A DNA stretch of 32,000 bases from Candidatus Saccharimonadota bacterium. Its GTDB lineage: Bacteria; Patescibacteriota; Gracilibacteria; Absconditabacterales; Absconditicoccaceae. Below are positions 1 through 32,000 of this stretch, in pieces. The stretch covers positions 750,001 through 782,000 of the forward strand of contig JAUIDC010000001.1 in NCBI GenBank assembly GCA_030429145.1, in the 5' to 3' direction. How positions within the stretch are numbered: the first letter of the stretch is position 1; each line of letters opens with the position of its first letter. The position numbers and the translations under genes are program-made. The notes under the pieces are model-generated. The model did not search any database. It had not been told where the DNA came from and saw only the letters and a program-made list of their open reading frames with translations.

Positions 1-288
1 TTTATAGGGGGTTTCTTCAAGTGTTGTGAGCGCTTCTATGAGTTGTGCTTTCCTGATGAGACCTCTATTTCCGTTGAGTTTCCCAACCAATCATGCTTTG
101 ATATGATTGTTGAAGTCTATCTCTTTGAGACGATTGAAATCAGCTATCGTTTCTGCCTCATGACCATGGTGACGTTGAAAAGCGTGTTCATCGATTCACT
201 TTGCTTTAAGCATTCCTCTTTTCTCATAGGTAAAAACGCTAATGATTATATAAAATCATTGCTTCATGTCAATCTTTCAAAAGAACAT
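1..288 (-). CDS. Hypothetical protein, N-terminal part; the gene continues past the left window edge
   Basis: The code-25 frame is open from candidate ATGs at 288, 267 or 213 to position 1. It contains 2-3 in-frame TGA depending on the start. The translation is hydrophilic and protein-like (..MLKAKGIDEHAFQRHHGHEAETIADFNRLKEIDFNNHIKAGLVGKLNGNRGLIRKAQLIEALTTLEETPYK). The opposite-strand track ORF 43..363 is Cys/Phe-rich and less plausible. Confidence 0.35.
245..272 (-). promoter_or_regulatory. Sigma70-like promoter, TTGACA-N16-TATAAT
   Basis: On the minus strand, TTGACA lies at 272..267 and TATAAT at 250..245 with a 16-nt spacer. It is only meaningful if the downstream gene starts at ATG 213. 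Confidence 0.35.
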
Positions 289-447
289 GAAAAACACCAG
301 TTGATACCCTTAAGTTATCAAGAAAGTGGGCATTTTGGCACTTATTACATATTATATATATGAAGTCAACCATCTATGTAGTAAATAAGTATTTATGTAT
401 GATCTGTTTTGCGAATTTCTGAGAAATCTCTATTATATAATCATCAC

Positions 448-683
448 GTTGCCTAGGGAAAAGGTTGTCGCCTCTCCTTGGATGATATGGTCGAGGTATC
501 CCTCGTAAAACCAGTTATCACTCCTATGAAAGCATATGAGGATAACACTCTATGCTCTGGTTTGTTGAGGTTTTCTCCAAAATCAACTGGCTGACTGTAT
601 TTCTTTCATCCGTTTGATCTTGGCGAAAGCCACCTCGACGGATCAGGGTCGAGGTGGCGGTATCCGCTGCCTTTTTCTTTTTT
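448..683 (+). ncRNA. Candidate structured small RNA of unknown class
   Basis: A perfect TATAAT lies at 436..441. No convincing ORF exists on either strand, even with TGA=Gly. GC-rich hairpins stand out in AT-rich DNA: cgagg-tatc-cctcg at about 492..507 and an 11-bp stem gccacctcgac/gtcgaggtggc at 629..658. A small gcgg/ccgc hairpin and a T-run at 672..683 follow. I could not find RNase P, SRP, tmRNA or 6S signature motifs. Confidence 0.25.
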
Positions 684-712
684 GAAAAAAATCCCCGTTG
701 ATTAACGGGGAT
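684..712 (-). terminator. Intrinsic terminator of the 739..1668 gene
   Basis: Stem atccccgtt/aacggggat with loop gatt. On the minus strand it is followed by TTTTTT. Confidence 0.7.
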
Positions 713-738
713 TCGTATAATATTATTCTATTTTGTTG

Positions 739-1668
739 TTATGCAGGCGGATAGAGAAACTTGAGAAATAATTTATCAAACTTTTTAAGTTCATCATGTC
801 CTATTGCTTGCATGTGTTGATCTATACTGGTTCTGAAACTAGCACCTGCAAGTAATGCCCAAAGCACAAAAAGATTGCCTACTGGTAGTAATGATGGATA
901 TCCATATCTCATGGCTGTGGCCATTGGATTATATGCAGGTTTTTCACTACGTATAGTGATGGCTTCATCCATGACTATTTCCCATTCTTTTTTCTTTCGC
1001 CCTATAAACGGCGGATTATTGCTAATCTTTTTCCACATTGTTTCACATTCTGATACAGCATCCATGAGATTCTTATTGAGGTTACTCATGAAAGATTCTT
1101 TATGTGGAACGCGAAGATATTCTCGCCAAACAATATGCTGGCTTTGTTTCTCTTGGAAATGTGCATCGTTGAGAATTGAAAACGATGCCGTCAGAGCAGT
1201 TTCTTTATCCCATCTATCTTTGATGAGGAATGCCATTCTGTATGACTTAGTGCCTGGTAAGCAATCGTTAGCTATAAATAATAACTGTACCTGCTTGTCT
1301 TGCTGATAACTATCAGCAAGGCTGCTTCTGTCGTAAAATCCTTTGACTAATTTGTATCCGAGAGAATACATGAGTTTGGTCAAAAATGTCCTATCGGTAG
1401 TGATGAAACTCTCATTGTTTTCGTTGGTTAGCTCTCTTTTTTTGATGGTTTCCCAACTTGCAAAAAGATCATATAAATTTTGCAGATCGAGATCATCTTT
1501 ATCAAAGGTAGGAATATTTGCTACTTTGATGCCGGTGATACAAGCTGTCTTGATTTTACGGCGTGAAGTTGCCTTTCGATTTCTCATATCGGTGATAACA
1601 CCTTTTATACTACTTTGAATGATGCGATTGACCAGTGATTGGCCAATGAGATGTGTTCTGTAATTCAT
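739..1668 (-). CDS. Hypothetical protein, 309 aa, no family recognised
   Basis: Intact ORF with a TAA stop and no in-frame TGA. It has its own terminator. I recognise no motif. Confidence 0.6.
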   Translation of the reverse strand: MNYRTHLIGQSLVNRIIQSSIKGVITDMRNRKATSRRKIKTACITGIKVANIPTFDKDDLDLQNLYDLFASWETIKKRELTNENNESFITTDRTFLTKLMYSLGYKLVKGFYDRSSLADSYQQDKQVQLLFIANDCLPGTKSYRMAFLIKDRWDKETALTASFSILNDAHFQEKQSQHIVWREYLRVPHKESFMSNLNKNLMDAVSECETMWKKISNNPPFIGRKKKEWEIVMDEAITIRSEKPAYNPMATAMRYGYPSLLPVGNLFVLWALLAGASFRTSIDQHMQAIGHDELKKFDKLFLKFLYPPA

Positions 1669-1783
1669 GATATAGATACTTTTCTTTTGTTACGAATTTG
1701 TTTACGAGGAAAGTATACTTTCCCATGCGAGAAAATCAACCAAATCTCTTTTATTGTATAAGTCAACTTCCGAGGAGTTCGTC

Positions 1784-2800
1784 TCACTGGTAGAGTGCTA
1801 CGATTTGGCCTGAAGCTACCGCTCTTTGCGGCTGAGAAAATTCGATTTTCATGAGATGATTGTCAGTTGCACTGATGGTGCAATCTTGGTCAGGCTGACG
1901 GTAGCGTATCTTTGCTGCTGCCTGCAAGGGGAGAGGAGGAACTGGGCTGATCCGATGCCAGTCGGTGGCTATGAGGCTATTACGGTAGAGCTCTGCCTCG
2001 CTTTCAGTTCCGACAACCAATAGATTCTTCTCGATATCCTTTCTTATGACAAAAAGAGGCTCGCTATATGCCACTCAAAGCCCTTGTCTCTGTCAGATAG
2101 TGTAGCCTCGGGCTCATTGATGCGTGCCAAGCTTCTCTCCCTGTAGATTGACGATATTTCACTCTTTTGGCTCAATTTGAGACTGTAAGAACTCACGCAT
2201 CTCCACTTTTCCGATAAAACAGATTCCTTGGCTATCTTTGCGGTCGGCATTTGGTAGTCATGCTTCTTTTGCGATCTTTCTGATCTCTGATTTGAGCATT
2301 CAGCCCACAGGAAACATGCTGTGTGAAAGCTGCTCTTGGTTGAGACGAGCAAGAAAATAACTCTGATCTTTCTCAGGATCTATTCATTTCAATAAGTGAA
2401 AAACACCATTCTTTTCTTTTATGCGTGCATAATGTCCCGTTGCGATAGCATCAAATCCCAATGCTAAAGCTTCATCTAAAAACAATCTAAACTTTATATC
2501 ACTATTACATAATACATCTGGGTTGGGCGTCAAACCACTTTTATATCCATCAACAATGTATTGGACGATACGCTCCTCATATTCTTTTTGAAAATCAAAA
2601 GTATATAGCTTGATTCCTAGATGTTCTGCTACTTTCTTTGCCTCTTCCAGGTCGGCTTTTGTGGTACATTCAGGGCTATCGGTGATATAATTTATCATAA
2701 AACCTGCAGTGACCTCATAGCCTTGCTTCATTAAAAGGTAGGCAGCTACAGCACTATCTACTCATCCCGATAAACCAACTAATATTTTTTTCTTTTCCAT
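1784..2800 (-). CDS. mnmA: tRNA-specific 2-thiouridylase MnmA
   Basis: Track ORFs 2384..2731 and 1784..2074 share a frame with the ATG at 2800. The joined translation gives LSG[G][10 protein letters not shown] (PP-loop), [17 protein letters not shown] and YTI[G]QRQGL[G]. There are 8 in-frame TGA, all at Gly-type positions. Track ORF 2044..2352 is out of frame. Confidence 0.9.
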
Positions 2801-3136
2801 AAAATGTTATTCTTTAGGATAGAATAATGAAAAAATAACTATACGTAAGTAACAATCTGATACAAGCTCTATATGAGAAAACGTTGCCTTTACCAAATGT
2901 AACTAATTGTTTTTGTTGTATTCAATTGTGGAGACGGACTGAAATTTTGAGTTTTGGGATACCCTCTGTATATCCATTTACTTTCCCACAATCAAGAGAA
3001 ATCTCTTCGTAATCACTACTATGATTTGACATAAAAGAGTGGATATGTGTGATTGGTGATGAAAAAAGCCTCGTTTTGGGGAGGAAAATGTCCTGAAAGA
3101 GTAGTTTGTATCCTAGTTTATATGATATGTGATTTT

Positions 3137-3165
3137 TTGCCTTTTTTGAGGTTTTTGAGTATAAT
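3137..3165 (+). promoter_or_regulatory. Sigma70-like promoter, TTGCCT-N17-TATAAT, upstream of the pilB-like gene
   Basis: TTGCCT at 3137..3142, a 17-nt spacer, then TATAAT at 3160..3165. The ATG at 3209 lies about 44 nt downstream. Confidence 0.45.
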
Positions 3166-3208
3166 AAGTATGTAAGATTTTTTAAGCAAGATTCGTACGA
3201 AAATCGCA

Positions 3209-4786
3209 ATGGCAACACAGCTAACGAAGAAGATATTGGAAAAGGAGGACGTGAAGGCGCTTCAGCCGAATTTTACGTATGTGAAATATCTGCCACAAGA
3301 GATCTCTGCTAAGGCGGAAACAGTGGTATTTGACGGTGAAAAGAATCGTCTCCAGCTTCTCACGACCAATGCCAATACTCTTGCAGTGAAGTCTATTGTT
3401 GATCAACTTGCTACCAAAGGTTATAAGACAGAACTCTACTATACCGATCCAGATGCATTTCAGATCGCTATCGGTTGGTATGATACCATCGTAAAACAGG
3501 AAAAAACAGAAGCGGAAGAGAGACAACTACAGCAGAATGCTCTCGGTCAGTCTGCAGAAGAGATGCTTCAAAAGCTCTATGCGGAGAAACAGCAGATGGA
3601 CGATGGTAAGTTTCTTGGAGAGATCATCAGATTGACCTATCAGGCTGGTGCATCGGACCTTCATTTTCAGCCACAGCAAGACAAAGTGCTTATGCGTATG
3701 AGAAAGGACGGTATTATGAAAAATGTGCTTGAGTTTACACAGGCTGAGTTTAAGAAGTATGCACTGAAGGTGAAATTTATGTCTGGTGCAAAGATGAATA
3801 TCGACTATCTGCCGCAGGATGGACGTTTTGACTTCCCGGTAGATATCAACGGTAAGAAAAAAGAGATCGATGTGCGTGTGAGCTTTATGCCAGGACTCAG
3901 AGGAGAGGGGATAGTGATGAGATTTTTGGATGCAGATCAGGGTATTATGACCTTTACTGACCTTGGATTTGAGTCGCAGACTATTTCATTGATCAAAGAA
4001 CATTTGACGAAAAACTACGGTATGATCCTTATATCGGGTCCTACTGGATCGGGTAAAACGACGACTCTCTACTCGATGCTTCAGTATATGAATGATTCAT
4101 CAAAGAAGATCATCACTCTTGAGCAACCGGTAGAATTTGAAATTGAGGGGATAGAGCAGTCACAGATTAACCCGTTGAAGGGTTATACGTATGAGGAGGG
4201 ATTGAAGTCTGTACTCCGTCATGACCCAGATATTATCTTCGTGTGAGAAATCCGTACGAAAGAAACTGCTGAGATCGCTCTCAATGCGGCTATGACTGGT
4301 CACTTGGTACTTTCTACTATCCATACGAACTCTGCTGTCGAGGCTATCTCAAGACTCATGAATCTTGGTATCAAGCCATATCAACTTGCACCTGCTCTCA
4401 ATCTTGTGATCGGACAGAGACTCGTGAGAAAACTTCATACCTGTGCGACAAAGCGTGAAGCGACCTTGCCAGAGCAGCAAGAGATGAAAGATGTCGTGCA
4501 GACGATCAATCAGATAGATCCTACGCGCAAAGTATCATTTGATGGTAATGTGTGGGCAGCTGTCGGTTGTGATACGGACAGTCATGATGGATATCAGTGA
4601 CGTTTGGCCGTTACTGAAGCTCTTGATGTGAACAATGATATCAAAGAAATGATATTGAACAATAAGAATACCCTCGATATCTACGCTGAACTTCGTAGTA
4701 AAGGCTTCCTAACTATGAAAGAGGATGCATACATGAAGATGCTTGAGGGGAAGACTACCTTAGAAGAAATTAGGAGAGTGTTGTAA
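3209..4786 (+). CDS. pilB: Type IV pilus / type II secretion assembly ATPase (PilB/GspE family)
   Basis: Three same-frame track ORFs are joined across TGA at 4244..4246 (DPDIIFV[G]EIR) and 4598..4600 (GYQ[G]RLAVTE). The protein has Walker [22 protein letters not shown] and an N-terminal T2SSE_N-like region. Length 525 aa. Confidence 0.9.
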
Positions 4787-4814
4787 ATACAATGCCTTTC
4801 AGTATAGTACGATC

Positions 4815-5867
4815 ATGACATATTTCAAATTTAAGGATAGAGTAGAGGACTTTATCGTAGAAGAGATGCTTGGAAAAGAGCCAGAATGAGAGTGAGATTT
4901 TCATTATATTTTTTTTGAAAAGAAGAATTTAGCGACATTTGATATTATCAATAAGATACAGTGGGAGTTTAGGTTAAATAGAAATATGATAGGTTTTGCT
5001 GGTTTGAAAGATAAGCAAGCGATTACTCGTCAGTGGATAACGCTCAGCAAGCGTGATGTACATAAGTACTGTGGTGGAATTAACAATCTTCTCGCTTTTA
5101 TGAGAAAACAGGTAAAGGTACTAAAGGCTACTTATGGTAAGAAACCGCTCAAATTAGGTAATAACAAAGGAAATAGATTTGAGATCATACTTCGTGCGGT
5201 CAAAGCTAATGAGATAGAGAAAAGAAAATCAATGATTGAGAATATTCTTTCGGATATTAGCAAAAAAGGTGTTCCCAATTACTTTGGTGAACAACGCTTT
5301 GGTCATAGAGGGAGAAACTGGCAAACAGGTGAAAAACTTGTGCTTGGAGAGATTAAATCACTCAGATGAGATAACAATACAATGGCTGAAAAGCGCTTTA
5401 AAGTACAGGCATTCTCAAGTTATGTATTCAATGTCTACCTTGATATGAGACAAAAAGCTGGTAAGCTATATTCTATACTTCCAGGTGATATTGTAGTACC
5501 AGAAGATGGTCGTTACAAGCATCGAACGGGAAAAGAACAAGAAAATACCGATAGATTGGCTGTGACGGGTCCTGTCGTTTGATATGACTTAAAACATGCG
5601 AAAGAGGAGGCGCTTATGCTTGAAAAAGCGACTTATCAAAAGCTTTCTCTGCCTGCTGATATTGAAAAGGGCTTCCAAAAATTCAATATTTATGGTATCC
5701 GTCGTGCTATATTGTTATATCCTGAACATCTTTCTCGATCACGACAACAGTGAAACAATCTTTCATTACAGTTTGATTTAACATCAGGTGGTTATGCATC
5801 GGTGGTTATTGACTACTTGGAGAATCAACTTACTCAGAAGAGAGGAGAGGGTGCTAATAAAAAATAA
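4815..5867 (+). CDS. truD: tRNA pseudouridine(13) synthase TruD
   Basis: Joined frame from ATG 4815 to TAA 5865..5867. Motifs are EPE[G]E[G]DFHY (the GxGxH region), GFAGLKDKQAITRQW and NYFGEQRFG. There are 5 in-frame TGA. Track ORF 5596..5781 is out of frame. Confidence 0.85.
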
Positions 5868-5925
5868 TTTCCCTATTATTTTCAGCTATAGCATGATCAC
5901 CTATATAAAAACTCAAAATATATAG

Positions 5926-5942
5926 TTATCAATTATTGATAA
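5926..5942. repeat. 17-nt perfect palindrome TTATCAAT-T-ATTGATAA
   Basis: Read directly from the sequence, 59 nt downstream of the truD stop in an AT-rich non-coding stretch. It is operator-like. Confidence 0.5.
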
Positions 5943-6132
5943 TGTCTATTGTGGAAAACTTAAAAGAGGAGTTAATGTCAAGCAGACACAAGTCGACACG
6001 CTAGATGTAGACACATGTATTGAGTTATGTTAGGAAGATCGTTTGGCATATACGCACAAAAAATATTGTTGCATGATAATATGTTAATCATTTTTTCTTT
6101 TTTAGAGAGGACTTTCGTGTTATATATCCTCT

Positions 6133-6444
6133 ATGTATGTATATCTGAAAAACAACATCTACCTTGCACAAGATATATTGTGTCATCCTGAATATGGCCC
6201 CAGAGTGGATCTCGTCTGAAAAAACATTATTTGTGCATTCATATTTTATATTTGCAAAATAATATTACTTCAAAAAAATATATCAACTGAATGTTTGTTT
6301 TCTCGATGGAGAATCCCTCCAAAATATAAAAATACTCTCCCCTGACGAAAAAAATGAAAAATAACGATGTGAAATCATGTGTTTTTATACTTCAAATGGA
6401 GGAATATGCCACTCAAGTCTCAAAATGAGCTGAAATGAAATTAG
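6133..6444 (+). CDS. Possible small protein of 103 aa, visible only under code 25
   Basis: 103 sense codons run without TAA or TAG in AT-rich DNA, with 5 TGA read as Gly. The composition is not clearly protein-like and no family is recognised. Confidence 0.2.
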
Positions 6445-6461
6445 GGTAGTTTGCACCTAGG

Positions 6462-6480
6462 AAAACGGGGTAGTCACTCC
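6462..6480 (+). repeat. Copy 1 of the hairpin motif AAAACGGGGTAGTCACTCC
   Basis: It matches copy 2 at 7113..7133 in the same orientation. The stem is GGGGT/ACTCC. Confidence 0.5.
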
Positions 6481-6481
6481 T

Positions 6482-7060
6482 CTATTTTGCAATAAATCTA
6501 TTTTCTAGTACACATTTTTCTGAACCATGTAAGAATGTTTCTGAAGATCTAAGAAATTTACATTCAATGGTGTAGAAATTTCATTTTATTATAGGTTCAT
6601 TTACTTGTACAATGAGAAAAACCATTTCTCCAGGAAAACATATTTTAGAATGTGTAATTTGATATTCACGGTCTAATACATTGTACATATTTGCAAGAAA
6701 TATTTCATATGACATGAGTTGATTGATAGAACCCGTTTTGATGGCTAATCAAATTGCTGTGTATAAAGCTTGAAATCTAGCTAATGTCATTTGGACACCA
6801 GATACATGATCTAGTCATTTTTTGCTTAAATTGTATTTGGGGAATATAAATCATAGTTTGAAGATATTGTCTTCTAAGCGCTCAATATTCTTGAGAAATA
6901 TATTGTCTTCATTGTAGAAATGTCACAGTATTTCATATACTTCTGGCGGTGTTTCTATAGTTACTTTTGTGTCTAAGCTTATCTTTTTCAATCACTCAGA
7001 AATCTTTGAGATTTCCTCATCCGATGGTTTTTCATTGTTTGGATTGATAATATTATTCAT
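6482..7060 (-). CDS. Hypothetical protein, 192 aa, visible only under code 25
   Basis: ATG at 7060 to TAG at 6482..6484: 193 codons with no TAA or TAG before the terminal TAG, and 6 in-frame TGA. It is absent from the standard-code track. The translation is protein-like (..GLDHVSGVQMTLARFQALYTAIGLAIKTGSINQLMSYEIFLANMYNVLDREYQITHSKICFPGEMVFLIVQVNEP..). Confidence 0.55.
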
Positions 7061-7112
7061 GATTCGAATTGTAGTGAAAAATAATAATTTGTCTATATCT
7101 TTTCTTATATAC

Positions 7113-7133
7113 AAAACGGAGTAGTGTCACTCC
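7113..7133 (+). repeat. Copy 2 of the hairpin motif AAAACGGAGTAGTGTCACTCC
   Basis: Perfect 5-bp stem GGAGT/ACTCC. It lies upstream of the 6482..7060 gene, while copy 1 lies just past that gene's stop codon. Confidence 0.5.
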
Positions 7134-7196
7134 CCTTCGGGCTTGATTTTTGGGAAATCCTGTTTATAAATGTACTACTAACATAGTTGATTTAGT

Positions 7197-7234
7197 GCCT
7201 CCCGCCTGTTTTCAGGTTATGGGGGGCTTTTTTT
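7197..7234 (+). terminator. Intrinsic-terminator-like hairpin T1
   Basis: GCCTCCC-G-CCTG-TTTT-CAGG-TTAT-GGGGGGC followed by T7. No plus-strand ORF precedes it. Confidence 0.5.
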
Positions 7235-7300
7235 ATTGGTTTTTCTATAGATGTTGTTATCTTCAATAAAGTTATACTTCGCCTGGGCAACCCCCGCCCT

Positions 7301-7334
7301 ACTCCCCCTTGTTTCCAAGGCTTGGGAGTTTTTT
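7301..7334 (+). terminator. Intrinsic-terminator-like hairpin T2
   Basis: ACTCCC-CCTTG-TTTC-CAAGG-CTT-GGGAGT followed by TTTTTT. It is preceded by the GC-rich segment cgcctgggcaacccccgccct. Confidence 0.5.
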
Positions 7335-7355
7335 ATTATTCTGTTTAAACAAATA

Positions 7356-7383
7356 TTGACTTTTATTAATATAAATCTAGAAT
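7356..7383 (+). promoter_or_regulatory. Sigma70-like promoter, TTGACT-N16-TAGAAT
   Basis: TTGACT at 7356..7361, a 16-nt spacer, then TAGAAT at 7378..7383. It lies upstream of ORF 7409..7759. Confidence 0.4.
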
Positions 7384-7408
7384 TGCTGAACATCAAAACC
7401 AAGTATCT

Positions 7409-7759
7409 ATGCTGAACAAAAGAAGTTCCCTTATTGTGGGGTTTGCATGTTTGTTGGATACAATGGACATGATGTTTACCTCTAAACAGTACAAGTATGT
7501 ACCTTACAGCTCTTGTTACAATCCAGCTTTGGAGTGTATCCCATGGATAGTGCAACTCTATCTAATGAGAAGACGAGCAAATGTTGTCGCTACGAGATTA
7601 ATAGTAATTGCTGGTGAAAACATTTTAAGTCTGTTTTATGTACATGTCTGGACAATATATCTGATCTCCCCGTATATTGGGGCGATAGCAAGAGAACCTC
7701 AACAAACACGAGGTCCTCCTCTAGTGGCTGTTTACAAAGGTCCAAATAAAGTATTTTAA
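7409..7759 (+). CDS. Possible small protein, 116 aa; it could instead be an approximately 400-nt RNA
   Basis: The ORF is bracketed by the promoter at 7356..7383 and the bidirectional terminator at 7757..7795. The composition is unusual (rich in Y, C and W) and no family is recognised. Confidence 0.3.
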   Translation: MLNKRSSLIVGFACLLDTMDMMFTSKQYKYVPYSSCYNPALECIPWIVQLYLMRRRANVVATRLIVIAGENILSLFYVHVWTIYLISPYIGAIAREPQQTRGPPLVAVYKGPNKVF

Positions 7760-7795
7760 AAAAGCTGATGCTTATCGTGGCATCGGCTTTCTTTG
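7757..7795. terminator. Bidirectional intrinsic terminator
   Basis: Stem agctgatgc/gcatcggct with one G-T pair, flanked by an A-run and a T-run. It sits between the convergent units 7409..7759 (+) and 7826..8296 (-). Confidence 0.65.
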
Positions 7796-7825
7796 TTGTT
7801 GCAAAAACGAAATGTCTACTTCTGT

Positions 7826-8296
7826 CTATTGATTCACTTTTTCTGGTAGAGTGATCTCGCGTGGATATTCCCATGCTTTTCCATCGATCATCCTTATTCG
7901 TTTCGGTGTGATCTTGAAGAATACTCTGAAGTCTACATTTTGAAGTGCTTCGTGGTTTTCATCAGAAAATTTTCACTCAAACTTTTGATAGTATTTCTTG
8001 ATCTCGTCCATGTCCTCTTCTATATTGAGTTCTTTGCATACTCCTCTCATCTGTAGTCACTTTACTACTTTGTCGTCATAAGCGTGAGGATCATAGATAC
8101 AGACAGCAACTTCGGCGTCTTTACTGAGATTAGTCACATGTTGTCTCCTGCGGTTTGACATAAAGTAGAGATTGAACTCTTCATCTGAAGAGTAATGAAG
8201 ATTGCAAGCATAGGGGTGCTTTCCGTCTGTTGTAGACAAAGCTAAGATTTCATTCTGTTCAAGAAATGTAAGGATGTCTGCTTTGATAGCGCTCAT
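7826..8296 (-). CDS. Pyridoxamine 5'-phosphate oxidase-like FMN-binding (split-barrel) family protein
   Basis: Track ORF 8057..8296 is extended through TGA 8057..8059 and one further TGA to TAG 7826..7828, giving 156 aa. The general pattern fits small PNPOx-like proteins (LALSTTDGKHPYACNLHY.., ..FFKITPKRIRMIDG). The family assignment is from memory. Confidence 0.6.
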
Positions 8297-8420
8297 GATA
8301 AAAAGACAAGAGTAAAATTACTCATGCAATATATCTGTTTTTGGTAGAAATGCAACGTTTTAGTAGGAGTATTTCATAGGAGAAATTGCTTGTTTGAATA
8401 GTTTATAGTAGCGAGCTTGT

Positions 8421-8630
8421 ATGAAATCCTTGATCTCACTTCTTGAGACAATAGTAAGCTTCGTTCTACTCTTTGCTATGACGATGCTTTTACATCACTT
8501 GTACCACTGTCTGAGAAAGAGAGAGCCATCTCTTATGATCAGCTCTTTCTTGTTCTTGAAAAAAACAATAAGTTTCATTTGTATGATGTTTTACAAAATA
8601 AAACTTTCACCAATTGTCTCTCAACACTAA
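8421..8630 (+). CDS. Possible small membrane protein, 69 aa
   Basis: Hydrophobic N-terminus MKSLISLLETIVSFVLLFAM that is only vaguely prepilin-like, with no G-1 and Glu off register. TAA stop. Confidence 0.2.
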   Translation: MKSLISLLETIVSFVLLFAMTMLLHHLYHCLRKREPSLMISSFLFLKKTISFICMMFYKIKLSPIVSQH

Positions 8631-8722
8631 TCCTGAAATTGTATCTTACAAGAGCAAGTATTCATTTTGATTTGGCATTCTCTACAAACTAGTAAACAGA
8701 TATATTGACACTCTGATAATAC

Positions 8723-8751
8723 AAAAAACAGCCTATCGAAGACTGTTTTTG
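8723..8751. terminator. Bidirectional intrinsic terminator
   Basis: aaaaacag..ctgttttt hairpin flanked by A and T runs, downstream of the minus-strand operon that ends at 8772. Confidence 0.6.
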
Positions 8752-8771
8752 TCAAGAAAATACGTAACTTA

Positions 8772-9377
8772 TTATCCTCTAAAGAAAATGAATACCACTA
8801 CTGCTACGATGACGATGAACATGATAGTCATCCATACAATGTTCTTGTTTCTTTCACCCTTGTAGCCAGTGTATACTTCTTTGAGCTTAGACTCTAGTCT
8901 TTCCTTCTCTATAAGAAGCTTTTCTTTCTCTTCTGTATAGTCTGGTAGAGCAATCATGCTTTTCATTCTTCATTCTAACTCTCCAAGTTTCTGCTGTAGC
9001 ATGAAGATAACCTTATTTTTGTCCTCAAGAGCCTTATCTTTTTCTGTAAGGAGTCCAAAAAACTGATCAAGTCTTGAGTTGAGGTCTCCTCCTCCGCTGT
9101 TGCCTCCTCTACTTGAGCTAGAGGTGTTTTTTGCAAGTGAGTTATTATTGCTGCTGTTGTTTGATGATGAGATTACTTCGGTATATTCAGCGTCCTGACG
9201 AAGTAAGTTAAAGTCGTCTTGCATGGTGTCTACTTCGTCTCTAGATAAAATAACTTTGTTTGCTACTTTTTTATATGAAAGCTTTCCTGCTTTCACATAT
9301 CTATCAATAGTTCTTGTTGAAACCCCTAGATGTTTTGCTGCTGCTTCACGCGACATGTTATAGTTTAGCTCTGCCAT
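8772..9377 (-). CDS. Membrane-anchored HTH protein: N-terminal excisionase/MerR-type HTH, S/N-rich linker, coiled coil, C-terminal TM helix
   Basis: Track ORFs 8970..9377 and 8772..8966 share a frame and are separated only by TGA 8970..8972 (..LGELE[G]RMKSM..). The first true stop is TAA 8772..8774. The HTH is AAKHLGVSTRTIDRYVKAGKL and the TM segment is IVWMTIMFIVIVAVVVFIFF. Confidence 0.6.
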
Positions 9378-9382
9378 GGTTG

Positions 9383-9760
9383 TTAGAAAATTTTCTTAAG
9401 AATTAAAGTAAGAAGCGTAATGATGATCGACAAGATAAATGTCTGTTCTATGCTTCCAAGCGATACTGCGATACCTAGGTCAAGCTGCGACACAACGTAT
9501 TGGAATAGGTACAAGATGATCATATTGATGATGATGCTTGCTATCCCCAATGTCATGAGATTGATAGGTGTTGCGAGGAACTGTAAGATCTTTCTAATCA
9601 CCCAGTACATCAACCAAAAAATTGCTCACAGAGCAAGCAATAATGGGGTCGCTGACCATGATAGCGGTTCTATAGTAAGTCATCCTTGCGGGATGTATAG
9701 TGCTACAATAACCAGTACCAGTGTATTGATGATAATAGAGAGAAGTAGTGATCCTAGCAT
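9383..9760 (-). CDS. Phage holin family IV-like (DUF360-type) small membrane protein
   Basis: Track ORF 9383..9613 begins at an internal TTG. The frame extends upstream through 2 TGA to ATG 9760, giving 125 aa with several predicted TM segments. The family call is from memory of DUF360-like proteins. Confidence 0.5.
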
Positions 9761-9863
9761 CGTCCGGACATGTCGAGACAGATATAAATATCATTTACAA
9801 AATTGTCTATTACGTAACCTCACTTATAGAAATCTTCTGTCTCGTTGCAAGAGGAAATGCCTA

Positions 9864-10277
9864 TTATTGTCTAGACGTCGCTTTTTGTCATGCAATAATA
9901 CAGATAACGACAATGAGAACCAGTGTAAGTCAGAATATTGGCTGTTGGTAGTACTCCCATAGGCCTGCCCAGGTATTAGTTTCCATGTATTGTGGGATTC
10001 GTGCTATGATGTCGAGACAAAATCCGACAATAATGAAATATATACCGAGATATAGCCCCTGTAGCGCTCCTCTAGCTACTTTTTTCGAACGGAAGTATAA
10101 TGCTGCCATAAATCGAGTAATGATGACAGCTGCCGCAGCACTTACTACTCGTACTCGCATAGGCGGGTTTGCCATGTCGATACTCTCAAATCCAGCTACA
10201 AGACCAATAATGATCCCTATAGCAAGAGTGATAATGTAGGTGAGTAGTGCAAAACCGATAGCTCTTAATGGTTTCAT
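9864..10277 (-). CDS. Hypothetical integral membrane protein
   Basis: The start is likely MKPLRAIGF at 10277, just after the trpS stop. TGA 9930..9932 is read through, adding a C-terminal TM segment (..PIF[G]LTLVLIVVICIIA[G]QKATSRQ). TAA at 9864..9866. Length 137 aa. Confidence 0.55.
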
Positions 10278-10317
10278 GATATGTCTATTATGTATAAAGC
10301 AATGTTTATAGGTAGAA

Positions 10318-11289
10318 TCATACTTTTTGGAAGACTTCATCTACCTTCTTTTGCGCAATAACTGCTGCTTTTGGTGTCGACTTTTTCAATATACTGCTAA
10401 TGTCCTCATCAGTCAACTCGTTATATCTCTCTTGGATTGGTTTGAGAAATGCTACTATCCTTTCGTGTAGTTCCTCTTTGAGTGATCCATATCCACGTCC
10501 TCCATTTTCAAAATCAGCTCTTATCTTTTTGTCTTCTTCCTCATTGAGAAAGAGTTTCATGATCTGATAGAGTTGAGATTCATCGGGATTCTTTGGATCA
10601 TCGATCCCCTTCTCGTCTGTTGGGATCACTTTTACCTTTTTGAGTACTGTCTTTTCATCGTCCATAAGACCAATGTAGTTATTATATGATTTAGACATTT
10701 TGCGTCAGTCAATACCTGGTACGACTGCGACAGTCTCCTCTATCTTTGGCTCTGGTAGTTTAAATGTCTCACCAAATGTCTTGTTGAACTTCTCTGCTAT
10801 GTCACGTGCGTATTCCACATGCTGTTTCTGGTCTTTTCCGACGGGCACGACATCAGCATCATACAGCAATATGTCTGCAGCCATCAGGATAGGATAGGTG
10901 AAGACACCGACAGATATTTCACCTGCTTTTCCCTTGTTGATAGAGTCTTTATATGCATGCATGCGTTCAGCGGTTCCCATGTTAGTCAAACACTGCAATA
11001 CCCATGTGAGCTGTGCATGTGCAGGGATCATAGCCTGATTATAAATGAGTGTTTTTTCAGGATCTAGTCCACATGCAATGTACAGTTTTAGTGCATTGAT
11101 GCTGTATTGTCTTACCTTGTCTGCATCGTGGAGTGCTGTCAAAGAGTGCATATTTGCGAGAAAGAGAAACACATCATACTCTCCGGAGTTTTGATACTGT
11201 ATCATTTGTGGTATTTGCATCCCGAAATAGTTTCCGATATGCATGTGTTCACCTGTTGGTTTCAATCCTGTCAATAATCTTTTTGTCAT
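10318..11289 (-). CDS. trpS: Tryptophan--tRNA ligase
   Basis: Track ORFs 10705..11289 and 10318..10698 are joined by TGA 10705..10707, giving VPGID[G]RKMSKSYNN (KMSKS). The HIGH-type motif GEHMHIGNY is present. Length 323 aa. Confidence 0.9.
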
Positions 11290-11311
11290 CTTCTTTTCAA
11301 AATACTAAATA

Positions 11312-12271
11312 TTATCCTAAGTTTGCTTTGATTACTCTCATAGCATTTTCATGAAAGAACTTTTCCGTCGTGATGCTACCAAGCTTGGCGTTCATTCTTT
11401 CATAGAGCAGATGGATTCCTTTTACAGACTCCATACCGGCTACAGTTTTTTCTTTCGGTATCCCATGCCAATCACTTCCAAGTGCTACGTAGTCATCGCC
11501 GATACGATTTACAATGTATCCGACCTGCTCGACATATTGATCTATAGTAACAATCGGATCAGTAGATATGAAAGGCTTATACAAACTCAGACCAATCACT
11601 CCTCCGTTTTTAGGAAAGAGATCGATGATCTCATCGGGGATGTTTCTCGAATGAGCATGGATAGCATGGATATTGCTATGTGAGTTTAGTATCGGTTTCG
11701 TAGAGCTCTGCAGGAGTTCTTTCATCCCTTGTCGACTCATATGAGCGGTGTCTATGATCATTCACCAGGAGTTCATAGCTTCCATGAGTTCAAACCCCAG
11801 TGGTGTAAGGCCTTTTTCTGCAGAGCCATGTGCTCAACTGAGTGTCGTGTCATTGTTCCATGTTCGGCCAAAAGACCTCACTCCTTTCTCATACCAGTTT
11901 TTTACTATGTCGACACTATCTATGTTGTCATGTCATTCGATATGTATCAGTACTTTTAGTCATTCTTTTGTGAGGTCGTCACTACTCTTCACCACACTTA
12001 ACTTGCTTCACCATGACAATGCTCCGTCTATTCCTTTCTCTATCAAATTTTCATCAAACGATATCTTTCTTCCATGGACATCTTTCATGTCTCATTCACA
12101 TACATATGGTCGTATCGCATTTACTACCAACGCATAATCATCCTTATAGTCGTCATATGTGCCTACATTGTAATCAGGGCTTATCTCCTTTCATTTCTCA
12201 CTATCAAAAAACAGTACCGGCTCATTGCCGTAGGTCATAATCAGATCTTGATGAATATCGACTGCTTTCAT
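11312..12271 (-). CDS. Membrane dipeptidase, peptidase family M19
   Basis: Track ORF 11312..11761 extends upstream through 7 TGA to ATG 12271. Motifs are VDIHQD, LIHIE[G]HDNID, GVRSFGRTWNNDTTLS[G]AHG, GLTPLGFELMEAMNSW[G]MIIDTAHMS and SHSNIHAIHAHSRNIPDE. Confidence 0.8.
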
Positions 12272-12369
12272 ACGCACAGCTTACTAAATTCCAATCATTT
12301 TTCTATTCCAAATTGTAATTTTTTTATAAAAGACTAATATATCCTTGTTTTATTGATTTTCCCCTCTAG

Positions 12370-12957
12370 ATGACACAAGTTGAGAAAAAAGAGCGAGAGA
12401 GGTTCGTAGAGGTCTTTCTGGCTAAGAATAAAGAGCTGAATTTGTCTGCCATTCGTGACGCAGATGGGGTTTTTGTGAAACATGTAAAAGATGCTTTAGA
12501 GCTCAATAAGATACGGACATTTGAAAGCTGACAAGAAGTTATTGATGTCGGTACGGGTGGATGAATTCCCTTGCTCCCTCTAGCTATGAGTAACCCAGAA
12601 GTCCACTTTGTCGGATTGGATAGTGTGAAAAAGAAGACGATAGCAATCATGGACATGGCCGAGAACTTGTGAATAAAAAATGTCGAAGTTGTATGGTCTC
12701 GTGCTGAACAACATAAGGTAAAATACGACGTTTTGACAGCCCGTGCTATGGCCTATATAGACAATCTGATGACTCGGTGCTACCAGCTCGTGAAAAAATG
12801 AGGCTATTTTATCCTCTATAAGATGCGATCAGAGGAAGAAGAAATGGCTATCGATGCTGTATGTAATAGGTATAAACTAGCGCTCGAGAAGCAACATATG
12901 TATAAACTGTCAGATGATGACATCCAAAGAGTAATCTATATTCTAAAGAAATTATAA
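12370..12957 (+). CDS. rsmG: 16S rRNA (guanine527-N7)-methyltransferase RsmG (GidB)
   Basis: Absent from the track because of 4 in-frame TGA. The hand translation of 195 aa gives NLSAIRD..VKHVKDAL and the SAM motif VIDVGTGG[G]IPLLPLA, with that TGA at 12562..12564. It also gives VLTARAMA. The antisense track ORF 12366..12656 is rejected. Confidence 0.85.
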
Positions 12958-12962
12958 GATTT

Positions 12963-12991
12963 AAAAAACTTCAGCAACTGCTGAAGTTTTT
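12963..12991. terminator. Bidirectional intrinsic terminator between rsmG and groEL
   Basis: Stem aaaacttcagc/gctgaagtttt with loop aact. Confidence 0.75.
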
Positions 12992-13010
12992 ACTTATTGA
13001 GTAGTATTTC

Positions 13011-14651
<1,641 letters not shown>

Positions 14652-14695
14652 TTAATAACAAATTTATAAAATTAAAAGTCTATAAAGTTACAATA

Positions 14696-14983
14696 TTAAT
14701 GTTCGATTGCTAGAATTGATGAGTGTCTAATGATAAGTAATTTTTTGCCATCAACCTCTATCTCGTCTGGAGAGTATTTTGTAAAATGGACAATGTCATC
14801 TTCTTTGACATCCATAGTTCCTCTTTCGCCGTTATCAAGAATTTTTCCTGCACCAACAGCGACAACTTTCCCTCTTGAAGGCTTTTCTTTACTGTCTGGT
14901 AGGACAATGCCACTGGCTGTCTTCTTCTCCTCTTCGAGAGGCTCGATCAATACGTGATCTTCAATAGGAATAAGCTTTTTCAT
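14696..14983 (-). CDS. groES: Co-chaperonin GroES
   Basis: MKKLIPIEDHVLIEP..GKVVAVGAGK.., 95 aa, located 47 nt upstream of groEL. The longer start in the track adds an implausible Phe/Cys leader. Confidence 0.9.
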   Translation of the reverse strand: MKKLIPIEDHVLIEPLEEEKKTASGIVLPDSKEKPSRGKVVAVGAGKILDNGERGTMDVKEDDIVHFTKYSPDEIEVDGKKLLIIRHSSILAIEH

Positions 14984-15056
14984 GTTGCTGATACAAACAA
15001 AAAAATAAAAAAAGCACACGTAAAATTAATCATTTATTGTCTACTTTCAAGAGGAA

Positions 15057-15083
15057 GTAGCACTCATGCTATTTTTGTGCTAT
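15057..15083 (-). promoter_or_regulatory. Degenerate CIRCE-like inverted repeat (putative HrcA operator) upstream of groES
   Basis: The minus strand reads ATAGCACAA-N9-GAGTGCTAC against the consensus TTAGCACTC-N9-GAGTGCTAA. The left half matches 6 of 9 and the right half 8 of 9. It lies about 75 nt upstream of the groES start. Confidence 0.5.
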
Positions 15084-15105
15084 ATTCTTATGTTGTGAGA
15101 AAATA

Positions 15106-17343
15106 TTATCCAAATAACCCCTGTTGCTTAGGCATTTCTTTCTTCTTTTTCTCTTTTTGCTCGGCGAAAAGTTTCATGGGCTGTATGTCGTCCGTGAGGA
15201 ATGGATAGCGCGTTTCAAGTTTGTCGAGACCTTCGATAATGATAGTATTTTGTTGTTCTTTTGCTTTGTCGAGTTTACTTGATGGATCATTACCGACTAT
15301 GAGGAAGTCGGTGCTTTGGGTAAGGTTGTCGACAACGATGGCACCATGCTTCGTGAGGATCTCTGCAATAACCTTTCTTGGGATCTCAAAAGTGCCTGTG
15401 ATACAGAAAGATTTGCCAGAGAGCTTCCCTTCTATGTTTTTCCTTCTCAGGTCAAAAATCGAGAAGTTGACACCTGCCTTTACGAGAGCATCAAGCATCT
15501 GTTTGTTGTCCTCGTTGGAGAACCAAACTTCGAGAGAGATGATCGTCTCAGAACCAATTCCTTTTATTGATCTCAAAAACTCATCGTTAGTCAGGAGACG
15601 TTCTAGATCCTCTACTCCGAAGTCTTTTTTCTCGCTGTATCCTTTATTTGCAATAGCTTCTACGATAATCTGAGCCATCTTCTTACCGATATGCTGGATG
15701 CCGAGGCCGTTAATCACTCTTCGAAGTGCACTATTTTTAGATTTTCTGAGTTCGTCAGCGATGAGCTGAAATTTCCTTTGTCCGATAAGAGGCATCGCCA
15801 TCATCTGAATTCTCTTCTGTGGCTCCTCGAGCGTATAGAGATCTGCAACGTTCTTAACGAGCTTTTGATCAACAAGCTGTTCAATGATGCTATCTCCTAT
15901 GCCGTCAATATTCATAGCATCACGAGAGACCCAGTAGGCAATCTTCCCTTTTATCTGTGCTGGACATGTCGCATTTGGACAGTAGATATGAATGTCTGTT
16001 TTACTCCATACTACAGGCGTCTGACAGACTGGACACTTTTCAGGAATAGATATCTCTTGCTCTTTTCCAGTACGTGCATTGATCACAGGTGCTACTACAT
16101 ATGGGATGACTTCACCACTTCTCTGGATCCAGACACTATCGTGAAGCTGGATGTCTTTCTCCTTGATAAATTCTGCATTGTGTAGACTCGCACGAGAGAT
16201 AGTTACTCATCCAAGAAGTACTGGTTCCAAGTTTGCAGTAGGCGTCAATATACCTGTTCTTCCTACCTGCCAGTCGACAGATGCGAGTCTTGTCACAACC
16301 TGTTTCGCAGGAAATTTGTAAGCCATAGCTCGGCGCGGATGGTGGTTTGTCTCGCCAAGAATCTCACGTAATGATAGATTGTTTACTTTGATAACGATTC
16401 CGTCAAAGTCTATCTCTTTTTTATCAAATGTTTCCTTTGTATGTGGATCTGTACAGAGTGAGATAACAGTTTGGATAGTCGAACAGTGCTTTCTCCATGG
16501 AAATACGAGAAATCATTGCTCCTTGAGAAAATCGAGCGTCTCTTCATGTTTCTCCATGCCGTCGGGCCTTCCTTCTAAGACCTGGTAGACATAACATTCC
16601 AGTCATCTTTTTGCTGTAACGCTTGTGTCGAGCTGTCTGAGTGACCCTGATGCTGCATTACGAGGGTTGGCAAAGAGAGCCTCATTATTCTGTTCTCTTT
16701 CCTTATTTACTCTTTCAAATGCCTTTTTTGTCATCACAATCTCTCCTCTCAGGCGCAAAGAAAGTGATCTATCTTTCAAATAAAAAGGCACAGAAAGAAG
16801 TGTCTTCACGTTTTCTGTGATATCCTCTCCTATATACCCATCTCCACGTGTAATGGCTTGCACATATTCACCATTTTTATAGATAAGCTCGATGCTGATA
16901 CCGTCGTATTTTGGTTCGCAAACATATGTGATCTCATGAGAGGTGGGTTCTTGTTCCTTTTGTTTGTTATATAGTCTTTTGATACTTTCATCCCAGGCTG
17001 TGAGGTCGTCCCCGTTGTAGCTGTTTTCTAATGAAAGCAATGGGATGATATGTTCTGCTTGTTGGAAATTTTCTTGGAGCTGATAGGTAAGACGTTGAGT
17101 CGGGCTGTCAGAGCGAATTATATGTGGGAACATCTCTTCAGCAGACTTGAGATAAGCGAAAAGCTCATCGTACTGAGAGTCAGAGATAATTGGTGTAGAA
17201 TCGATATAGTACAATTTATTGTGCTGTCCGAGAATATTGATAAGATCTTGGTAGATATCAGAAAATTGTTTCTCCTGGAGCGATGCCACAGGATGAGACG
17301 ATATAAAATTGAGATATTTTTCGGTTTCTTGTGAGAGTTCCAT
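15106..17343 (-). CDS. ligA: NAD-dependent DNA ligase LigA
   Basis: Track ORFs 16603..17379 and 15106..16086 share a frame. The gap translates continuously with 3 TGA (TAKR[G]L, KEQ[G]F, PVLLG[G]V). Motifs are CEPKYDG (adenylation Lys), [22 protein letters not shown], the Zn finger CPVCQ..CPNATCP and a BRCT-like C-terminus. The likely start is MELSQ at 17343. Confidence 0.9.
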
Positions 17344-17380
17344 GCTGCCCAATATAAGGAATTTTGCACGGAAAAACAAT

Positions 17381-17410
17381 AAAAAAAGCCACCTTTTCAG
17401 GCAGCTTACT
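17381..17410 (-). terminator. Intrinsic terminator after rpoD
   Basis: The minus strand reads aagctgcc-tgaaaa-ggtggctt (two G-T pairs) followed by T7. Confidence 0.55.
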
Positions 17411-17411
17411 G

Positions 17412-19340
17412 TTAGTCATCTAGATAGCTGAAGTCATCATCGTCTTCAAAGAATCCACTTGCTTCCTCATCATCTGATATTTTTGGAAGCTTGATCTTTC
17501 ACTTTTTGAGATTCTTGTTGAAGCGTTCCATCTTTTCGATGTCGTCTTCGATACCAAGGATCTTTTGGAGTCCGATATGTTCCTTAAGTTTCTGAAGAAC
17601 CTTCTGTTCGATCTGTCTCACACGCTCACGTGTTACTTGGAACTCCTCTCCAACCTGTTCAAGCGTGTATTTTGGACCGTCGATACCATATCTCATCTTA
17701 ATGATTTTCGCTTCACGTTCATCAAGCATGCTAAGGATATAGTTGAGGTTTGTTCTGATAGTATCCTTTTCAGCGGCCTGATCAGGTCTCATAGTACTTT
17801 TGTCTTCAATCAAATCACCAAGAGAGTCCTTGCCGTCATCACCTACTTCACTGTCGAGAGAGACATTTCCAAAGATCACCTCTTCAAGTTTCTTAATCTT
17901 CTTGATGTTAAAGTTCAACTTTGTACCGATTTCTTTCGATGTTGGTTCACGTCCAAGTTTCTGGAAGAGTTCTTGGTAGGCTTTGTTATAGCTATTGATC
18001 TCATCGATTAGATGGACAGGGATTCTCACATGTTTCGTCATATCAGCAATAGCCTTTGTGACCGACTGCTTGATCCACCATGTTGCGTAGGTAGAAAACT
18101 TGAAGTCTTTATCTGGGTCGAATTTTTCAATTGCTTTGATCAGTCCGACATTACCCTCTTGAATGAGGTCAGAAAAGCTCAGTCTAGAACCAAAGAATCT
18201 TTTAGCTATGGAAATAACCAATCTTAGATTTGATTCAATAAGCTTCTTCTTTGCGTTTTCATCACCACGTCTGACACGGATAGCGATAGCCTTCTCCTCT
18301 TCAGCGCTAAGCAGTGGGATTTTTGAAATATCGTTGAAGTAGAGTTTGATGTGGTCGTGATACTGTTTATCGTTGATCGTATATTTTTTTTCGTAGAGCT
18401 CTACTTTACCAAGTTTGCTTCCACCCTGTAGCATCTGCTTGTTTTCTGCTTCAAAGACCTCTTCGATAGTAACGATCTTGATGCTCATCTTTTCAGCGAG
18501 CTCATAGAACTTTTCTACCATCTTAATCTTTGCGTCTAGGTCGTCTACTTCTGTCAATATCTCCTCCTCGGTGATATGACCTGACTGCATACCTTTTTTC
18601 AAAAGATTTTGTAGCTCTGGAGTCATATCATTGATATCTTCAGCAAGCTTGTCCCAGATCTGCTGTCTATTTACGGCTTTTCTTACATGATCTTTCTTAG
18701 CGGTGCTCTTGGTATTCTTATCATCTTTGGCGTCCTTTTGCTCATTGCCATTTTTTGCTGACTGAGCAGCTCATAGTCTTGTTAGGGTCTTGAGGTCGTG
18801 CTTTCTTTTCTTTGCAGCTTCAGCTTTTAGCCTCTTCTCCTCCATAAATGAAAGCTCTTTCTTTGCTGCCTTTTTTACAGTCGTTTTTCCACCAGCTTTT
18901 TTGACAACTTTCGATACTTTCTTCGCCACTTTCTTGACGACAGGTTTCTTTTCCGTTGCTTTTTTCGTCTTCACAGCTGCTTTTTTGACACTCTTTTTTG
19001 CCGTAGCTTTTGCTGGTTTGCTCGCTGTTTTTTTCGCTCCTGCAGATCTCGCAGATTTACTGGGCGTCTTCGTCTTCTTCTTCGCTGCGGTTGTTTTCTT
19101 TGCTGTCACTTTCTTTGTAGCTTTTTTTGCAGCTGTTTTCTTGGCAGTACTCTTTTTTGCTGGAGTTTTTTTAGCGACGGTTTTCTTTGTCGTCACTTTC
19201 TTTACAGCCTTTTTTGCACTCGACTTCTTCGGTGCTGGCTTTGTAACTGTCTTCTTCTTTGCAGGCGCTGCTACTTTTTTTGTCGTCTTTTTCTTGTCAG
19301 TAGCTTTCTTTACAGCCTTTTTTGCTTTCTTTGCTGGCAT
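17412..19340 (-). CDS. rpoD: RNA polymerase sigma-70 factor RpoD with a fused Lys/Ala-rich histone-H1-like N-terminal domain and a short acidic C-terminal tail
   Basis: Track ORFs 18771..19340 (189 aa of AKK/KKA repeats) and 17499..18626 (sigma regions 1.2-4, e.g. RLVISIAKRF, YATWWIKQ, TLEQVGEEFQVTRERVRQIE) share a frame. TGA 18771..18773 and 48 open codons connect them. TGA 17499..17501 is read through to TAA 17412..17414. An in-frame TAG lies 3 codons upstream of ATG 19340. Total 642 aa. Confidence 0.8.
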
Positions 19341-19370
19341 GCCAACCTATGTCATAATGAGCTAAAATAT

Positions 19371-21839
19371 CTATCTTAATGTTGCACCATGTTTTTCTCC
19401 TGTCTTTATCACCTGTTGGATGATCTCATTTATCTGTTCGGTGGTCATCGATCCGTCACCAGTGATGCTAAAGGTGAATGCTATCGACTTCTTTCCTTCA
19501 GGAAGTTTATCTCATGCATAGATATCAAATACTTCTATATCACCAATCGTATCCATCGCTTTTATTGCATCCATCACACTATCTCGACTCTTGTCTTTAT
19601 CGATAACGAAGCAGACATCTCTATATACTATCTGGTCCTGTAGTGTCTTATAACTCTTTGTGTATGCCTGTTCACCTTCCATATATGAGACTAATGTGTC
19701 CATATCAAGCGACGCATAGCTCACCTGGGCTGTTTCATTGATCTTATAGTTTTGTTGCACAAGCGGATGCACAGTTGCTATGTAACCAATAGCTTCTCCG
19801 TCTGCGAGGATGGTTGCTTGTTTCTTCGGATGAAAGTACTCTTTGTCTGTAGCAGAGAAGCTGATCTGTTTGACTCATAGCTTGTGCAGCAGTGTTTGCA
19901 CATGAGCTTTGAGTTCTAAGATAGTATCTTGTTGTCGGCCGGATATGCTCTTTCTATAGAGAGCCATGCCAAGAGCTTTACGCTCTGTCAGCTTACCTTT
20001 GTCTTCCGGCCATATCTTTCCTGTATCAAATACTCTTATCTCATCAAATGTTCTGTGATTCTTCTCAACAATATCCATCAATCCATATATCATATCAGGT
20101 CTGAGCTTGCTTGTCTCAGGACTAGATGGGTTGAGCAACGTATAGTGGGTGTTCTTATCATGACCAAAGTATGCATAATGACTTTCCTCTGCCCATGGAT
20201 ATGTTTCTCCTTGTTCCATACGAGCCTCATGAATGAGGTAGTCTTCCACTGCTCTCTGTAATTTTACTTCAGGCGTAAATGGTACGTATGCACTTTCTCC
20301 TTGTAGAGGTTGTGGTTCTATATTGTCATATCCGTGAATTCTTGCGACTTCCTCATAGATATCCTCTGGTATATTCATGTCGTCTGGAGAACGTCGAAGA
20401 GGTATGGTGACAGTATTTTCACTGTATGCAAAACCAAGGTTTTCTAATATCTTTGTGGCAGAATCGTCAAATGCATGCGTATTGTTGCCAAAGATAATGC
20501 TAGCTCCTTTCGCAGCATCTATCTCAACTGTTTTCTTCTGACTGAGCGATGATTTCAATGTATCAGCTATGTGATAGCTAATGCCATGGACAGCATTGTT
20601 GCCAAGATCCGTCGCATAAAATTTGCTTTCTTCCAAGAAAAACAGGAGCGAATAGAGAGAGAAAAGCGGATTGATATGCTTCTCATATCTGAGTTCTGCA
20701 TCAGTTCTGAGTCCTAGTCTTGTACCCGTTTTTCTCACTGCGACTGGGTCAAAGTGAGCAATCTCTACAACGATGTTTGTTGTCTTTTCGGTTACCCCAC
20801 TTGTCTTACCCCCGACGACACCTGCAAGTGCAAGCACTTTTTCATCGTCAGCGATCACGATATCTTCAGCGATAAGCTCATGTTCTTTATCGAACAGATC
20901 GATGAACTTCTCTCACTTCTTTGCTTGTCTCACAGTAATTCCTCCTTTGATCATATCGGCATCAAAGAAATGGACAGGATGTCCTGTTGTCATCATAAAT
21001 AGATTTGAGAAGTCTACCCAGTTGTTCCTACTCTGTTGGCCGATATCCTGTATAGCTAGTCTCGTGTAGAGGGTTGATCTTTGTACGTTGACGTCTTTGT
21101 ATTCCACTGCAATATAGCTTTGACAGTTTTCAGTCTCTACGTTGACACTCATAGATGATTTGGTAGCGTTTTCGAGGGTGTCGAGGATGTTTGTTGTTTC
21201 GAATGTGTGCTTCCATTCAGGAAGTTTGTTAAATGAAAATTTGTGGTTTTCCATAGCATAGATCGCTTGTAGTTCCCATGCGATACCAAAATGTCCCGTC
21301 AAGTCAGGTCTGTGTGTGACGGTTTTATTGTCTACATCGAGTATAGCATTGTTCATCCATGGATATTTCTCTCCGAGTGGCATACCAATATCGGTATCAC
21401 TGAGGTCAGAAAGGTCCTCGTCCATGATCCAAATCCAGTGTTTGTCTTCATCTTCGTTGATACCGATCTCTCCTTTTGAGCAGATCATTCCGTTTGAGTC
21501 CTCGCCTCTCATCTTTCTTGGCTCGATCTTGAGGTCGATAGCAGGAAGATAGCAACCAGGGATAGCTACTGCTACAAAGACATTTGCAATGATGTTTTCA
21601 CCTCCTGTACAGATCTGAAATTTGCCTGCTTTTCCGCAGTCTATCTGGCACACTTTGAGCTTATCTGCATTGGGATGGTCTTTTACATCAAGCACCTTAC
21701 CGATGAGTATATCATCAGGTAGCTTTCTTTCAATGATCTCCTCTATTTCACATGTTTTCAGTGTCAGTTGACGAGCGATGTTCTCAGCTGTGTCCTGTAC
21801 ACCGATATACTTCTTGAGCAAACTTAGCGAATAACGCAT
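19371..21839 (-). CDS. pheT: Phenylalanine--tRNA ligase beta subunit
   Basis: Three same-frame track ORFs are joined by TGA at 20913, 19875 and 19512. The N-terminal tRNA-binding domain is KVCQIDCG. The C-terminal FDX-ACB domain is ..FDIYA[G]DKLPEGKKSIAFTF..GATLR, ending at TAG 19371..19373. Length 822 aa. No pheS lies adjacent. Confidence 0.9.
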
Positions 21840-21958
21840 TGACTAGCGATTTTTCTTATCTCAAATAAAAATTTGCCAACAAAAAATCACGGCGATTTGT
21901 CAATGTATATTCGGATTAATGGTGATTGCAAGGGGAAAGATACAATTTTTACAAGCAT

Positions 21959-21986
21959 TTGACATATTTCTACTTATTAGTATCAT
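21959..21986 (+). promoter_or_regulatory. Sigma70-like promoter, TTGACA-N16-TATCAT
   Basis: TTGACA at 21959..21964 and TATCAT at 21981..21986, 28 nt upstream of ATG 22015. Confidence 0.4.
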
Positions 21987-22014
21987 CTGCCTATAAACAA
22001 AAAAGACATCTATT

Positions 22015-22572
22015 ATGCATACAAGAAAAAAAGTACTATTAGTGGCATCTTCAGCCAAGCCAGTGACTCATCCATCCATTTTGTCTGCTGTTTCCTCTAC
22101 TGTTCAATATTTTTTGGAGAAAGAATATGTTGTTATCAGTACAAATGGTCTACACTTTGGTGATATTATCAAGGGTGTAGCCACAGAGTATGCTGATAAG
22201 AACAATATTCCTCTCGATCAACTATATGAAGAATATACTTTGGGAGAGAGTATGAAACATCTACCAATCATGGCGCTCTTTATTGAAGGGGCAGATCAAG
22301 AGAGAGAATATTGGTCTCTATTAAAAGAATTGAGTATTCCCTGTATTGGATGGCCTGGCCTTGGAGGTCTTGGTTTAGAAGTGTTCGATGATACCCTTGC
22401 TATTGTAGATCAAATGGATGATGAAGAGCTCATAATGTGCTATCATACCTTAGGACATCTTATTCAGCCGGAATGGGTGGAGGCTGTCTATCCACCAGAC
22501 TCTGGTAAAAAAATCTATAATTTCGTTCAGTATCATGAACAACTACGTAAGCAGTTACAATCGATTCAGTAA
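22015..22572 (+). CDS. Hypothetical protein, 185 aa, possibly a Rossmann-like fold
   Basis: Intact ORF with a TAA stop and no TGA. It begins KKVLLVASSAKP. The family is not recognised. Confidence 0.55.
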   Translation: MHTRKKVLLVASSAKPVTHPSILSAVSSTVQYFLEKEYVVISTNGLHFGDIIKGVATEYADKNNIPLDQLYEEYTLGESMKHLPIMALFIEGADQEREYWSLLKELSIPCIGWPGLGGLGLEVFDDTLAIVDQMDDEELIMCYHTLGHLIQPEWVEAVYPPDSGKKIYNFVQYHEQLRKQLQSIQ

Positions 22573-22601
22573 AAAAAGAGTGGGATTGTCCCACTCTTTT
22601 T
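22571..22601. terminator. Bidirectional intrinsic terminator
   Basis: A7-agagtggga-ttg-tcccactct-T5, between convergent genes. Confidence 0.8.
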
Positions 22602-22606
22602 GCTAT

Positions 22607-24079
22607 TTACTCGTTCAACAATCTTCCCAAATCTACCTCCTCTATCTCATCCAGTTTGCTTACCCATGCATCGTCATGGCTAACCATAATGACAGCACCT
22701 TTGTAGTTGTTGATGGCTTCTGCGATGACAGGAAGGTGGCGGAAATTGATATGATTTGTTGGTTCATCGAGGATAAGAAGATGTGGTTTTTGGATAGCAA
22801 ATCTTGCGTAACAAAGTAGTCCTTTTTGGCCTTCAGAAAGTGATTCGATAGGTTGTTTGAGGAGATCTCCCGTAAGGAGGAACTGGGCAGCGGTTTTGTA
22901 GACCTCTTGGTCGGTCACTTCATTTGACATCTCGTGTAGTGCATCCCATACGGTCATTTGCATATCAAGTGCATTGAAATCTTGGCTATAGTAGCCAATT
23001 CTCACTTCATCATGAATGGTTGCGTCACCACTATGTGCATTGATCAATCTTTTCAAAAGTGTTGATTTCCCGATCCCATTTGGACCCATAAGCTGGTATC
23101 TCATCCCCTTTTTAAGCTCTAGTTCGAGCTTTTTAGAGACGCGTTCATGCTCTTTGTTCATGAGCTCAACGCTATGGATGGTCACGATAGGCCCAATATA
23201 ATTTTCAAACTCTATCGTAAATGGCGTAATCGTCTTATCATCCCTTCTTACTTCTACCTTGTTCTCCTCTGCTTCAGCTACTTCATCTCTCATCTTACTA
23301 GCAAGTTTACGCATTTTACCTCCTTTCTGAGCAAAGAAGTTGATCTTTTCTTTAGCGTCGACGATTTTCTTTTCCATACGTGCATTGAGGGATTTTGCTT
23401 TCTCCAGCTGATGAGCAATCTCTTCTACTACATTATAGTAGTCCCCTCGGTATTGCTCTACCTGGTGAGACTGGACATTGAGATATAAGACGCCATCGGT
23501 AAACATATTGAGAAAGTCTGCATCATGGCTAATCACCACGACAGTTTTATCATACCCAAGCAGAAATCCGATCAGGTGATTGATACCATCGGTATCGAGG
23601 TTGTTTGTCGGCTCATCGAGCAAAAGAATATCTGGCTTTTGAATCAACGCATAAGCGAGCAGAATGCGAGCCTGCTGTCCTCCTGAGAGTTCTTTGAGCT
23701 CCTTATCGAGAGGCATATTGAAATTGACTGCTTCAAACGCTTCAGCAATCTTTTTGTCGAGCTGATAGTCTTTTTCTGCAAAAGCTGTCGCAAAGTACTC
23801 TCTAATAGTCATATGCATCATATCTCTTGGTATTACCTGCTTAGCGATAGCAATACTTTTCCCCTGACCGATATTGATCTTTCCTGACTGTGGCTTTAAC
23901 TCCCCAGTAATCATTTTAAAAATAGTAGACTTCCCTGCTCCATTTTGTCCCATGATCGTAATCTTCGTGTTTTCACGTAACGAAAAATTAGCCTCAACAA
24001 GAATGGGCTTCTTCCCATCATTATAAGCAAAAGATACTGTATCAAAGCTTAGGATAACTGGATTCTGACTGTTCGACAT
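22607..24079 (-). CDS. ABC-F family ATPase with two ABC domains and no TM domain
   Basis: Two Walker A motifs (GQNGAGKST, GPNGIGKST), two signature motifs (LSGGQQ, LSEGQK) and two Walker B motifs (LLLDEPTN, LILDEPTN). Length 490 aa, TAA stop, no in-frame TGA. Confidence 0.85.
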   Translation of the reverse strand: MSNSQNPVILSFDTVSFAYNDGKKPILVEANFSLRENTKITIMGQNGAGKSTIFKMITGELKPQSGKINIGQGKSIAIAKQVIPRDMMHMTIREYFATAFAEKDYQLDKKIAEAFEAVNFNMPLDKELKELSGGQQARILLAYALIQKPDILLLDEPTNNLDTDGINHLIGFLLGYDKTVVVISHDADFLNMFTDGVLYLNVQSHQVEQYRGDYYNVVEEIAHQLEKAKSLNARMEKKIVDAKEKINFFAQKGGKMRKLASKMRDEVAEAEENKVEVRRDDKTITPFTIEFENYIGPIVTIHSVELMNKEHERVSKKLELELKKGMRYQLMGPNGIGKSTLLKRLINAHSGDATIHDEVRIGYYSQDFNALDMQMTVWDALHEMSNEVTDQEVYKTAAQFLLTGDLLKQPIESLSEGQKGLLCYARFAIQKPHLLILDEPTNHINFRHLPVIAEAINNYKGAVIMVSHDDAWVSKLDEIEEVDLGRLLNE

Positions 24080-24274
24080 AACAAAAAAAGAAAAAATATA
24101 ATAACATCTAACCCGCGAAAGGATAGTTATTTACGTTATTTTTTCAATGAGAAGCTAGGGTTGTTCACCTATGGCTTTTTGATTTACTCCTAGCCCGCCT
24201 TCCCATAAGACCAAGAAGTTAGTGAAAGAGATGGCCGAGATGATTGGAACTGGCTGGGAGGGTGAGAATAATTT

Positions 24275-25366
24275 TTATATGTCAATTTCAAACTCTTCTT
24301 TCCTAACTTCTTGGAGATCTATTTCTGACATTATTTCTTCTTTTAATAGGGCTGATTCTTCGGGATTATAGATGTCTAAGAATCTTATAAGTTTATCTAC
24401 TTCTAAATTTTTATAGTGTGGTCTAACCAGATTAATTAATGTTTCGGGTACCCAATCACTATAGTCTTTTATCCAAATGATTTGGGAATTACTTATTGCA
24501 GCATCGACAATTCTATTTACTTGATCTATAGAAAATTCACCATACTTCTCTAGTTTTATTAATGTCTTCCTTGTTCTTGCGAATGAATAACTTTCTTCTA
24601 AGTCTTGAATGTGCTTTTCTTTGAAATATTCTTCATTTAATGTTATGTCTGGGAACGTCCCAGCAAAAAAATCATTGAGTGCGTTGTAAAAAACAATTTT
24701 TCCTTTTTTAGGTAAGAAAGAGTATGATTCGCTTTCTTTCTCTAAAAAGTTCATGAGCTTTTTTTCATCTAAAGGGCAGGAGAAGTCTCCATCAATTGAA
24801 ACTAAATGTATGTTAGAATCTGTATCATTTTTGGCATATTCAAGTAGTGATTCCCAAATTATGGCATCTCAATATGAATTGTTTTTGCCTGGTGGATTAC
24901 CTAGATCAAATCTTTTTTTTGCTTTTTCTCGCAACTCTTCAGTTAATGGTATTTGTGTTGCTTTAGAGAATATCTTTTTGAGCAATATATCTGCTTTCAA
25001 CTTTTCCTGGGCGGCATCAGTGGAGACTTTTTCTATTAATTGATTTTTTAGGTGAGAGAATTCTCTAAATGTCTCATGTAACATTGCTTTTTCCTCATAA
25101 GAATCTGAAATTCTGGGTAATTTAAGATCTATATGCTGTTCTTTTAGTTTTTTTATAGCATCTTTGATTTTATTTTCTCTGTTTCTATAAAACTCATTAA
25201 TTATTTGTTCTGGTAAGAGAATGGTTAATTGATCAGTGTCAATTAATCAAAGTATATTTTCTAGTTTTTCTAAATCATTATCGCTAAAATGATAAAAACT
25301 TAAGTATACATTAGTGTCAATGCATAAGACTACTTTAGTATTTTTTTCTTCAGTTTTTTTGCTCAT
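24275..25366 (-). CDS. PIN-like domain protein (DUF4935-type) with an uncharacterised C-terminal half
   Basis: Track ORFs 24869..25084 and 24275..24754 share a frame with ATG 25366. The codon count between anchors was checked. There are 2 TGA (ENIL[G]LID, NNSY[G]DAIIW). Motifs are VVLCIDTNVY, GNPPGK..SY[G]DAIIWESLL and IHLVSIDGDF. Length 363 aa. The locus is more AT-rich than its flanks. Confidence 0.55.
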
Positions 25367-25383
25367 TGCCTTGATTCTTTTAT

Positions 25384-25407
25384 AAAAACCCCACATCTTT
25401 GCGGGGT
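25384..25407 (-). terminator. Intrinsic terminator after trxA
   Basis: The minus strand reads accccgcaaagatgtggggt followed by TTTTTA. Confidence 0.55.
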
Positions 25408-25420
25408 CAAATAGTTGTAT

Positions 25421-25822
25421 TTAGGCAGCCATAGGCATATCTGTATCTGTGTTCTCTGACTCAGGCATTTCAACTGTCTTTGATTCAGTCGCGTTTATGT
25501 CTGCGGTATGTTGCTGAATGATTTCTTCTACTCTAACCGGTGGTACTACTCCAGTGAAGTCATCAACTTTTTCTCCATTTTTGAAGAAGATGACTCTTGG
25601 GATGCTGTTTACTTGGTATTGTACAGCTAGCGGATAGTTATCCTGCTCATCTACGTTTACCTTTACGAGTTCTACTTTGTCTGCGTGTTTTTTTGCGAGA
25701 TCCTCGAGTACAGGCTTGAGCATGCGACATGGTCCACACCACTCTGCCCAAAAATCTACCATAACGAGTTTATTTGAAGTAGACGTTAGTTCATTGAATT
25801 TGTCTGCACCTGTGATATCCAT
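25421..25822 (-). CDS. trxA: Thioredoxin with an acidic C-terminal extension of about 25 aa
   Basis: WCGPC active site. The likely start is MDITGADKF at 25822. TAA stop. Confidence 0.85.
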   Translation of the reverse strand: MDITGADKFNELTSTSNKLVMVDFWAEWCGPCRMLKPVLEDLAKKHADKVELVKVNVDEQDNYPLAVQYQVNSIPRVIFFKNGEKVDDFTGVVPPVRVEEIIQQHTADINATESKTVEMPESENTDTDMPMAA

Positions 25823-25853
25823 GGTTATTGTGATTATTGCTAAATTGCTATGA

Positions 25854-26075
25854 TTAGTATGCTTCAGCAACTGCGCCGTAGCAGACATTTTTGACGATGT
25901 TTTTGAGAGCTTGCATGACAGTGTAGCTGAACTCTACGTAGCCTCTGACTGCTACTACTTCGAACTCTTCGAGATCATTTCGTCCTGGCTTCATGCTGAT
26001 AAGAAACTTATGTGAGTTTATTTCTAGTACGACATCATATTTCCCTTCATCTTTCTCTTCAAAGATAGCTTTCAT
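25854..26075 (-). CDS. Hypothetical small protein, 73 aa
   Basis: Start at MKAIFEEKDEG, preceded by aaggaaacaac. TAA stop. It lies 31 nt upstream of trxA. Confidence 0.45.
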   Translation of the reverse strand: MKAIFEEKDEGKYDVVLEINSHKFLISMKPGRNDLEEFEVVAVRGYVEFSYTVMQALKNIVKNVCYGAVAEAY

Positions 26076-26244
26076 GTTGTTTCCTTGAATTGTATGCTTA
26101 GTGAGAGTTTCTTGTCCAAATAACGTTGCTTGATACATTTACCTTCTACCATGGCTTACAGGATAAAACAGATGCATTACTTTTGGTTGATTGTTTTTGT
26201 TATTACATTTTCCTGAAGTAATTACAACAGACAAATCGTTTTAA

Positions 26245-26284
26245 TTTTTTGGGAAAGTTCCCCTTGATTTTTTTGGAAGGTTCG
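26245..26284 (+). promoter_or_regulatory. Tandem direct repeats containing GGAA-NN-TTC half-palindromes
   Basis: TTTTTTGGGAAAGTTCC at 26245..26261 and TTTTTTTGGAAGGTTCG at 26268..26284, 23 nt apart start to start. They sit in the divergent intergenic region 42 nt upstream of the AbiEi-like gene. Confidence 0.4.
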
Positions 26285-26325
26285 TTATTTTTCGTTTAAG
26301 GATTTTTATAGGTTCTCTCTGCAGT

Positions 26326-27099
26326 ATGAGGAAAAGCTATTTCAACATTGTTGTGGAAAAACTATCAAAAAGTGTCGACAAGGTCGTGAGTATTGACTTT
26401 GTTAAAAAAGCACTCAAAAACTGTATGGATGATGCCTATTCGGACACAAAAGCCTATAAGTTACTACACCAATTAAAAAATAAATGATACGTTGTATCAC
26501 TCAGAAAAGATTTGCTTTATGTCACTCTCCCCGACCGTGATGTTGATCTTGCTCAGGTTATGCAGAGACACTATTGGTCGATACTCAGAAACCATTGTCA
26601 GACATATGCAAATAAATGACGAGCGATTGCATGACTGAAGGCGCTTGAACTTCATATGATGAACTACGATGCTCCTGAATTCATCGATATTTTAGACGAC
26701 AAAAAACAAGCGCAGGAGGTCATTGTCGGAGACAAAAAGGTGCGTTATAAGACGATGACGGTAGATGGAAAATCATTTCTAAAAAAAATAAACCCCTACA
26801 TGACGAGGTTATATGTAGGAGGATATAGTTTCAGCGTGACGAATATTATCCTTTCTATATTGGAAACACTCTATAGCCTAGATGGTAGTGATGATACCTA
26901 TCGTTATGAGCTTATAAAGAAAGCGGTGAAGAAGTATCAGAAAAGCATTGATCGAGAGTGTGTTGTTTTTGTGCTGCGCCAAGGAAAGTATCATACGAGC
27001 ATCAATAGACTCCATAAGCTTGTGATGGGGTTGGATGAGAAACTTGCTGAGGAGATAAAGGAGATTATTAAGAAACATAGTTACGATATTGTGGTATAA
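26326..27099 (+). CDS. AbiEi-like antitoxin / wHTH transcriptional regulator; no AbiEii partner is present
   Basis: Track ORF 26656..27099 extends upstream through 3 TGA to ATG 26326 (110 codons counted). The N-terminal pattern KAYKLLHQLKNK[G]YVVSLRKDLLYV and ..[G]RAIA[G]LKALELH resembles the AbiEi wHTH region. The assignment is from memory. Length 257 aa. Confidence 0.45.
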
Positions 27100-27191
27100 A
27101 GAAAAAGTCCCGCCGAAAACAGCGGAACCCCAATAAATCCTATCATCATGAAAAACAGAATGATACTCTTTGTTTTTTGTTTTGCAACCCT

Positions 27192-27620
27192 TTAATAGAA
27201 TTGTAGAGGGATAATTGCTTGAGAAGTGCGAATACGTTGAGGGTGTAATCGCTCTTGTTTCCAAGGGATTTCTCTTGCGTTAATAATCACGCAGTGTATG
27301 TCCCAGAGCTTTTTCCCCTGTTTGTTGATCAAATAGTCTAAGTGGTCTTTTTGTGCATCGGATAAGAATACATACAGTGTGTCCGTAGAACACACAGAGT
27401 CGCAATCTCGTAGTTGGTAGGTCTTGAGTACAAGTGGATTTTCGATGGTTTTCGAAATAATAAACGGGAATATCTTTGTCGAATCCGTAATATCTCCTTG
27501 TAGCTCTACCATCTCTATGGGCTTGCCTCCTCGTCCTGTGGGTTGGCAACTGCTCATAGCAAGCATGCTGCATAGTAGTATCACTATGGCACACAATAGC
27601 ATGATTCGTCTTTTTTGCAT
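27192..27620 (-). CDS. Putative lipoprotein, 142 aa
   Basis: Signal peptide MQKRRIMLLCAIVILLCSMLAMSSC with a lipobox-like MSSC. TAA stop. Confidence 0.55.
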   Translation of the reverse strand: MQKRRIMLLCAIVILLCSMLAMSSCQPTGRGGKPIEMVELQGDITDSTKIFPFIISKTIENPLVLKTYQLRDCDSVCSTDTLYVFLSDAQKDHLDYLINKQGKKLWDIHCVIINAREIPWKQERLHPQRIRTSQAIIPLQFY

Positions 27621-27679
27621 GACTTTTCTTTTTGTTTAGGAAAGGATATATGTTTTAGTGGCAAAAGTCAATCTATAAG

Positions 27680-27711
27680 AAAAGCCCTGACTGATATTCA
27701 GTCAAGGCTTT
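27680..27711 (-). terminator. Intrinsic terminator
   Basis: Stem agccctgactga/tcagtcaaggct with one mismatch. A T-rich tail follows on the minus strand, downstream of 27739..27945. Confidence 0.55.
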
Positions 27712-27738
27712 ATGGTCTACCTGTTACAATAATGCTTT

Positions 27739-27945
27739 TTATGCAGCTATTTGCACACCGTCGTTACAGCTCCATACTATCGTATGTGTCCCTATTTGCT
27801 TTTTAAATGCGGGGACATATTCGCAAGGAGTATAGTCTATGCCTAGTATGCCTTGTTGAGCCATAAATTCATTGAGTGCCGCTTGTTGTTCCTCTTTACT
27901 GGGAATCAGTCTTTTTTCGGATTTGTGTTTTCTTTTGTATTTCAT
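27739..27945 (-). CDS. Hypothetical small protein, 68 aa
   Basis: ATG to TAA ORF with its own terminator. No family recognised. Confidence 0.4.
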   Translation of the reverse strand: MKYKRKHKSEKRLIPSKEEQQAALNEFMAQQGILGIDYTPCEYVPAFKKQIGTHTIVWSCNDGVQIAA

Positions 27946-27967
27946 GTGTAGTTCTTTTACTGAGTTG

Positions 27968-28359
27968 TTAGTGAAAAGTAATAGGATATTGAGTAGTAAT
28001 ACCTACCCAGTGTGGCCTTGCAGGATCTATTGTACCTTGTTTTGTACGAGATTTGAAGGCACATACTATTTCTCGGTTGAGTTGGTAGTTATTCTTTTGT
28101 AGGAGGTTGAGTAGCCTTGCTGCACCGGTTTCATCAAGCTTTATAATGGCTGTGTCTGTCTCCGCCTCTTCTGGCCGGAGGGCGCGAGTTTGAATAAGTG
28201 CATAGGCAATGCCACAGCCAAACTCTTGTTGATCAGAGTGACAGGAGTCTAATCCTATGAACACGCCGTTTATTTTTTCGTTATTAACGGATACGTGTTT
28301 TTGACTGTCGTCATTGCAGCTACTACAAGCAATGTACAAAAGAGTGATAATACTTGTTA
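27968..28359 (-). pseudogene. 3' portion of a lipoprotein gene interrupted by the transposon insertion
   Basis: The frame is open from the transposon junction (..LTSIITLLYIACSSCNDD..) but has no plausible start codon. The missing ATG AGA TAC T lies on the far side of the element at 31931..31940. Confidence 0.75.
28352..28359 (+). repeat. Target-site duplication, left copy (ACTTGTTA)
   Basis: Identical 8-mer directly abutting the outer end of each terminal inverted repeat. The other copy is at 31923..31930. Confidence 0.8.
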
Positions 28360-28386
28360 GATAAATCTCCCTTAAAGAAAGTATAA
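28360..28386 (+). repeat. Left terminal inverted repeat (GATAAATCTCCCTTAAAGAAAGTATAA)
   Basis: Its reverse complement matches 31896..31922 at 25 of 27 positions. The outermost 17 nt are perfect. Confidence 0.8.
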
Positions 28387-28406
28387 ATTGGAAGTATATA
28401 TTGCGA

Positions 28407-28892
28407 CTATATATTAAATTTCTTTAAAACCTTATCAAACTCTTCAGAGTTATCTTGAGTACAAATCTGAGACAAGTAATCTGTAGTTTGCTTTCTGGCA
28501 ATATTATTTTTGATAATGAAATTATGTAGCTCTATATATTTTTGATGAATCAGTTTTCCTACACAAATGCACTGTCCTGTAGATTCTAATGTATGCAATT
28601 CATCGAGTTCCATATGGTCTCGTGGATGATTATTTCATGAAAAATAAATATAATTATCTTGAAACACTACTAGGGCATTATCAATATCACTCGGCGATAT
28701 AAGAAAAAAATTCTTATGATAACCTTTTCATGTGGTTGGCACTAAAAAACTCACATAAATTCTATGAGATATAGATGATTCTTCAAAAATTTTATATACT
28801 ATCTTATACTTATCTTTAAATCTATCTGTTCACGCTTCTTGTGAATTATGATGTCTGAAAATTTCTTTAATTTTTATTTCACGTTTTGGCAT
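28407..28892 (-). CDS. Unknown 161-aa protein; candidate toxin partner of the Panacea-domain gene
   Basis: ATG 28892 lies 2 nt after the TAA of the upstream gene (..GAA TAA AC ATG..). There are 3 in-frame TGA. Track ORF 28407..28613 is its C-terminal third. No family recognised. Confidence 0.55.
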
Positions 28893-28894
28893 GT

Positions 28895-29440
28895 TTATTC
28901 TGCATCAAAATTTAATTCTTCTCTGAAGTGTTCAGTTCAACCCAAAGTTGCTTGAAAAGCCTCCATCGGTTTTGTTCCATAAGCAATCTTAGTTAATCCG
29001 GTTCAACGAAATCCAGATAAATTTGTTAAATATTCATCTATAATTTGAATTTCATCATCTGTTAATTCTGTAGGTTTTATTTCTTCACCTTGTTCCGATA
29101 ACTGATAATAAATGATTTCGTCACCAGTTGAACCAGTAATTATATCATGAGATACTATTCCCTCTTGTTCTAAATTCTCTATATCTTCTATTATTTTTCT
29201 ATCATAAGGTCAATAGTAATATCTTATGTACTTATACTCAGATAGTCTCTGCTTATCATTGTTTTTATAGTACATCAATTCTATTAGGTATAAGAGCTTA
29301 ACAATTTCTGTAATATTACACTTTACTCTATTCTTGAGTATATGCATTATAAGCTCTTTAGACTTATTCATTAAGTAATAAGGAAATGATTTAAATCAGT
29401 AATTTGATACATACTTGGCTGTCGTAATGCAATAGAACAT
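28895..29440 (-). CDS. Panacea / SocA-like (DUF4065) antitoxin-domain protein
   Basis: Absent from the track because of 3-4 TGA. The hand translation gives ..ITEIVKLLYLIELMYYKNNDKQRLSEYKYIRYY[G]PYDRKIIEDIENLEQEGIV.., matching the KL.KLLY...Y.YGP core of the family (from memory). An alternative start is ATG 29371. TAA at 28895..28897. Confidence 0.55.
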
Positions 29441-29516
29441 AGCTCTTTTTATTGAAAAATGTATATAATAGTAAAAACTCTATAGCAAAAAATATTTAAT
29501 TATTTATATTAACTAT

Positions 29517-29664
29517 GCCAAGCTTTTATATTTCCCTTTTTCTTTTTCGAAAGAAATCCCATTTCAATTACAAAGAAAGGCGGTATGTAATCTGCTCTTT
29601 TCTTACCGTAATTGGAGGGATTGAGTATAAAAGCTTGGCGGCTGATTGCATGCCGTCTTTTTTT
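29517..29664 (+). promoter_or_regulatory. Structured leader: a 14-bp long-range inverted repeat plus an intrinsic terminator (attenuator or riboswitch-like)
   Basis: GCCAAGCTTTTATA at 29517..29530 pairs with TATAAAAGCTTGGC at 29626..29639. The terminator ggcggc-tgattgcat-gccgtc plus T7 at 29637..29664 shares 3 nt with the right arm. It lies 22 nt upstream of ATG 29686. Confidence 0.4.
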
Positions 29665-29685
29665 ATACTCTATTCCAAATCAATC

Positions 29686-30156
29686 ATGAATGAACTTATT
29701 ATACCACATCGGTTATTGATTACTGTGTTTCTCATTTTAGTCTTGGCAGTTATTTGAATATTAAATCCTCATAGATTTAAATGACTTCGCATAATGAGAA
29801 GAAATACTCAAGATGAACAAAATGAAAGAGAAAAAAATCTGTCTACATCACAATTAAAATGCATTAATAGATTCTCCTGGTGGGCATTTGTTTTTCCATG
29901 AATCTACCTATTACGAGCAAGATGTTATCAGAGCTTTCTGCCATTATTTATTCTAAGTTATATTCCAATTGTGGGATTATTCGTTAGATTTTACATATCA
30001 TTGAATATAGTGAAACGAGCATATATTAACTCAGAAAGAGACTTAGAATGATTCTTAAAGGTAAAGGGTAAGTTTGTACAAGACTTGATATGACGATTAT
30101 TCTTGGTTGTGTTATTCTTTATTATATCTTCGATAGTTAACAATAACCCATATTAA
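29686..30156 (+). CDS. Small membrane protein (DUF2628-like?)
   Basis: MNELIIPHRLLITVFLILVLAVI[G].. with 5 in-frame TGA. The motif FSWWAFVFP[G]IYLL is present. TAA at 30154..30156. The track start at 29515 would place a T7 terminator inside the CDS, so I prefer the later start. Confidence 0.5.
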
Positions 30157-30163
30157 TCTTTCC

Positions 30164-30997
30164 CTATACCTTATTTAGTAATAGCCCAAATAAATTATCT
30201 TCTTTTCTGTTATTATATCTCCAAACAAATTCATCTACATAAGCCTGCATCCATTGTTTGGAGACTCGATGATATATTCATCTAATACCTCTTTTGAGTA
30301 AGCTCCAAAATCACTCAAGAGTATTTGTGTATACATCTCCTACAGCTCGCTCCCATCTGCTATGACAGACAGTATCATGCTGATAGCAAAGGGATAGATT
30401 TCTATATCACCTTCGTTCATCTGAACATATCCTACTATGCTTTTCTACGTTTGCAAAAATAAAGGTTGTAAGGAACTCTTCTGTAGCGCTTTTCCCTATA
30501 GTTGCCTTTATCTTTCCTGTATCGCGATTAAGAATTCAAACAACCATAGTTTTATTTCTTTGCCAACCATTATTCCATCATCATTTAACTCTTCCTCCCA
30601 CATAAGTCTCATCGACTTCGCTAATTCATTTGAACATTGGGAGATCTTCCTTCATGAGTTTACGTATTTGTTGCATCATTCTCCAAGCCGTCTTATAGGT
30701 GACTCTTATCTGTCTCGCTAGTTGATTTGAAGACAATCACTTCTTACTATTTGCTATGAAATACATAGCAAGAAACCATTTATGCAATGGTGTAGAAGAC
30801 CTATAGAAGATGGTTCCACATTTCAATGTTTGCTGATGATTACAGCTGAATTTTCTACACTGATACTTTCTACTGTGAGATAATCTATACATAGTTGTTC
30901 CACATTTTTGACATATTACTTTTGATTTTATTTTTGCAAGATGTTCATAACATTCTTCATCGGTTCTAAATTTCTCGATGAACTCTATTAAATTCAT
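30164..30997 (-). CDS. IS1595-family DDE transposase with an N-terminal zinc ribbon
   Basis: Track ORF 30737..31015 carries the Zn ribbon CQKCG..C..C. It extends through 8 TGA to TAG 30164..30166. Motifs are ISEVDETYVGG, ICSDERR[G]Y, HSRW, YTNTLE[G]FWSLLKRGIR[G]IYH and YVDEFVWRYNNR. Length 277 aa. Confidence 0.85.
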
Positions 30998-31143
30998 TCT
31001 GCAATTATTAAACAATAAAAGTCAATAATTGTAATGCAAAACAATGGCTATAGCAAGCCATTATCATACACGTGTACGTGTATTTTTTAATTTTGTAAAG
31101 ATGCTTTTTTGCATCTATAAGAATAAAAATATATAATGTTAGT

Positions 31144-31488
31144 ATGAAAGAAGTTAGGATAAGAGACCCATTATATGGCATTTCTATTCAGGTATTCAGC
31201 GATATCTCTTTTGCAGATTGGAGAGAATCTTTTTGAATTTGAAAAGGGAAATCCGAAGTAAGTGTTGGGTGATTTACCTGGTATAATAATGAAACTTGAG
31301 GTGCACTCATATGGCTCAATAGAAAAGCATGACCAGAAATATTAATACACGAACTGTGGCATGCAATACATGGGGCATTAAAAGATAGATGATTCACTCC
31401 TAATAGCATTGCTGGGGAAGAGACGTATGCTTATCTTTTTCAATATTTTTATAGAAAGATGACTCAGAAAGGTTTATTTCCCAAATAA
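31144..31488 (+). CDS. Small HExxH-motif protein, 114 aa; putative Zn-metallopeptidase-like (ImmA/IrrE- or SprT-like?)
   Basis: Absent from the track. There are 6 TGA in 114 codons. The motif is LIHELWHAIH followed by GEETYAYLF. TAA at 31486..31488. Confidence 0.5.
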
Positions 31489-31512
31489 AAAAACACCGTT
31501 GTAGACGGTGTT
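31487..31512 (-). terminator. Intrinsic terminator for the minus-strand small gene
   Basis: Stem aacaccgt/acggtgtt with loop tgtag. A T-run follows only on the minus strand. Confidence 0.6.
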
Positions 31513-31541
31513 CAAGATCAATATTAGCAAAAGAAAAGATA

Positions 31542-31688
31542 TTATTTTCTCTTGCGATTGGTGCCTGACTTTTTTTCTCCATCAGAGGTGTAAGGATTAC
31601 TTCTTGCGTGTCCTTTCACCTTGGTACCGTCAGCTTTAGTATAACCAGGTATTCTGTTATACTTTTGACCTTTGTCTGTTTTAGCCAT
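31542..31688 (-). CDS. Small basic protein, 48 aa
   Basis: MAKTDKGQKYNRIPGYTKADGTKVKGHARSNPYTSDGEKKSGTNRKRK. The longer start in the track adds implausible sequence. TAA stop followed by a terminator. Confidence 0.35.
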   Translation of the reverse strand: MAKTDKGQKYNRIPGYTKADGTKVKGHARSNPYTSDGEKKSGTNRKRK

Positions 31689-31895
31689 AAGGTATGTGGT
31701 TAAGAAATAAAAGAGTGTTTTTTTGTGGGTATGTTCTTTGCGAACATGTTGTGTAATCTGCATAATAAGCTTATTGCTGATTACACCCTGACTATATAGA
31801 ACGTACGTTTCTTTTTCAAGAGATTTTCTATATATTGTGTTGCCGAACGTTTTTAGACACAATATATGTGTTGACAAAAAACATATACTTATACC

Positions 31896-31922
31896 TTATA
31901 CTTCTTTTAAGGGAGATTTATC
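31896..31922 (+). repeat. Right terminal inverted repeat (TTATACTTCTTTTAAGGGAGATTTATC)
   Basis: Matches the reverse complement of 28360..28386 at 25 of 27 positions. Confidence 0.8.
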
Positions 31923-31930
31923 ACTTGTTA
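31923..31930 (+). repeat. Target-site duplication, right copy (ACTTGTTA)
   Basis: Identical to 28352..28359. Confidence 0.8.
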
Positions 31931-31940
31931 AGTATCTCAT
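31923..31940 (-). pseudogene. 5' stub (ATG AGA TAC TTA ACA AGT) of the interrupted lipoprotein gene
   Basis: The minus strand reads atgagatacTTAACAAGT. When joined to 28351 downward it gives MRYLTSIITLLYIACSSC.., a complete lipoprotein signal peptide in the same frame. Confidence 0.7.
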
Positions 31941-32000
31941 ATTCGTGGTTTTTGTTTATAAAAATATTATAGTTCTCTATGAGTGTAAGTCAACCCTTGT

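Follow-up and report, generated by a model that had tools for sequence, protein, structure and literature searches.

The genes of this locus are repeatedly interrupted by TGA, which raises the question of the genetic code in which they are written. A sequence-only reading had assigned the window (the whole stretch of 32,000 nucleotides analyzed here) to genetic code 25. From codon and homologue comparisons, we consider it very likely that the source of the DNA is an uncultured bacterium related to Absconditabacteria (SR1) and carrying a double reassignment, UGA to Gly and CGA/CGG to Trp. In the window code, UGA is Gly, CGA and CGG are Trp, and UAA and UAG are the only stops. The features on which the argument draws are the following:

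1..32000, no strand: whole window, corresponding to positions 35461..67460 of contig ERR3428547_4705, reversed
1751..2800, minus strand: mnmA, 10 in-frame TGA
3209..4786, plus strand: pilB/gspE-type ATPase, in-frame TGA
4815..5867, plus strand: truD, in-frame TGA and CGA
6482..7060, minus strand: hypothetical gene, 6 TGA, uncalled under the standard code
7826..8296, minus strand: PNPOx-like protein, 2 TGA and 1 CGA
9383..9760, minus strand: Phage_holin_4_2-family membrane protein, in-frame TGA
9864..10340, minus strand: membrane protein, 4 CGA/CGG within predicted transmembrane stretches (sequence read directly)
10306..11289, minus strand: trpS, in-frame TGA
11312..12277, minus strand: M19 dipeptidase, 7 TGA and 3 CGA
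12370..12957, plus strand: rsmG, in-frame TGA and CGG
13011..14648, minus strand: groEL, in-frame TGA
15106..17343, minus strand: ligA, in-frame TGA and CGA
17412..19346, minus strand: rpoD, Lys/Ala-rich N-terminal extension of about 190 aa, terminator TAA
19371..21839, minus strand: pheT, in-frame TGA and CGA
28407..28892, minus strand: gene adjoining the Panacea gene downstream, 3 TGA and 1 CGA
28895..29440, minus strand: Panacea-domain gene, 4 TGA
30164..30997, minus strand: IS1595-family transposase, 8 TGA and 3 CGA (SDE[W]R[G]Y)
31144..31488, plus strand: HExxH ORF (HELWH), 6 TGA, uncalled under code 11

In-frame TGA occurs in 22 of the 32 curated genes (84 codons in 8,940), in agreement with the initial estimate of at least 20 genes broken at TGA. 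As had also been claimed for the rejoined coding sequences, every one of the 32 genes terminates at TAA (27) or TAG (5), none at TGA. Reading TGA as sense raised ORF coverage, defined as the fraction of the window taken up by ORFs of 100 aa or longer that do not overlap, from 0.60 under the standard code to 0.86, a comparison that the sequence-only reading had proposed as a check. The control read-throughs gave 0.64 (TAG as sense) and 0.70 (TAA as sense), and the effect of TGA is thus beyond chance. Rejoined ORFs matched Pfam models end to end across their TGAs, including tRNA_Me_trans (1-202 of 202), T2SSE, Cpn60 and DNA_ligase_aden.

The cost of the standard code is visible in the Logan gene calls on the source contig, which split PheT into 308 and 327 aa, GroEL into 117 and 409, LigA into 246 and 326, and PilB into 345 and 102. 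Neither 6482..7060 nor the HExxH ORF received a call in that set, and the Panacea and DUF2628 genes likewise had none. Under code 11 the sole call across 28407..29440 was a 68-aa fragment, and the code 11 ORF list held no ORF of at least 80 aa on the strand of rsmG. Of these, rsmG, 6482..7060, the Panacea gene and the HExxH gene had been described as invisible to standard-code calling. Plus-strand ORFs over 9383..9760 were rejected as spurious, the gene there being the minus-strand Phage_holin_4_2-family one.

The bare presence of in-frame TGA is the sole support for treating these codons as true stops, whether in pseudogenes, through errors of sequencing or assembly, or as sites of programmed read-through or selenocysteine insertion. 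The TGAs are all in frame and lie mainly on Gly, no gene terminates at one, and the essential groEL, pheT, trpS, ligA and rpoD are all hit, whereas TAA and TAG are never found in frame. The same sites are kept as TGA or GGN in two independent assemblies of relatives, L003 and L014. We regard the probability of true stops as practically negligible.

What does UGA encode, if it is sense? In alignments with solved structures and standard-code genomes, TGA stood opposite Gly at about 23 of the 33 alignable sites and opposite Trp at none. Every TGA that the sequence-only reading had singled out by position was in frame in a rejoined ORF. In mnmA, nine of ten TGAs face Gly in the S. pneumoniae and E. 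coli proteins, including the PP-loop SG[G]VDS (2762..2764). The two pilB sites, V[G]EIR (4244..4246) and GY.[G]R (4598..4600), are each Gly in three of three solved homologues, and truD 4887 and 4893 are Gly in E. coli (GEGE). The rsmG SAM loop (12562..12564) is Gly in four of four homologues. In groEL, 14295..14297 is opposite Gly (KRGI) and 13032..13034 falls within the Gly-Met tail. The trpS codon at 10705..10707 is Gly in three of four solved TrpRS and Thr in that of E. coli; a second trpS site (10318) is opposite Gly. The claim of comparable positions in LigA and PheT, made without coordinates, was borne out at LigA 16513 (Gly in 8/8 standard-code LigA) and 16207 (9/9), and at PheT 19512 (2/2 homologues). 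In rpoD, TGA 17499 is read through and its L003 counterpart is Ala.

Comparison with the relatives codon by codon gave the same picture. Window TGAs correspond in L003 to TGA (7), GGN (13) and GCC (1), and L003 TGAs correspond to GGN in the window at 15 of 17 positions. Against L014, window TGAs are TGA (8) or GGN (3), and L014 has TGA opposite 57 GGN codons of the window. In the M19 dipeptidase, L003 has TGA or GGN at the TGA sites. A LigA column test, restricted to columns conserved in at least seven of nine standard-code bacteria, placed the TGAs of four lineage genomes on Gly at 31 of 34 sites. The reading of TGA as Gly, and not as Trp, Sec or stop, is strongly supported by these alignments.

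Code 4, in which UGA is Trp, is used by Mycoplasma and Spiroplasma and by some insect endosymbionts. It shares with the window a sense UGA and a low GC content, but differs in the amino acid. Gene callers often default to table 4 for such genomes, and ORF length is likewise restored. Database translations of proteins from relatives do show W in TGA columns, and the column of LigA TGA 16513 is W in 81 of 119 matches. However, the W in these columns is artefactual, as gene calling with table 4 puts Trp at invariant Gly positions in the database copies; standard-code homologues have Gly there (8/8, 9/9 and E. coli). No TGA faces Trp in any solved structure, and TGA exchanges with GGN, never with TGG. 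Code 4 is therefore extremely improbable, and its earlier exclusion stands.

The label of genetic code 25 held in part, with UGA as Gly and UAA/UAG as stops, and failed at CGA and CGG, which are Arg in that table and Trp here. Table 25 is the code of Candidate Division SR1 and Gracilibacteria (Campbell et al., 2013; Rinke et al., 2013; both as cited in PMC8629427). The glycine part of plain table 25, in which all other codons are standard, is fully supported, and some CGA contexts would be natural as Arg, such as the signal-peptide n-region MQKR[CGA]IMLL at 27606.

Against Arg, CGA and CGG exchange with TGG and never with CGY or AGR in the two relatives. The 13 window CGR codons compared with L003 are TGG (6) or CGR (7) there and Arg codons at none; for CGA, the L003 codons are TGG (5), CGA (5) and CGG (1), again with no Arg codon. 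Conversely, window TGG is matched by TGG (12), CGG (9) and CGA (5), and the CGA sites of the M19 dipeptidase are TGG or CGA in L003. The L014 comparison likewise yielded clean exchange blocks, {CGR, TGG} and {CGY, AGR}, and in both relatives CGY and AGR swap just among themselves or with Lys. An exchange screen over all codons flagged TGA, CGA and CGG and no others.

Standard-code homologues point the same way. Trp is opposite CGR at 7 of 16 alignable sites, and Arg at none, save possibly in one Staphylococcus PheT. The seven comprise ligA CGA 16330..16332, the conserved Trp of PR[W]A.AYKF (Trp in 8/9 standard-code LigA and in E. coli); ligA CGA 15721 (W5/Y3/H1); truD CGA 5736..5738 and 5742..5744 (Trp in E. 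coli, LSWNW); mnmA CGG 1952..1954 (Trp in E. coli, Phe in S. pneumoniae); pheT CGA 20394..20396 (Trp of the E. coli PSWR motif); and rsmG CGG 12775..12777 (Trp in E. coli and M. tuberculosis). At several CGR sites, distant homologues vary and carry non-aromatic residues (A, K, S, H, D), and only about one site in two is informative by itself. In LigA, no CGR fell in a conserved-Arg column, and CGY/AGR fell on conserved Arg at 51 of 66 sites. The CGA/CGG codons of the 9864..10340 protein, in PPM[W]V[W]VV and IIT[W]FMAAL, fit this pattern, Trp being suitable in such predicted transmembrane stretches and Arg unsuitable. Together, the two codons account for 37% of Trp codons; CGG is scarce (5-6 codons in the window), so that CGG as Trp rests on few sites. 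On the strength of these exchanges and alignments, we read CGA and CGG as encoding Trp, not Arg, in the window.

The window contains no tRNA gene. Within the 51 kb of contig read (25584..76722), just two were present, tRNA-Arg(GCG) and a neighbouring tRNA with anticodon UCG:

L002 17146..17075: tRNA(UCG), same contig, about 5.5 kb outside the window on the side of position 1, with A1:U72, G73 and U20

The same three elements occur in the tRNA-Trp(CCA) of Ca. Absconditicoccus praedator. Published criteria for Trp identity of tRNA(UCG) or tRNA(CCG) are G73 and no A20, with A/G1:U72 as supportive (PMC8629427), and by these the identity elements of tRNA(UCG) are of the Trp type. The neighbouring tRNA-Arg(GCG) carries A20, the Arg determinant that tRNA(UCG) lacks, a further point against plain table 25, which retains only a slim chance. 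No tRNA(CCG) was seen in the contig stretch read, and tRNA-Gly(UCA) was absent from it and from the window; no PCRF/RF-1 domain match was recorded among its called, fragmented genes.

Under the double reassignment, UGA is read as Gly, presumably by a tRNA-Gly(UCA). RF2 would be absent from the cell, and its loss would leave termination to UAA and UAG alone. CGA and CGG would be read as Trp by the tRNA with anticodon UCG bearing Trp identity elements, probably charged by the TrpRS encoded at 10306..11289. Arg is retained at CGU/CGC, read by tRNA-Arg(GCG), and at AGA/AGG.

The sequence-only reading had placed the organism in SR1 or Gracilibacteria. An origin of that type is strongly supported, and CGA/CGG as Trp narrows it toward Absconditabacteria. 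Among named organisms, the closest LigA sequences come from Ca. Absconditabacterales, Absconditicoccus, Vampirococcus and SR1. It is possible to keep the doubly reassigned code and yet place the organism in Gracilibacteria or in a separate sister lineage, outside Absconditabacteria proper. The LigA encoded here is only 43-47% identical to those of named Absconditabacterales, a Peribacteria LigA match scores alike (47% over 79% of the query), some of the closest genomes are labelled just 'Patescibacteria group', and CGG as Trp has been predicted for some Gracilibacteria. However, joint reassignment of CGA and CGG has been reported solely for Absconditabacteria/Absconditabacterales, and the top named LigA matches are mostly Absconditabacterales or SR1. 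We consider placement outside Absconditabacteria proper unlikely, although less so than any of the other codes discussed above.

The combination of UGA to Gly and CGA/CGG to Trp was predicted computationally for Absconditabacteria (Shulgina and Eddy, 2021, eLife; PMC8629427) and taken up again in 2026 (NAR; PMC13092985). The window agrees with that code in the three codon meanings, in leaving CGU/CGC to tRNA-Arg(GCG), used instead of ACG, and in a tRNA(UCG) with G73 and without A20. Low GC (38% in the window) and AGA as chief Arg codon are also common to both. It differs in CGA frequency, about 44 per 10,000 codons counted over all codons of the 32 genes, versus fewer than 37 per 10,000 in all species of PMC8629427, counted over aligned Pfam domains. 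Anaerococcus and the RFN20/Onthovivens Bacilli are low-GC lineages in which a sense codon has likewise moved from Arg to Trp (PMC8629427, PMC13092985), but there CGG alone is affected and tRNA(UCG) is lacking, whereas in the window CGA is the main codon and tRNA(UCG) is on the contig.

As the double reassignment was already predicted for Absconditabacteria, the significance of this locus lies in annotation and not in new biology. The reading of CGA/CGG as Trp is known as a variant code yet rarely applied, and under it neither the standard table nor table 25 translates window genes correctly. Table 25 mends the fragmentation of ORFs, but leaves about 44 wrong residues (about 0.5%) in the 32 genes, among them an Arg where LigA has its invariant Trp.

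LigA identity is at most 56% to everything except one MAG. A tentative suggestion, which we hold to be rather less probable than not, is that the window and the MAGs Gw_Eff_bin_18 and GCA_039809345.1 form a deep branch beside the described Absconditabacterales, in which capture of CGA from Arg to Trp is unusually advanced, as judged from the 37% share of CGA/CGG among Trp codons and a CGA usage above that of any genome in the 2021 screen. If so, the lineage would lend itself well, as a natural system, to studies of how TrpRS comes to accept a non-CCA anticodon, because a tRNA-Trp(UCG) can be identified and a single TrpRS gene lies in the same neighbourhood.

The sequence-only reading had proposed calling genes again with TGA as sense rather than as a stop. 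Doing so raised the share of the window covered by non-overlapping ORFs of 100 aa or longer from 60% to 86%, and control read-throughs of TAG and TAA reached 64% and 70% by the same measure. The window (32,000 bases, 38% G+C) corresponds, on the opposite strand, to positions 35461..67460 of the 94,580-bp Logan contig ERR3428547_4705. Our gene set comprises 32 curated genes, antisense artefacts having been taken out after inspection; the spurious antisense ORFs dropped from the first greedy list were 21843..22433(-), 9420..9962(+), 9985..10239(+), 7217..8060(-) and 31008..31409(-). Twenty-two of the 32 genes contain in-frame TGA, and these 84 codons represent 16% of Gly codons. All 32 end in TAA (27) or TAG (5). 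The earlier claims that at least 20 genes are broken only at TGA and can be rejoined, and that rejoined coding sequences end in TAA or TAG, are thus borne out, and every TGA it had singled out lies in frame within an ORF bounded by TAA or TAG.

Rejoined ORFs matched Pfam models end to end across their TGAs for MnmA, T2SSE, TruD, TrpRS, M19, GidB and Cpn60, as well as for the LigA domains, sigma-70 regions 1.2 to 4 and five PheT domains. The last three correspond to the following genes, of which LigA and PheT had been named earlier without coordinates.

Rejoined ORFs with Pfam matches
15106..17343, minus strand, LigA
17412..19346, minus strand, RpoD
19371..21839, minus strand, PheT

Code-11 calls on the Logan contig split such genes, giving PheT as 308 and 327 aa, GroEL as 117 and 409, LigA as 246 and 326, and PilB as 345 and 102; they leave 6482..7060 uncalled, along with the Panacea and DUF2628 genes and the HExxH ORF. 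The standard-code ORF list held no ORF of at least 80 aa on the strand of rsmG. It had been stated that a standard-code caller misses rsmG, 6482..7060, the Panacea gene and the HExxH gene, which agrees with the ORF list for rsmG and with the Logan calls for the others.

In 9383..10340, the standard-code list gives long plus-strand ORFs (9420..9962 and 9985..10239); the real genes, one for a member of the Phage_holin_4_2 family and one for another membrane protein, lie on the minus strand and are both interrupted by TGA or by CGR (CGA or CGG). In three stretches, 5868..6481, 7061..7825 and 8318..8771, neither code gives a convincing ORF in any frame and Rfam has no match; non-coding gaps of such length are unusual in a small genome. 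G+C stands at 31% for 6001..7000 and at 36% for 7001..9000, lower than in most of the window. No tRNA gene was found in the window by ARAGORN and no Rfam family at gathering thresholds.

The residue represented by TGA was assessed by masking each TGA as X and aligning the products against solved structures and nine standard-code genomes.

Residues opposite masked TGA sites
MnmA: Gly at nine of ten sites, against S. pneumoniae and E. coli
PilB: Gly at both sites, against three homologues
TruD: Gly opposite the GEGE pair of TGAs; three other TGAs in poorly aligned stretches
TrpS: G, G, G and T opposite 10705; G opposite 10318
RsmG: Gly in four of four opposite the SAM-loop TGA; remaining sites mixed
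GroEL: Gly opposite 14295
LigA: Gly opposite 16513 in 8/8, 16207 in 9/9 and 16603 in 4/9
PheT: Gly opposite 19512 in 2/2
M19: Gly opposite 11762

Over all genes, about 23 of 33 alignable TGA sites are opposite Gly and none is opposite Trp. This is the tabulation that the sequence-only reading had suggested, and it upholds its assignment of TGA to Gly and its rejection of Trp. A 5.8-billion-protein database was discarded as evidence on UGA: the top 120 LigA matches were almost all of the same lineage, and a W or G in the TGA columns of such relatives is circular because table 4 or table 25 had been used to translate their proteins.

Codon-by-codon comparison with two related genomes provides a test in which no translation table is involved. 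One of these genomes, L003 (JAGOPC010000016, Patescibacteria group bacterium Gw_Eff_bin_18), is syntenic with the window and shares 74% identity in LigA; the other, L014, is GCA_039809345.1. TGA codons of the window are opposite TGA (7), GGN (13) or GCC (1) in L003, and TGA codons of L003 are opposite GGN of the window in 15 of 17 cases. Against L014, TGA is opposite TGA or GGN in 11 of 14 cases, and 57 GGN codons of the window are TGA in that genome. The Gly residues opposite TGA in standard-code homologues, together with the exchange of TGA and GGN with L003 and L014, establish UGA as a Gly codon in the window at the level of sequence comparison. The same two lines of evidence exclude the other readings of in-frame TGA, namely code 4, selenocysteine and pseudogenes.

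It was the TGG codons of the window that gave the lead to a second reassignment, as they are opposite TGG (12), CGG (9) and CGA (5) in L003. Conversely, the 13 aligned CGR codons of the window are opposite TGG (6) or CGA/CGG (7) and nothing else, and CGT, CGC, AGA and AGG pair with one another or with Lys codons. Comparison with L014 yields the same three non-mixing blocks: TGA with GGN, CGR with TGG, and CGY (CGT or CGC) with AGR (AGA or AGG). In an exchange screen of all 64 codons, TGA, CGA and CGG alone were flagged. A marginal AGA-to-Lys signal was dismissed as ordinary conservative Arg/Lys substitution, and the same false positive has been described before (Shulgina and Eddy, 2021; PMC8629427).

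Conserved protein positions lead to the same assignment. CGA 16330 of LigA is the Trp of the motif PR[W]A.AYKF, where E. coli and eight of nine other bacteria have Trp, and CGA 15721 is opposite Trp in five, Tyr in three and His in one of nine standard-code bacteria. In TruD, CGA 5736 and 5742 are opposite both Trp residues of E. coli LSWNW; in PheT, CGA 20394 is opposite the Trp of E. coli PSWR. Both E. coli and M. tuberculosis have Trp opposite CGG 12775 of RsmG; opposite CGG 1952 of MnmA, E. coli has Trp and S. pneumoniae Phe. Altogether, Trp is found opposite CGR at 7 of the 16 alignable sites and Arg at none, save possibly in one Staphylococcus PheT. When LigA from four genomes of the lineage was pooled over columns conserved in at least seven of nine standard-code sequences, CGA/CGG fell on W or F columns in 6 of 7 cases and never on a conserved Arg, and CGY/AGR fell on Arg in 51 of 66. 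Hydrophobic helices of the membrane protein at 9864..10340 contain four CGR codons. We conclude that CGA and CGG are also reassigned to Trp, the 32 genes containing 39 CGA and 5 CGG against 74 TGG. The earlier assignment to code 25 therefore holds for UGA as Gly and fails for the remaining codons being standard, as both codon exchange and homologous Trp sites show.

Two tRNA genes lie about 4.6-5.5 kb past window position 1 on the same contig (piece L002), some 740 bases apart, and were labelled Arg(gcg) and Arg(tcg) by ARAGORN.

tRNA genes on L002 (ARAGORN)
16264..16338, minus strand, tRNA-Arg(GCG), with A20
17075..17146, minus strand, tRNA(UCG), with A1:U72, G73 and U20

When a standard acceptor stem of 7 bp is assumed, tRNA(UCG) has A1:U72, discriminator G73 and the D-loop AGUGGUA, which puts U at position 20 in place of the Arg determinant A20. 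The tRNA-Trp(CCA) of Ca. Absconditicoccus praedator likewise has A1:U72, G73 and U20, and tRNA(UCG) is 57% identical to it and 40% identical to tRNA-Arg(GCG). A1:U72, G73 and the lack of A20 are criteria of Shulgina and Eddy for Trp-accepting tRNAs (PMC8629427). Judged by these features, tRNA(UCG) probably decodes the reassigned CGA and CGG codons. No tRNA-Gly(UCA) was found in 51 kb of the source contig (L001, L002 and L013; 25584..76722), about 5% of the genome, or in the loci examined of L003, L014 and Ca. Absconditicoccus praedator.

Table 25 assigns UGA to Gly in SR1/Absconditabacteria and Gracilibacteria (Campbell, 2013, and Rinke, 2013, as cited in PMC8629427) and leaves every other codon standard, which does not hold for the window. 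Absconditabacteria were predicted to read CGA and CGG as Trp too, with tRNA-Arg(GCG) for CGY, a tRNA(UCG) tying CGA to CGG, low GC and AGA dominance (Shulgina and Eddy, 2021; PMC8629427); a 2026 NAR paper (PMC13092985) takes this change as established for Absconditabacterales. The window matches every feature of this variant code that was tested. CGA use is somewhat higher, at about 44 per 10,000 codons in the window, calculated over all codons of 32 genes, versus less than 37 per 10,000 in PMC8629427, calculated over aligned Pfam domains. The closest named LigA relatives, at 43-47% identity, are Ca. Absconditabacterales, Absconditicoccaceae, Absconditicoccus praedator, Vampirococcus lugosii and SR1; other relatives reach 56%, and L003 74%. 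The window uses the Absconditabacteria variant of the code, and a new, divergent member joins a kind of system already known; UGA as Gly in an SR1-type organism, the main inference of the sequence-only reading, is strongly supported.

Several other loci deserve mention. The IS1595/ISXO2-type transposase at 30164..30997(-) contains eight TGA and three CGA codons, including SDE[W]R[G]Y, so this insertion sequence is written in the variant code of its host and would not be expressed correctly in a standard-code cell. Three small genes without TGA occupy 27192..28339(-), at 27192..27620, 27739..27945 and 27968..28339. Two have lipoprotein-like, Cys-containing N-termini (…AMSSC and …IACSSCNDD), in codon usage the first and third are the window's most atypical genes, and a CGA in the first would suit Arg naturally (MQKR[CGA]IMLL). 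The three may have been acquired recently as an island; a 106-aa product identical to part of 27192..27620 is encoded on a 936,577-bp NCBI contig, which is probably the nearly complete genome of this organism or of a very close one. Immediately downstream of a SocA/Panacea-domain gene, 28895..29440(-), lies a 161-aa gene without a family match, 28407..28892(-). Both are AT-rich (28-29% GC) and TGA-interrupted, and may form an antitoxin-toxin pair. Adjoining a thioredoxin gene, 24275..25396(-) encodes a 373-aa PIN_12/PIN_8-domain protein (30% GC) that may be a defence or toxin-type nuclease. RpoD carries, before regions 1.2 to 4, an N-terminal extension of about 190 aa (18780..19346, minus strand) made nearly entirely of histone-H1-like Lys/Ala/Thr/Pro repeats, which can be aligned in L003 as well. 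Between ligA and rsmG, where the window and L014 have groES-groEL, L003 (10849..15547) has no match to these genes, owing to a local rearrangement or an assembly gap.

The main importance of these findings is practical and concerns annotation. The standard code loses about one quarter of the coding sequence and breaks up essential genes, and table 4 turns each UGA-encoded Gly into Trp. Even table 25, the choice of a careful annotator, leaves about 44 Trp residues in 32 genes as Arg, including the invariant Trp of LigA. In public protein collections, 82 of 119 LigA sequences of relatives have Arg at this position (CGR under table 11, 25 or 4), and most of the 119 have Trp at UGA-encoded Gly columns because table 4 was used. 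Public translations of this lineage are systematically wrong, and many mistranslated proteins are already in the collections. For the lineage itself, the window adds independent gene-level and tRNA-level support for the reading of CGA and CGG as Trp, which we found reported solely as a computational prediction.

What the first reader, a model, noticed from the sequence alone, without database searches (positions are those of the whole stretch)
17412..19340. Primary sigma factor fused in frame to a 189-aa Lys/Ala-rich histone-H1-like domain
In standard code the locus looks like two genes, a KKA/AKK-repeat basic protein (18771..19340) and rpoD (17499..18626). They share one frame and the only separator is TGA 18771..18773, which is Gly here. 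The next 48 codons are open (..TLTRL[G]AAQSAKNGNEQKDAKDDKNTKST..DINDMTPELQ). A TAG lies 3 codons upstream of ATG 19340.

The lysine-rich ORF therefore cannot terminate before rpoD and must read into it. A second read-through (TGA 17499..17501) adds an acidic tail, ..SDDEEASGFFEDDDDFSYLDD.

A nucleoid-protein-like polycationic domain would replace or precede the normally acidic region 1.1. That is unusual and could tether the housekeeping sigma to DNA. RpoD could still also be made separately from internal ATG 18626.
Basis: partly seen in the sequence, partly recalled or inferred. Interest (0 to 1): 0.7.

Follow-up and report, generated by a model that had tools for sequence, protein, structure and literature searches.

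The report
Housekeeping sigma factor with lysine-rich tail
In this bacterium, which reads TGA as glycine, the main transcription-initiation factor (RpoD) is one 642-residue protein with a very basic, disordered, histone-H1-like tail at its front end; the fusion is real and shared by close relatives, but similar lysine-rich tails are already known on main sigma factors of other bacteria.

Summary
On the minus strand, 19340..17412 is one open frame if TGA is a sense codon. The window uses code 25: 9 of 10 in-frame TGAs in its MnmA gene align to Gly in solved MnmA structures.

The junction TGA (18771..18773) sits at a Gly conserved in nine related loci. Five relatives encode it as GGT or GGA. Two relatives have no TGA anywhere in the fused gene, so they encode one protein under any genetic code.

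The product has five parts:
- a disordered Lys/Ala/Thr tail (aa 1-189, 71 Lys, net +68);
- a conserved long helix that contains the junction Gly;
- a canonical acidic region 1.1, so the tail precedes it and does not replace it;
- regions 1.2 to 4;
- a conserved acidic, aromatic C-terminal tail.

Met239 (ATG 18626) is Leu in the 13 other extended proteins aligned, so a separate RpoD has no comparative support.

The tail defines one Absconditabacteria (SR1) subclade; most SR1 RpoDs lack it. The architecture is not new. Lysine repeats are published for Streptomyces HrdB and Bordetella pertussis RpoD, and mycobacterial sigma-A has a basic disordered N-terminal half. I also found polycationic tails before region 1.1 in unrelated RpoDs.

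Function, most likely non-specific DNA tethering, is inferred. Verdict: new member of a known kind, modest interest.

The parts
17412..19340 (-). Complete rpoD coding sequence under code 25: 642 codons plus TAA stop at 17412..17414
   Evidence: Homologous full-length single ORFs are called in relatives.
18861..19340 (-). Polycationic Lys/Ala/Thr/Val low-complexity tail, aa 1-160, with 12 [STAVPG]x[AV]KK pentapeptides. The basic character continues to aa 189.
   Evidence: aa 1-160 have 64 K and net charge +63; pentapeptide count. The equivalent segment of P0002 is predicted disordered, pLDDT below 50 with no secondary structure. No Pfam hit even at E<=10. Nonsynonymous change is below synonymous change (pN 0.20 vs pS 0.56 against L002).
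18666..18860 (-). Conserved linker, aa 161-225, predicted to be a long alpha-helix; it contains the junction Gly190
   Evidence: The motif AAxxKK.HDLKTLT(K/R)LGAAQ is conserved in clade A and (R)TxKEQAxxIKKLG(Q/E)AK in clade B. The equivalent helix is residues 117-168 of P0002, pLDDT 65-84 over about residues 111-150 and lower beyond.
18771..18773 (-). In-frame TGA, codon 190 = Gly, the apparent separator of the two 'genes'
   Evidence: The aligned codon is GGT/GGA in L001, L002, L021, L022 and L023, and TGA in L003, L004 and L005.
18624..18626 (-). ATG for Met239, the proposed internal rpoD start; not conserved
   Evidence: This column is Leu in the 13 other extended proteins aligned and Phe in one unextended SR1 RpoD. 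No Shine-Dalgarno-like sequence lies upstream, though other genes in the window lack one too.
18426..18665 (-). Sigma region 1.1, about aa 226-305; aa 226-300 are acidic, net -11
   Evidence: PF03979 E=0.0023, 18.3 bits, below the gathering score. A profile of SR1 RpoDs aligns to region 1.1 of SigA chains 8x6f_E, 7l7b_F and 7ckq_F. The fold is predicted with pLDDT about 80. Charge.
18258..18356 (-). Sigma-70 region 1.2 (aa 329-361)
   Evidence: PF00140 E=3.2e-12.
18045..18242 (-). Sigma-70 region 2 (aa 367-432)
   Evidence: PF04542 E=5.6e-22.
17778..18002 (-). Sigma-70 region 3 (aa 447-521)
   Evidence: PF04539 E=6e-15.
17580..17735 (-). Sigma-70 region 4 (aa 536-587)
   Evidence: PF04545 E=4.9e-17.
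17415..17540 (-). C-terminal extension after region 4 (aa 601-642): a basic patch, then an acidic/aromatic tail ending ...EDDDDFSYLDD. It contains TGA codon 614 (17499..17501).
   Evidence: The ending EDDDDFSYLDD is identical in L001, L002, L021, L022 and P0001-P0005. Acidic/aromatic tails occur in all SR1 RpoDs inspected. L022 and L023 encode the tail without TGA.
17386..17407 (-). Intrinsic-terminator-like hairpin plus T-run directly after the TAA stop
   Evidence: No such site lies between the Lys-rich part and the sigma part on this strand.

Best explanation
One gene, not two, encodes a 642-residue group-1 (housekeeping) sigma factor in a bacterium that reads TGA as Gly (code 25, Absconditabacteria/SR1 lineage).

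Shown here:
- The protein starts at ATG 19340 and reads through two Gly-TGA codons.
- Its order is: a disordered polycationic tail of about 190 residues (38% Lys, net +68, [S/T]xAKK-type repeats as in histone H1 tails), a conserved long helix, a canonical acidic region 1.1, regions 1.2-4, and a short acidic/aromatic C-terminal tail.

Inferred:
- The tail acts as a non-specific electrostatic nucleic-acid binder. It would keep free sigma and holoenzyme on the nucleoid and add DNA contacts near the channel that region 1.1 enters and leaves during open-complex formation.
- Promoter recognition itself would remain conventional.

It is a lineage-specific N-terminal extension of the kind already seen on other primary sigma factors.
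For: Genetic code:
- 9 of 10 TGAs in the window's MnmA align to Gly.
- TGAs in related RpoD genes fall on Gly positions conserved in RpoD.

Single ORF:
- The frame is continuous.
- The junction Gly is conserved in 9 loci: GGT/GGA in 5 and TGA in 4.
- L022 and L023 have no TGA in the whole fused gene.
- Gene callers produced single proteins of 549-627 aa for relatives.

The tail is translated:
- The frame is open in only 3 of 20000 shuffles.
- Nonsynonymous change is below synonymous change (pN < pS) in the tail and linker.
- The gene starts 31 nt after the pheT stop.
- The order pheT, rpoD, ligA is kept in L001, L005, L022 and L023, with one extra small ORF before ligA in L002 and L021.
- No internal start is conserved.

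Architecture:
- Pfam finds regions 1.2, 2, 3 and 4.
- Region 1.1 aligns to solved SigA chains.
- AlphaFold2 of the close homologue P0002 gives a disordered tail, a long helix, a folded region 1.1 and a disordered C-tail.

Function by analogy:
- Lysine repeats are enriched in DNA-binding proteins, including HrdB and B. pertussis RpoD (PMC5714199).
Against: - There is no protein-level or transcript-level evidence for this organism.
- Synonymous sites are saturated between the available relatives, so the selection test is weak.
- The tail has no significant match to any H1/Hc family model, so 'H1-like' rests on composition and repeat motif only.
- Most SR1 RpoDs lack the tail, so it is dispensable for sigma function in the wider lineage.
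- Nothing here distinguishes DNA binding from RNA binding, from interaction with the protein's own acidic parts, or from a neutral low-complexity expansion.
- An additional product from an internal start cannot be excluded by sequence alone.
Confidence: 0.72

Rival explanations
1. There are two separate genes: a stand-alone H1-like nucleoid protein ending at TGA 18771, and RpoD starting at ATG 18626.
For: This is how the locus reads in the standard code. A public annotation of relative L001 (protein P0006, 447 aa) is cut at TGA codons in the same way.
Against: - TGA is Gly in this genome.
- The junction codon is GGT/GGA in five relatives, and two relatives have no TGA in the gene.
- The 48 codons between TGA and ATG 18626 are conserved as protein.
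- Met239 is not conserved.
- Unextended SR1 RpoDs start about 13 residues upstream of the position aligned to Met239, so a product from ATG 18626 would lack conserved N-terminal residues.
- No terminator lies between the two parts.
Confidence: 0.03
2. There is one gene, but the true start is internal (for example Met166 or a GTG), and the Lys-rich stretch is an untranslated A-rich leader that happens to be open.
For: NCBI gene calls for several other lysine-tailed RpoDs omit the tail: 360 vs 454 aa for a Lloydbacteria protein and 404 vs 537 aa for a Clostridia MAG. A/G-rich sequence has few stop codons. No clear ribosome-binding site marks ATG 19340.
Against: - The frame is open in only 3 of 20000 composition-matched shuffles, while the other two frames have 8 and 5 stops.
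- An open, Lys/Ala/Pro-rich frame is kept in all six complete relatives across two subclades, starting M-A/V-x-K-K shortly after the pheT stop.
- pN is below pS.
- Internal Met and GTG positions are not conserved.
- Other genes in the window also lack ribosome-binding sites.
Confidence: 0.08
3. There is one fused protein, but the tail's main partner is not chromosomal DNA. It might neutralise or dock onto the protein's own acidic region 1.1 and acidic C-tail (autoinhibition), bind RNA or polyphosphate, or drive condensate formation.
For: Strong charge segregation within one chain: +68 in aa 1-189, -11 in aa 226-300 (region 1.1), -5 in the C-tail. Mycobacterial sigma-A shows a similar basic-then-acidic split (PMC5511352).
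Against: The acidic C-tail is present in all SR1 RpoDs inspected, whether or not they carry the basic tail, so the two did not co-evolve. The +68 charge far exceeds the acidic charge available in the same chain. Nothing here tests these alternatives directly.
Confidence: 0.15

Closest known systems
Lysine-repeat tracts in primary sigma factors: Streptomyces HrdB and Bordetella pertussis RpoD (Strzalka et al. 2017, PMC5714199)
   Same: These are housekeeping sigma-70-family proteins carrying Lys/Ala-rich repeats. The paper interprets the repeats as DNA-interaction elements.
   Different: That paper suggests the repeats may be characteristic of GC-rich genomes. This window is about 40% GC and uses code 25. 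Here the tract is at the extreme N-terminus, is unusually long and charged (net +68), and is followed by a conserved helix and a canonical region 1.1. The repeat position in HrdB and B. pertussis RpoD was not examined here.
Mycobacterial sigma-A N-terminal extension (Hubin et al. 2017, PMC5511352)
   Same: It is a long, intrinsically disordered N-terminal extension of a group-1 sigma. Its first half is positively charged and is followed by an acidic part and one conserved helix before region 1.2.
   Different: Actinobacterial sigma-A has no E. coli-type region 1.1, whereas the SR1 protein keeps one. There is no sequence homology between the extensions, and the charge density here is far higher.
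Polycationic N-terminal tails on other RpoDs found here
   Same: All have a Lys/Arg-rich tail directly before region 1.1. Candidate-phyla examples are L012 (Uhrbacteria) and L015 (Harrisonbacteria), plus L013 (a MAG labelled Gammaproteobacteria), with tails of about 70-95 aa. Cluster representatives are P0191 (Lloydbacteria, +30 over 89 aa), P0150 (+33 over 85), P0210 (+27 over 83), P0220 (+34 over 152) and P0264 (Bacilli/Clostridia MAG, +63 over 154).
   Different: Those use the standard code or an unknown code. Low complexity makes homology of the tails undecidable. L012, L013 and L015 were found through the pattern MPAKKAKK and so are a biased sample. The linker motif around the junction Gly was seen only in the SR1 subclade proteins aligned here.
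H1-like domains fused to RNA-polymerase-associated proteins: Streptomyces DdbA (H1-like N-terminal domain plus DksA-like domain, PMC3643593) and myxobacterial CarD-type proteins
   Same: A lysine-rich [S/T][A/T]AKK-type repeat domain is fused to a protein that acts on, or could act on, RNA polymerase. DdbA binds and condenses DNA in vitro through that domain.
   Different: The partner domain there is a secondary-channel-type (DksA-like) or beta-subunit binder, not sigma. Those proteins are accessory; this one is the essential housekeeping sigma.
Chlamydial Hc1/Hc2 and eukaryotic histone H1 C-terminal domain (Pfam PF07382 HC2)
   Same: They share Lys/Ala-rich, disordered, polycationic composition. 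One relative (P0012) has a precomputed PF07382 hit.
   Different: The window's tail gives no Pfam hit at E<=10. It has no globular winged-helix H1 domain. The resemblance is compositional, not demonstrable homology.

Membership tests
Group 1 (primary) sigma-70 family, RpoD/SigA | Regions 1.2, 2, 3 and 4 present in order | tested here: met
   PF00140, PF04542, PF04539 and PF04545 are all above their gathering scores. Best PDB matches are SigA/RpoD chains, E about 1e-87 for the family profile.
Group 1 (primary) sigma-70 family, RpoD/SigA | Region 1.1 N-terminal to region 1.2 | tested here: met
   PF03979 gives only 18.3 bits against a gathering score of 22.5. However, the SR1 profile aligns through region 1.1 of SigA chains 8x6f_E, 7l7b_F and 7ckq_F. 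The segment is acidic (aa 226-300, net -11) and is predicted folded.
Group 1 (primary) sigma-70 family, RpoD/SigA | It is the housekeeping sigma of the genome, that is, the sole group-1 paralogue and essential | not testable with these tools
   Only a 32-kb window is available. Orthology is suggested by 64-88% identity to proteins annotated RpoD/SigA in SR1 genomes and by the conserved pheT-rpoD-ligA neighbourhood.
Genetic code 25 (SR1/Gracilibacteria, TGA = Gly) | In-frame TGA at conserved Gly positions of conserved proteins | tested here: met
   9 of 10 TGAs in MnmA align to Gly. TGAs in related RpoD genes fall on Gly positions conserved in RpoD. Many clearly real genes in the window carry in-frame TGAs.
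Genetic code 25 (SR1/Gracilibacteria, TGA = Gly) | tRNA-Gly with anticodon UCA present and release factor 2 absent | not testable with these tools
   There is no tRNA gene in the window, and the whole genome is not available.
Histone H1 / chlamydial Hc1-Hc2 family | Significant match to a family model (for example PF07382 HC2, or the linker-histone globular domain) | tested here: not met
   No Pfam family matched aa 1-226 even at E<=10. Only relative P0012 has a precomputed PF07382 hit.
Histone H1 / chlamydial Hc1-Hc2 family | Lys/Ala-rich repeats of the [S/T]xAKK or SPKK type, with predicted disorder | tested here: met
   12 [STAVPG]x[AV]KK pentapeptides and 38% Lys. The equivalent segment of P0002 is predicted disordered. 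This is a compositional resemblance only.
Lysine-repeat DNA-binding tracts (sense of PMC5714199) | The tract confers or strengthens DNA binding | not testable with these tools
   This needs a biochemical assay such as a gel shift with and without aa 1-189.

The most novel reading that the evidence does not exclude
In this reduced-genome SR1 subclade the housekeeping sigma might double as a histone-H1-like nucleoid protein. The +68 tail would coat or condense DNA and hold a nucleoid-bound reservoir of sigma and holoenzyme. The conserved helix, acidic region 1.1 and acidic/aromatic C-tail would gate this binding through intramolecular charge interactions that are released on core binding or open-complex formation. 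This would be a direct structural coupling of chromatin state and transcription initiation within one polypeptide.
Probability: 0.12. Interest if true: 0.6.

Novelty: new member of a known kind. Interest (0 to 1): 0.3.

Why it matters
Practical point: in code-25 genomes that are annotated with the standard code, this essential gene is split or truncated. The public call for the complete genome OZ246420.1 (protein P0006) is cut at both TGAs. Gene callers also often drop lysine-rich N-termini. As a result, the true architecture of many primary sigma factors is under-recorded.

Biological point: the case adds a low-GC, candidate-phyla lineage to the list of bacteria whose housekeeping sigma carries a polycationic disordered tail. 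One paper suggested that lysine repeats may be characteristic of GC-rich genomes (PMC5714199); this case does not fit that. It also offers a natural comparison for asking what such tails do, because tailed and untailed RpoDs are otherwise about 70% identical within one order.

It does not open a new class of mechanism.

Tried and rejected
- Sequencing error or frameshift at the junction: rejected. The frame is continuous and the junction peptide is conserved in nine loci.
- TGA = Trp (code 4): rejected. TGA aligns to Gly in 9 of 10 MnmA positions.
- A stand-alone H1-like gene next to rpoD as the source of the fusion: none is present upstream of rpoD in the unextended SR1 loci L006, L007, L009 and L010.
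- Recent tandem DNA amplification as the origin of the tail: only three short, weak repeats, scores 33-41.
- A genome-wide habit of lysine-rich tails: within the window, this gene is the only real ORF with such a segment.
- Internal promoter or terminator between the two parts: none on the coding strand. The scan is consensus-based and weak evidence.
- Ribosome-binding-site argument for or against start codons: uninformative, because the window's genes generally lack Shine-Dalgarno motifs.
- dN/dS: synonymous sites are saturated against every available relative, so only pN < pS can be stated.
The close homologue P0002 was modelled instead.
- Literature searches for a description of this feature in SR1 or candidate-phyla sigma factors found nothing. 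The library is limited to open-access papers.
- Not done: a database search with the linker or tail alone to look for stand-alone copies of the module. It was judged unlikely to change the verdict.

Full report
**1. Observation**

On the minus strand an ATG at 19340 opens a frame that runs to TAA at 17412..17414 if TGA is read as a sense codon.
- The frame has two in-frame TGAs: codon 190 (18771..18773) and codon 614 (17499..17501).
- A TAG lies three codons upstream of the ATG.
- The upstream gene, pheT, ends 31 nt before the ATG.
- A terminator-like hairpin with a T-run follows the TAA directly, at 17407..17386. Nothing similar separates the two halves of the gene.

Residues 1-189 contain 71 Lys, 36 Ala and 25 Thr, with net charge +68 and pI 11.2. 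They include twelve [STAVPG]x[AV]KK pentapeptides.

The 225 codons upstream of the sigma homology stay free of TAA/TAG in only 3 of 20000 shuffles of the same bases. The other two frames of that stretch contain 8 and 5 such stops.

**2. Genetic code**

Many clearly real genes in the window carry in-frame TGAs. In MnmA, 9 of 10 TGAs align to Gly in solved MnmA structures. In related RpoD genes, TGAs fall on Gly positions conserved in RpoD. No tRNA gene lies in the window. The window therefore comes from a code-25 organism. The nearest named homologues are from Absconditabacteria/SR1.

**3. Is the fusion real?**

A protein search returned relatives of 549-627 aa called as single proteins, with a Lys/Ala/Pro-rich N-terminus joined to RpoD.

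DNA of eight related loci was fetched. The Gly at the junction, in the motif ...TLT(K/R)L-G-AAQ... or ...IKKL-G-(Q/E)AK..., is conserved in all of them.
- It is encoded by GGT or GGA in L001, L002, L021, L022 and L023.
- It is encoded by TGA in the window, L003, L004 and L005.
- L022 and L023 have no TGA anywhere in the fused gene, so there the fusion is a single ORF under any code.

The gene order pheT, rpoD, ligA is kept in L001, L005, L022 and L023. L002 and L021 have one extra small ORF before ligA.

Nonsynonymous differences are fewer than synonymous ones in the tail and in the linker. Synonymous sites are saturated, so this is only weak support.

Met239, the proposed internal start, is Leu in the 13 other extended proteins aligned and Phe in one unextended SR1 RpoD. 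No other internal Met or GTG is conserved.

Unextended SR1 RpoDs begin about 13 residues upstream of the position aligned to Met239. A product from ATG 18626 would therefore lack conserved residues.

**4. Architecture**

Pfam finds regions 1.2, 2, 3 and 4 above threshold.

The segment before region 1.2 gives a sub-threshold hit to region 1.1. A profile of SR1 RpoDs aligns to SigA chains 8x6f_E, 7l7b_F and 7ckq_F starting in region 1.1. Residues 226-300 are acidic, net -11. The tail therefore precedes region 1.1 and does not replace it.

AlphaFold2 of the close homologue P0002 predicts the following:
- residues 1-113 disordered;
- one long helix at 117-168 that contains the junction Gly;
- a folded region 1.1 at 175-260, pLDDT about 80;
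- the sigma domains;
- a disordered C-tail.

The window protein itself could not be submitted.

The C-terminal extension after region 4 is a basic patch followed by an acidic/aromatic tail. It ends ...EDDDDFSYLDD in the window and in its closest relatives. It is present in all SR1 RpoDs inspected, with or without the basic tail.

**5. Distribution**

Within SR1 the basic tail marks two sister groups (alignment A1). Most SR1 RpoDs are about 405-440 aa and lack it. No stand-alone lysine-rich gene lies upstream of rpoD in the four unextended loci examined.

Outside SR1:
- RpoDs from an Uhrbacteria MAG (L012), a Harrisonbacteria MAG (L015) and a MAG labelled Gammaproteobacteria (L013) carry lysine-rich tails of 70-95 aa before region 1.1. 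These were found through the pattern MPAKKAKK, so the sample is biased.
- A search of 1.84 billion cluster representatives used only the sigma part of the protein, which is neutral with respect to the tail.
- Among the representatives retrieved from it, several unrelated RpoDs have polycationic extensions. P0264 has +63 over 154 aa, P0220 +34 over 152, P0150 +33 over 85, P0191 +30 over 89 and P0210 +27 over 83.
- Named cluster members are from Lloydbacteria and from Bacilli/Clostridia MAGs. NCBI gene calls for them omit the tail.

**6. What is known**

Strzalka et al. 2017 (PMC5714199) report lysine repeats in Streptomyces HrdB and Bordetella pertussis RpoD. They link the repeats to DNA interaction and suggest they may be characteristic of GC-rich genomes.

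Hubin et al. 2017 (PMC5511352) describe the mycobacterial sigma-A N-terminal extension as intrinsically disordered. Its first half is basic and its second half acidic. They also note that group-1 N-terminal extensions vary widely between clades.

Streptomyces DdbA joins an H1-like [S/T][A/T]AKK repeat domain to a DksA-like domain that could modulate RNA polymerase. It binds and condenses DNA in vitro (PMC3643593).

Searches for a description of this feature in SR1 or candidate-phyla sigma factors found nothing.

**7. Mechanism**

Shown: a single polypeptide made of a disordered polycation, a conserved helix, an acidic region 1.1, regions 1.2-4 and an acidic tail.

Inferred from the analogues above:
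- The tail binds nucleic acid non-specifically.
- It keeps sigma and holoenzyme on the nucleoid.
- It may add contacts near the DNA channel that region 1.1 occupies and then leaves.

Alternatives that remain open are intramolecular charge gating, RNA binding, condensate formation, and a largely neutral low-complexity expansion. The two-gene reading is rejected. The internal-start-only reading is unlikely.

**8. Verdict**

Two side claims fail: the tail does not replace region 1.1, and a separate RpoD from ATG 18626 has no comparative support.

The architecture is a new lineage-specific example of a known kind. It stands out for its charge density, for occurring in a low-GC code-25 genome, and for being mis-annotated when the wrong code is used. 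Interest is modest.

Noticed in passing
window 17415-17540 (-); L001, L002, L005-L010, L021-L023: All SR1 RpoDs inspected, with or without the basic N-tail, carry an extension after region 4.2: a basic patch, then an acidic tail with aromatic residues (for example EDDDDFSYLDD, DDDDFEFEEVDF). The candidate-phyla RpoDs L012, L013 and L015 end soon after region 4 and lack it. This is unusual for a group-1 sigma, and its function is unknown. From my own knowledge, it is reminiscent of acidic, DNA-mimicking or partner-binding tips such as the SSB C-terminus.
   Followed up: partly
L001 (OZ246420.1, complete 1.1-Mb chromosome), locus 2755-4587: The public protein for this gene (P0006, 447 aa) starts after one in-frame TGA and stops at the next. 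The genome was evidently annotated with the standard code, under the organism label 'Candidatus Peribacteria'. Under code 25 the gene encodes 610 aa including the lysine-rich tail.
   Followed up: yes
P0122 / P0290 (Patescibacteria group bacterium, MCR5412392.1): This is the second-best hit in the representative search, 60% identical to the window's sigma part. It has a Lys/Glu/Thr-rich N-terminal stretch followed by what looks like two tandem copies of region 1.1.
   Followed up: no
P0191 cluster (Lloydbacteria OGZ11819.1, 360 vs 454 aa); P0264 cluster (Clostridia MDD4066745.1, 404 vs 537 aa): NCBI gene calls for other lysine-tailed RpoDs start downstream of the tail, while other pipelines include it. 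Polycationic N-termini of sigma factors are probably under-annotated as a rule.
   Followed up: partly
P0017 (509 aa SR1 RpoD): This protein has an N-terminal extension of about 85 aa that is not Lys/Ala-rich. It aligns only loosely with the linker of the tailed clade, and may be an intermediate or degenerate form of the extension.
   Followed up: no
window 19341-19370 and gene starts across the window: The genes examined (mnmA, groEL, rpoD, ligA, pheT, trpS) lack recognisable Shine-Dalgarno motifs upstream of their starts. The consensus scan found no sigma-70-like promoter on the minus strand between 17000 and 19800, so rpoD may be co-transcribed with pheT.
   Followed up: partly
L022 4824-7091: In this relative, ligA downstream of rpoD is called as two genes (484 + 267 aa). 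This could be a real split, a frameshift or an assembly error.
   Followed up: no

Follow-up and report, generated by a model that had tools for sequence, protein, structure and literature searches.

The window, which is the whole 32,000-nt stretch of DNA analysed here, carries an element of 3,563 bp (28360-31922) that lies within a small lipoprotein gene. The following features were identified.

27968..28351, minus strand: 3' part of the lipoprotein gene, with a 123-codon frame still open
28352..28359: left target-site duplication, ACTTGTTA (sequence read and recomputation)
28360..28402, plus strand: left terminal inverted repeat, core 27 nt GATAAATCTCCCTTAAAGAAAGTATAA
28407..28892, minus strand: putative toxin partner (PanT-like), 161 aa, 3 TGA codons, proposed from its position after panA
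28895..29440, minus strand: Panacea-domain (SocA/PanA) putative antitoxin gene, 181 aa, 4 TGA codons (PF13274)
29517..29670, plus strand: structured leader RNA, ~150 nt (folding, and conservation in the related element L121)
29686..30156, plus strand: four-helix membrane protein, DUF2628-like, 156 aa, 5 TGA codons (PF10947), convergent with the transposase gene
30164..30997, minus strand: IS1595-family transposase, 277 aa (Zn ribbon, HTH, DDE), 8 TGA codons read as Gly (profile matches and homologue alignment)
31066..31083, plus strand: palindrome ATACACGTGTACGTGTAT followed by a T run, terminator-like, in the intergenic region between the divergent transposase and HExxH genes
31144..31488, plus strand: protein with a HELWH (HExxH) motif, 114 aa, 6 TGA codons (phrog_1365)
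31491..31513, no strand assigned: hairpin flanked by T/A runs, terminator-like, between the convergent HExxH and 48-aa genes
31542..31688, minus strand: candidate lysine-rich basic ORF, 48 aa, no TGA codon (ORF call)
31880..31922, minus strand: right terminal inverted repeat (repeat finder and recomputation)
31923..31930: right target-site duplication, ACTTGTTA, identical to the left 8-mer (sequence read and recomputation)
31931..31993, minus strand: 5' end of the lipoprotein gene and its promoter-like site, with ATG at 31940-31938 and the codons Met-Arg-Tyr

An earlier note had described this region as a 3.56-kb IS1595-family cargo transposon with five additional ORFs and a structured leader. 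The ends, duplication, transposase and passenger ORFs were all reproduced, and the leader fold proved to be real and conserved in a related element. The left junction reads ACTTGTTA followed by GATAAATCTCCCTTAAAGAAAGTATAA, and the right junction reads TTATACTTCTTTTAAGGGAGATTTATC followed by ACTTGTTA. On recomputation, the 27-nt inverted repeats agreed at 25 of 27 positions, with no mismatch in the outer 17, and the flanking 8-bp direct repeats were identical, exactly as had been claimed. The inverted repeat can be prolonged to 43 nt with 84% identity (36/43, 7 mismatches; 28360-28402 and 31880-31922), and AAGTATA subterminal repeats occur at nt 20 and 33 counted from both element termini. The terminal 17-mer has 2 sites in the whole window, both at the element ends, even when 3 mismatches are allowed; the expected count was 0.13, and at least 2 sites were found in 0/100 shuffles. 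The calculated chance of the 8-bp flank match at window composition was ~3e-5. The G+C content of the element is 31.1%, compared with 39.1% in the remaining window.

The IS1595 family is divided in ISfinder into the subgroups ISPna2, ISH4, IS1016, IS1595, ISSod11, ISNwi1 and ISNha5, and an N-terminal Zn ribbon is present in every subgroup but IS1016. The ORF at 30164..30997, named in the note as the sole internal transposase, contains the motifs EVDETY, SDERRGY and NTLEGFW, and the profile search detected no second transposase or recombinase between the element ends. Its assignment to the IS1595 type was borne out by both family models, which exceeded their curated thresholds (NF033547, 186.5 bits, cut-off 75; PF12762, DDE_Tnp_IS1595, 115.2 bits, cut-off 27). 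The Zn-ribbon model PF12760 matched with E=5e-5 and 23.6 bits, slightly under its cut-off of 25.4. When the protein was compared with 78 homologues, all positions with at least 95% conservation proved to be retained; among these are D129, D193 and E228, whose columns are invariant, and five Cys, each present in 77-78 of the homologues. Its best database relatives are metagenomic proteins. These results indicate a single, apparently intact transposase. An 8-bp duplication and a Zn-finger plus DDE layout are traits of the IS1595 family (PMC8101967), in agreement with the duplication length that the note had given as the documented value. Cargo-carrying members, which it had also mentioned, are referred to as "transporter IS" in the part of PMC8496243 that cites Siguier, Gagnevin & Chandler (2009).

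The host, a bacterium of the candidate-phyla-radiation type, translates TGA as glycine. This is code 25, the Gracilibacteria/Absconditabacteria type. Five genes of the element together contain 26 in-frame TGA codons: the transposase has 8, the 114-codon ORF 6, and the 161-, 181- and 156-aa ORFs 3, 4 and 5, respectively; the 48-aa ORF has none. The numbers reported before for the transposase, the 114-codon gene and the 48-aa ORF were matched exactly. Seven of the transposase's 8 TGA codons align with columns in which Gly is the majority residue (invariant in four of these), and the TGA of the host GroEL (residue 118) aligns with the conserved Gly of RGI. The claim that TGA means Gly in the transposase and in four cargo genes therefore stood for the transposase, with the host GroEL in agreement; for the four cargo ORFs, we infer the same reading. 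The two closest transposases, in L121 and L123, also use TGA as Gly, like the host GroEL, which supports the claim that the element is native to a code-25 lineage. It is also sound to conclude that a standard-code host would be unable to express it. Because its G+C content is 8 points under that of the host, the element probably came from another recoded lineage.

The transposases of L121 (Logan SRR24524665_67, 9881-12795) and L123 (ENA ERZ27245845) are 55-56% identical to the present one, and the end motif G(G/A)TAA(T/A)TCTCCCTTAAA is common to all three elements. The L121 element is 2,915 bp long, with the end GGTAATTCTCCCTTAAAC, a degenerate right end, an 8-bp duplication AAATGTAA and different cargo. 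Like the present element, it has the order transposase, convergent membrane-protein gene and leader RNA, and L123 has a DUF2628-like ORF at the equivalent relative position. The passengers of L121 and L123 are otherwise unrelated to those described here, the leader RNA and perhaps the DUF2628-like ORF being the exceptions. A standard-code relative, L126 (transposase 44% identical), is also a cargo element; it spans 1.9 kb, with ends GGTAACTATCCC and an 8-bp duplication TAGATAAA, interrupts a gene for asparaginase and has a Peptidase_M78 gene as cargo. At 3.56 kb, the present element exceeds both complete relatives fetched (1.9 and 2.9 kb).

The insertion point corresponds to codons 4-6 of the lipoprotein gene, and the promoter and first three codons are split from the rest. 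The left copy of the duplication (28352..28359) codes for Leu-Thr-Ser (codons 4-6) on the minus strand, and a promoter-like TTGACT-16-TATAAT (31993-31966, 11/12 match) is found just beyond the right end of the element. When the lipoprotein start is read into the element, the product is only MRYLTSDKSPLKEV and then a stop. Excision in silico of the element with one duplication copy gave an intact lipoprotein ORF, the product of which starts with MRYLTSIITLLYIACSSCND and has a signal peptide with a lipobox. The restored product aligned from Met1, residue 1, with a distant homologue, P0129 (starting MKNITSLLIALTIVAILSCND; BLASTP E=7e-16). Because the N-terminus aligns with the homologue from Met1, the locus is a true insertion into a lipoprotein gene and not an ancestral locus. 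The split gene shows no decay: the frame of the 3' part has stayed open, and neither the promoter nor the start is damaged.

The element proteins were identical in two assemblies, a 94.6-kb Logan contig and a 936.6-kb NCBI contig, and the Logan contig showed 100% DNA identity to the window. Both the 94.6-kb contig and the protein collection contained the element as a single copy. In the copy-number check, an 86-aa N-terminal fragment translated with code 11 was found in one contig only, and the cargo proteins formed 90%-identity clusters with 1-2 members each. Searches for further copies and for empty sites had been proposed earlier. No additional terminal-repeat copies were found in JGI metagenomes or IMG/VR, the flank 24-mer was without a match in JGI metagenomes, and the intact 133-aa lipoprotein, the empty-site product, was absent from the protein collection. 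These negative results weaken the case for present activity and leave the family assignment unaffected.

The 181-aa cargo protein matched the Panacea model PF13274 with 39.9 bits (cut-off 25.7, E=9.4e-10), and PADLOC gave PDC-M19A and DarG-like matches. On the same strand, the 161-aa ORF begins 2 nt past the panA stop codon. This ORF had no homologues in the protein search, no PDB or PHROG match and no Pfam match even at E=10. A weak PADLOC match to MkoB was obtained (E=3.8e-4), and its AF2 model was unusable (pLDDT 37.7). In PanAT pairs, the antitoxin-first arrangement is the commoner gene order (PMC8832971). From the Panacea domain and the gene order alone, we infer that panA and the 161-aa ORF form a putative type II toxin-antitoxin pair, which may stabilise the element or defend against phage.

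The 114-aa HExxH protein matched phrog_1365, a phage-associated family of unknown function, over its full length (E=1.4e-7), with no Pfam or PDB match. The sole match of the 48-aa ORF was a weak one to phrog_21154 (E=0.035). The 156-aa membrane protein scored 23.8 bits against PF10947 (cut-off 23); a public assembly gives this gene as a call of 213 aa, which overruns the leader.

The structured leader is real. It starts 6 nt past a promoter-like -10 box, TATATT (29505-29510), and the same distance is found in L121. It folds into a three-way junction with a closing stem of 17-18 bp, after which GGCGGC-N9-GCCGTC and a T7 stretch (T run 29658-29664) make up a terminator, ~20 nt before the DUF2628-like gene. 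The fold energy was -53.9 kcal/mol on the plus strand (z = -5.9) and -43.6 on the minus strand (z = -3.1). Two long, mutually exclusive alternative helices both take in the terminator, namely H2 (29572-29592 with 29644-29664, 21/19 bp) and H3 (29623-29633 with 29660-29670, 11 bp). The counterpart in L121 (11789-11948, minus strand) is 86% identical over 107 nt in the 3' part, compared with 67% for the transposase genes, and is the most conserved DNA common to the two elements (transposases 56% identical). The identical fold was obtained independently for both copies. Compensatory changes occur between the two sequences, at a count reached in 53/500 shuffles and thus not significant alone. Against Rfam, no family reached the gathering threshold. 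The best match, RAGATH-9, had 27 bits against a threshold of 75.2, was on the opposite strand and was not reproduced in the L121 copy. The leader and terminator probably control the membrane-protein gene by conditional read-through. We tentatively suggest that the leader could be a cis-regulatory RNA of a new class, either a riboswitch or an attenuator, and a core module of this code-25 IS1595 lineage, although we would not yet bet on it. If this is true, gating of this convergent gene might also set the level of antisense transcription across the transposase.

We consider it very probable that 28360-31922 is a passenger-carrying unit transposon of the IS1595 family, a "transporter IS", in a code-25 bacterium. 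The transposase would bind the imperfect terminal repeats of ~43 bp with their AAGTATA subterminal repeats, and the bound protein would carry out DDE-type strand transfer over an 8-bp staggered target cut. The element is well preserved and basically ordinary; it is the host that is unusual. It is possible, though in our opinion rather unlikely, that a true IS1595 insertion has since become fixed as an immobile single-copy relic whose toxin-antitoxin or membrane cargo the host may keep, in which case the description "recent, possibly still mobile" in the earlier note would be wrong. The single copy in the 94.6-kb contig and protein collection, the failure to find an empty site or a second copy, the end mismatches (2 in 27 nt, 7 in 43 nt) and the degenerate right end of the related L121 element are what such a relic would lead one to expect. 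It fits less well with the perfect duplication, an intact transposase ORF that keeps all family-conserved residues, a lipoprotein gene still undecayed on both sides of the split (123-codon 3' part open, promoter and start intact) and a G+C gap of 8 points that has not been erased. The perfect duplication, intact transposase and undecayed target gene point to a young insertion.

The mobile unit might also consist of the transposase and ends alone, with the other ORFs being non-functional filler or remnants of another mobile element, such as a phage fragment, caught between the ends, not selected cargo. The toxin candidate, HExxH protein and 48-aa ORF have no or weak family matches, the HExxH protein has its match in a family of phage proteins, and the cargo is wholly different among related elements. 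We still regard this as improbable, because chance is very unlikely to yield open frames as long as 114-181 codons at 31% G+C with TAA/TAG as the only stops (calculated stop probability ~6% per codon), PanA and DUF2628 exceed their Pfam cut-offs, promoter-like and terminator-like sites are sensibly placed around the cargo genes, and the leader RNA is the DNA best conserved with L121. That the region is an ancestral gene cluster with fortuitous or regulatory repeats is effectively refuted: no empty site was seen in any database searched, but the 25/27 inverted repeat combined with the 8-bp direct repeat is far more than chance would produce, excision restores a gene that aligns from Met1 with its homologue, the G+C content differs from the host's, and the end motif and 8-bp duplications also flank related transposases elsewhere. 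An assembly chimera, in which a mobile element was joined to a chromosomal contig, would be conceivable for a metagenomic source, in which repeats are a frequent cause of misjoins, but such an artefact is hardly credible here, as the same 8 bp stand at both junctions, which jointly restore one gene, and the truncated lipoprotein call accompanies identical element proteins in two assemblies.

The gene pair resembles the PanAT type II systems (Kurata et al. 2022, PMC8832971) in having a Panacea (DUF4065/SocA) gene directly upstream of a small ORF in one operon and in being carried on a mobile element; it differs in that the putative partner matches no known PanT family nor any other protein. Like terminator-type riboswitches and attenuators, the leader combines a promoter, a ~130-nt multi-helix domain, a hairpin with U7 and ~20 nt to the start codon, and its long, mutually exclusive helices include the 3' strand of the terminator. 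Unlike them, it has no Rfam match and is represented by two examples only, and its closing stem of 17-18 bp is far over the typical P1 length of riboswitches. Compared with IS1595 transporter ISs, the element likewise has one transposase, in which a Zn ribbon at the N-terminus is combined with a DDE_Tnp_IS1595 domain at the C-terminus, as well as inverted repeats starting with G, an 8-bp duplication and passengers between its ends. It differs from them in its use of genetic code 25 (8 TGA codons for Gly in the transposase) and in carrying a PanA-type pair, a leader-preceded membrane protein and small orphans instead of resistance or metabolic genes.

The element is inserted in a gene for a small lipoprotein, which is demonstrated by reconstruction of that gene. 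In silico removal of 28360-31930 yields a continuous minus-strand ORF, now with its ATG at 31940, which reads MRYLTSIITLLYIACSSCNDD... and encodes a signal peptide and a lipobox. The reconstructed empty site reads ...GATAATACTTGTTAAGTATCTCAT..., and a sigma-70-like promoter matching at 11 of 12 positions lies directly upstream of the rebuilt ORF, outside the element. A distant homologue, P0129, was recovered by an exhaustive profile search using the 3' fragment of the lipoprotein. The rebuilt protein aligns to P0129 from Met1 to Met1 (MRYLTSI-ITLLYIACSSCND vs MKNITSLLIALTIVAILSCND, E=7e-16); therefore, the residues encoded past the right end and within the duplication belong to one ancestral gene. 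With the element in place, the product from the lipoprotein start codon is only MRYLTSDKSPLKEV*. The G+C content is 31.1% in the element and 39.1% in the remainder of the window.

The left terminal repeat, GATAAATCTCCCTTAAAGAAAGTATAA, starts at 28360 and its opposite-strand partner ends at 31922, as found by reading of the sequence from 28200 to 32000, by a repeat finder and by recomputation. The 8-bp ACTTGTTA stands on both flanks (28352-28359 and 31923-31930). The earlier note had described 27-bp inverted repeats within 8-bp direct repeats, and recomputation returned both: the repeats pair at 25 of 27 positions, the outer 17 without a mismatch, and the two 8-mers are identical. When extended, the repeats span 43 nt at 84% identity. 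The 17-mer of the terminal repeat, with up to 3 mismatches allowed, has two sites only in the window (expected 0.13), and none of 100 shuffles gave two. AAGTATA occurs at nt 20 and nt 33 counted from each terminus, a layout that would be expected for subterminal transposase-binding repeats, which we predict these to be.

The transposase exceeds the cut-offs of the NCBIfam model "IS1595 family transposase" (186.5 bits, cut-off 75) and of Pfam DDE_Tnp_IS1595 (115 bits, cut-off 27), and the Zn-ribbon model scores slightly under its own cut-off. All columns conserved in at least 95% of 78 homologues are retained, including five Cys, D129, D193 and E228. The IS1595 assignment proposed from the sequence alone is upheld by both cut-offs and by these residues.

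Six ORFs lie inside the element once TGA is read as sense. TGA counts agree with those reported before: 8 in the transposase, 6 in the 114-codon ORF, 0 in the 48-aa ORF, and 3, 4 and 5 in the other three. Of the 8 TGA codons of the 277-aa transposase, seven fall at Gly-majority columns of the 78 homologues, and in four of these columns Gly is invariant. In the host GroEL, residue 118 is encoded by TGA and is aligned to the Gly of the conserved RGI motif of solved chaperonins. Code 25 is therefore used by both host and element. Public calls on code-25 DNA (window 29515-30156; P0001, P0002, P0130-P0133) are code-4 translations, with Trp at TGA, or code-11 fragments, and one call of 213 aa runs the membrane-protein ORF over the RNA leader. 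The public gene annotation of the locus is, in practical terms, wrong in several ways: code-11 fragments, code-4 tryptophans and an ORF laid over the leader.

A 94.6-kb Logan contig, ERR3428547_4705, matches the window at 100% identity and is the only contig on which an 86-aa code-11 fragment of the transposase was found. On a 936,577-bp NCBI contig, panA, the 161-aa ORF and the membrane protein are present as exact code-4 translations, together with a truncated lipoprotein call. The 90%-identity clusters of these proteins have one or two members. The element therefore appears, at one and the same site, in two assemblies of what seems to be a single organism, and in no other entry of the collections. 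No second copy was found within 37 kb around the element. A 24-mer of flank plus duplication, which scans for empty sites, and a 26-mer of the terminal repeat had 0 matches in JGI metagenomes; the terminal repeat and the transposase protein had 0 matches in IMG/VR; and the whole element had no DNA match in the plasmid collection. The 17-mer of the terminal repeat, which is too short as a probe for 596 Gb, gave at least 120 chance matches in unrelated taxa in the genome collection of that size, none reaching the 27-mer. The insertion had been called recent and possibly still mobile; its recency is supported by the exact 8-bp duplication, an intact transposase and a split gene that shows no decay.

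Several observations concern the DNA around the left end. Where the putative toxin gene ends, a promoter-like TTGATA-16-TAATAT at 28411-28438 (-) faces out of the element through the left end, in the direction of the truncated lipoprotein ORF. Since no terminator was detected downstream of the toxin candidate, transcription of the 3' fragment of the target gene may persist. The host DNA adjoining the insertion (window 24000-28350) has a G+C content of 33-39%, against 40-45% in the upstream region, and contains at least 2 small lipoprotein-like ORFs, e.g., 27192-27620 (-) with MQKRRIMLLCAIVILLCSMLAMSSC. This stretch may be a variable surface-protein region.

The best database matches to the transposase, at loci L121 (Logan SRR24524665_67) and L123 (ENA ERZ27245845), are 52-53% identical as stored code-4 translations and 55-56% identical when retranslated, with TGA codons at conserved Gly. 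The identities listed for recoded relatives are therefore too low. Of the top 120 transposase matches, only L121 and L123 are recoded. Two related elements were delimited:

L121, 9881-12795: complete recoded element, 2,915-bp; left end GGTAATTCTCCCTTAAAC, right end degenerate, duplication AAATGTAA
L126 (ENA ERZ6863577 c_000001100698), 599-2502: standard-code IS1595 cargo element, 1.9 kb; ends GGTAACTATCCC, perfect 8-bp duplication TAGATAAA

The L121 element carries four orphan passenger ORFs with no relation to the cargo of the window's element; its G+C content is 35% and that of its flanks 40%. L123 shares the end motif, and its transposase gene converges with a DUF2628-like ORF. The L126 element interrupts an asparaginase gene, and its cargo is a Peptidase_M78 (ImmA/IrrE-type) gene and a gene for a 125-aa membrane protein; its transposase, P0004, is 44% identical to that of the window. 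Another locus, L127, holds the same element. The related elements differ in cargo and share conserved ends, and thus variable cargo is typical of this clade.

The leader is the most interesting part of the element. That it is structured, as the earlier note had it, is borne out by a low-energy plus-strand fold common to a second copy, in the distantly related recoded element of L121:

window 29517-29670 (+): leader, ~150-nt, upstream of the membrane-protein gene
L121 11789-11948 (-): leader, ~150-nt, upstream of the membrane-protein gene

The fold energy in the window is -53.9 kcal/mol on the plus strand (z = -5.9) and -43.6 on the minus strand. A stretch of 84 nt is 89% identical to L121 11789-11871, inside the L121 element. 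Between the two elements, identity is 86% over 107 nt for the 3' part of the leader, higher than the 67% over 619 nt for the transposase genes. One-nucleotide indels between the copies exclude conservation as coding sequence. In both copies a -10 box lies 6 nt ahead of the first leader stem, in L121 within TTGAAA-16-TATACT. In both elements, a GGCGGC...GCCGTC hairpin followed by T7 is separated by ~20 nt from the start codon of the membrane protein, and the encoded proteins are unrelated.

Folded separately, the copies give the same three-way junction (-53.9 and -54.3 kcal/mol). Pairing in the closing stem is 100% in both copies, and its changes are one A-U to G-C and one C-G to U-G; the latter, a wobble pair, is compatible with the plus strand only. 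Three pairs overall have changes on both sides, and the covariation score was matched by 53 of 500 shuffles with two sequences only. Two further uninterrupted helices are conserved. One of 21/19 bp (29572-29592 with 29644-29664) takes in the 3' arm and U run of the terminator, and the other has 11 bp (29623-29633 with 29660-29670). A helix of at least 17 bp arose in only 2 of 500 shuffles. The leader has three long helices, partly exclusive of each other, plus the terminator.

As to its identity, no Rfam family matches the leader. A 27-bit match to RAGATH-9 was on the wrong strand and not reproduced in L121, and this identity was rejected. So was a guide-RNA role, as complementarity to the terminal repeat or target amounts to 7-9-nt AT-rich matches not common to both elements. 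The leader had no DNA match in the phage collection, and three patterns of it had 0 matches in IMG/VR. We regard it as a candidate new regulatory RNA, plausible rather than shown because covariation statistics are weak with two sequences. It offers a candidate structured RNA open to direct testing. The first plus-strand terminator-like site past the membrane-protein gene is a perfect 18-nt palindrome with a T run behind it, ATACACGTGTACGTGTAT, at 31066-31083 (+), a short way upstream of the transposase start; therefore, leader read-through would cross the whole transposase gene antisense. In L121, a comparable antisense terminator lies within the transposase gene, hence the antisense pattern is inconsistent between the elements.

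Among the cargo proteins, the one of 181 aa carries a Panacea/SocA antitoxin domain (39.9 bits, cut-off 25.7) and has DarG-like and PDC-M19A matches in PADLOC. The 161-aa ORF begins 2 nt past this gene, and antitoxin first is the commoner order in PanAT pairs (PMC8832971). The ORF had no homologue, no match in Pfam, PHROG or PDB, and only a weak PADLOC match to MkoB; a structure model from its code-4 database version was unusable (pLDDT 37.7). A PLD-nuclease identity, which rests on a single weak PADLOC match, was rejected, and no Pfam family, PLD families included, matched at E=10. From domain and gene order, we infer a type II toxin-antitoxin pair with the 161-aa ORF as the putative toxin. 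The 156-aa membrane protein reaches the DUF2628 cut-off by a small margin. The whole length of the 114-aa HELWH (HExxH) protein is covered by a match to phrog_1365; in the phage collection the protein had no match. The open frame is the sole support for the 48-aa ORF. A joined protein query of the HExxH protein, the DUF2628-like protein, the 48-aa ORF and the rebuilt lipoprotein found no close relatives elsewhere.

IS1595 family members have 8-bp duplications and one transposase gene, whose product has an N-terminal Zn finger and a C-terminal DDE domain (PMC8101967). Members with passenger genes are termed "transporter ISs" (PMC8496243, citing Siguier et al. 2009). The earlier observation is confirmed and its interpretation supported; the element is a new, recoded member of this known kind. 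It provides a cleanly bounded example of a code-25 transposon with the pre-insertion gene rebuilt, and what merits follow-up is its recoded clade and the conserved leader RNA. IS1595 elements in tiny symbiotic genomes evidently carry putative toxin-antitoxin and small orphan genes. The nearest relatives are recoded and standard-code ones come next, which is a small yet concrete piece of evidence for the idea of codon reassignment partitioning the mobile gene pool.

Follow-up and report, generated by a model that had tools for sequence, protein, structure and literature searches.

Genes and features of the locus

The window, i.e., the whole stretch of DNA that was analysed here (32,000 nt), contains an insertion sequence (IS) of the IS1595 family. 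Two adjacent genes on the minus strand, termed gene A and gene B, are located between its terminal inverted repeats (IRs), which are flanked by an 8-bp target-site duplication (TSD). The element has the following features:

28352..28359: left TSD ACTTGTTA, 8 bp, identical to 31923-31930 by script check
28360..28402: left terminal IR, 43 nt, starting with GATAAATCTCCC, 4 nt past the stop of gene B
28407..28892, minus strand: gene B, putative toxin, 161 aa in code 25, with a family HMM match
28895..29440, minus strand: gene A, putative PanA antitoxin, 181 aa in code 25, PF13274
about 28979..29302, minus strand: Panacea domain of gene A (PF13274)
29686..30156, plus strand: ORF for a small DUF2628 membrane protein (PF10947, 23.8 bits, cut-off 23), frame open from 29515
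30164..30997, minus strand: IS1595-family DDE transposase, 277 aa in code 25, eight in-frame TGA codons
31491..31513, minus strand: terminator-like hairpin followed by a T-run, inside the element
31542..31763, minus strand: small Lys/Arg-rich ORF (MAKTDKGQKYNRIPGYTKADGTKVKGHARSNPY...), inside the element, no family match, followed by the hairpin
31880..31922: right terminal IR, 43 nt, 84% complementary to the left arm
31923..31930: right TSD ACTTGTTA, 8 bp

Read along the minus strand, the order is IR, basic ORF with hairpin, transposase, DUF2628 ORF on the opposite strand, panA (gene A), gene B and IR. The junction of A and B reads GAA TAA AC ATG, which agrees with the initial annotation in placing the TAA of A 2 nt before the ATG of B.

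TGA is read as glycine

The housekeeping genes of the window (GroEL, LigA, RpoD, PheT, TrpRS, MnmA and others) are unbroken only if TGA is read through. The following genes are intact with TGA as glycine:

1751..2800: MnmA
3209..4786: PilB/GspE
4815..5867: TruD
10306..11289: TrpRS
12370..12957: RsmG
13011..14983: GroEL/ES
15106..17343: LigA
17412..19340: RpoD
19371..21839: PheT

In these nine genes TGA accounts for 33 of the 290 glycine codons. In-frame TGA falls on invariant glycines (given in brackets) of MnmA (PP-loop, SG[G]VDS), GspE/PilB (V[G]EIR), GroEL (R[G]L) and RsmG (GTGG[G]IP), and also on the glycine of the LigA motif LG[G]VT. Inside the element, TGA codons of gene A are located at invariant glycines of PanA homologues (RYYY[G]PF, ATLG[G]NEH), and four of the eight in-frame TGA codons of the transposase align to glycine in a standard-code homologue. 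The Pfam SocA_Panacea score of gene A is 39.9 bits with glycine at TGA compared to 31.5 bits with tryptophan. These observations are decisive for glycine, not tryptophan, as the meaning of TGA in the window (code 25). The host is a code-25 organism, since TGA occupies conserved glycines in housekeeping genes, PanA and transposase. Organisms with code 25 are Gracilibacteria or Absconditabacteria. No tRNA genes were found within the 32,000 nt of the window.

Gene A has in-frame TGA at codons 15, 77, 146 and 168, gene B at codons 21, 55 and 86. Translation table 11 yields only a fragment of each gene, namely 53 aa for A (29210..29371) and 68 aa for B (28407..28613). It had been stated before that gene A is invisible in the standard code, and this is indeed the case: only with TGA readthrough the 181 aa are obtained. 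As glycines are encoded by TGA in the transposase as well as in A and B, the entire element must have been resident in code-25 hosts for a long time and is no recent import. An IS1595 element with PanA and a putative toxin can therefore be native to an organism with TGA as glycine, and standard-code annotation overlooks all three genes in such a host. A public NCBI-derived protein entry (P0001) is identical to gene A but has tryptophan at all four TGA codons, which suggests that the genes of its source genome were called with code 4. Gene B is missing from the protein collection that holds this entry.

Gene A encodes a Panacea protein

The match of gene A to SocA_Panacea (PF13274) covers profile positions 2-107 of 113 and exceeds the gathering cut-off of 25.7 bits. 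This profile-HMM check bears out the DUF4065/Panacea (SocA-like) domain that had been proposed from the letters of the sequence. All of the 17 database homologues of gene A (30-42% identity) carry PF13274 as well. Because these homologues begin at the equivalent of Met24, the ATG at 29371 (158 aa) is the likelier start of gene A than the one at 29440 (181 aa). The frame 28895..29440 given in the initial annotation was thus correct, but its start at 29440 probably was not. Likewise, the Panacea core motif had been recognized properly and only its spelling needs correction, to YKYIRYYYGPYD with three Y instead of two. By its domain content gene A is a standalone Panacea protein, since it is without an extra N- or C-terminal domain. 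A hint that DarG may be Panacea-like in its C-terminal portion outside the macrodomain comes from weak matches of gene A to antitoxin models of DarG (PADLOC, E 6e-5; NCBIfam, E 1e-3), which cover DarG residues from about 161 to 252.

Gene A and the partner family are strictly linked

At six of six loci of PanA homologues, a gene of 165-186 aa without Pfam domains starts -11 to +12 nt downstream. The partners at these six loci are homologous to each other and to gene B. Searching from the partner side in a metagenome scan gave the same picture: in 29 of 29 loci, a gene of the PanA subfamily lies directly upstream on the same strand. Both surveys answer the proposal of the initial annotation to inspect the neighbourhoods of homologues, and the partner family adjoins PanA throughout. 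Over these 35 independent loci the spacing of the pair is about -11 to +30 nt, so the tight arrangement of two genes that had been likened to toxin-antitoxin (TA) operons is kept in every one.

Clustering of the flanking ORFs revealed only the PanA and partner families as common to the loci. The flanks differ, and any other flanking gene is shared by no more than three or four contigs, which are close relatives. Neither a conserved third gene nor conserved defence-island neighbours were detected by this clustering. [quoted passage not shown] The A-B locus shows a spacer of 2 nt, 35 like loci and no third conserved gene. The gene B family is always encoded directly downstream of the PanA subfamily of gene A.

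Gene B is a divergent member of an unnamed family

Gene B has no match in Pfam and only a chance-level match in NCBIfam. As a query on its own in a word-indexed homology search it found nothing, and the family was discovered only via the neighbourhoods of PanA genes. Neither Pfam nor PHROGs gave a match for 14 family relatives. An exhaustive HMMER search, for which the query was an alignment of database members (A2), assigned at least 231 representative clusters to the family at E <= 1e-3 and 190 at E <= 1e-10. The family has been seen so far mainly in metagenomes and Patescibacteria. Named sources are few and are Patescibacteria, namely Ca. Moranbacteria and Ca. Southlakia epibionticum, whose homologue of gene B is WP_376754334.1 (SEML1_0345; P0130).

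Gene B was compared to an HMM of 163 family members and scored 33.3 bits over its full length, with an E-value of 2e-12 that refers to a single comparison (Z=1). The best of 2000 shuffled versions of gene B reached 13.4 bits, and typical family members score 80-200 bits. Because its full-length score clearly exceeds that of the best shuffle, gene B is classified, on this profile comparison, as a genuine but divergent member of the unnamed PanA-linked family. Family features that are retained in gene B include S..E..T...K.KYK as the N-terminal core, and the F...T strand.

The same PanA-partner pair was also found on a second TGA-recoded contig (L012, 4001..5023; run SRR20005812), with three and four in-frame TGA codons. 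As this pair is recoded too, the module is present in more than one recoded lineage.

Motifs of PLD/HKD, HEPN (Rx4-6H) and ADP-ribosyltransferase type were also considered in gene B. After inspection by eye they were discarded, as they are backed by no model and the fold predicted for the family is MazF-like.

Predicted fold of the partner family

For two family members AlphaFold2 models were calculated, P0018 (14 sequences; pLDDT 87.3, pTM 0.84) and the more B-like P0112 (140 sequences; pLDDT 93.8, pTM 0.89). In Foldseek searches against the PDB, the best 50 matches of each model are all of the MazF/EndoA/MoxT/PemK type, with E-values down to 3e-5. The target-normalised TM scores of the two models against MazF-type structures are 0.6-0.73. 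About 50 extra residues form two or three C-terminal helices in the models. Family members are thus confidently predicted to adopt the SH3-like barrel of MazF/PemK with additional C-terminal helices. For gene B itself, a MazF-like fold is inferred through its link to the family HMM (33.3 bits). An unnamed family with a predicted MazF fold and at least 231 clusters is hereby added to the partners of PanA.

At the sequence level the relationship is hidden. At E <= 1, neither gene B nor any of its 14 relatives matched Pfam PemK_toxin. Comparison of the family to an alignment of MazF and Kid by hhalign gave a probability of 0.7% and hence no sequence-level link, and the sole match of the family HMM among PDB sequences was an SH3 domain. 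By eye, a family-invariant ladder of lysines (K.K.K) on strand 2 is located at the place of the catalytic Arg of MazF, and a conserved Thr closes strand 3 as in MazF and Kid. Both the invariant strand-2 lysines and the strand-3 Thr are retained in gene B, in which the strand-3 stretch reads FLVPTTGKGY, compared to CVPCTTQSKGY in E. coli MazF. Judged by eye only, Lys may be catalytically equivalent to Arg25 and Thr54 to Thr48 of B. subtilis MazF.

The pair is carried by an IS1595-family element

The element extends from 28360 to 31922 and comprises 3,563 bp, as its 43-nt IRs, which contain the stretch GATAAATCTCCCTTAAANNAAGTATAA, are flanked by ACTTGTTA on both sides. A target duplication of 8 bp is typical of the IS1595 family. 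The transposase matches NCBIfam transpos_IS1595 over its full length (186.5 bits, cut-off 75) and Pfam DDE_Tnp_IS1595 with 115 bits; Zn_ribbon_IS1595 reaches 23.6 bits, just under its cut-off of 25.4. With transposase, IRs and TSD in place, the earlier suggestion that the pair travels inside a mobile element holds. Only one contig with the transposase fragment of the window was detected, i.e., a single copy of the IS was found. A scan of the genome contigs with a 17-nt IR pattern, which is too short to discriminate, returned only chance-level matches.

Two further elements of this kind were identified. The one on L153 has perfect IRs of 26 nt, the TSD CCGGCAAG and the order transposase, panA, toxin. 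The Southlakia-type element (L164-167) has IRs of 24 nt, the TSD ACACCTTA and the order transposase, small opposite-strand ORF, panA, toxin. The transposases of L153 and L164-167 are 77% identical, that of L153 and that of the window 38%. A transposase of this type is missing from the vicinity of about 30 other PanA-B loci; therefore, the association of IS1595 and the PanA-toxin pair is recurrent but not obligatory. With IRs and TSDs, the three elements are a clean example of an IS that carries its own putative toxin-antitoxin pair. What is modestly novel is that a PanAT pair is built into a transporter IS of the IS1595 family and that this combination recurs in Patescibacteria.

Several genes next to the IS were recorded as well. 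The ORF 27968..28339 (minus strand), 13 nt upstream of which the IS is inserted, has neither an in-frame TGA nor a family match. The same is true for 27192..27620 (minus strand), also outside the IS, which has a lipoprotein-like signal with Cys. The gene 24275..25396 (minus strand, 373 aa) has an N-terminal PIN_12/PIN_8 domain (80 and 66 bits) ahead of an extended, uncharacterised C-terminal region, and it may likewise be a gene of toxin-like or defence type. It is located between a thioredoxin and an ABC-F gene. In the window (22607..25888) as well as in L164-L167 (5670..8110), the IS is closely followed downstream by genes for an ABC-F ATPase and a thioredoxin/glutaredoxin-type protein, which may reflect a common insertion neighbourhood or coincidence.

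Interpretation of the locus and alternative readings

We interpret the locus as a PanA-PanT operon resembling type II TA systems, which is a passenger in an IS1595 transporter IS (28360..31922) on the chromosome of a code-25 Patescibacterium (probability about 0.6). The anatomy, i.e., PanA, a partner from a MazF-fold family and their state as IS cargo, is very probable. That this particular A-B copy has an active toxin-antitoxin function has about an even chance or slightly better. Against the interpretation speak the four highly conserved family positions missing from gene B, the lack of sequence similarity to MazF/Kid, the Tn-seq data of Ca. Southlakia epibionticum, in which both homologous genes are non-essential, and the single copy of the IS that was detected.

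According to this interpretation, A and B would be co-translated from one operon, and PanA would bind and mask the MazF-like protein B directly, as reported for antitoxins that are standalone Panacea proteins. If PanA were lost or degraded, either with the element or upon a trigger such as infection, B would be set free. Free B could then cleave RNA in a sequence-specific manner and thereby arrest translation, as MazF does, and this would lead to a penalty on loss of the element or to abortive infection. Within an IS, such a module would favour retention of the element or serve as a triggered defence.

More speculatively, an IS1595 lineage in Patescibacteria might have hard-wired the PanA/MazF-fold module flush against one of its IRs as an integral component, which would serve addiction or retention at the level of the element or would regulate transposition. 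The copy of the window is entirely rewritten in code 25; on this reading, the element with its transposase and toxin could be expressed only in hosts with TGA as glycine, and the genetic code would confine the mobile element.

A first alternative differs from the preferred reading in the biological role only: the pair may serve in defence by trigger-activated abortive infection and not in addiction, with PanA sensing phage attack and then setting the MazF-like effector free. We regard this as possible, though not as the probable case. In Ernits 2023, a sensory role is preferred for Panacea and TA systems are tied to phage defence, and gene A shows a weak match to the candidate-defence model PDC-M19A of PADLOC (E 3e-7). 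Furthermore, the homologous genes SEML1_0344 (PanA) and SEML1_0345 of Ca. Southlakia epibionticum are non-essential in Tn-seq, and insertions persist over passages (PMC10633639). A dispensable PanA gene fits a toxin that needs activation, and the data are mild evidence against a constitutively lethal toxin in this organism, unless the insertions are polar on the toxin gene. However, the gene B family was not found by tblastn on plasmids and phages or by a scan of viral contigs, and conserved defence-island neighbours are lacking at the PanA-B loci surveyed.

It is rather doubtful that gene B is a relic, either in decay or with a shifted function, and that A and B are kept only because they hitch-hike with the element, with no toxin activity left. 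Such a relic would explain the low family score of gene B (33 bits compared to 80-200) and the absence of four of the eight most conserved, near-invariant positions of the family (D20 is replaced by H, N110 by G and F112 by C, and K104 is absent). The TGA-recoded homologue on L012 is similarly divergent, and the Southlakia homologues are non-essential. On the other hand, the ORFs of A and B are intact, full length and translationally coupled, gene B keeps the N-terminal core motif (S..E..T...K.KYK....F...T), and TGA-encoded glycines at conserved glycine positions imply that purifying selection continued after recoding.

The initial annotation had considered the partner as a possible new toxin family. 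This view does not hold, as gene B belongs to a conserved family with a predicted MazF/PemK fold, and such partners of PanA are known. A family unrelated to known folds would be in line with the missing matches in Pfam and PHROGs, the chance-level NCBIfam match, the lack of a reproducible PADLOC match, the restriction of PDB sequence matches to an SH3 domain and the negative hhalign result against MazF. Yet the best 50 PDB matches of each of two independent models of high confidence are MazF toxins without exception, and the independent published annotation of SEML1_0345 is PemK/MazF, too (PMC10633639). At the level of the predicted fold, a new family is already contradicted, which leaves it very improbable. 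Since PanA partners of this fold class have been known and validated before, the partner is no new toxin class, and no new mechanism is revealed by the PanA/MazF-like pair.

Even less credible is the divergently transcribed DUF2628 membrane protein (29686..30156) as the real toxin neutralised by PanA. Small membrane proteins are common among PanTs (Kurata 2022; PMC8832971) and the gene adjoins panA inside the element, but it is encoded on the opposite strand outside any operon with A and is missing from all other PanA-B loci, whereas B strictly co-occurs with PanA. Finally, a fragment of a Mokosh MkoB-like defence nuclease, suggested by one weak PADLOC match (E 3.8e-4, residues 5-158 of gene B), was rejected as next to impossible, because none of the 14 relatives reproduces this match or matches any other PADLOC model; moreover, no MkoA helicase is adjacent to gene B and the predicted family fold is MazF-like.

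Comparison with known systems

Among the closest described systems to our preferred reading, a PanA-PanT pair carried by an IS, are the MazF-like PanTs of Pseudomonas moraviensis (T6, WP_083201923.1) and Bifidobacterium ruminantium (T25, WP_026646888.1) (Kurata 2022; PMC8832971). MazF-like PanTs have been validated in that study; they inhibit translation and form complexes with PanA. For standalone Panacea, direct neutralisation was reported, and MazF/PemK is among the recurrent toxin folds (Ernits 2023). In T6, T25 and the A-B pair alike, a standalone Panacea gene comes first and the toxin gene, putative in our case, follows within few nt. The toxins T6 and T25 were described as MazF-like by HHpred only, and T6 is annotated as hypothetical without a CDD hit (PMC8832971). 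T6 and gene B are both cryptic by sequence and MazF/PemK-like by remote or structural comparison, and the two are likened by description only. Like PanAT pairs in general, the A-B pair is a two-gene module that is scattered across phyla and often found near transposases. The B family differs from T6 and T25: relative to MazF, its members have about 50 additional residues, which form C-terminal helices in the models. In the part of the table of Kurata 2022 (PMC8832971) that was covered, the only Saccharibacteria entries belong to cluster T14 and are RelE/HigB-like; thus, they represent a different family from gene B.

With MazF, PemK, Kid and EndoA of the MazEF, PemIK and Kis-Kid systems, the A-B pair shares the predicted SH3-like barrel and the order of antitoxin and toxin. 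By eye, VPTT-GKGY of gene B resembles the (V)P.T[TS] strand of MazF and Kid. In contrast, the antitoxin there is MazE or PemI and here a Panacea protein, and no sequence or profile similarity is detectable. In place of the catalytic Arg of MazF, an invariant lysine ladder (K.K.K) is located by eye on strand 2, and C-terminal helices are added.

Mobile elements with TA pairs have been described before. TA pairs are embedded in Tn3-family transposons (discussion of Kurata 2022, PMC8832971), and like the A-B pair they are modules within a transposable element which they are presumed to stabilise. They differ from the locus of the window in the families of transposon and TA pair and in where the pair is placed, and Tn3 elements are far larger and contain a resolvase. 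Passenger-carrying transporter ISs (tIS) were first described for the IS1595 family (Siguier, Gagnevin & Chandler 2009, as cited in PMC3129680). A tIS and the element of the window have in common a single DDE_Tnp_IS1595 transposase, terminal IRs and passengers inside the IRs that are not involved in transposition. The passenger here differs in being a putative toxin-antitoxin pair flush against one IR, and the whole element is in code 25.

An element of the same kind is found in Ca. Southlakia epibionticum ML1, another Patescibacterium. The homologous genes SEML1_0342-0345 encode an IS1595 transposase, an opposite-strand ORF, a DUF4065 protein and a protein of the B family, and as in the window they are located inside IRs (24 nt) with an 8-bp TSD. 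This element uses the standard code and has a different IR sequence. Its transposase is about 38% identical to that of the window, judged via the 77%-identical relative from L153, and SEML1_0343, at the position of the DUF2628 ORF, is unrelated to it. SEML1_0344 was annotated as DUF4065 and SEML1_0345, by structure, as PemK/MazF (ECOD Kid SH3) in Tables S1-S2 of Wang et al. 2023 (PMC10633639), and the pair is absent from the main-text discussion of that paper. Since the homologue resides in a genetically tractable organism, the function proposed here is directly testable.
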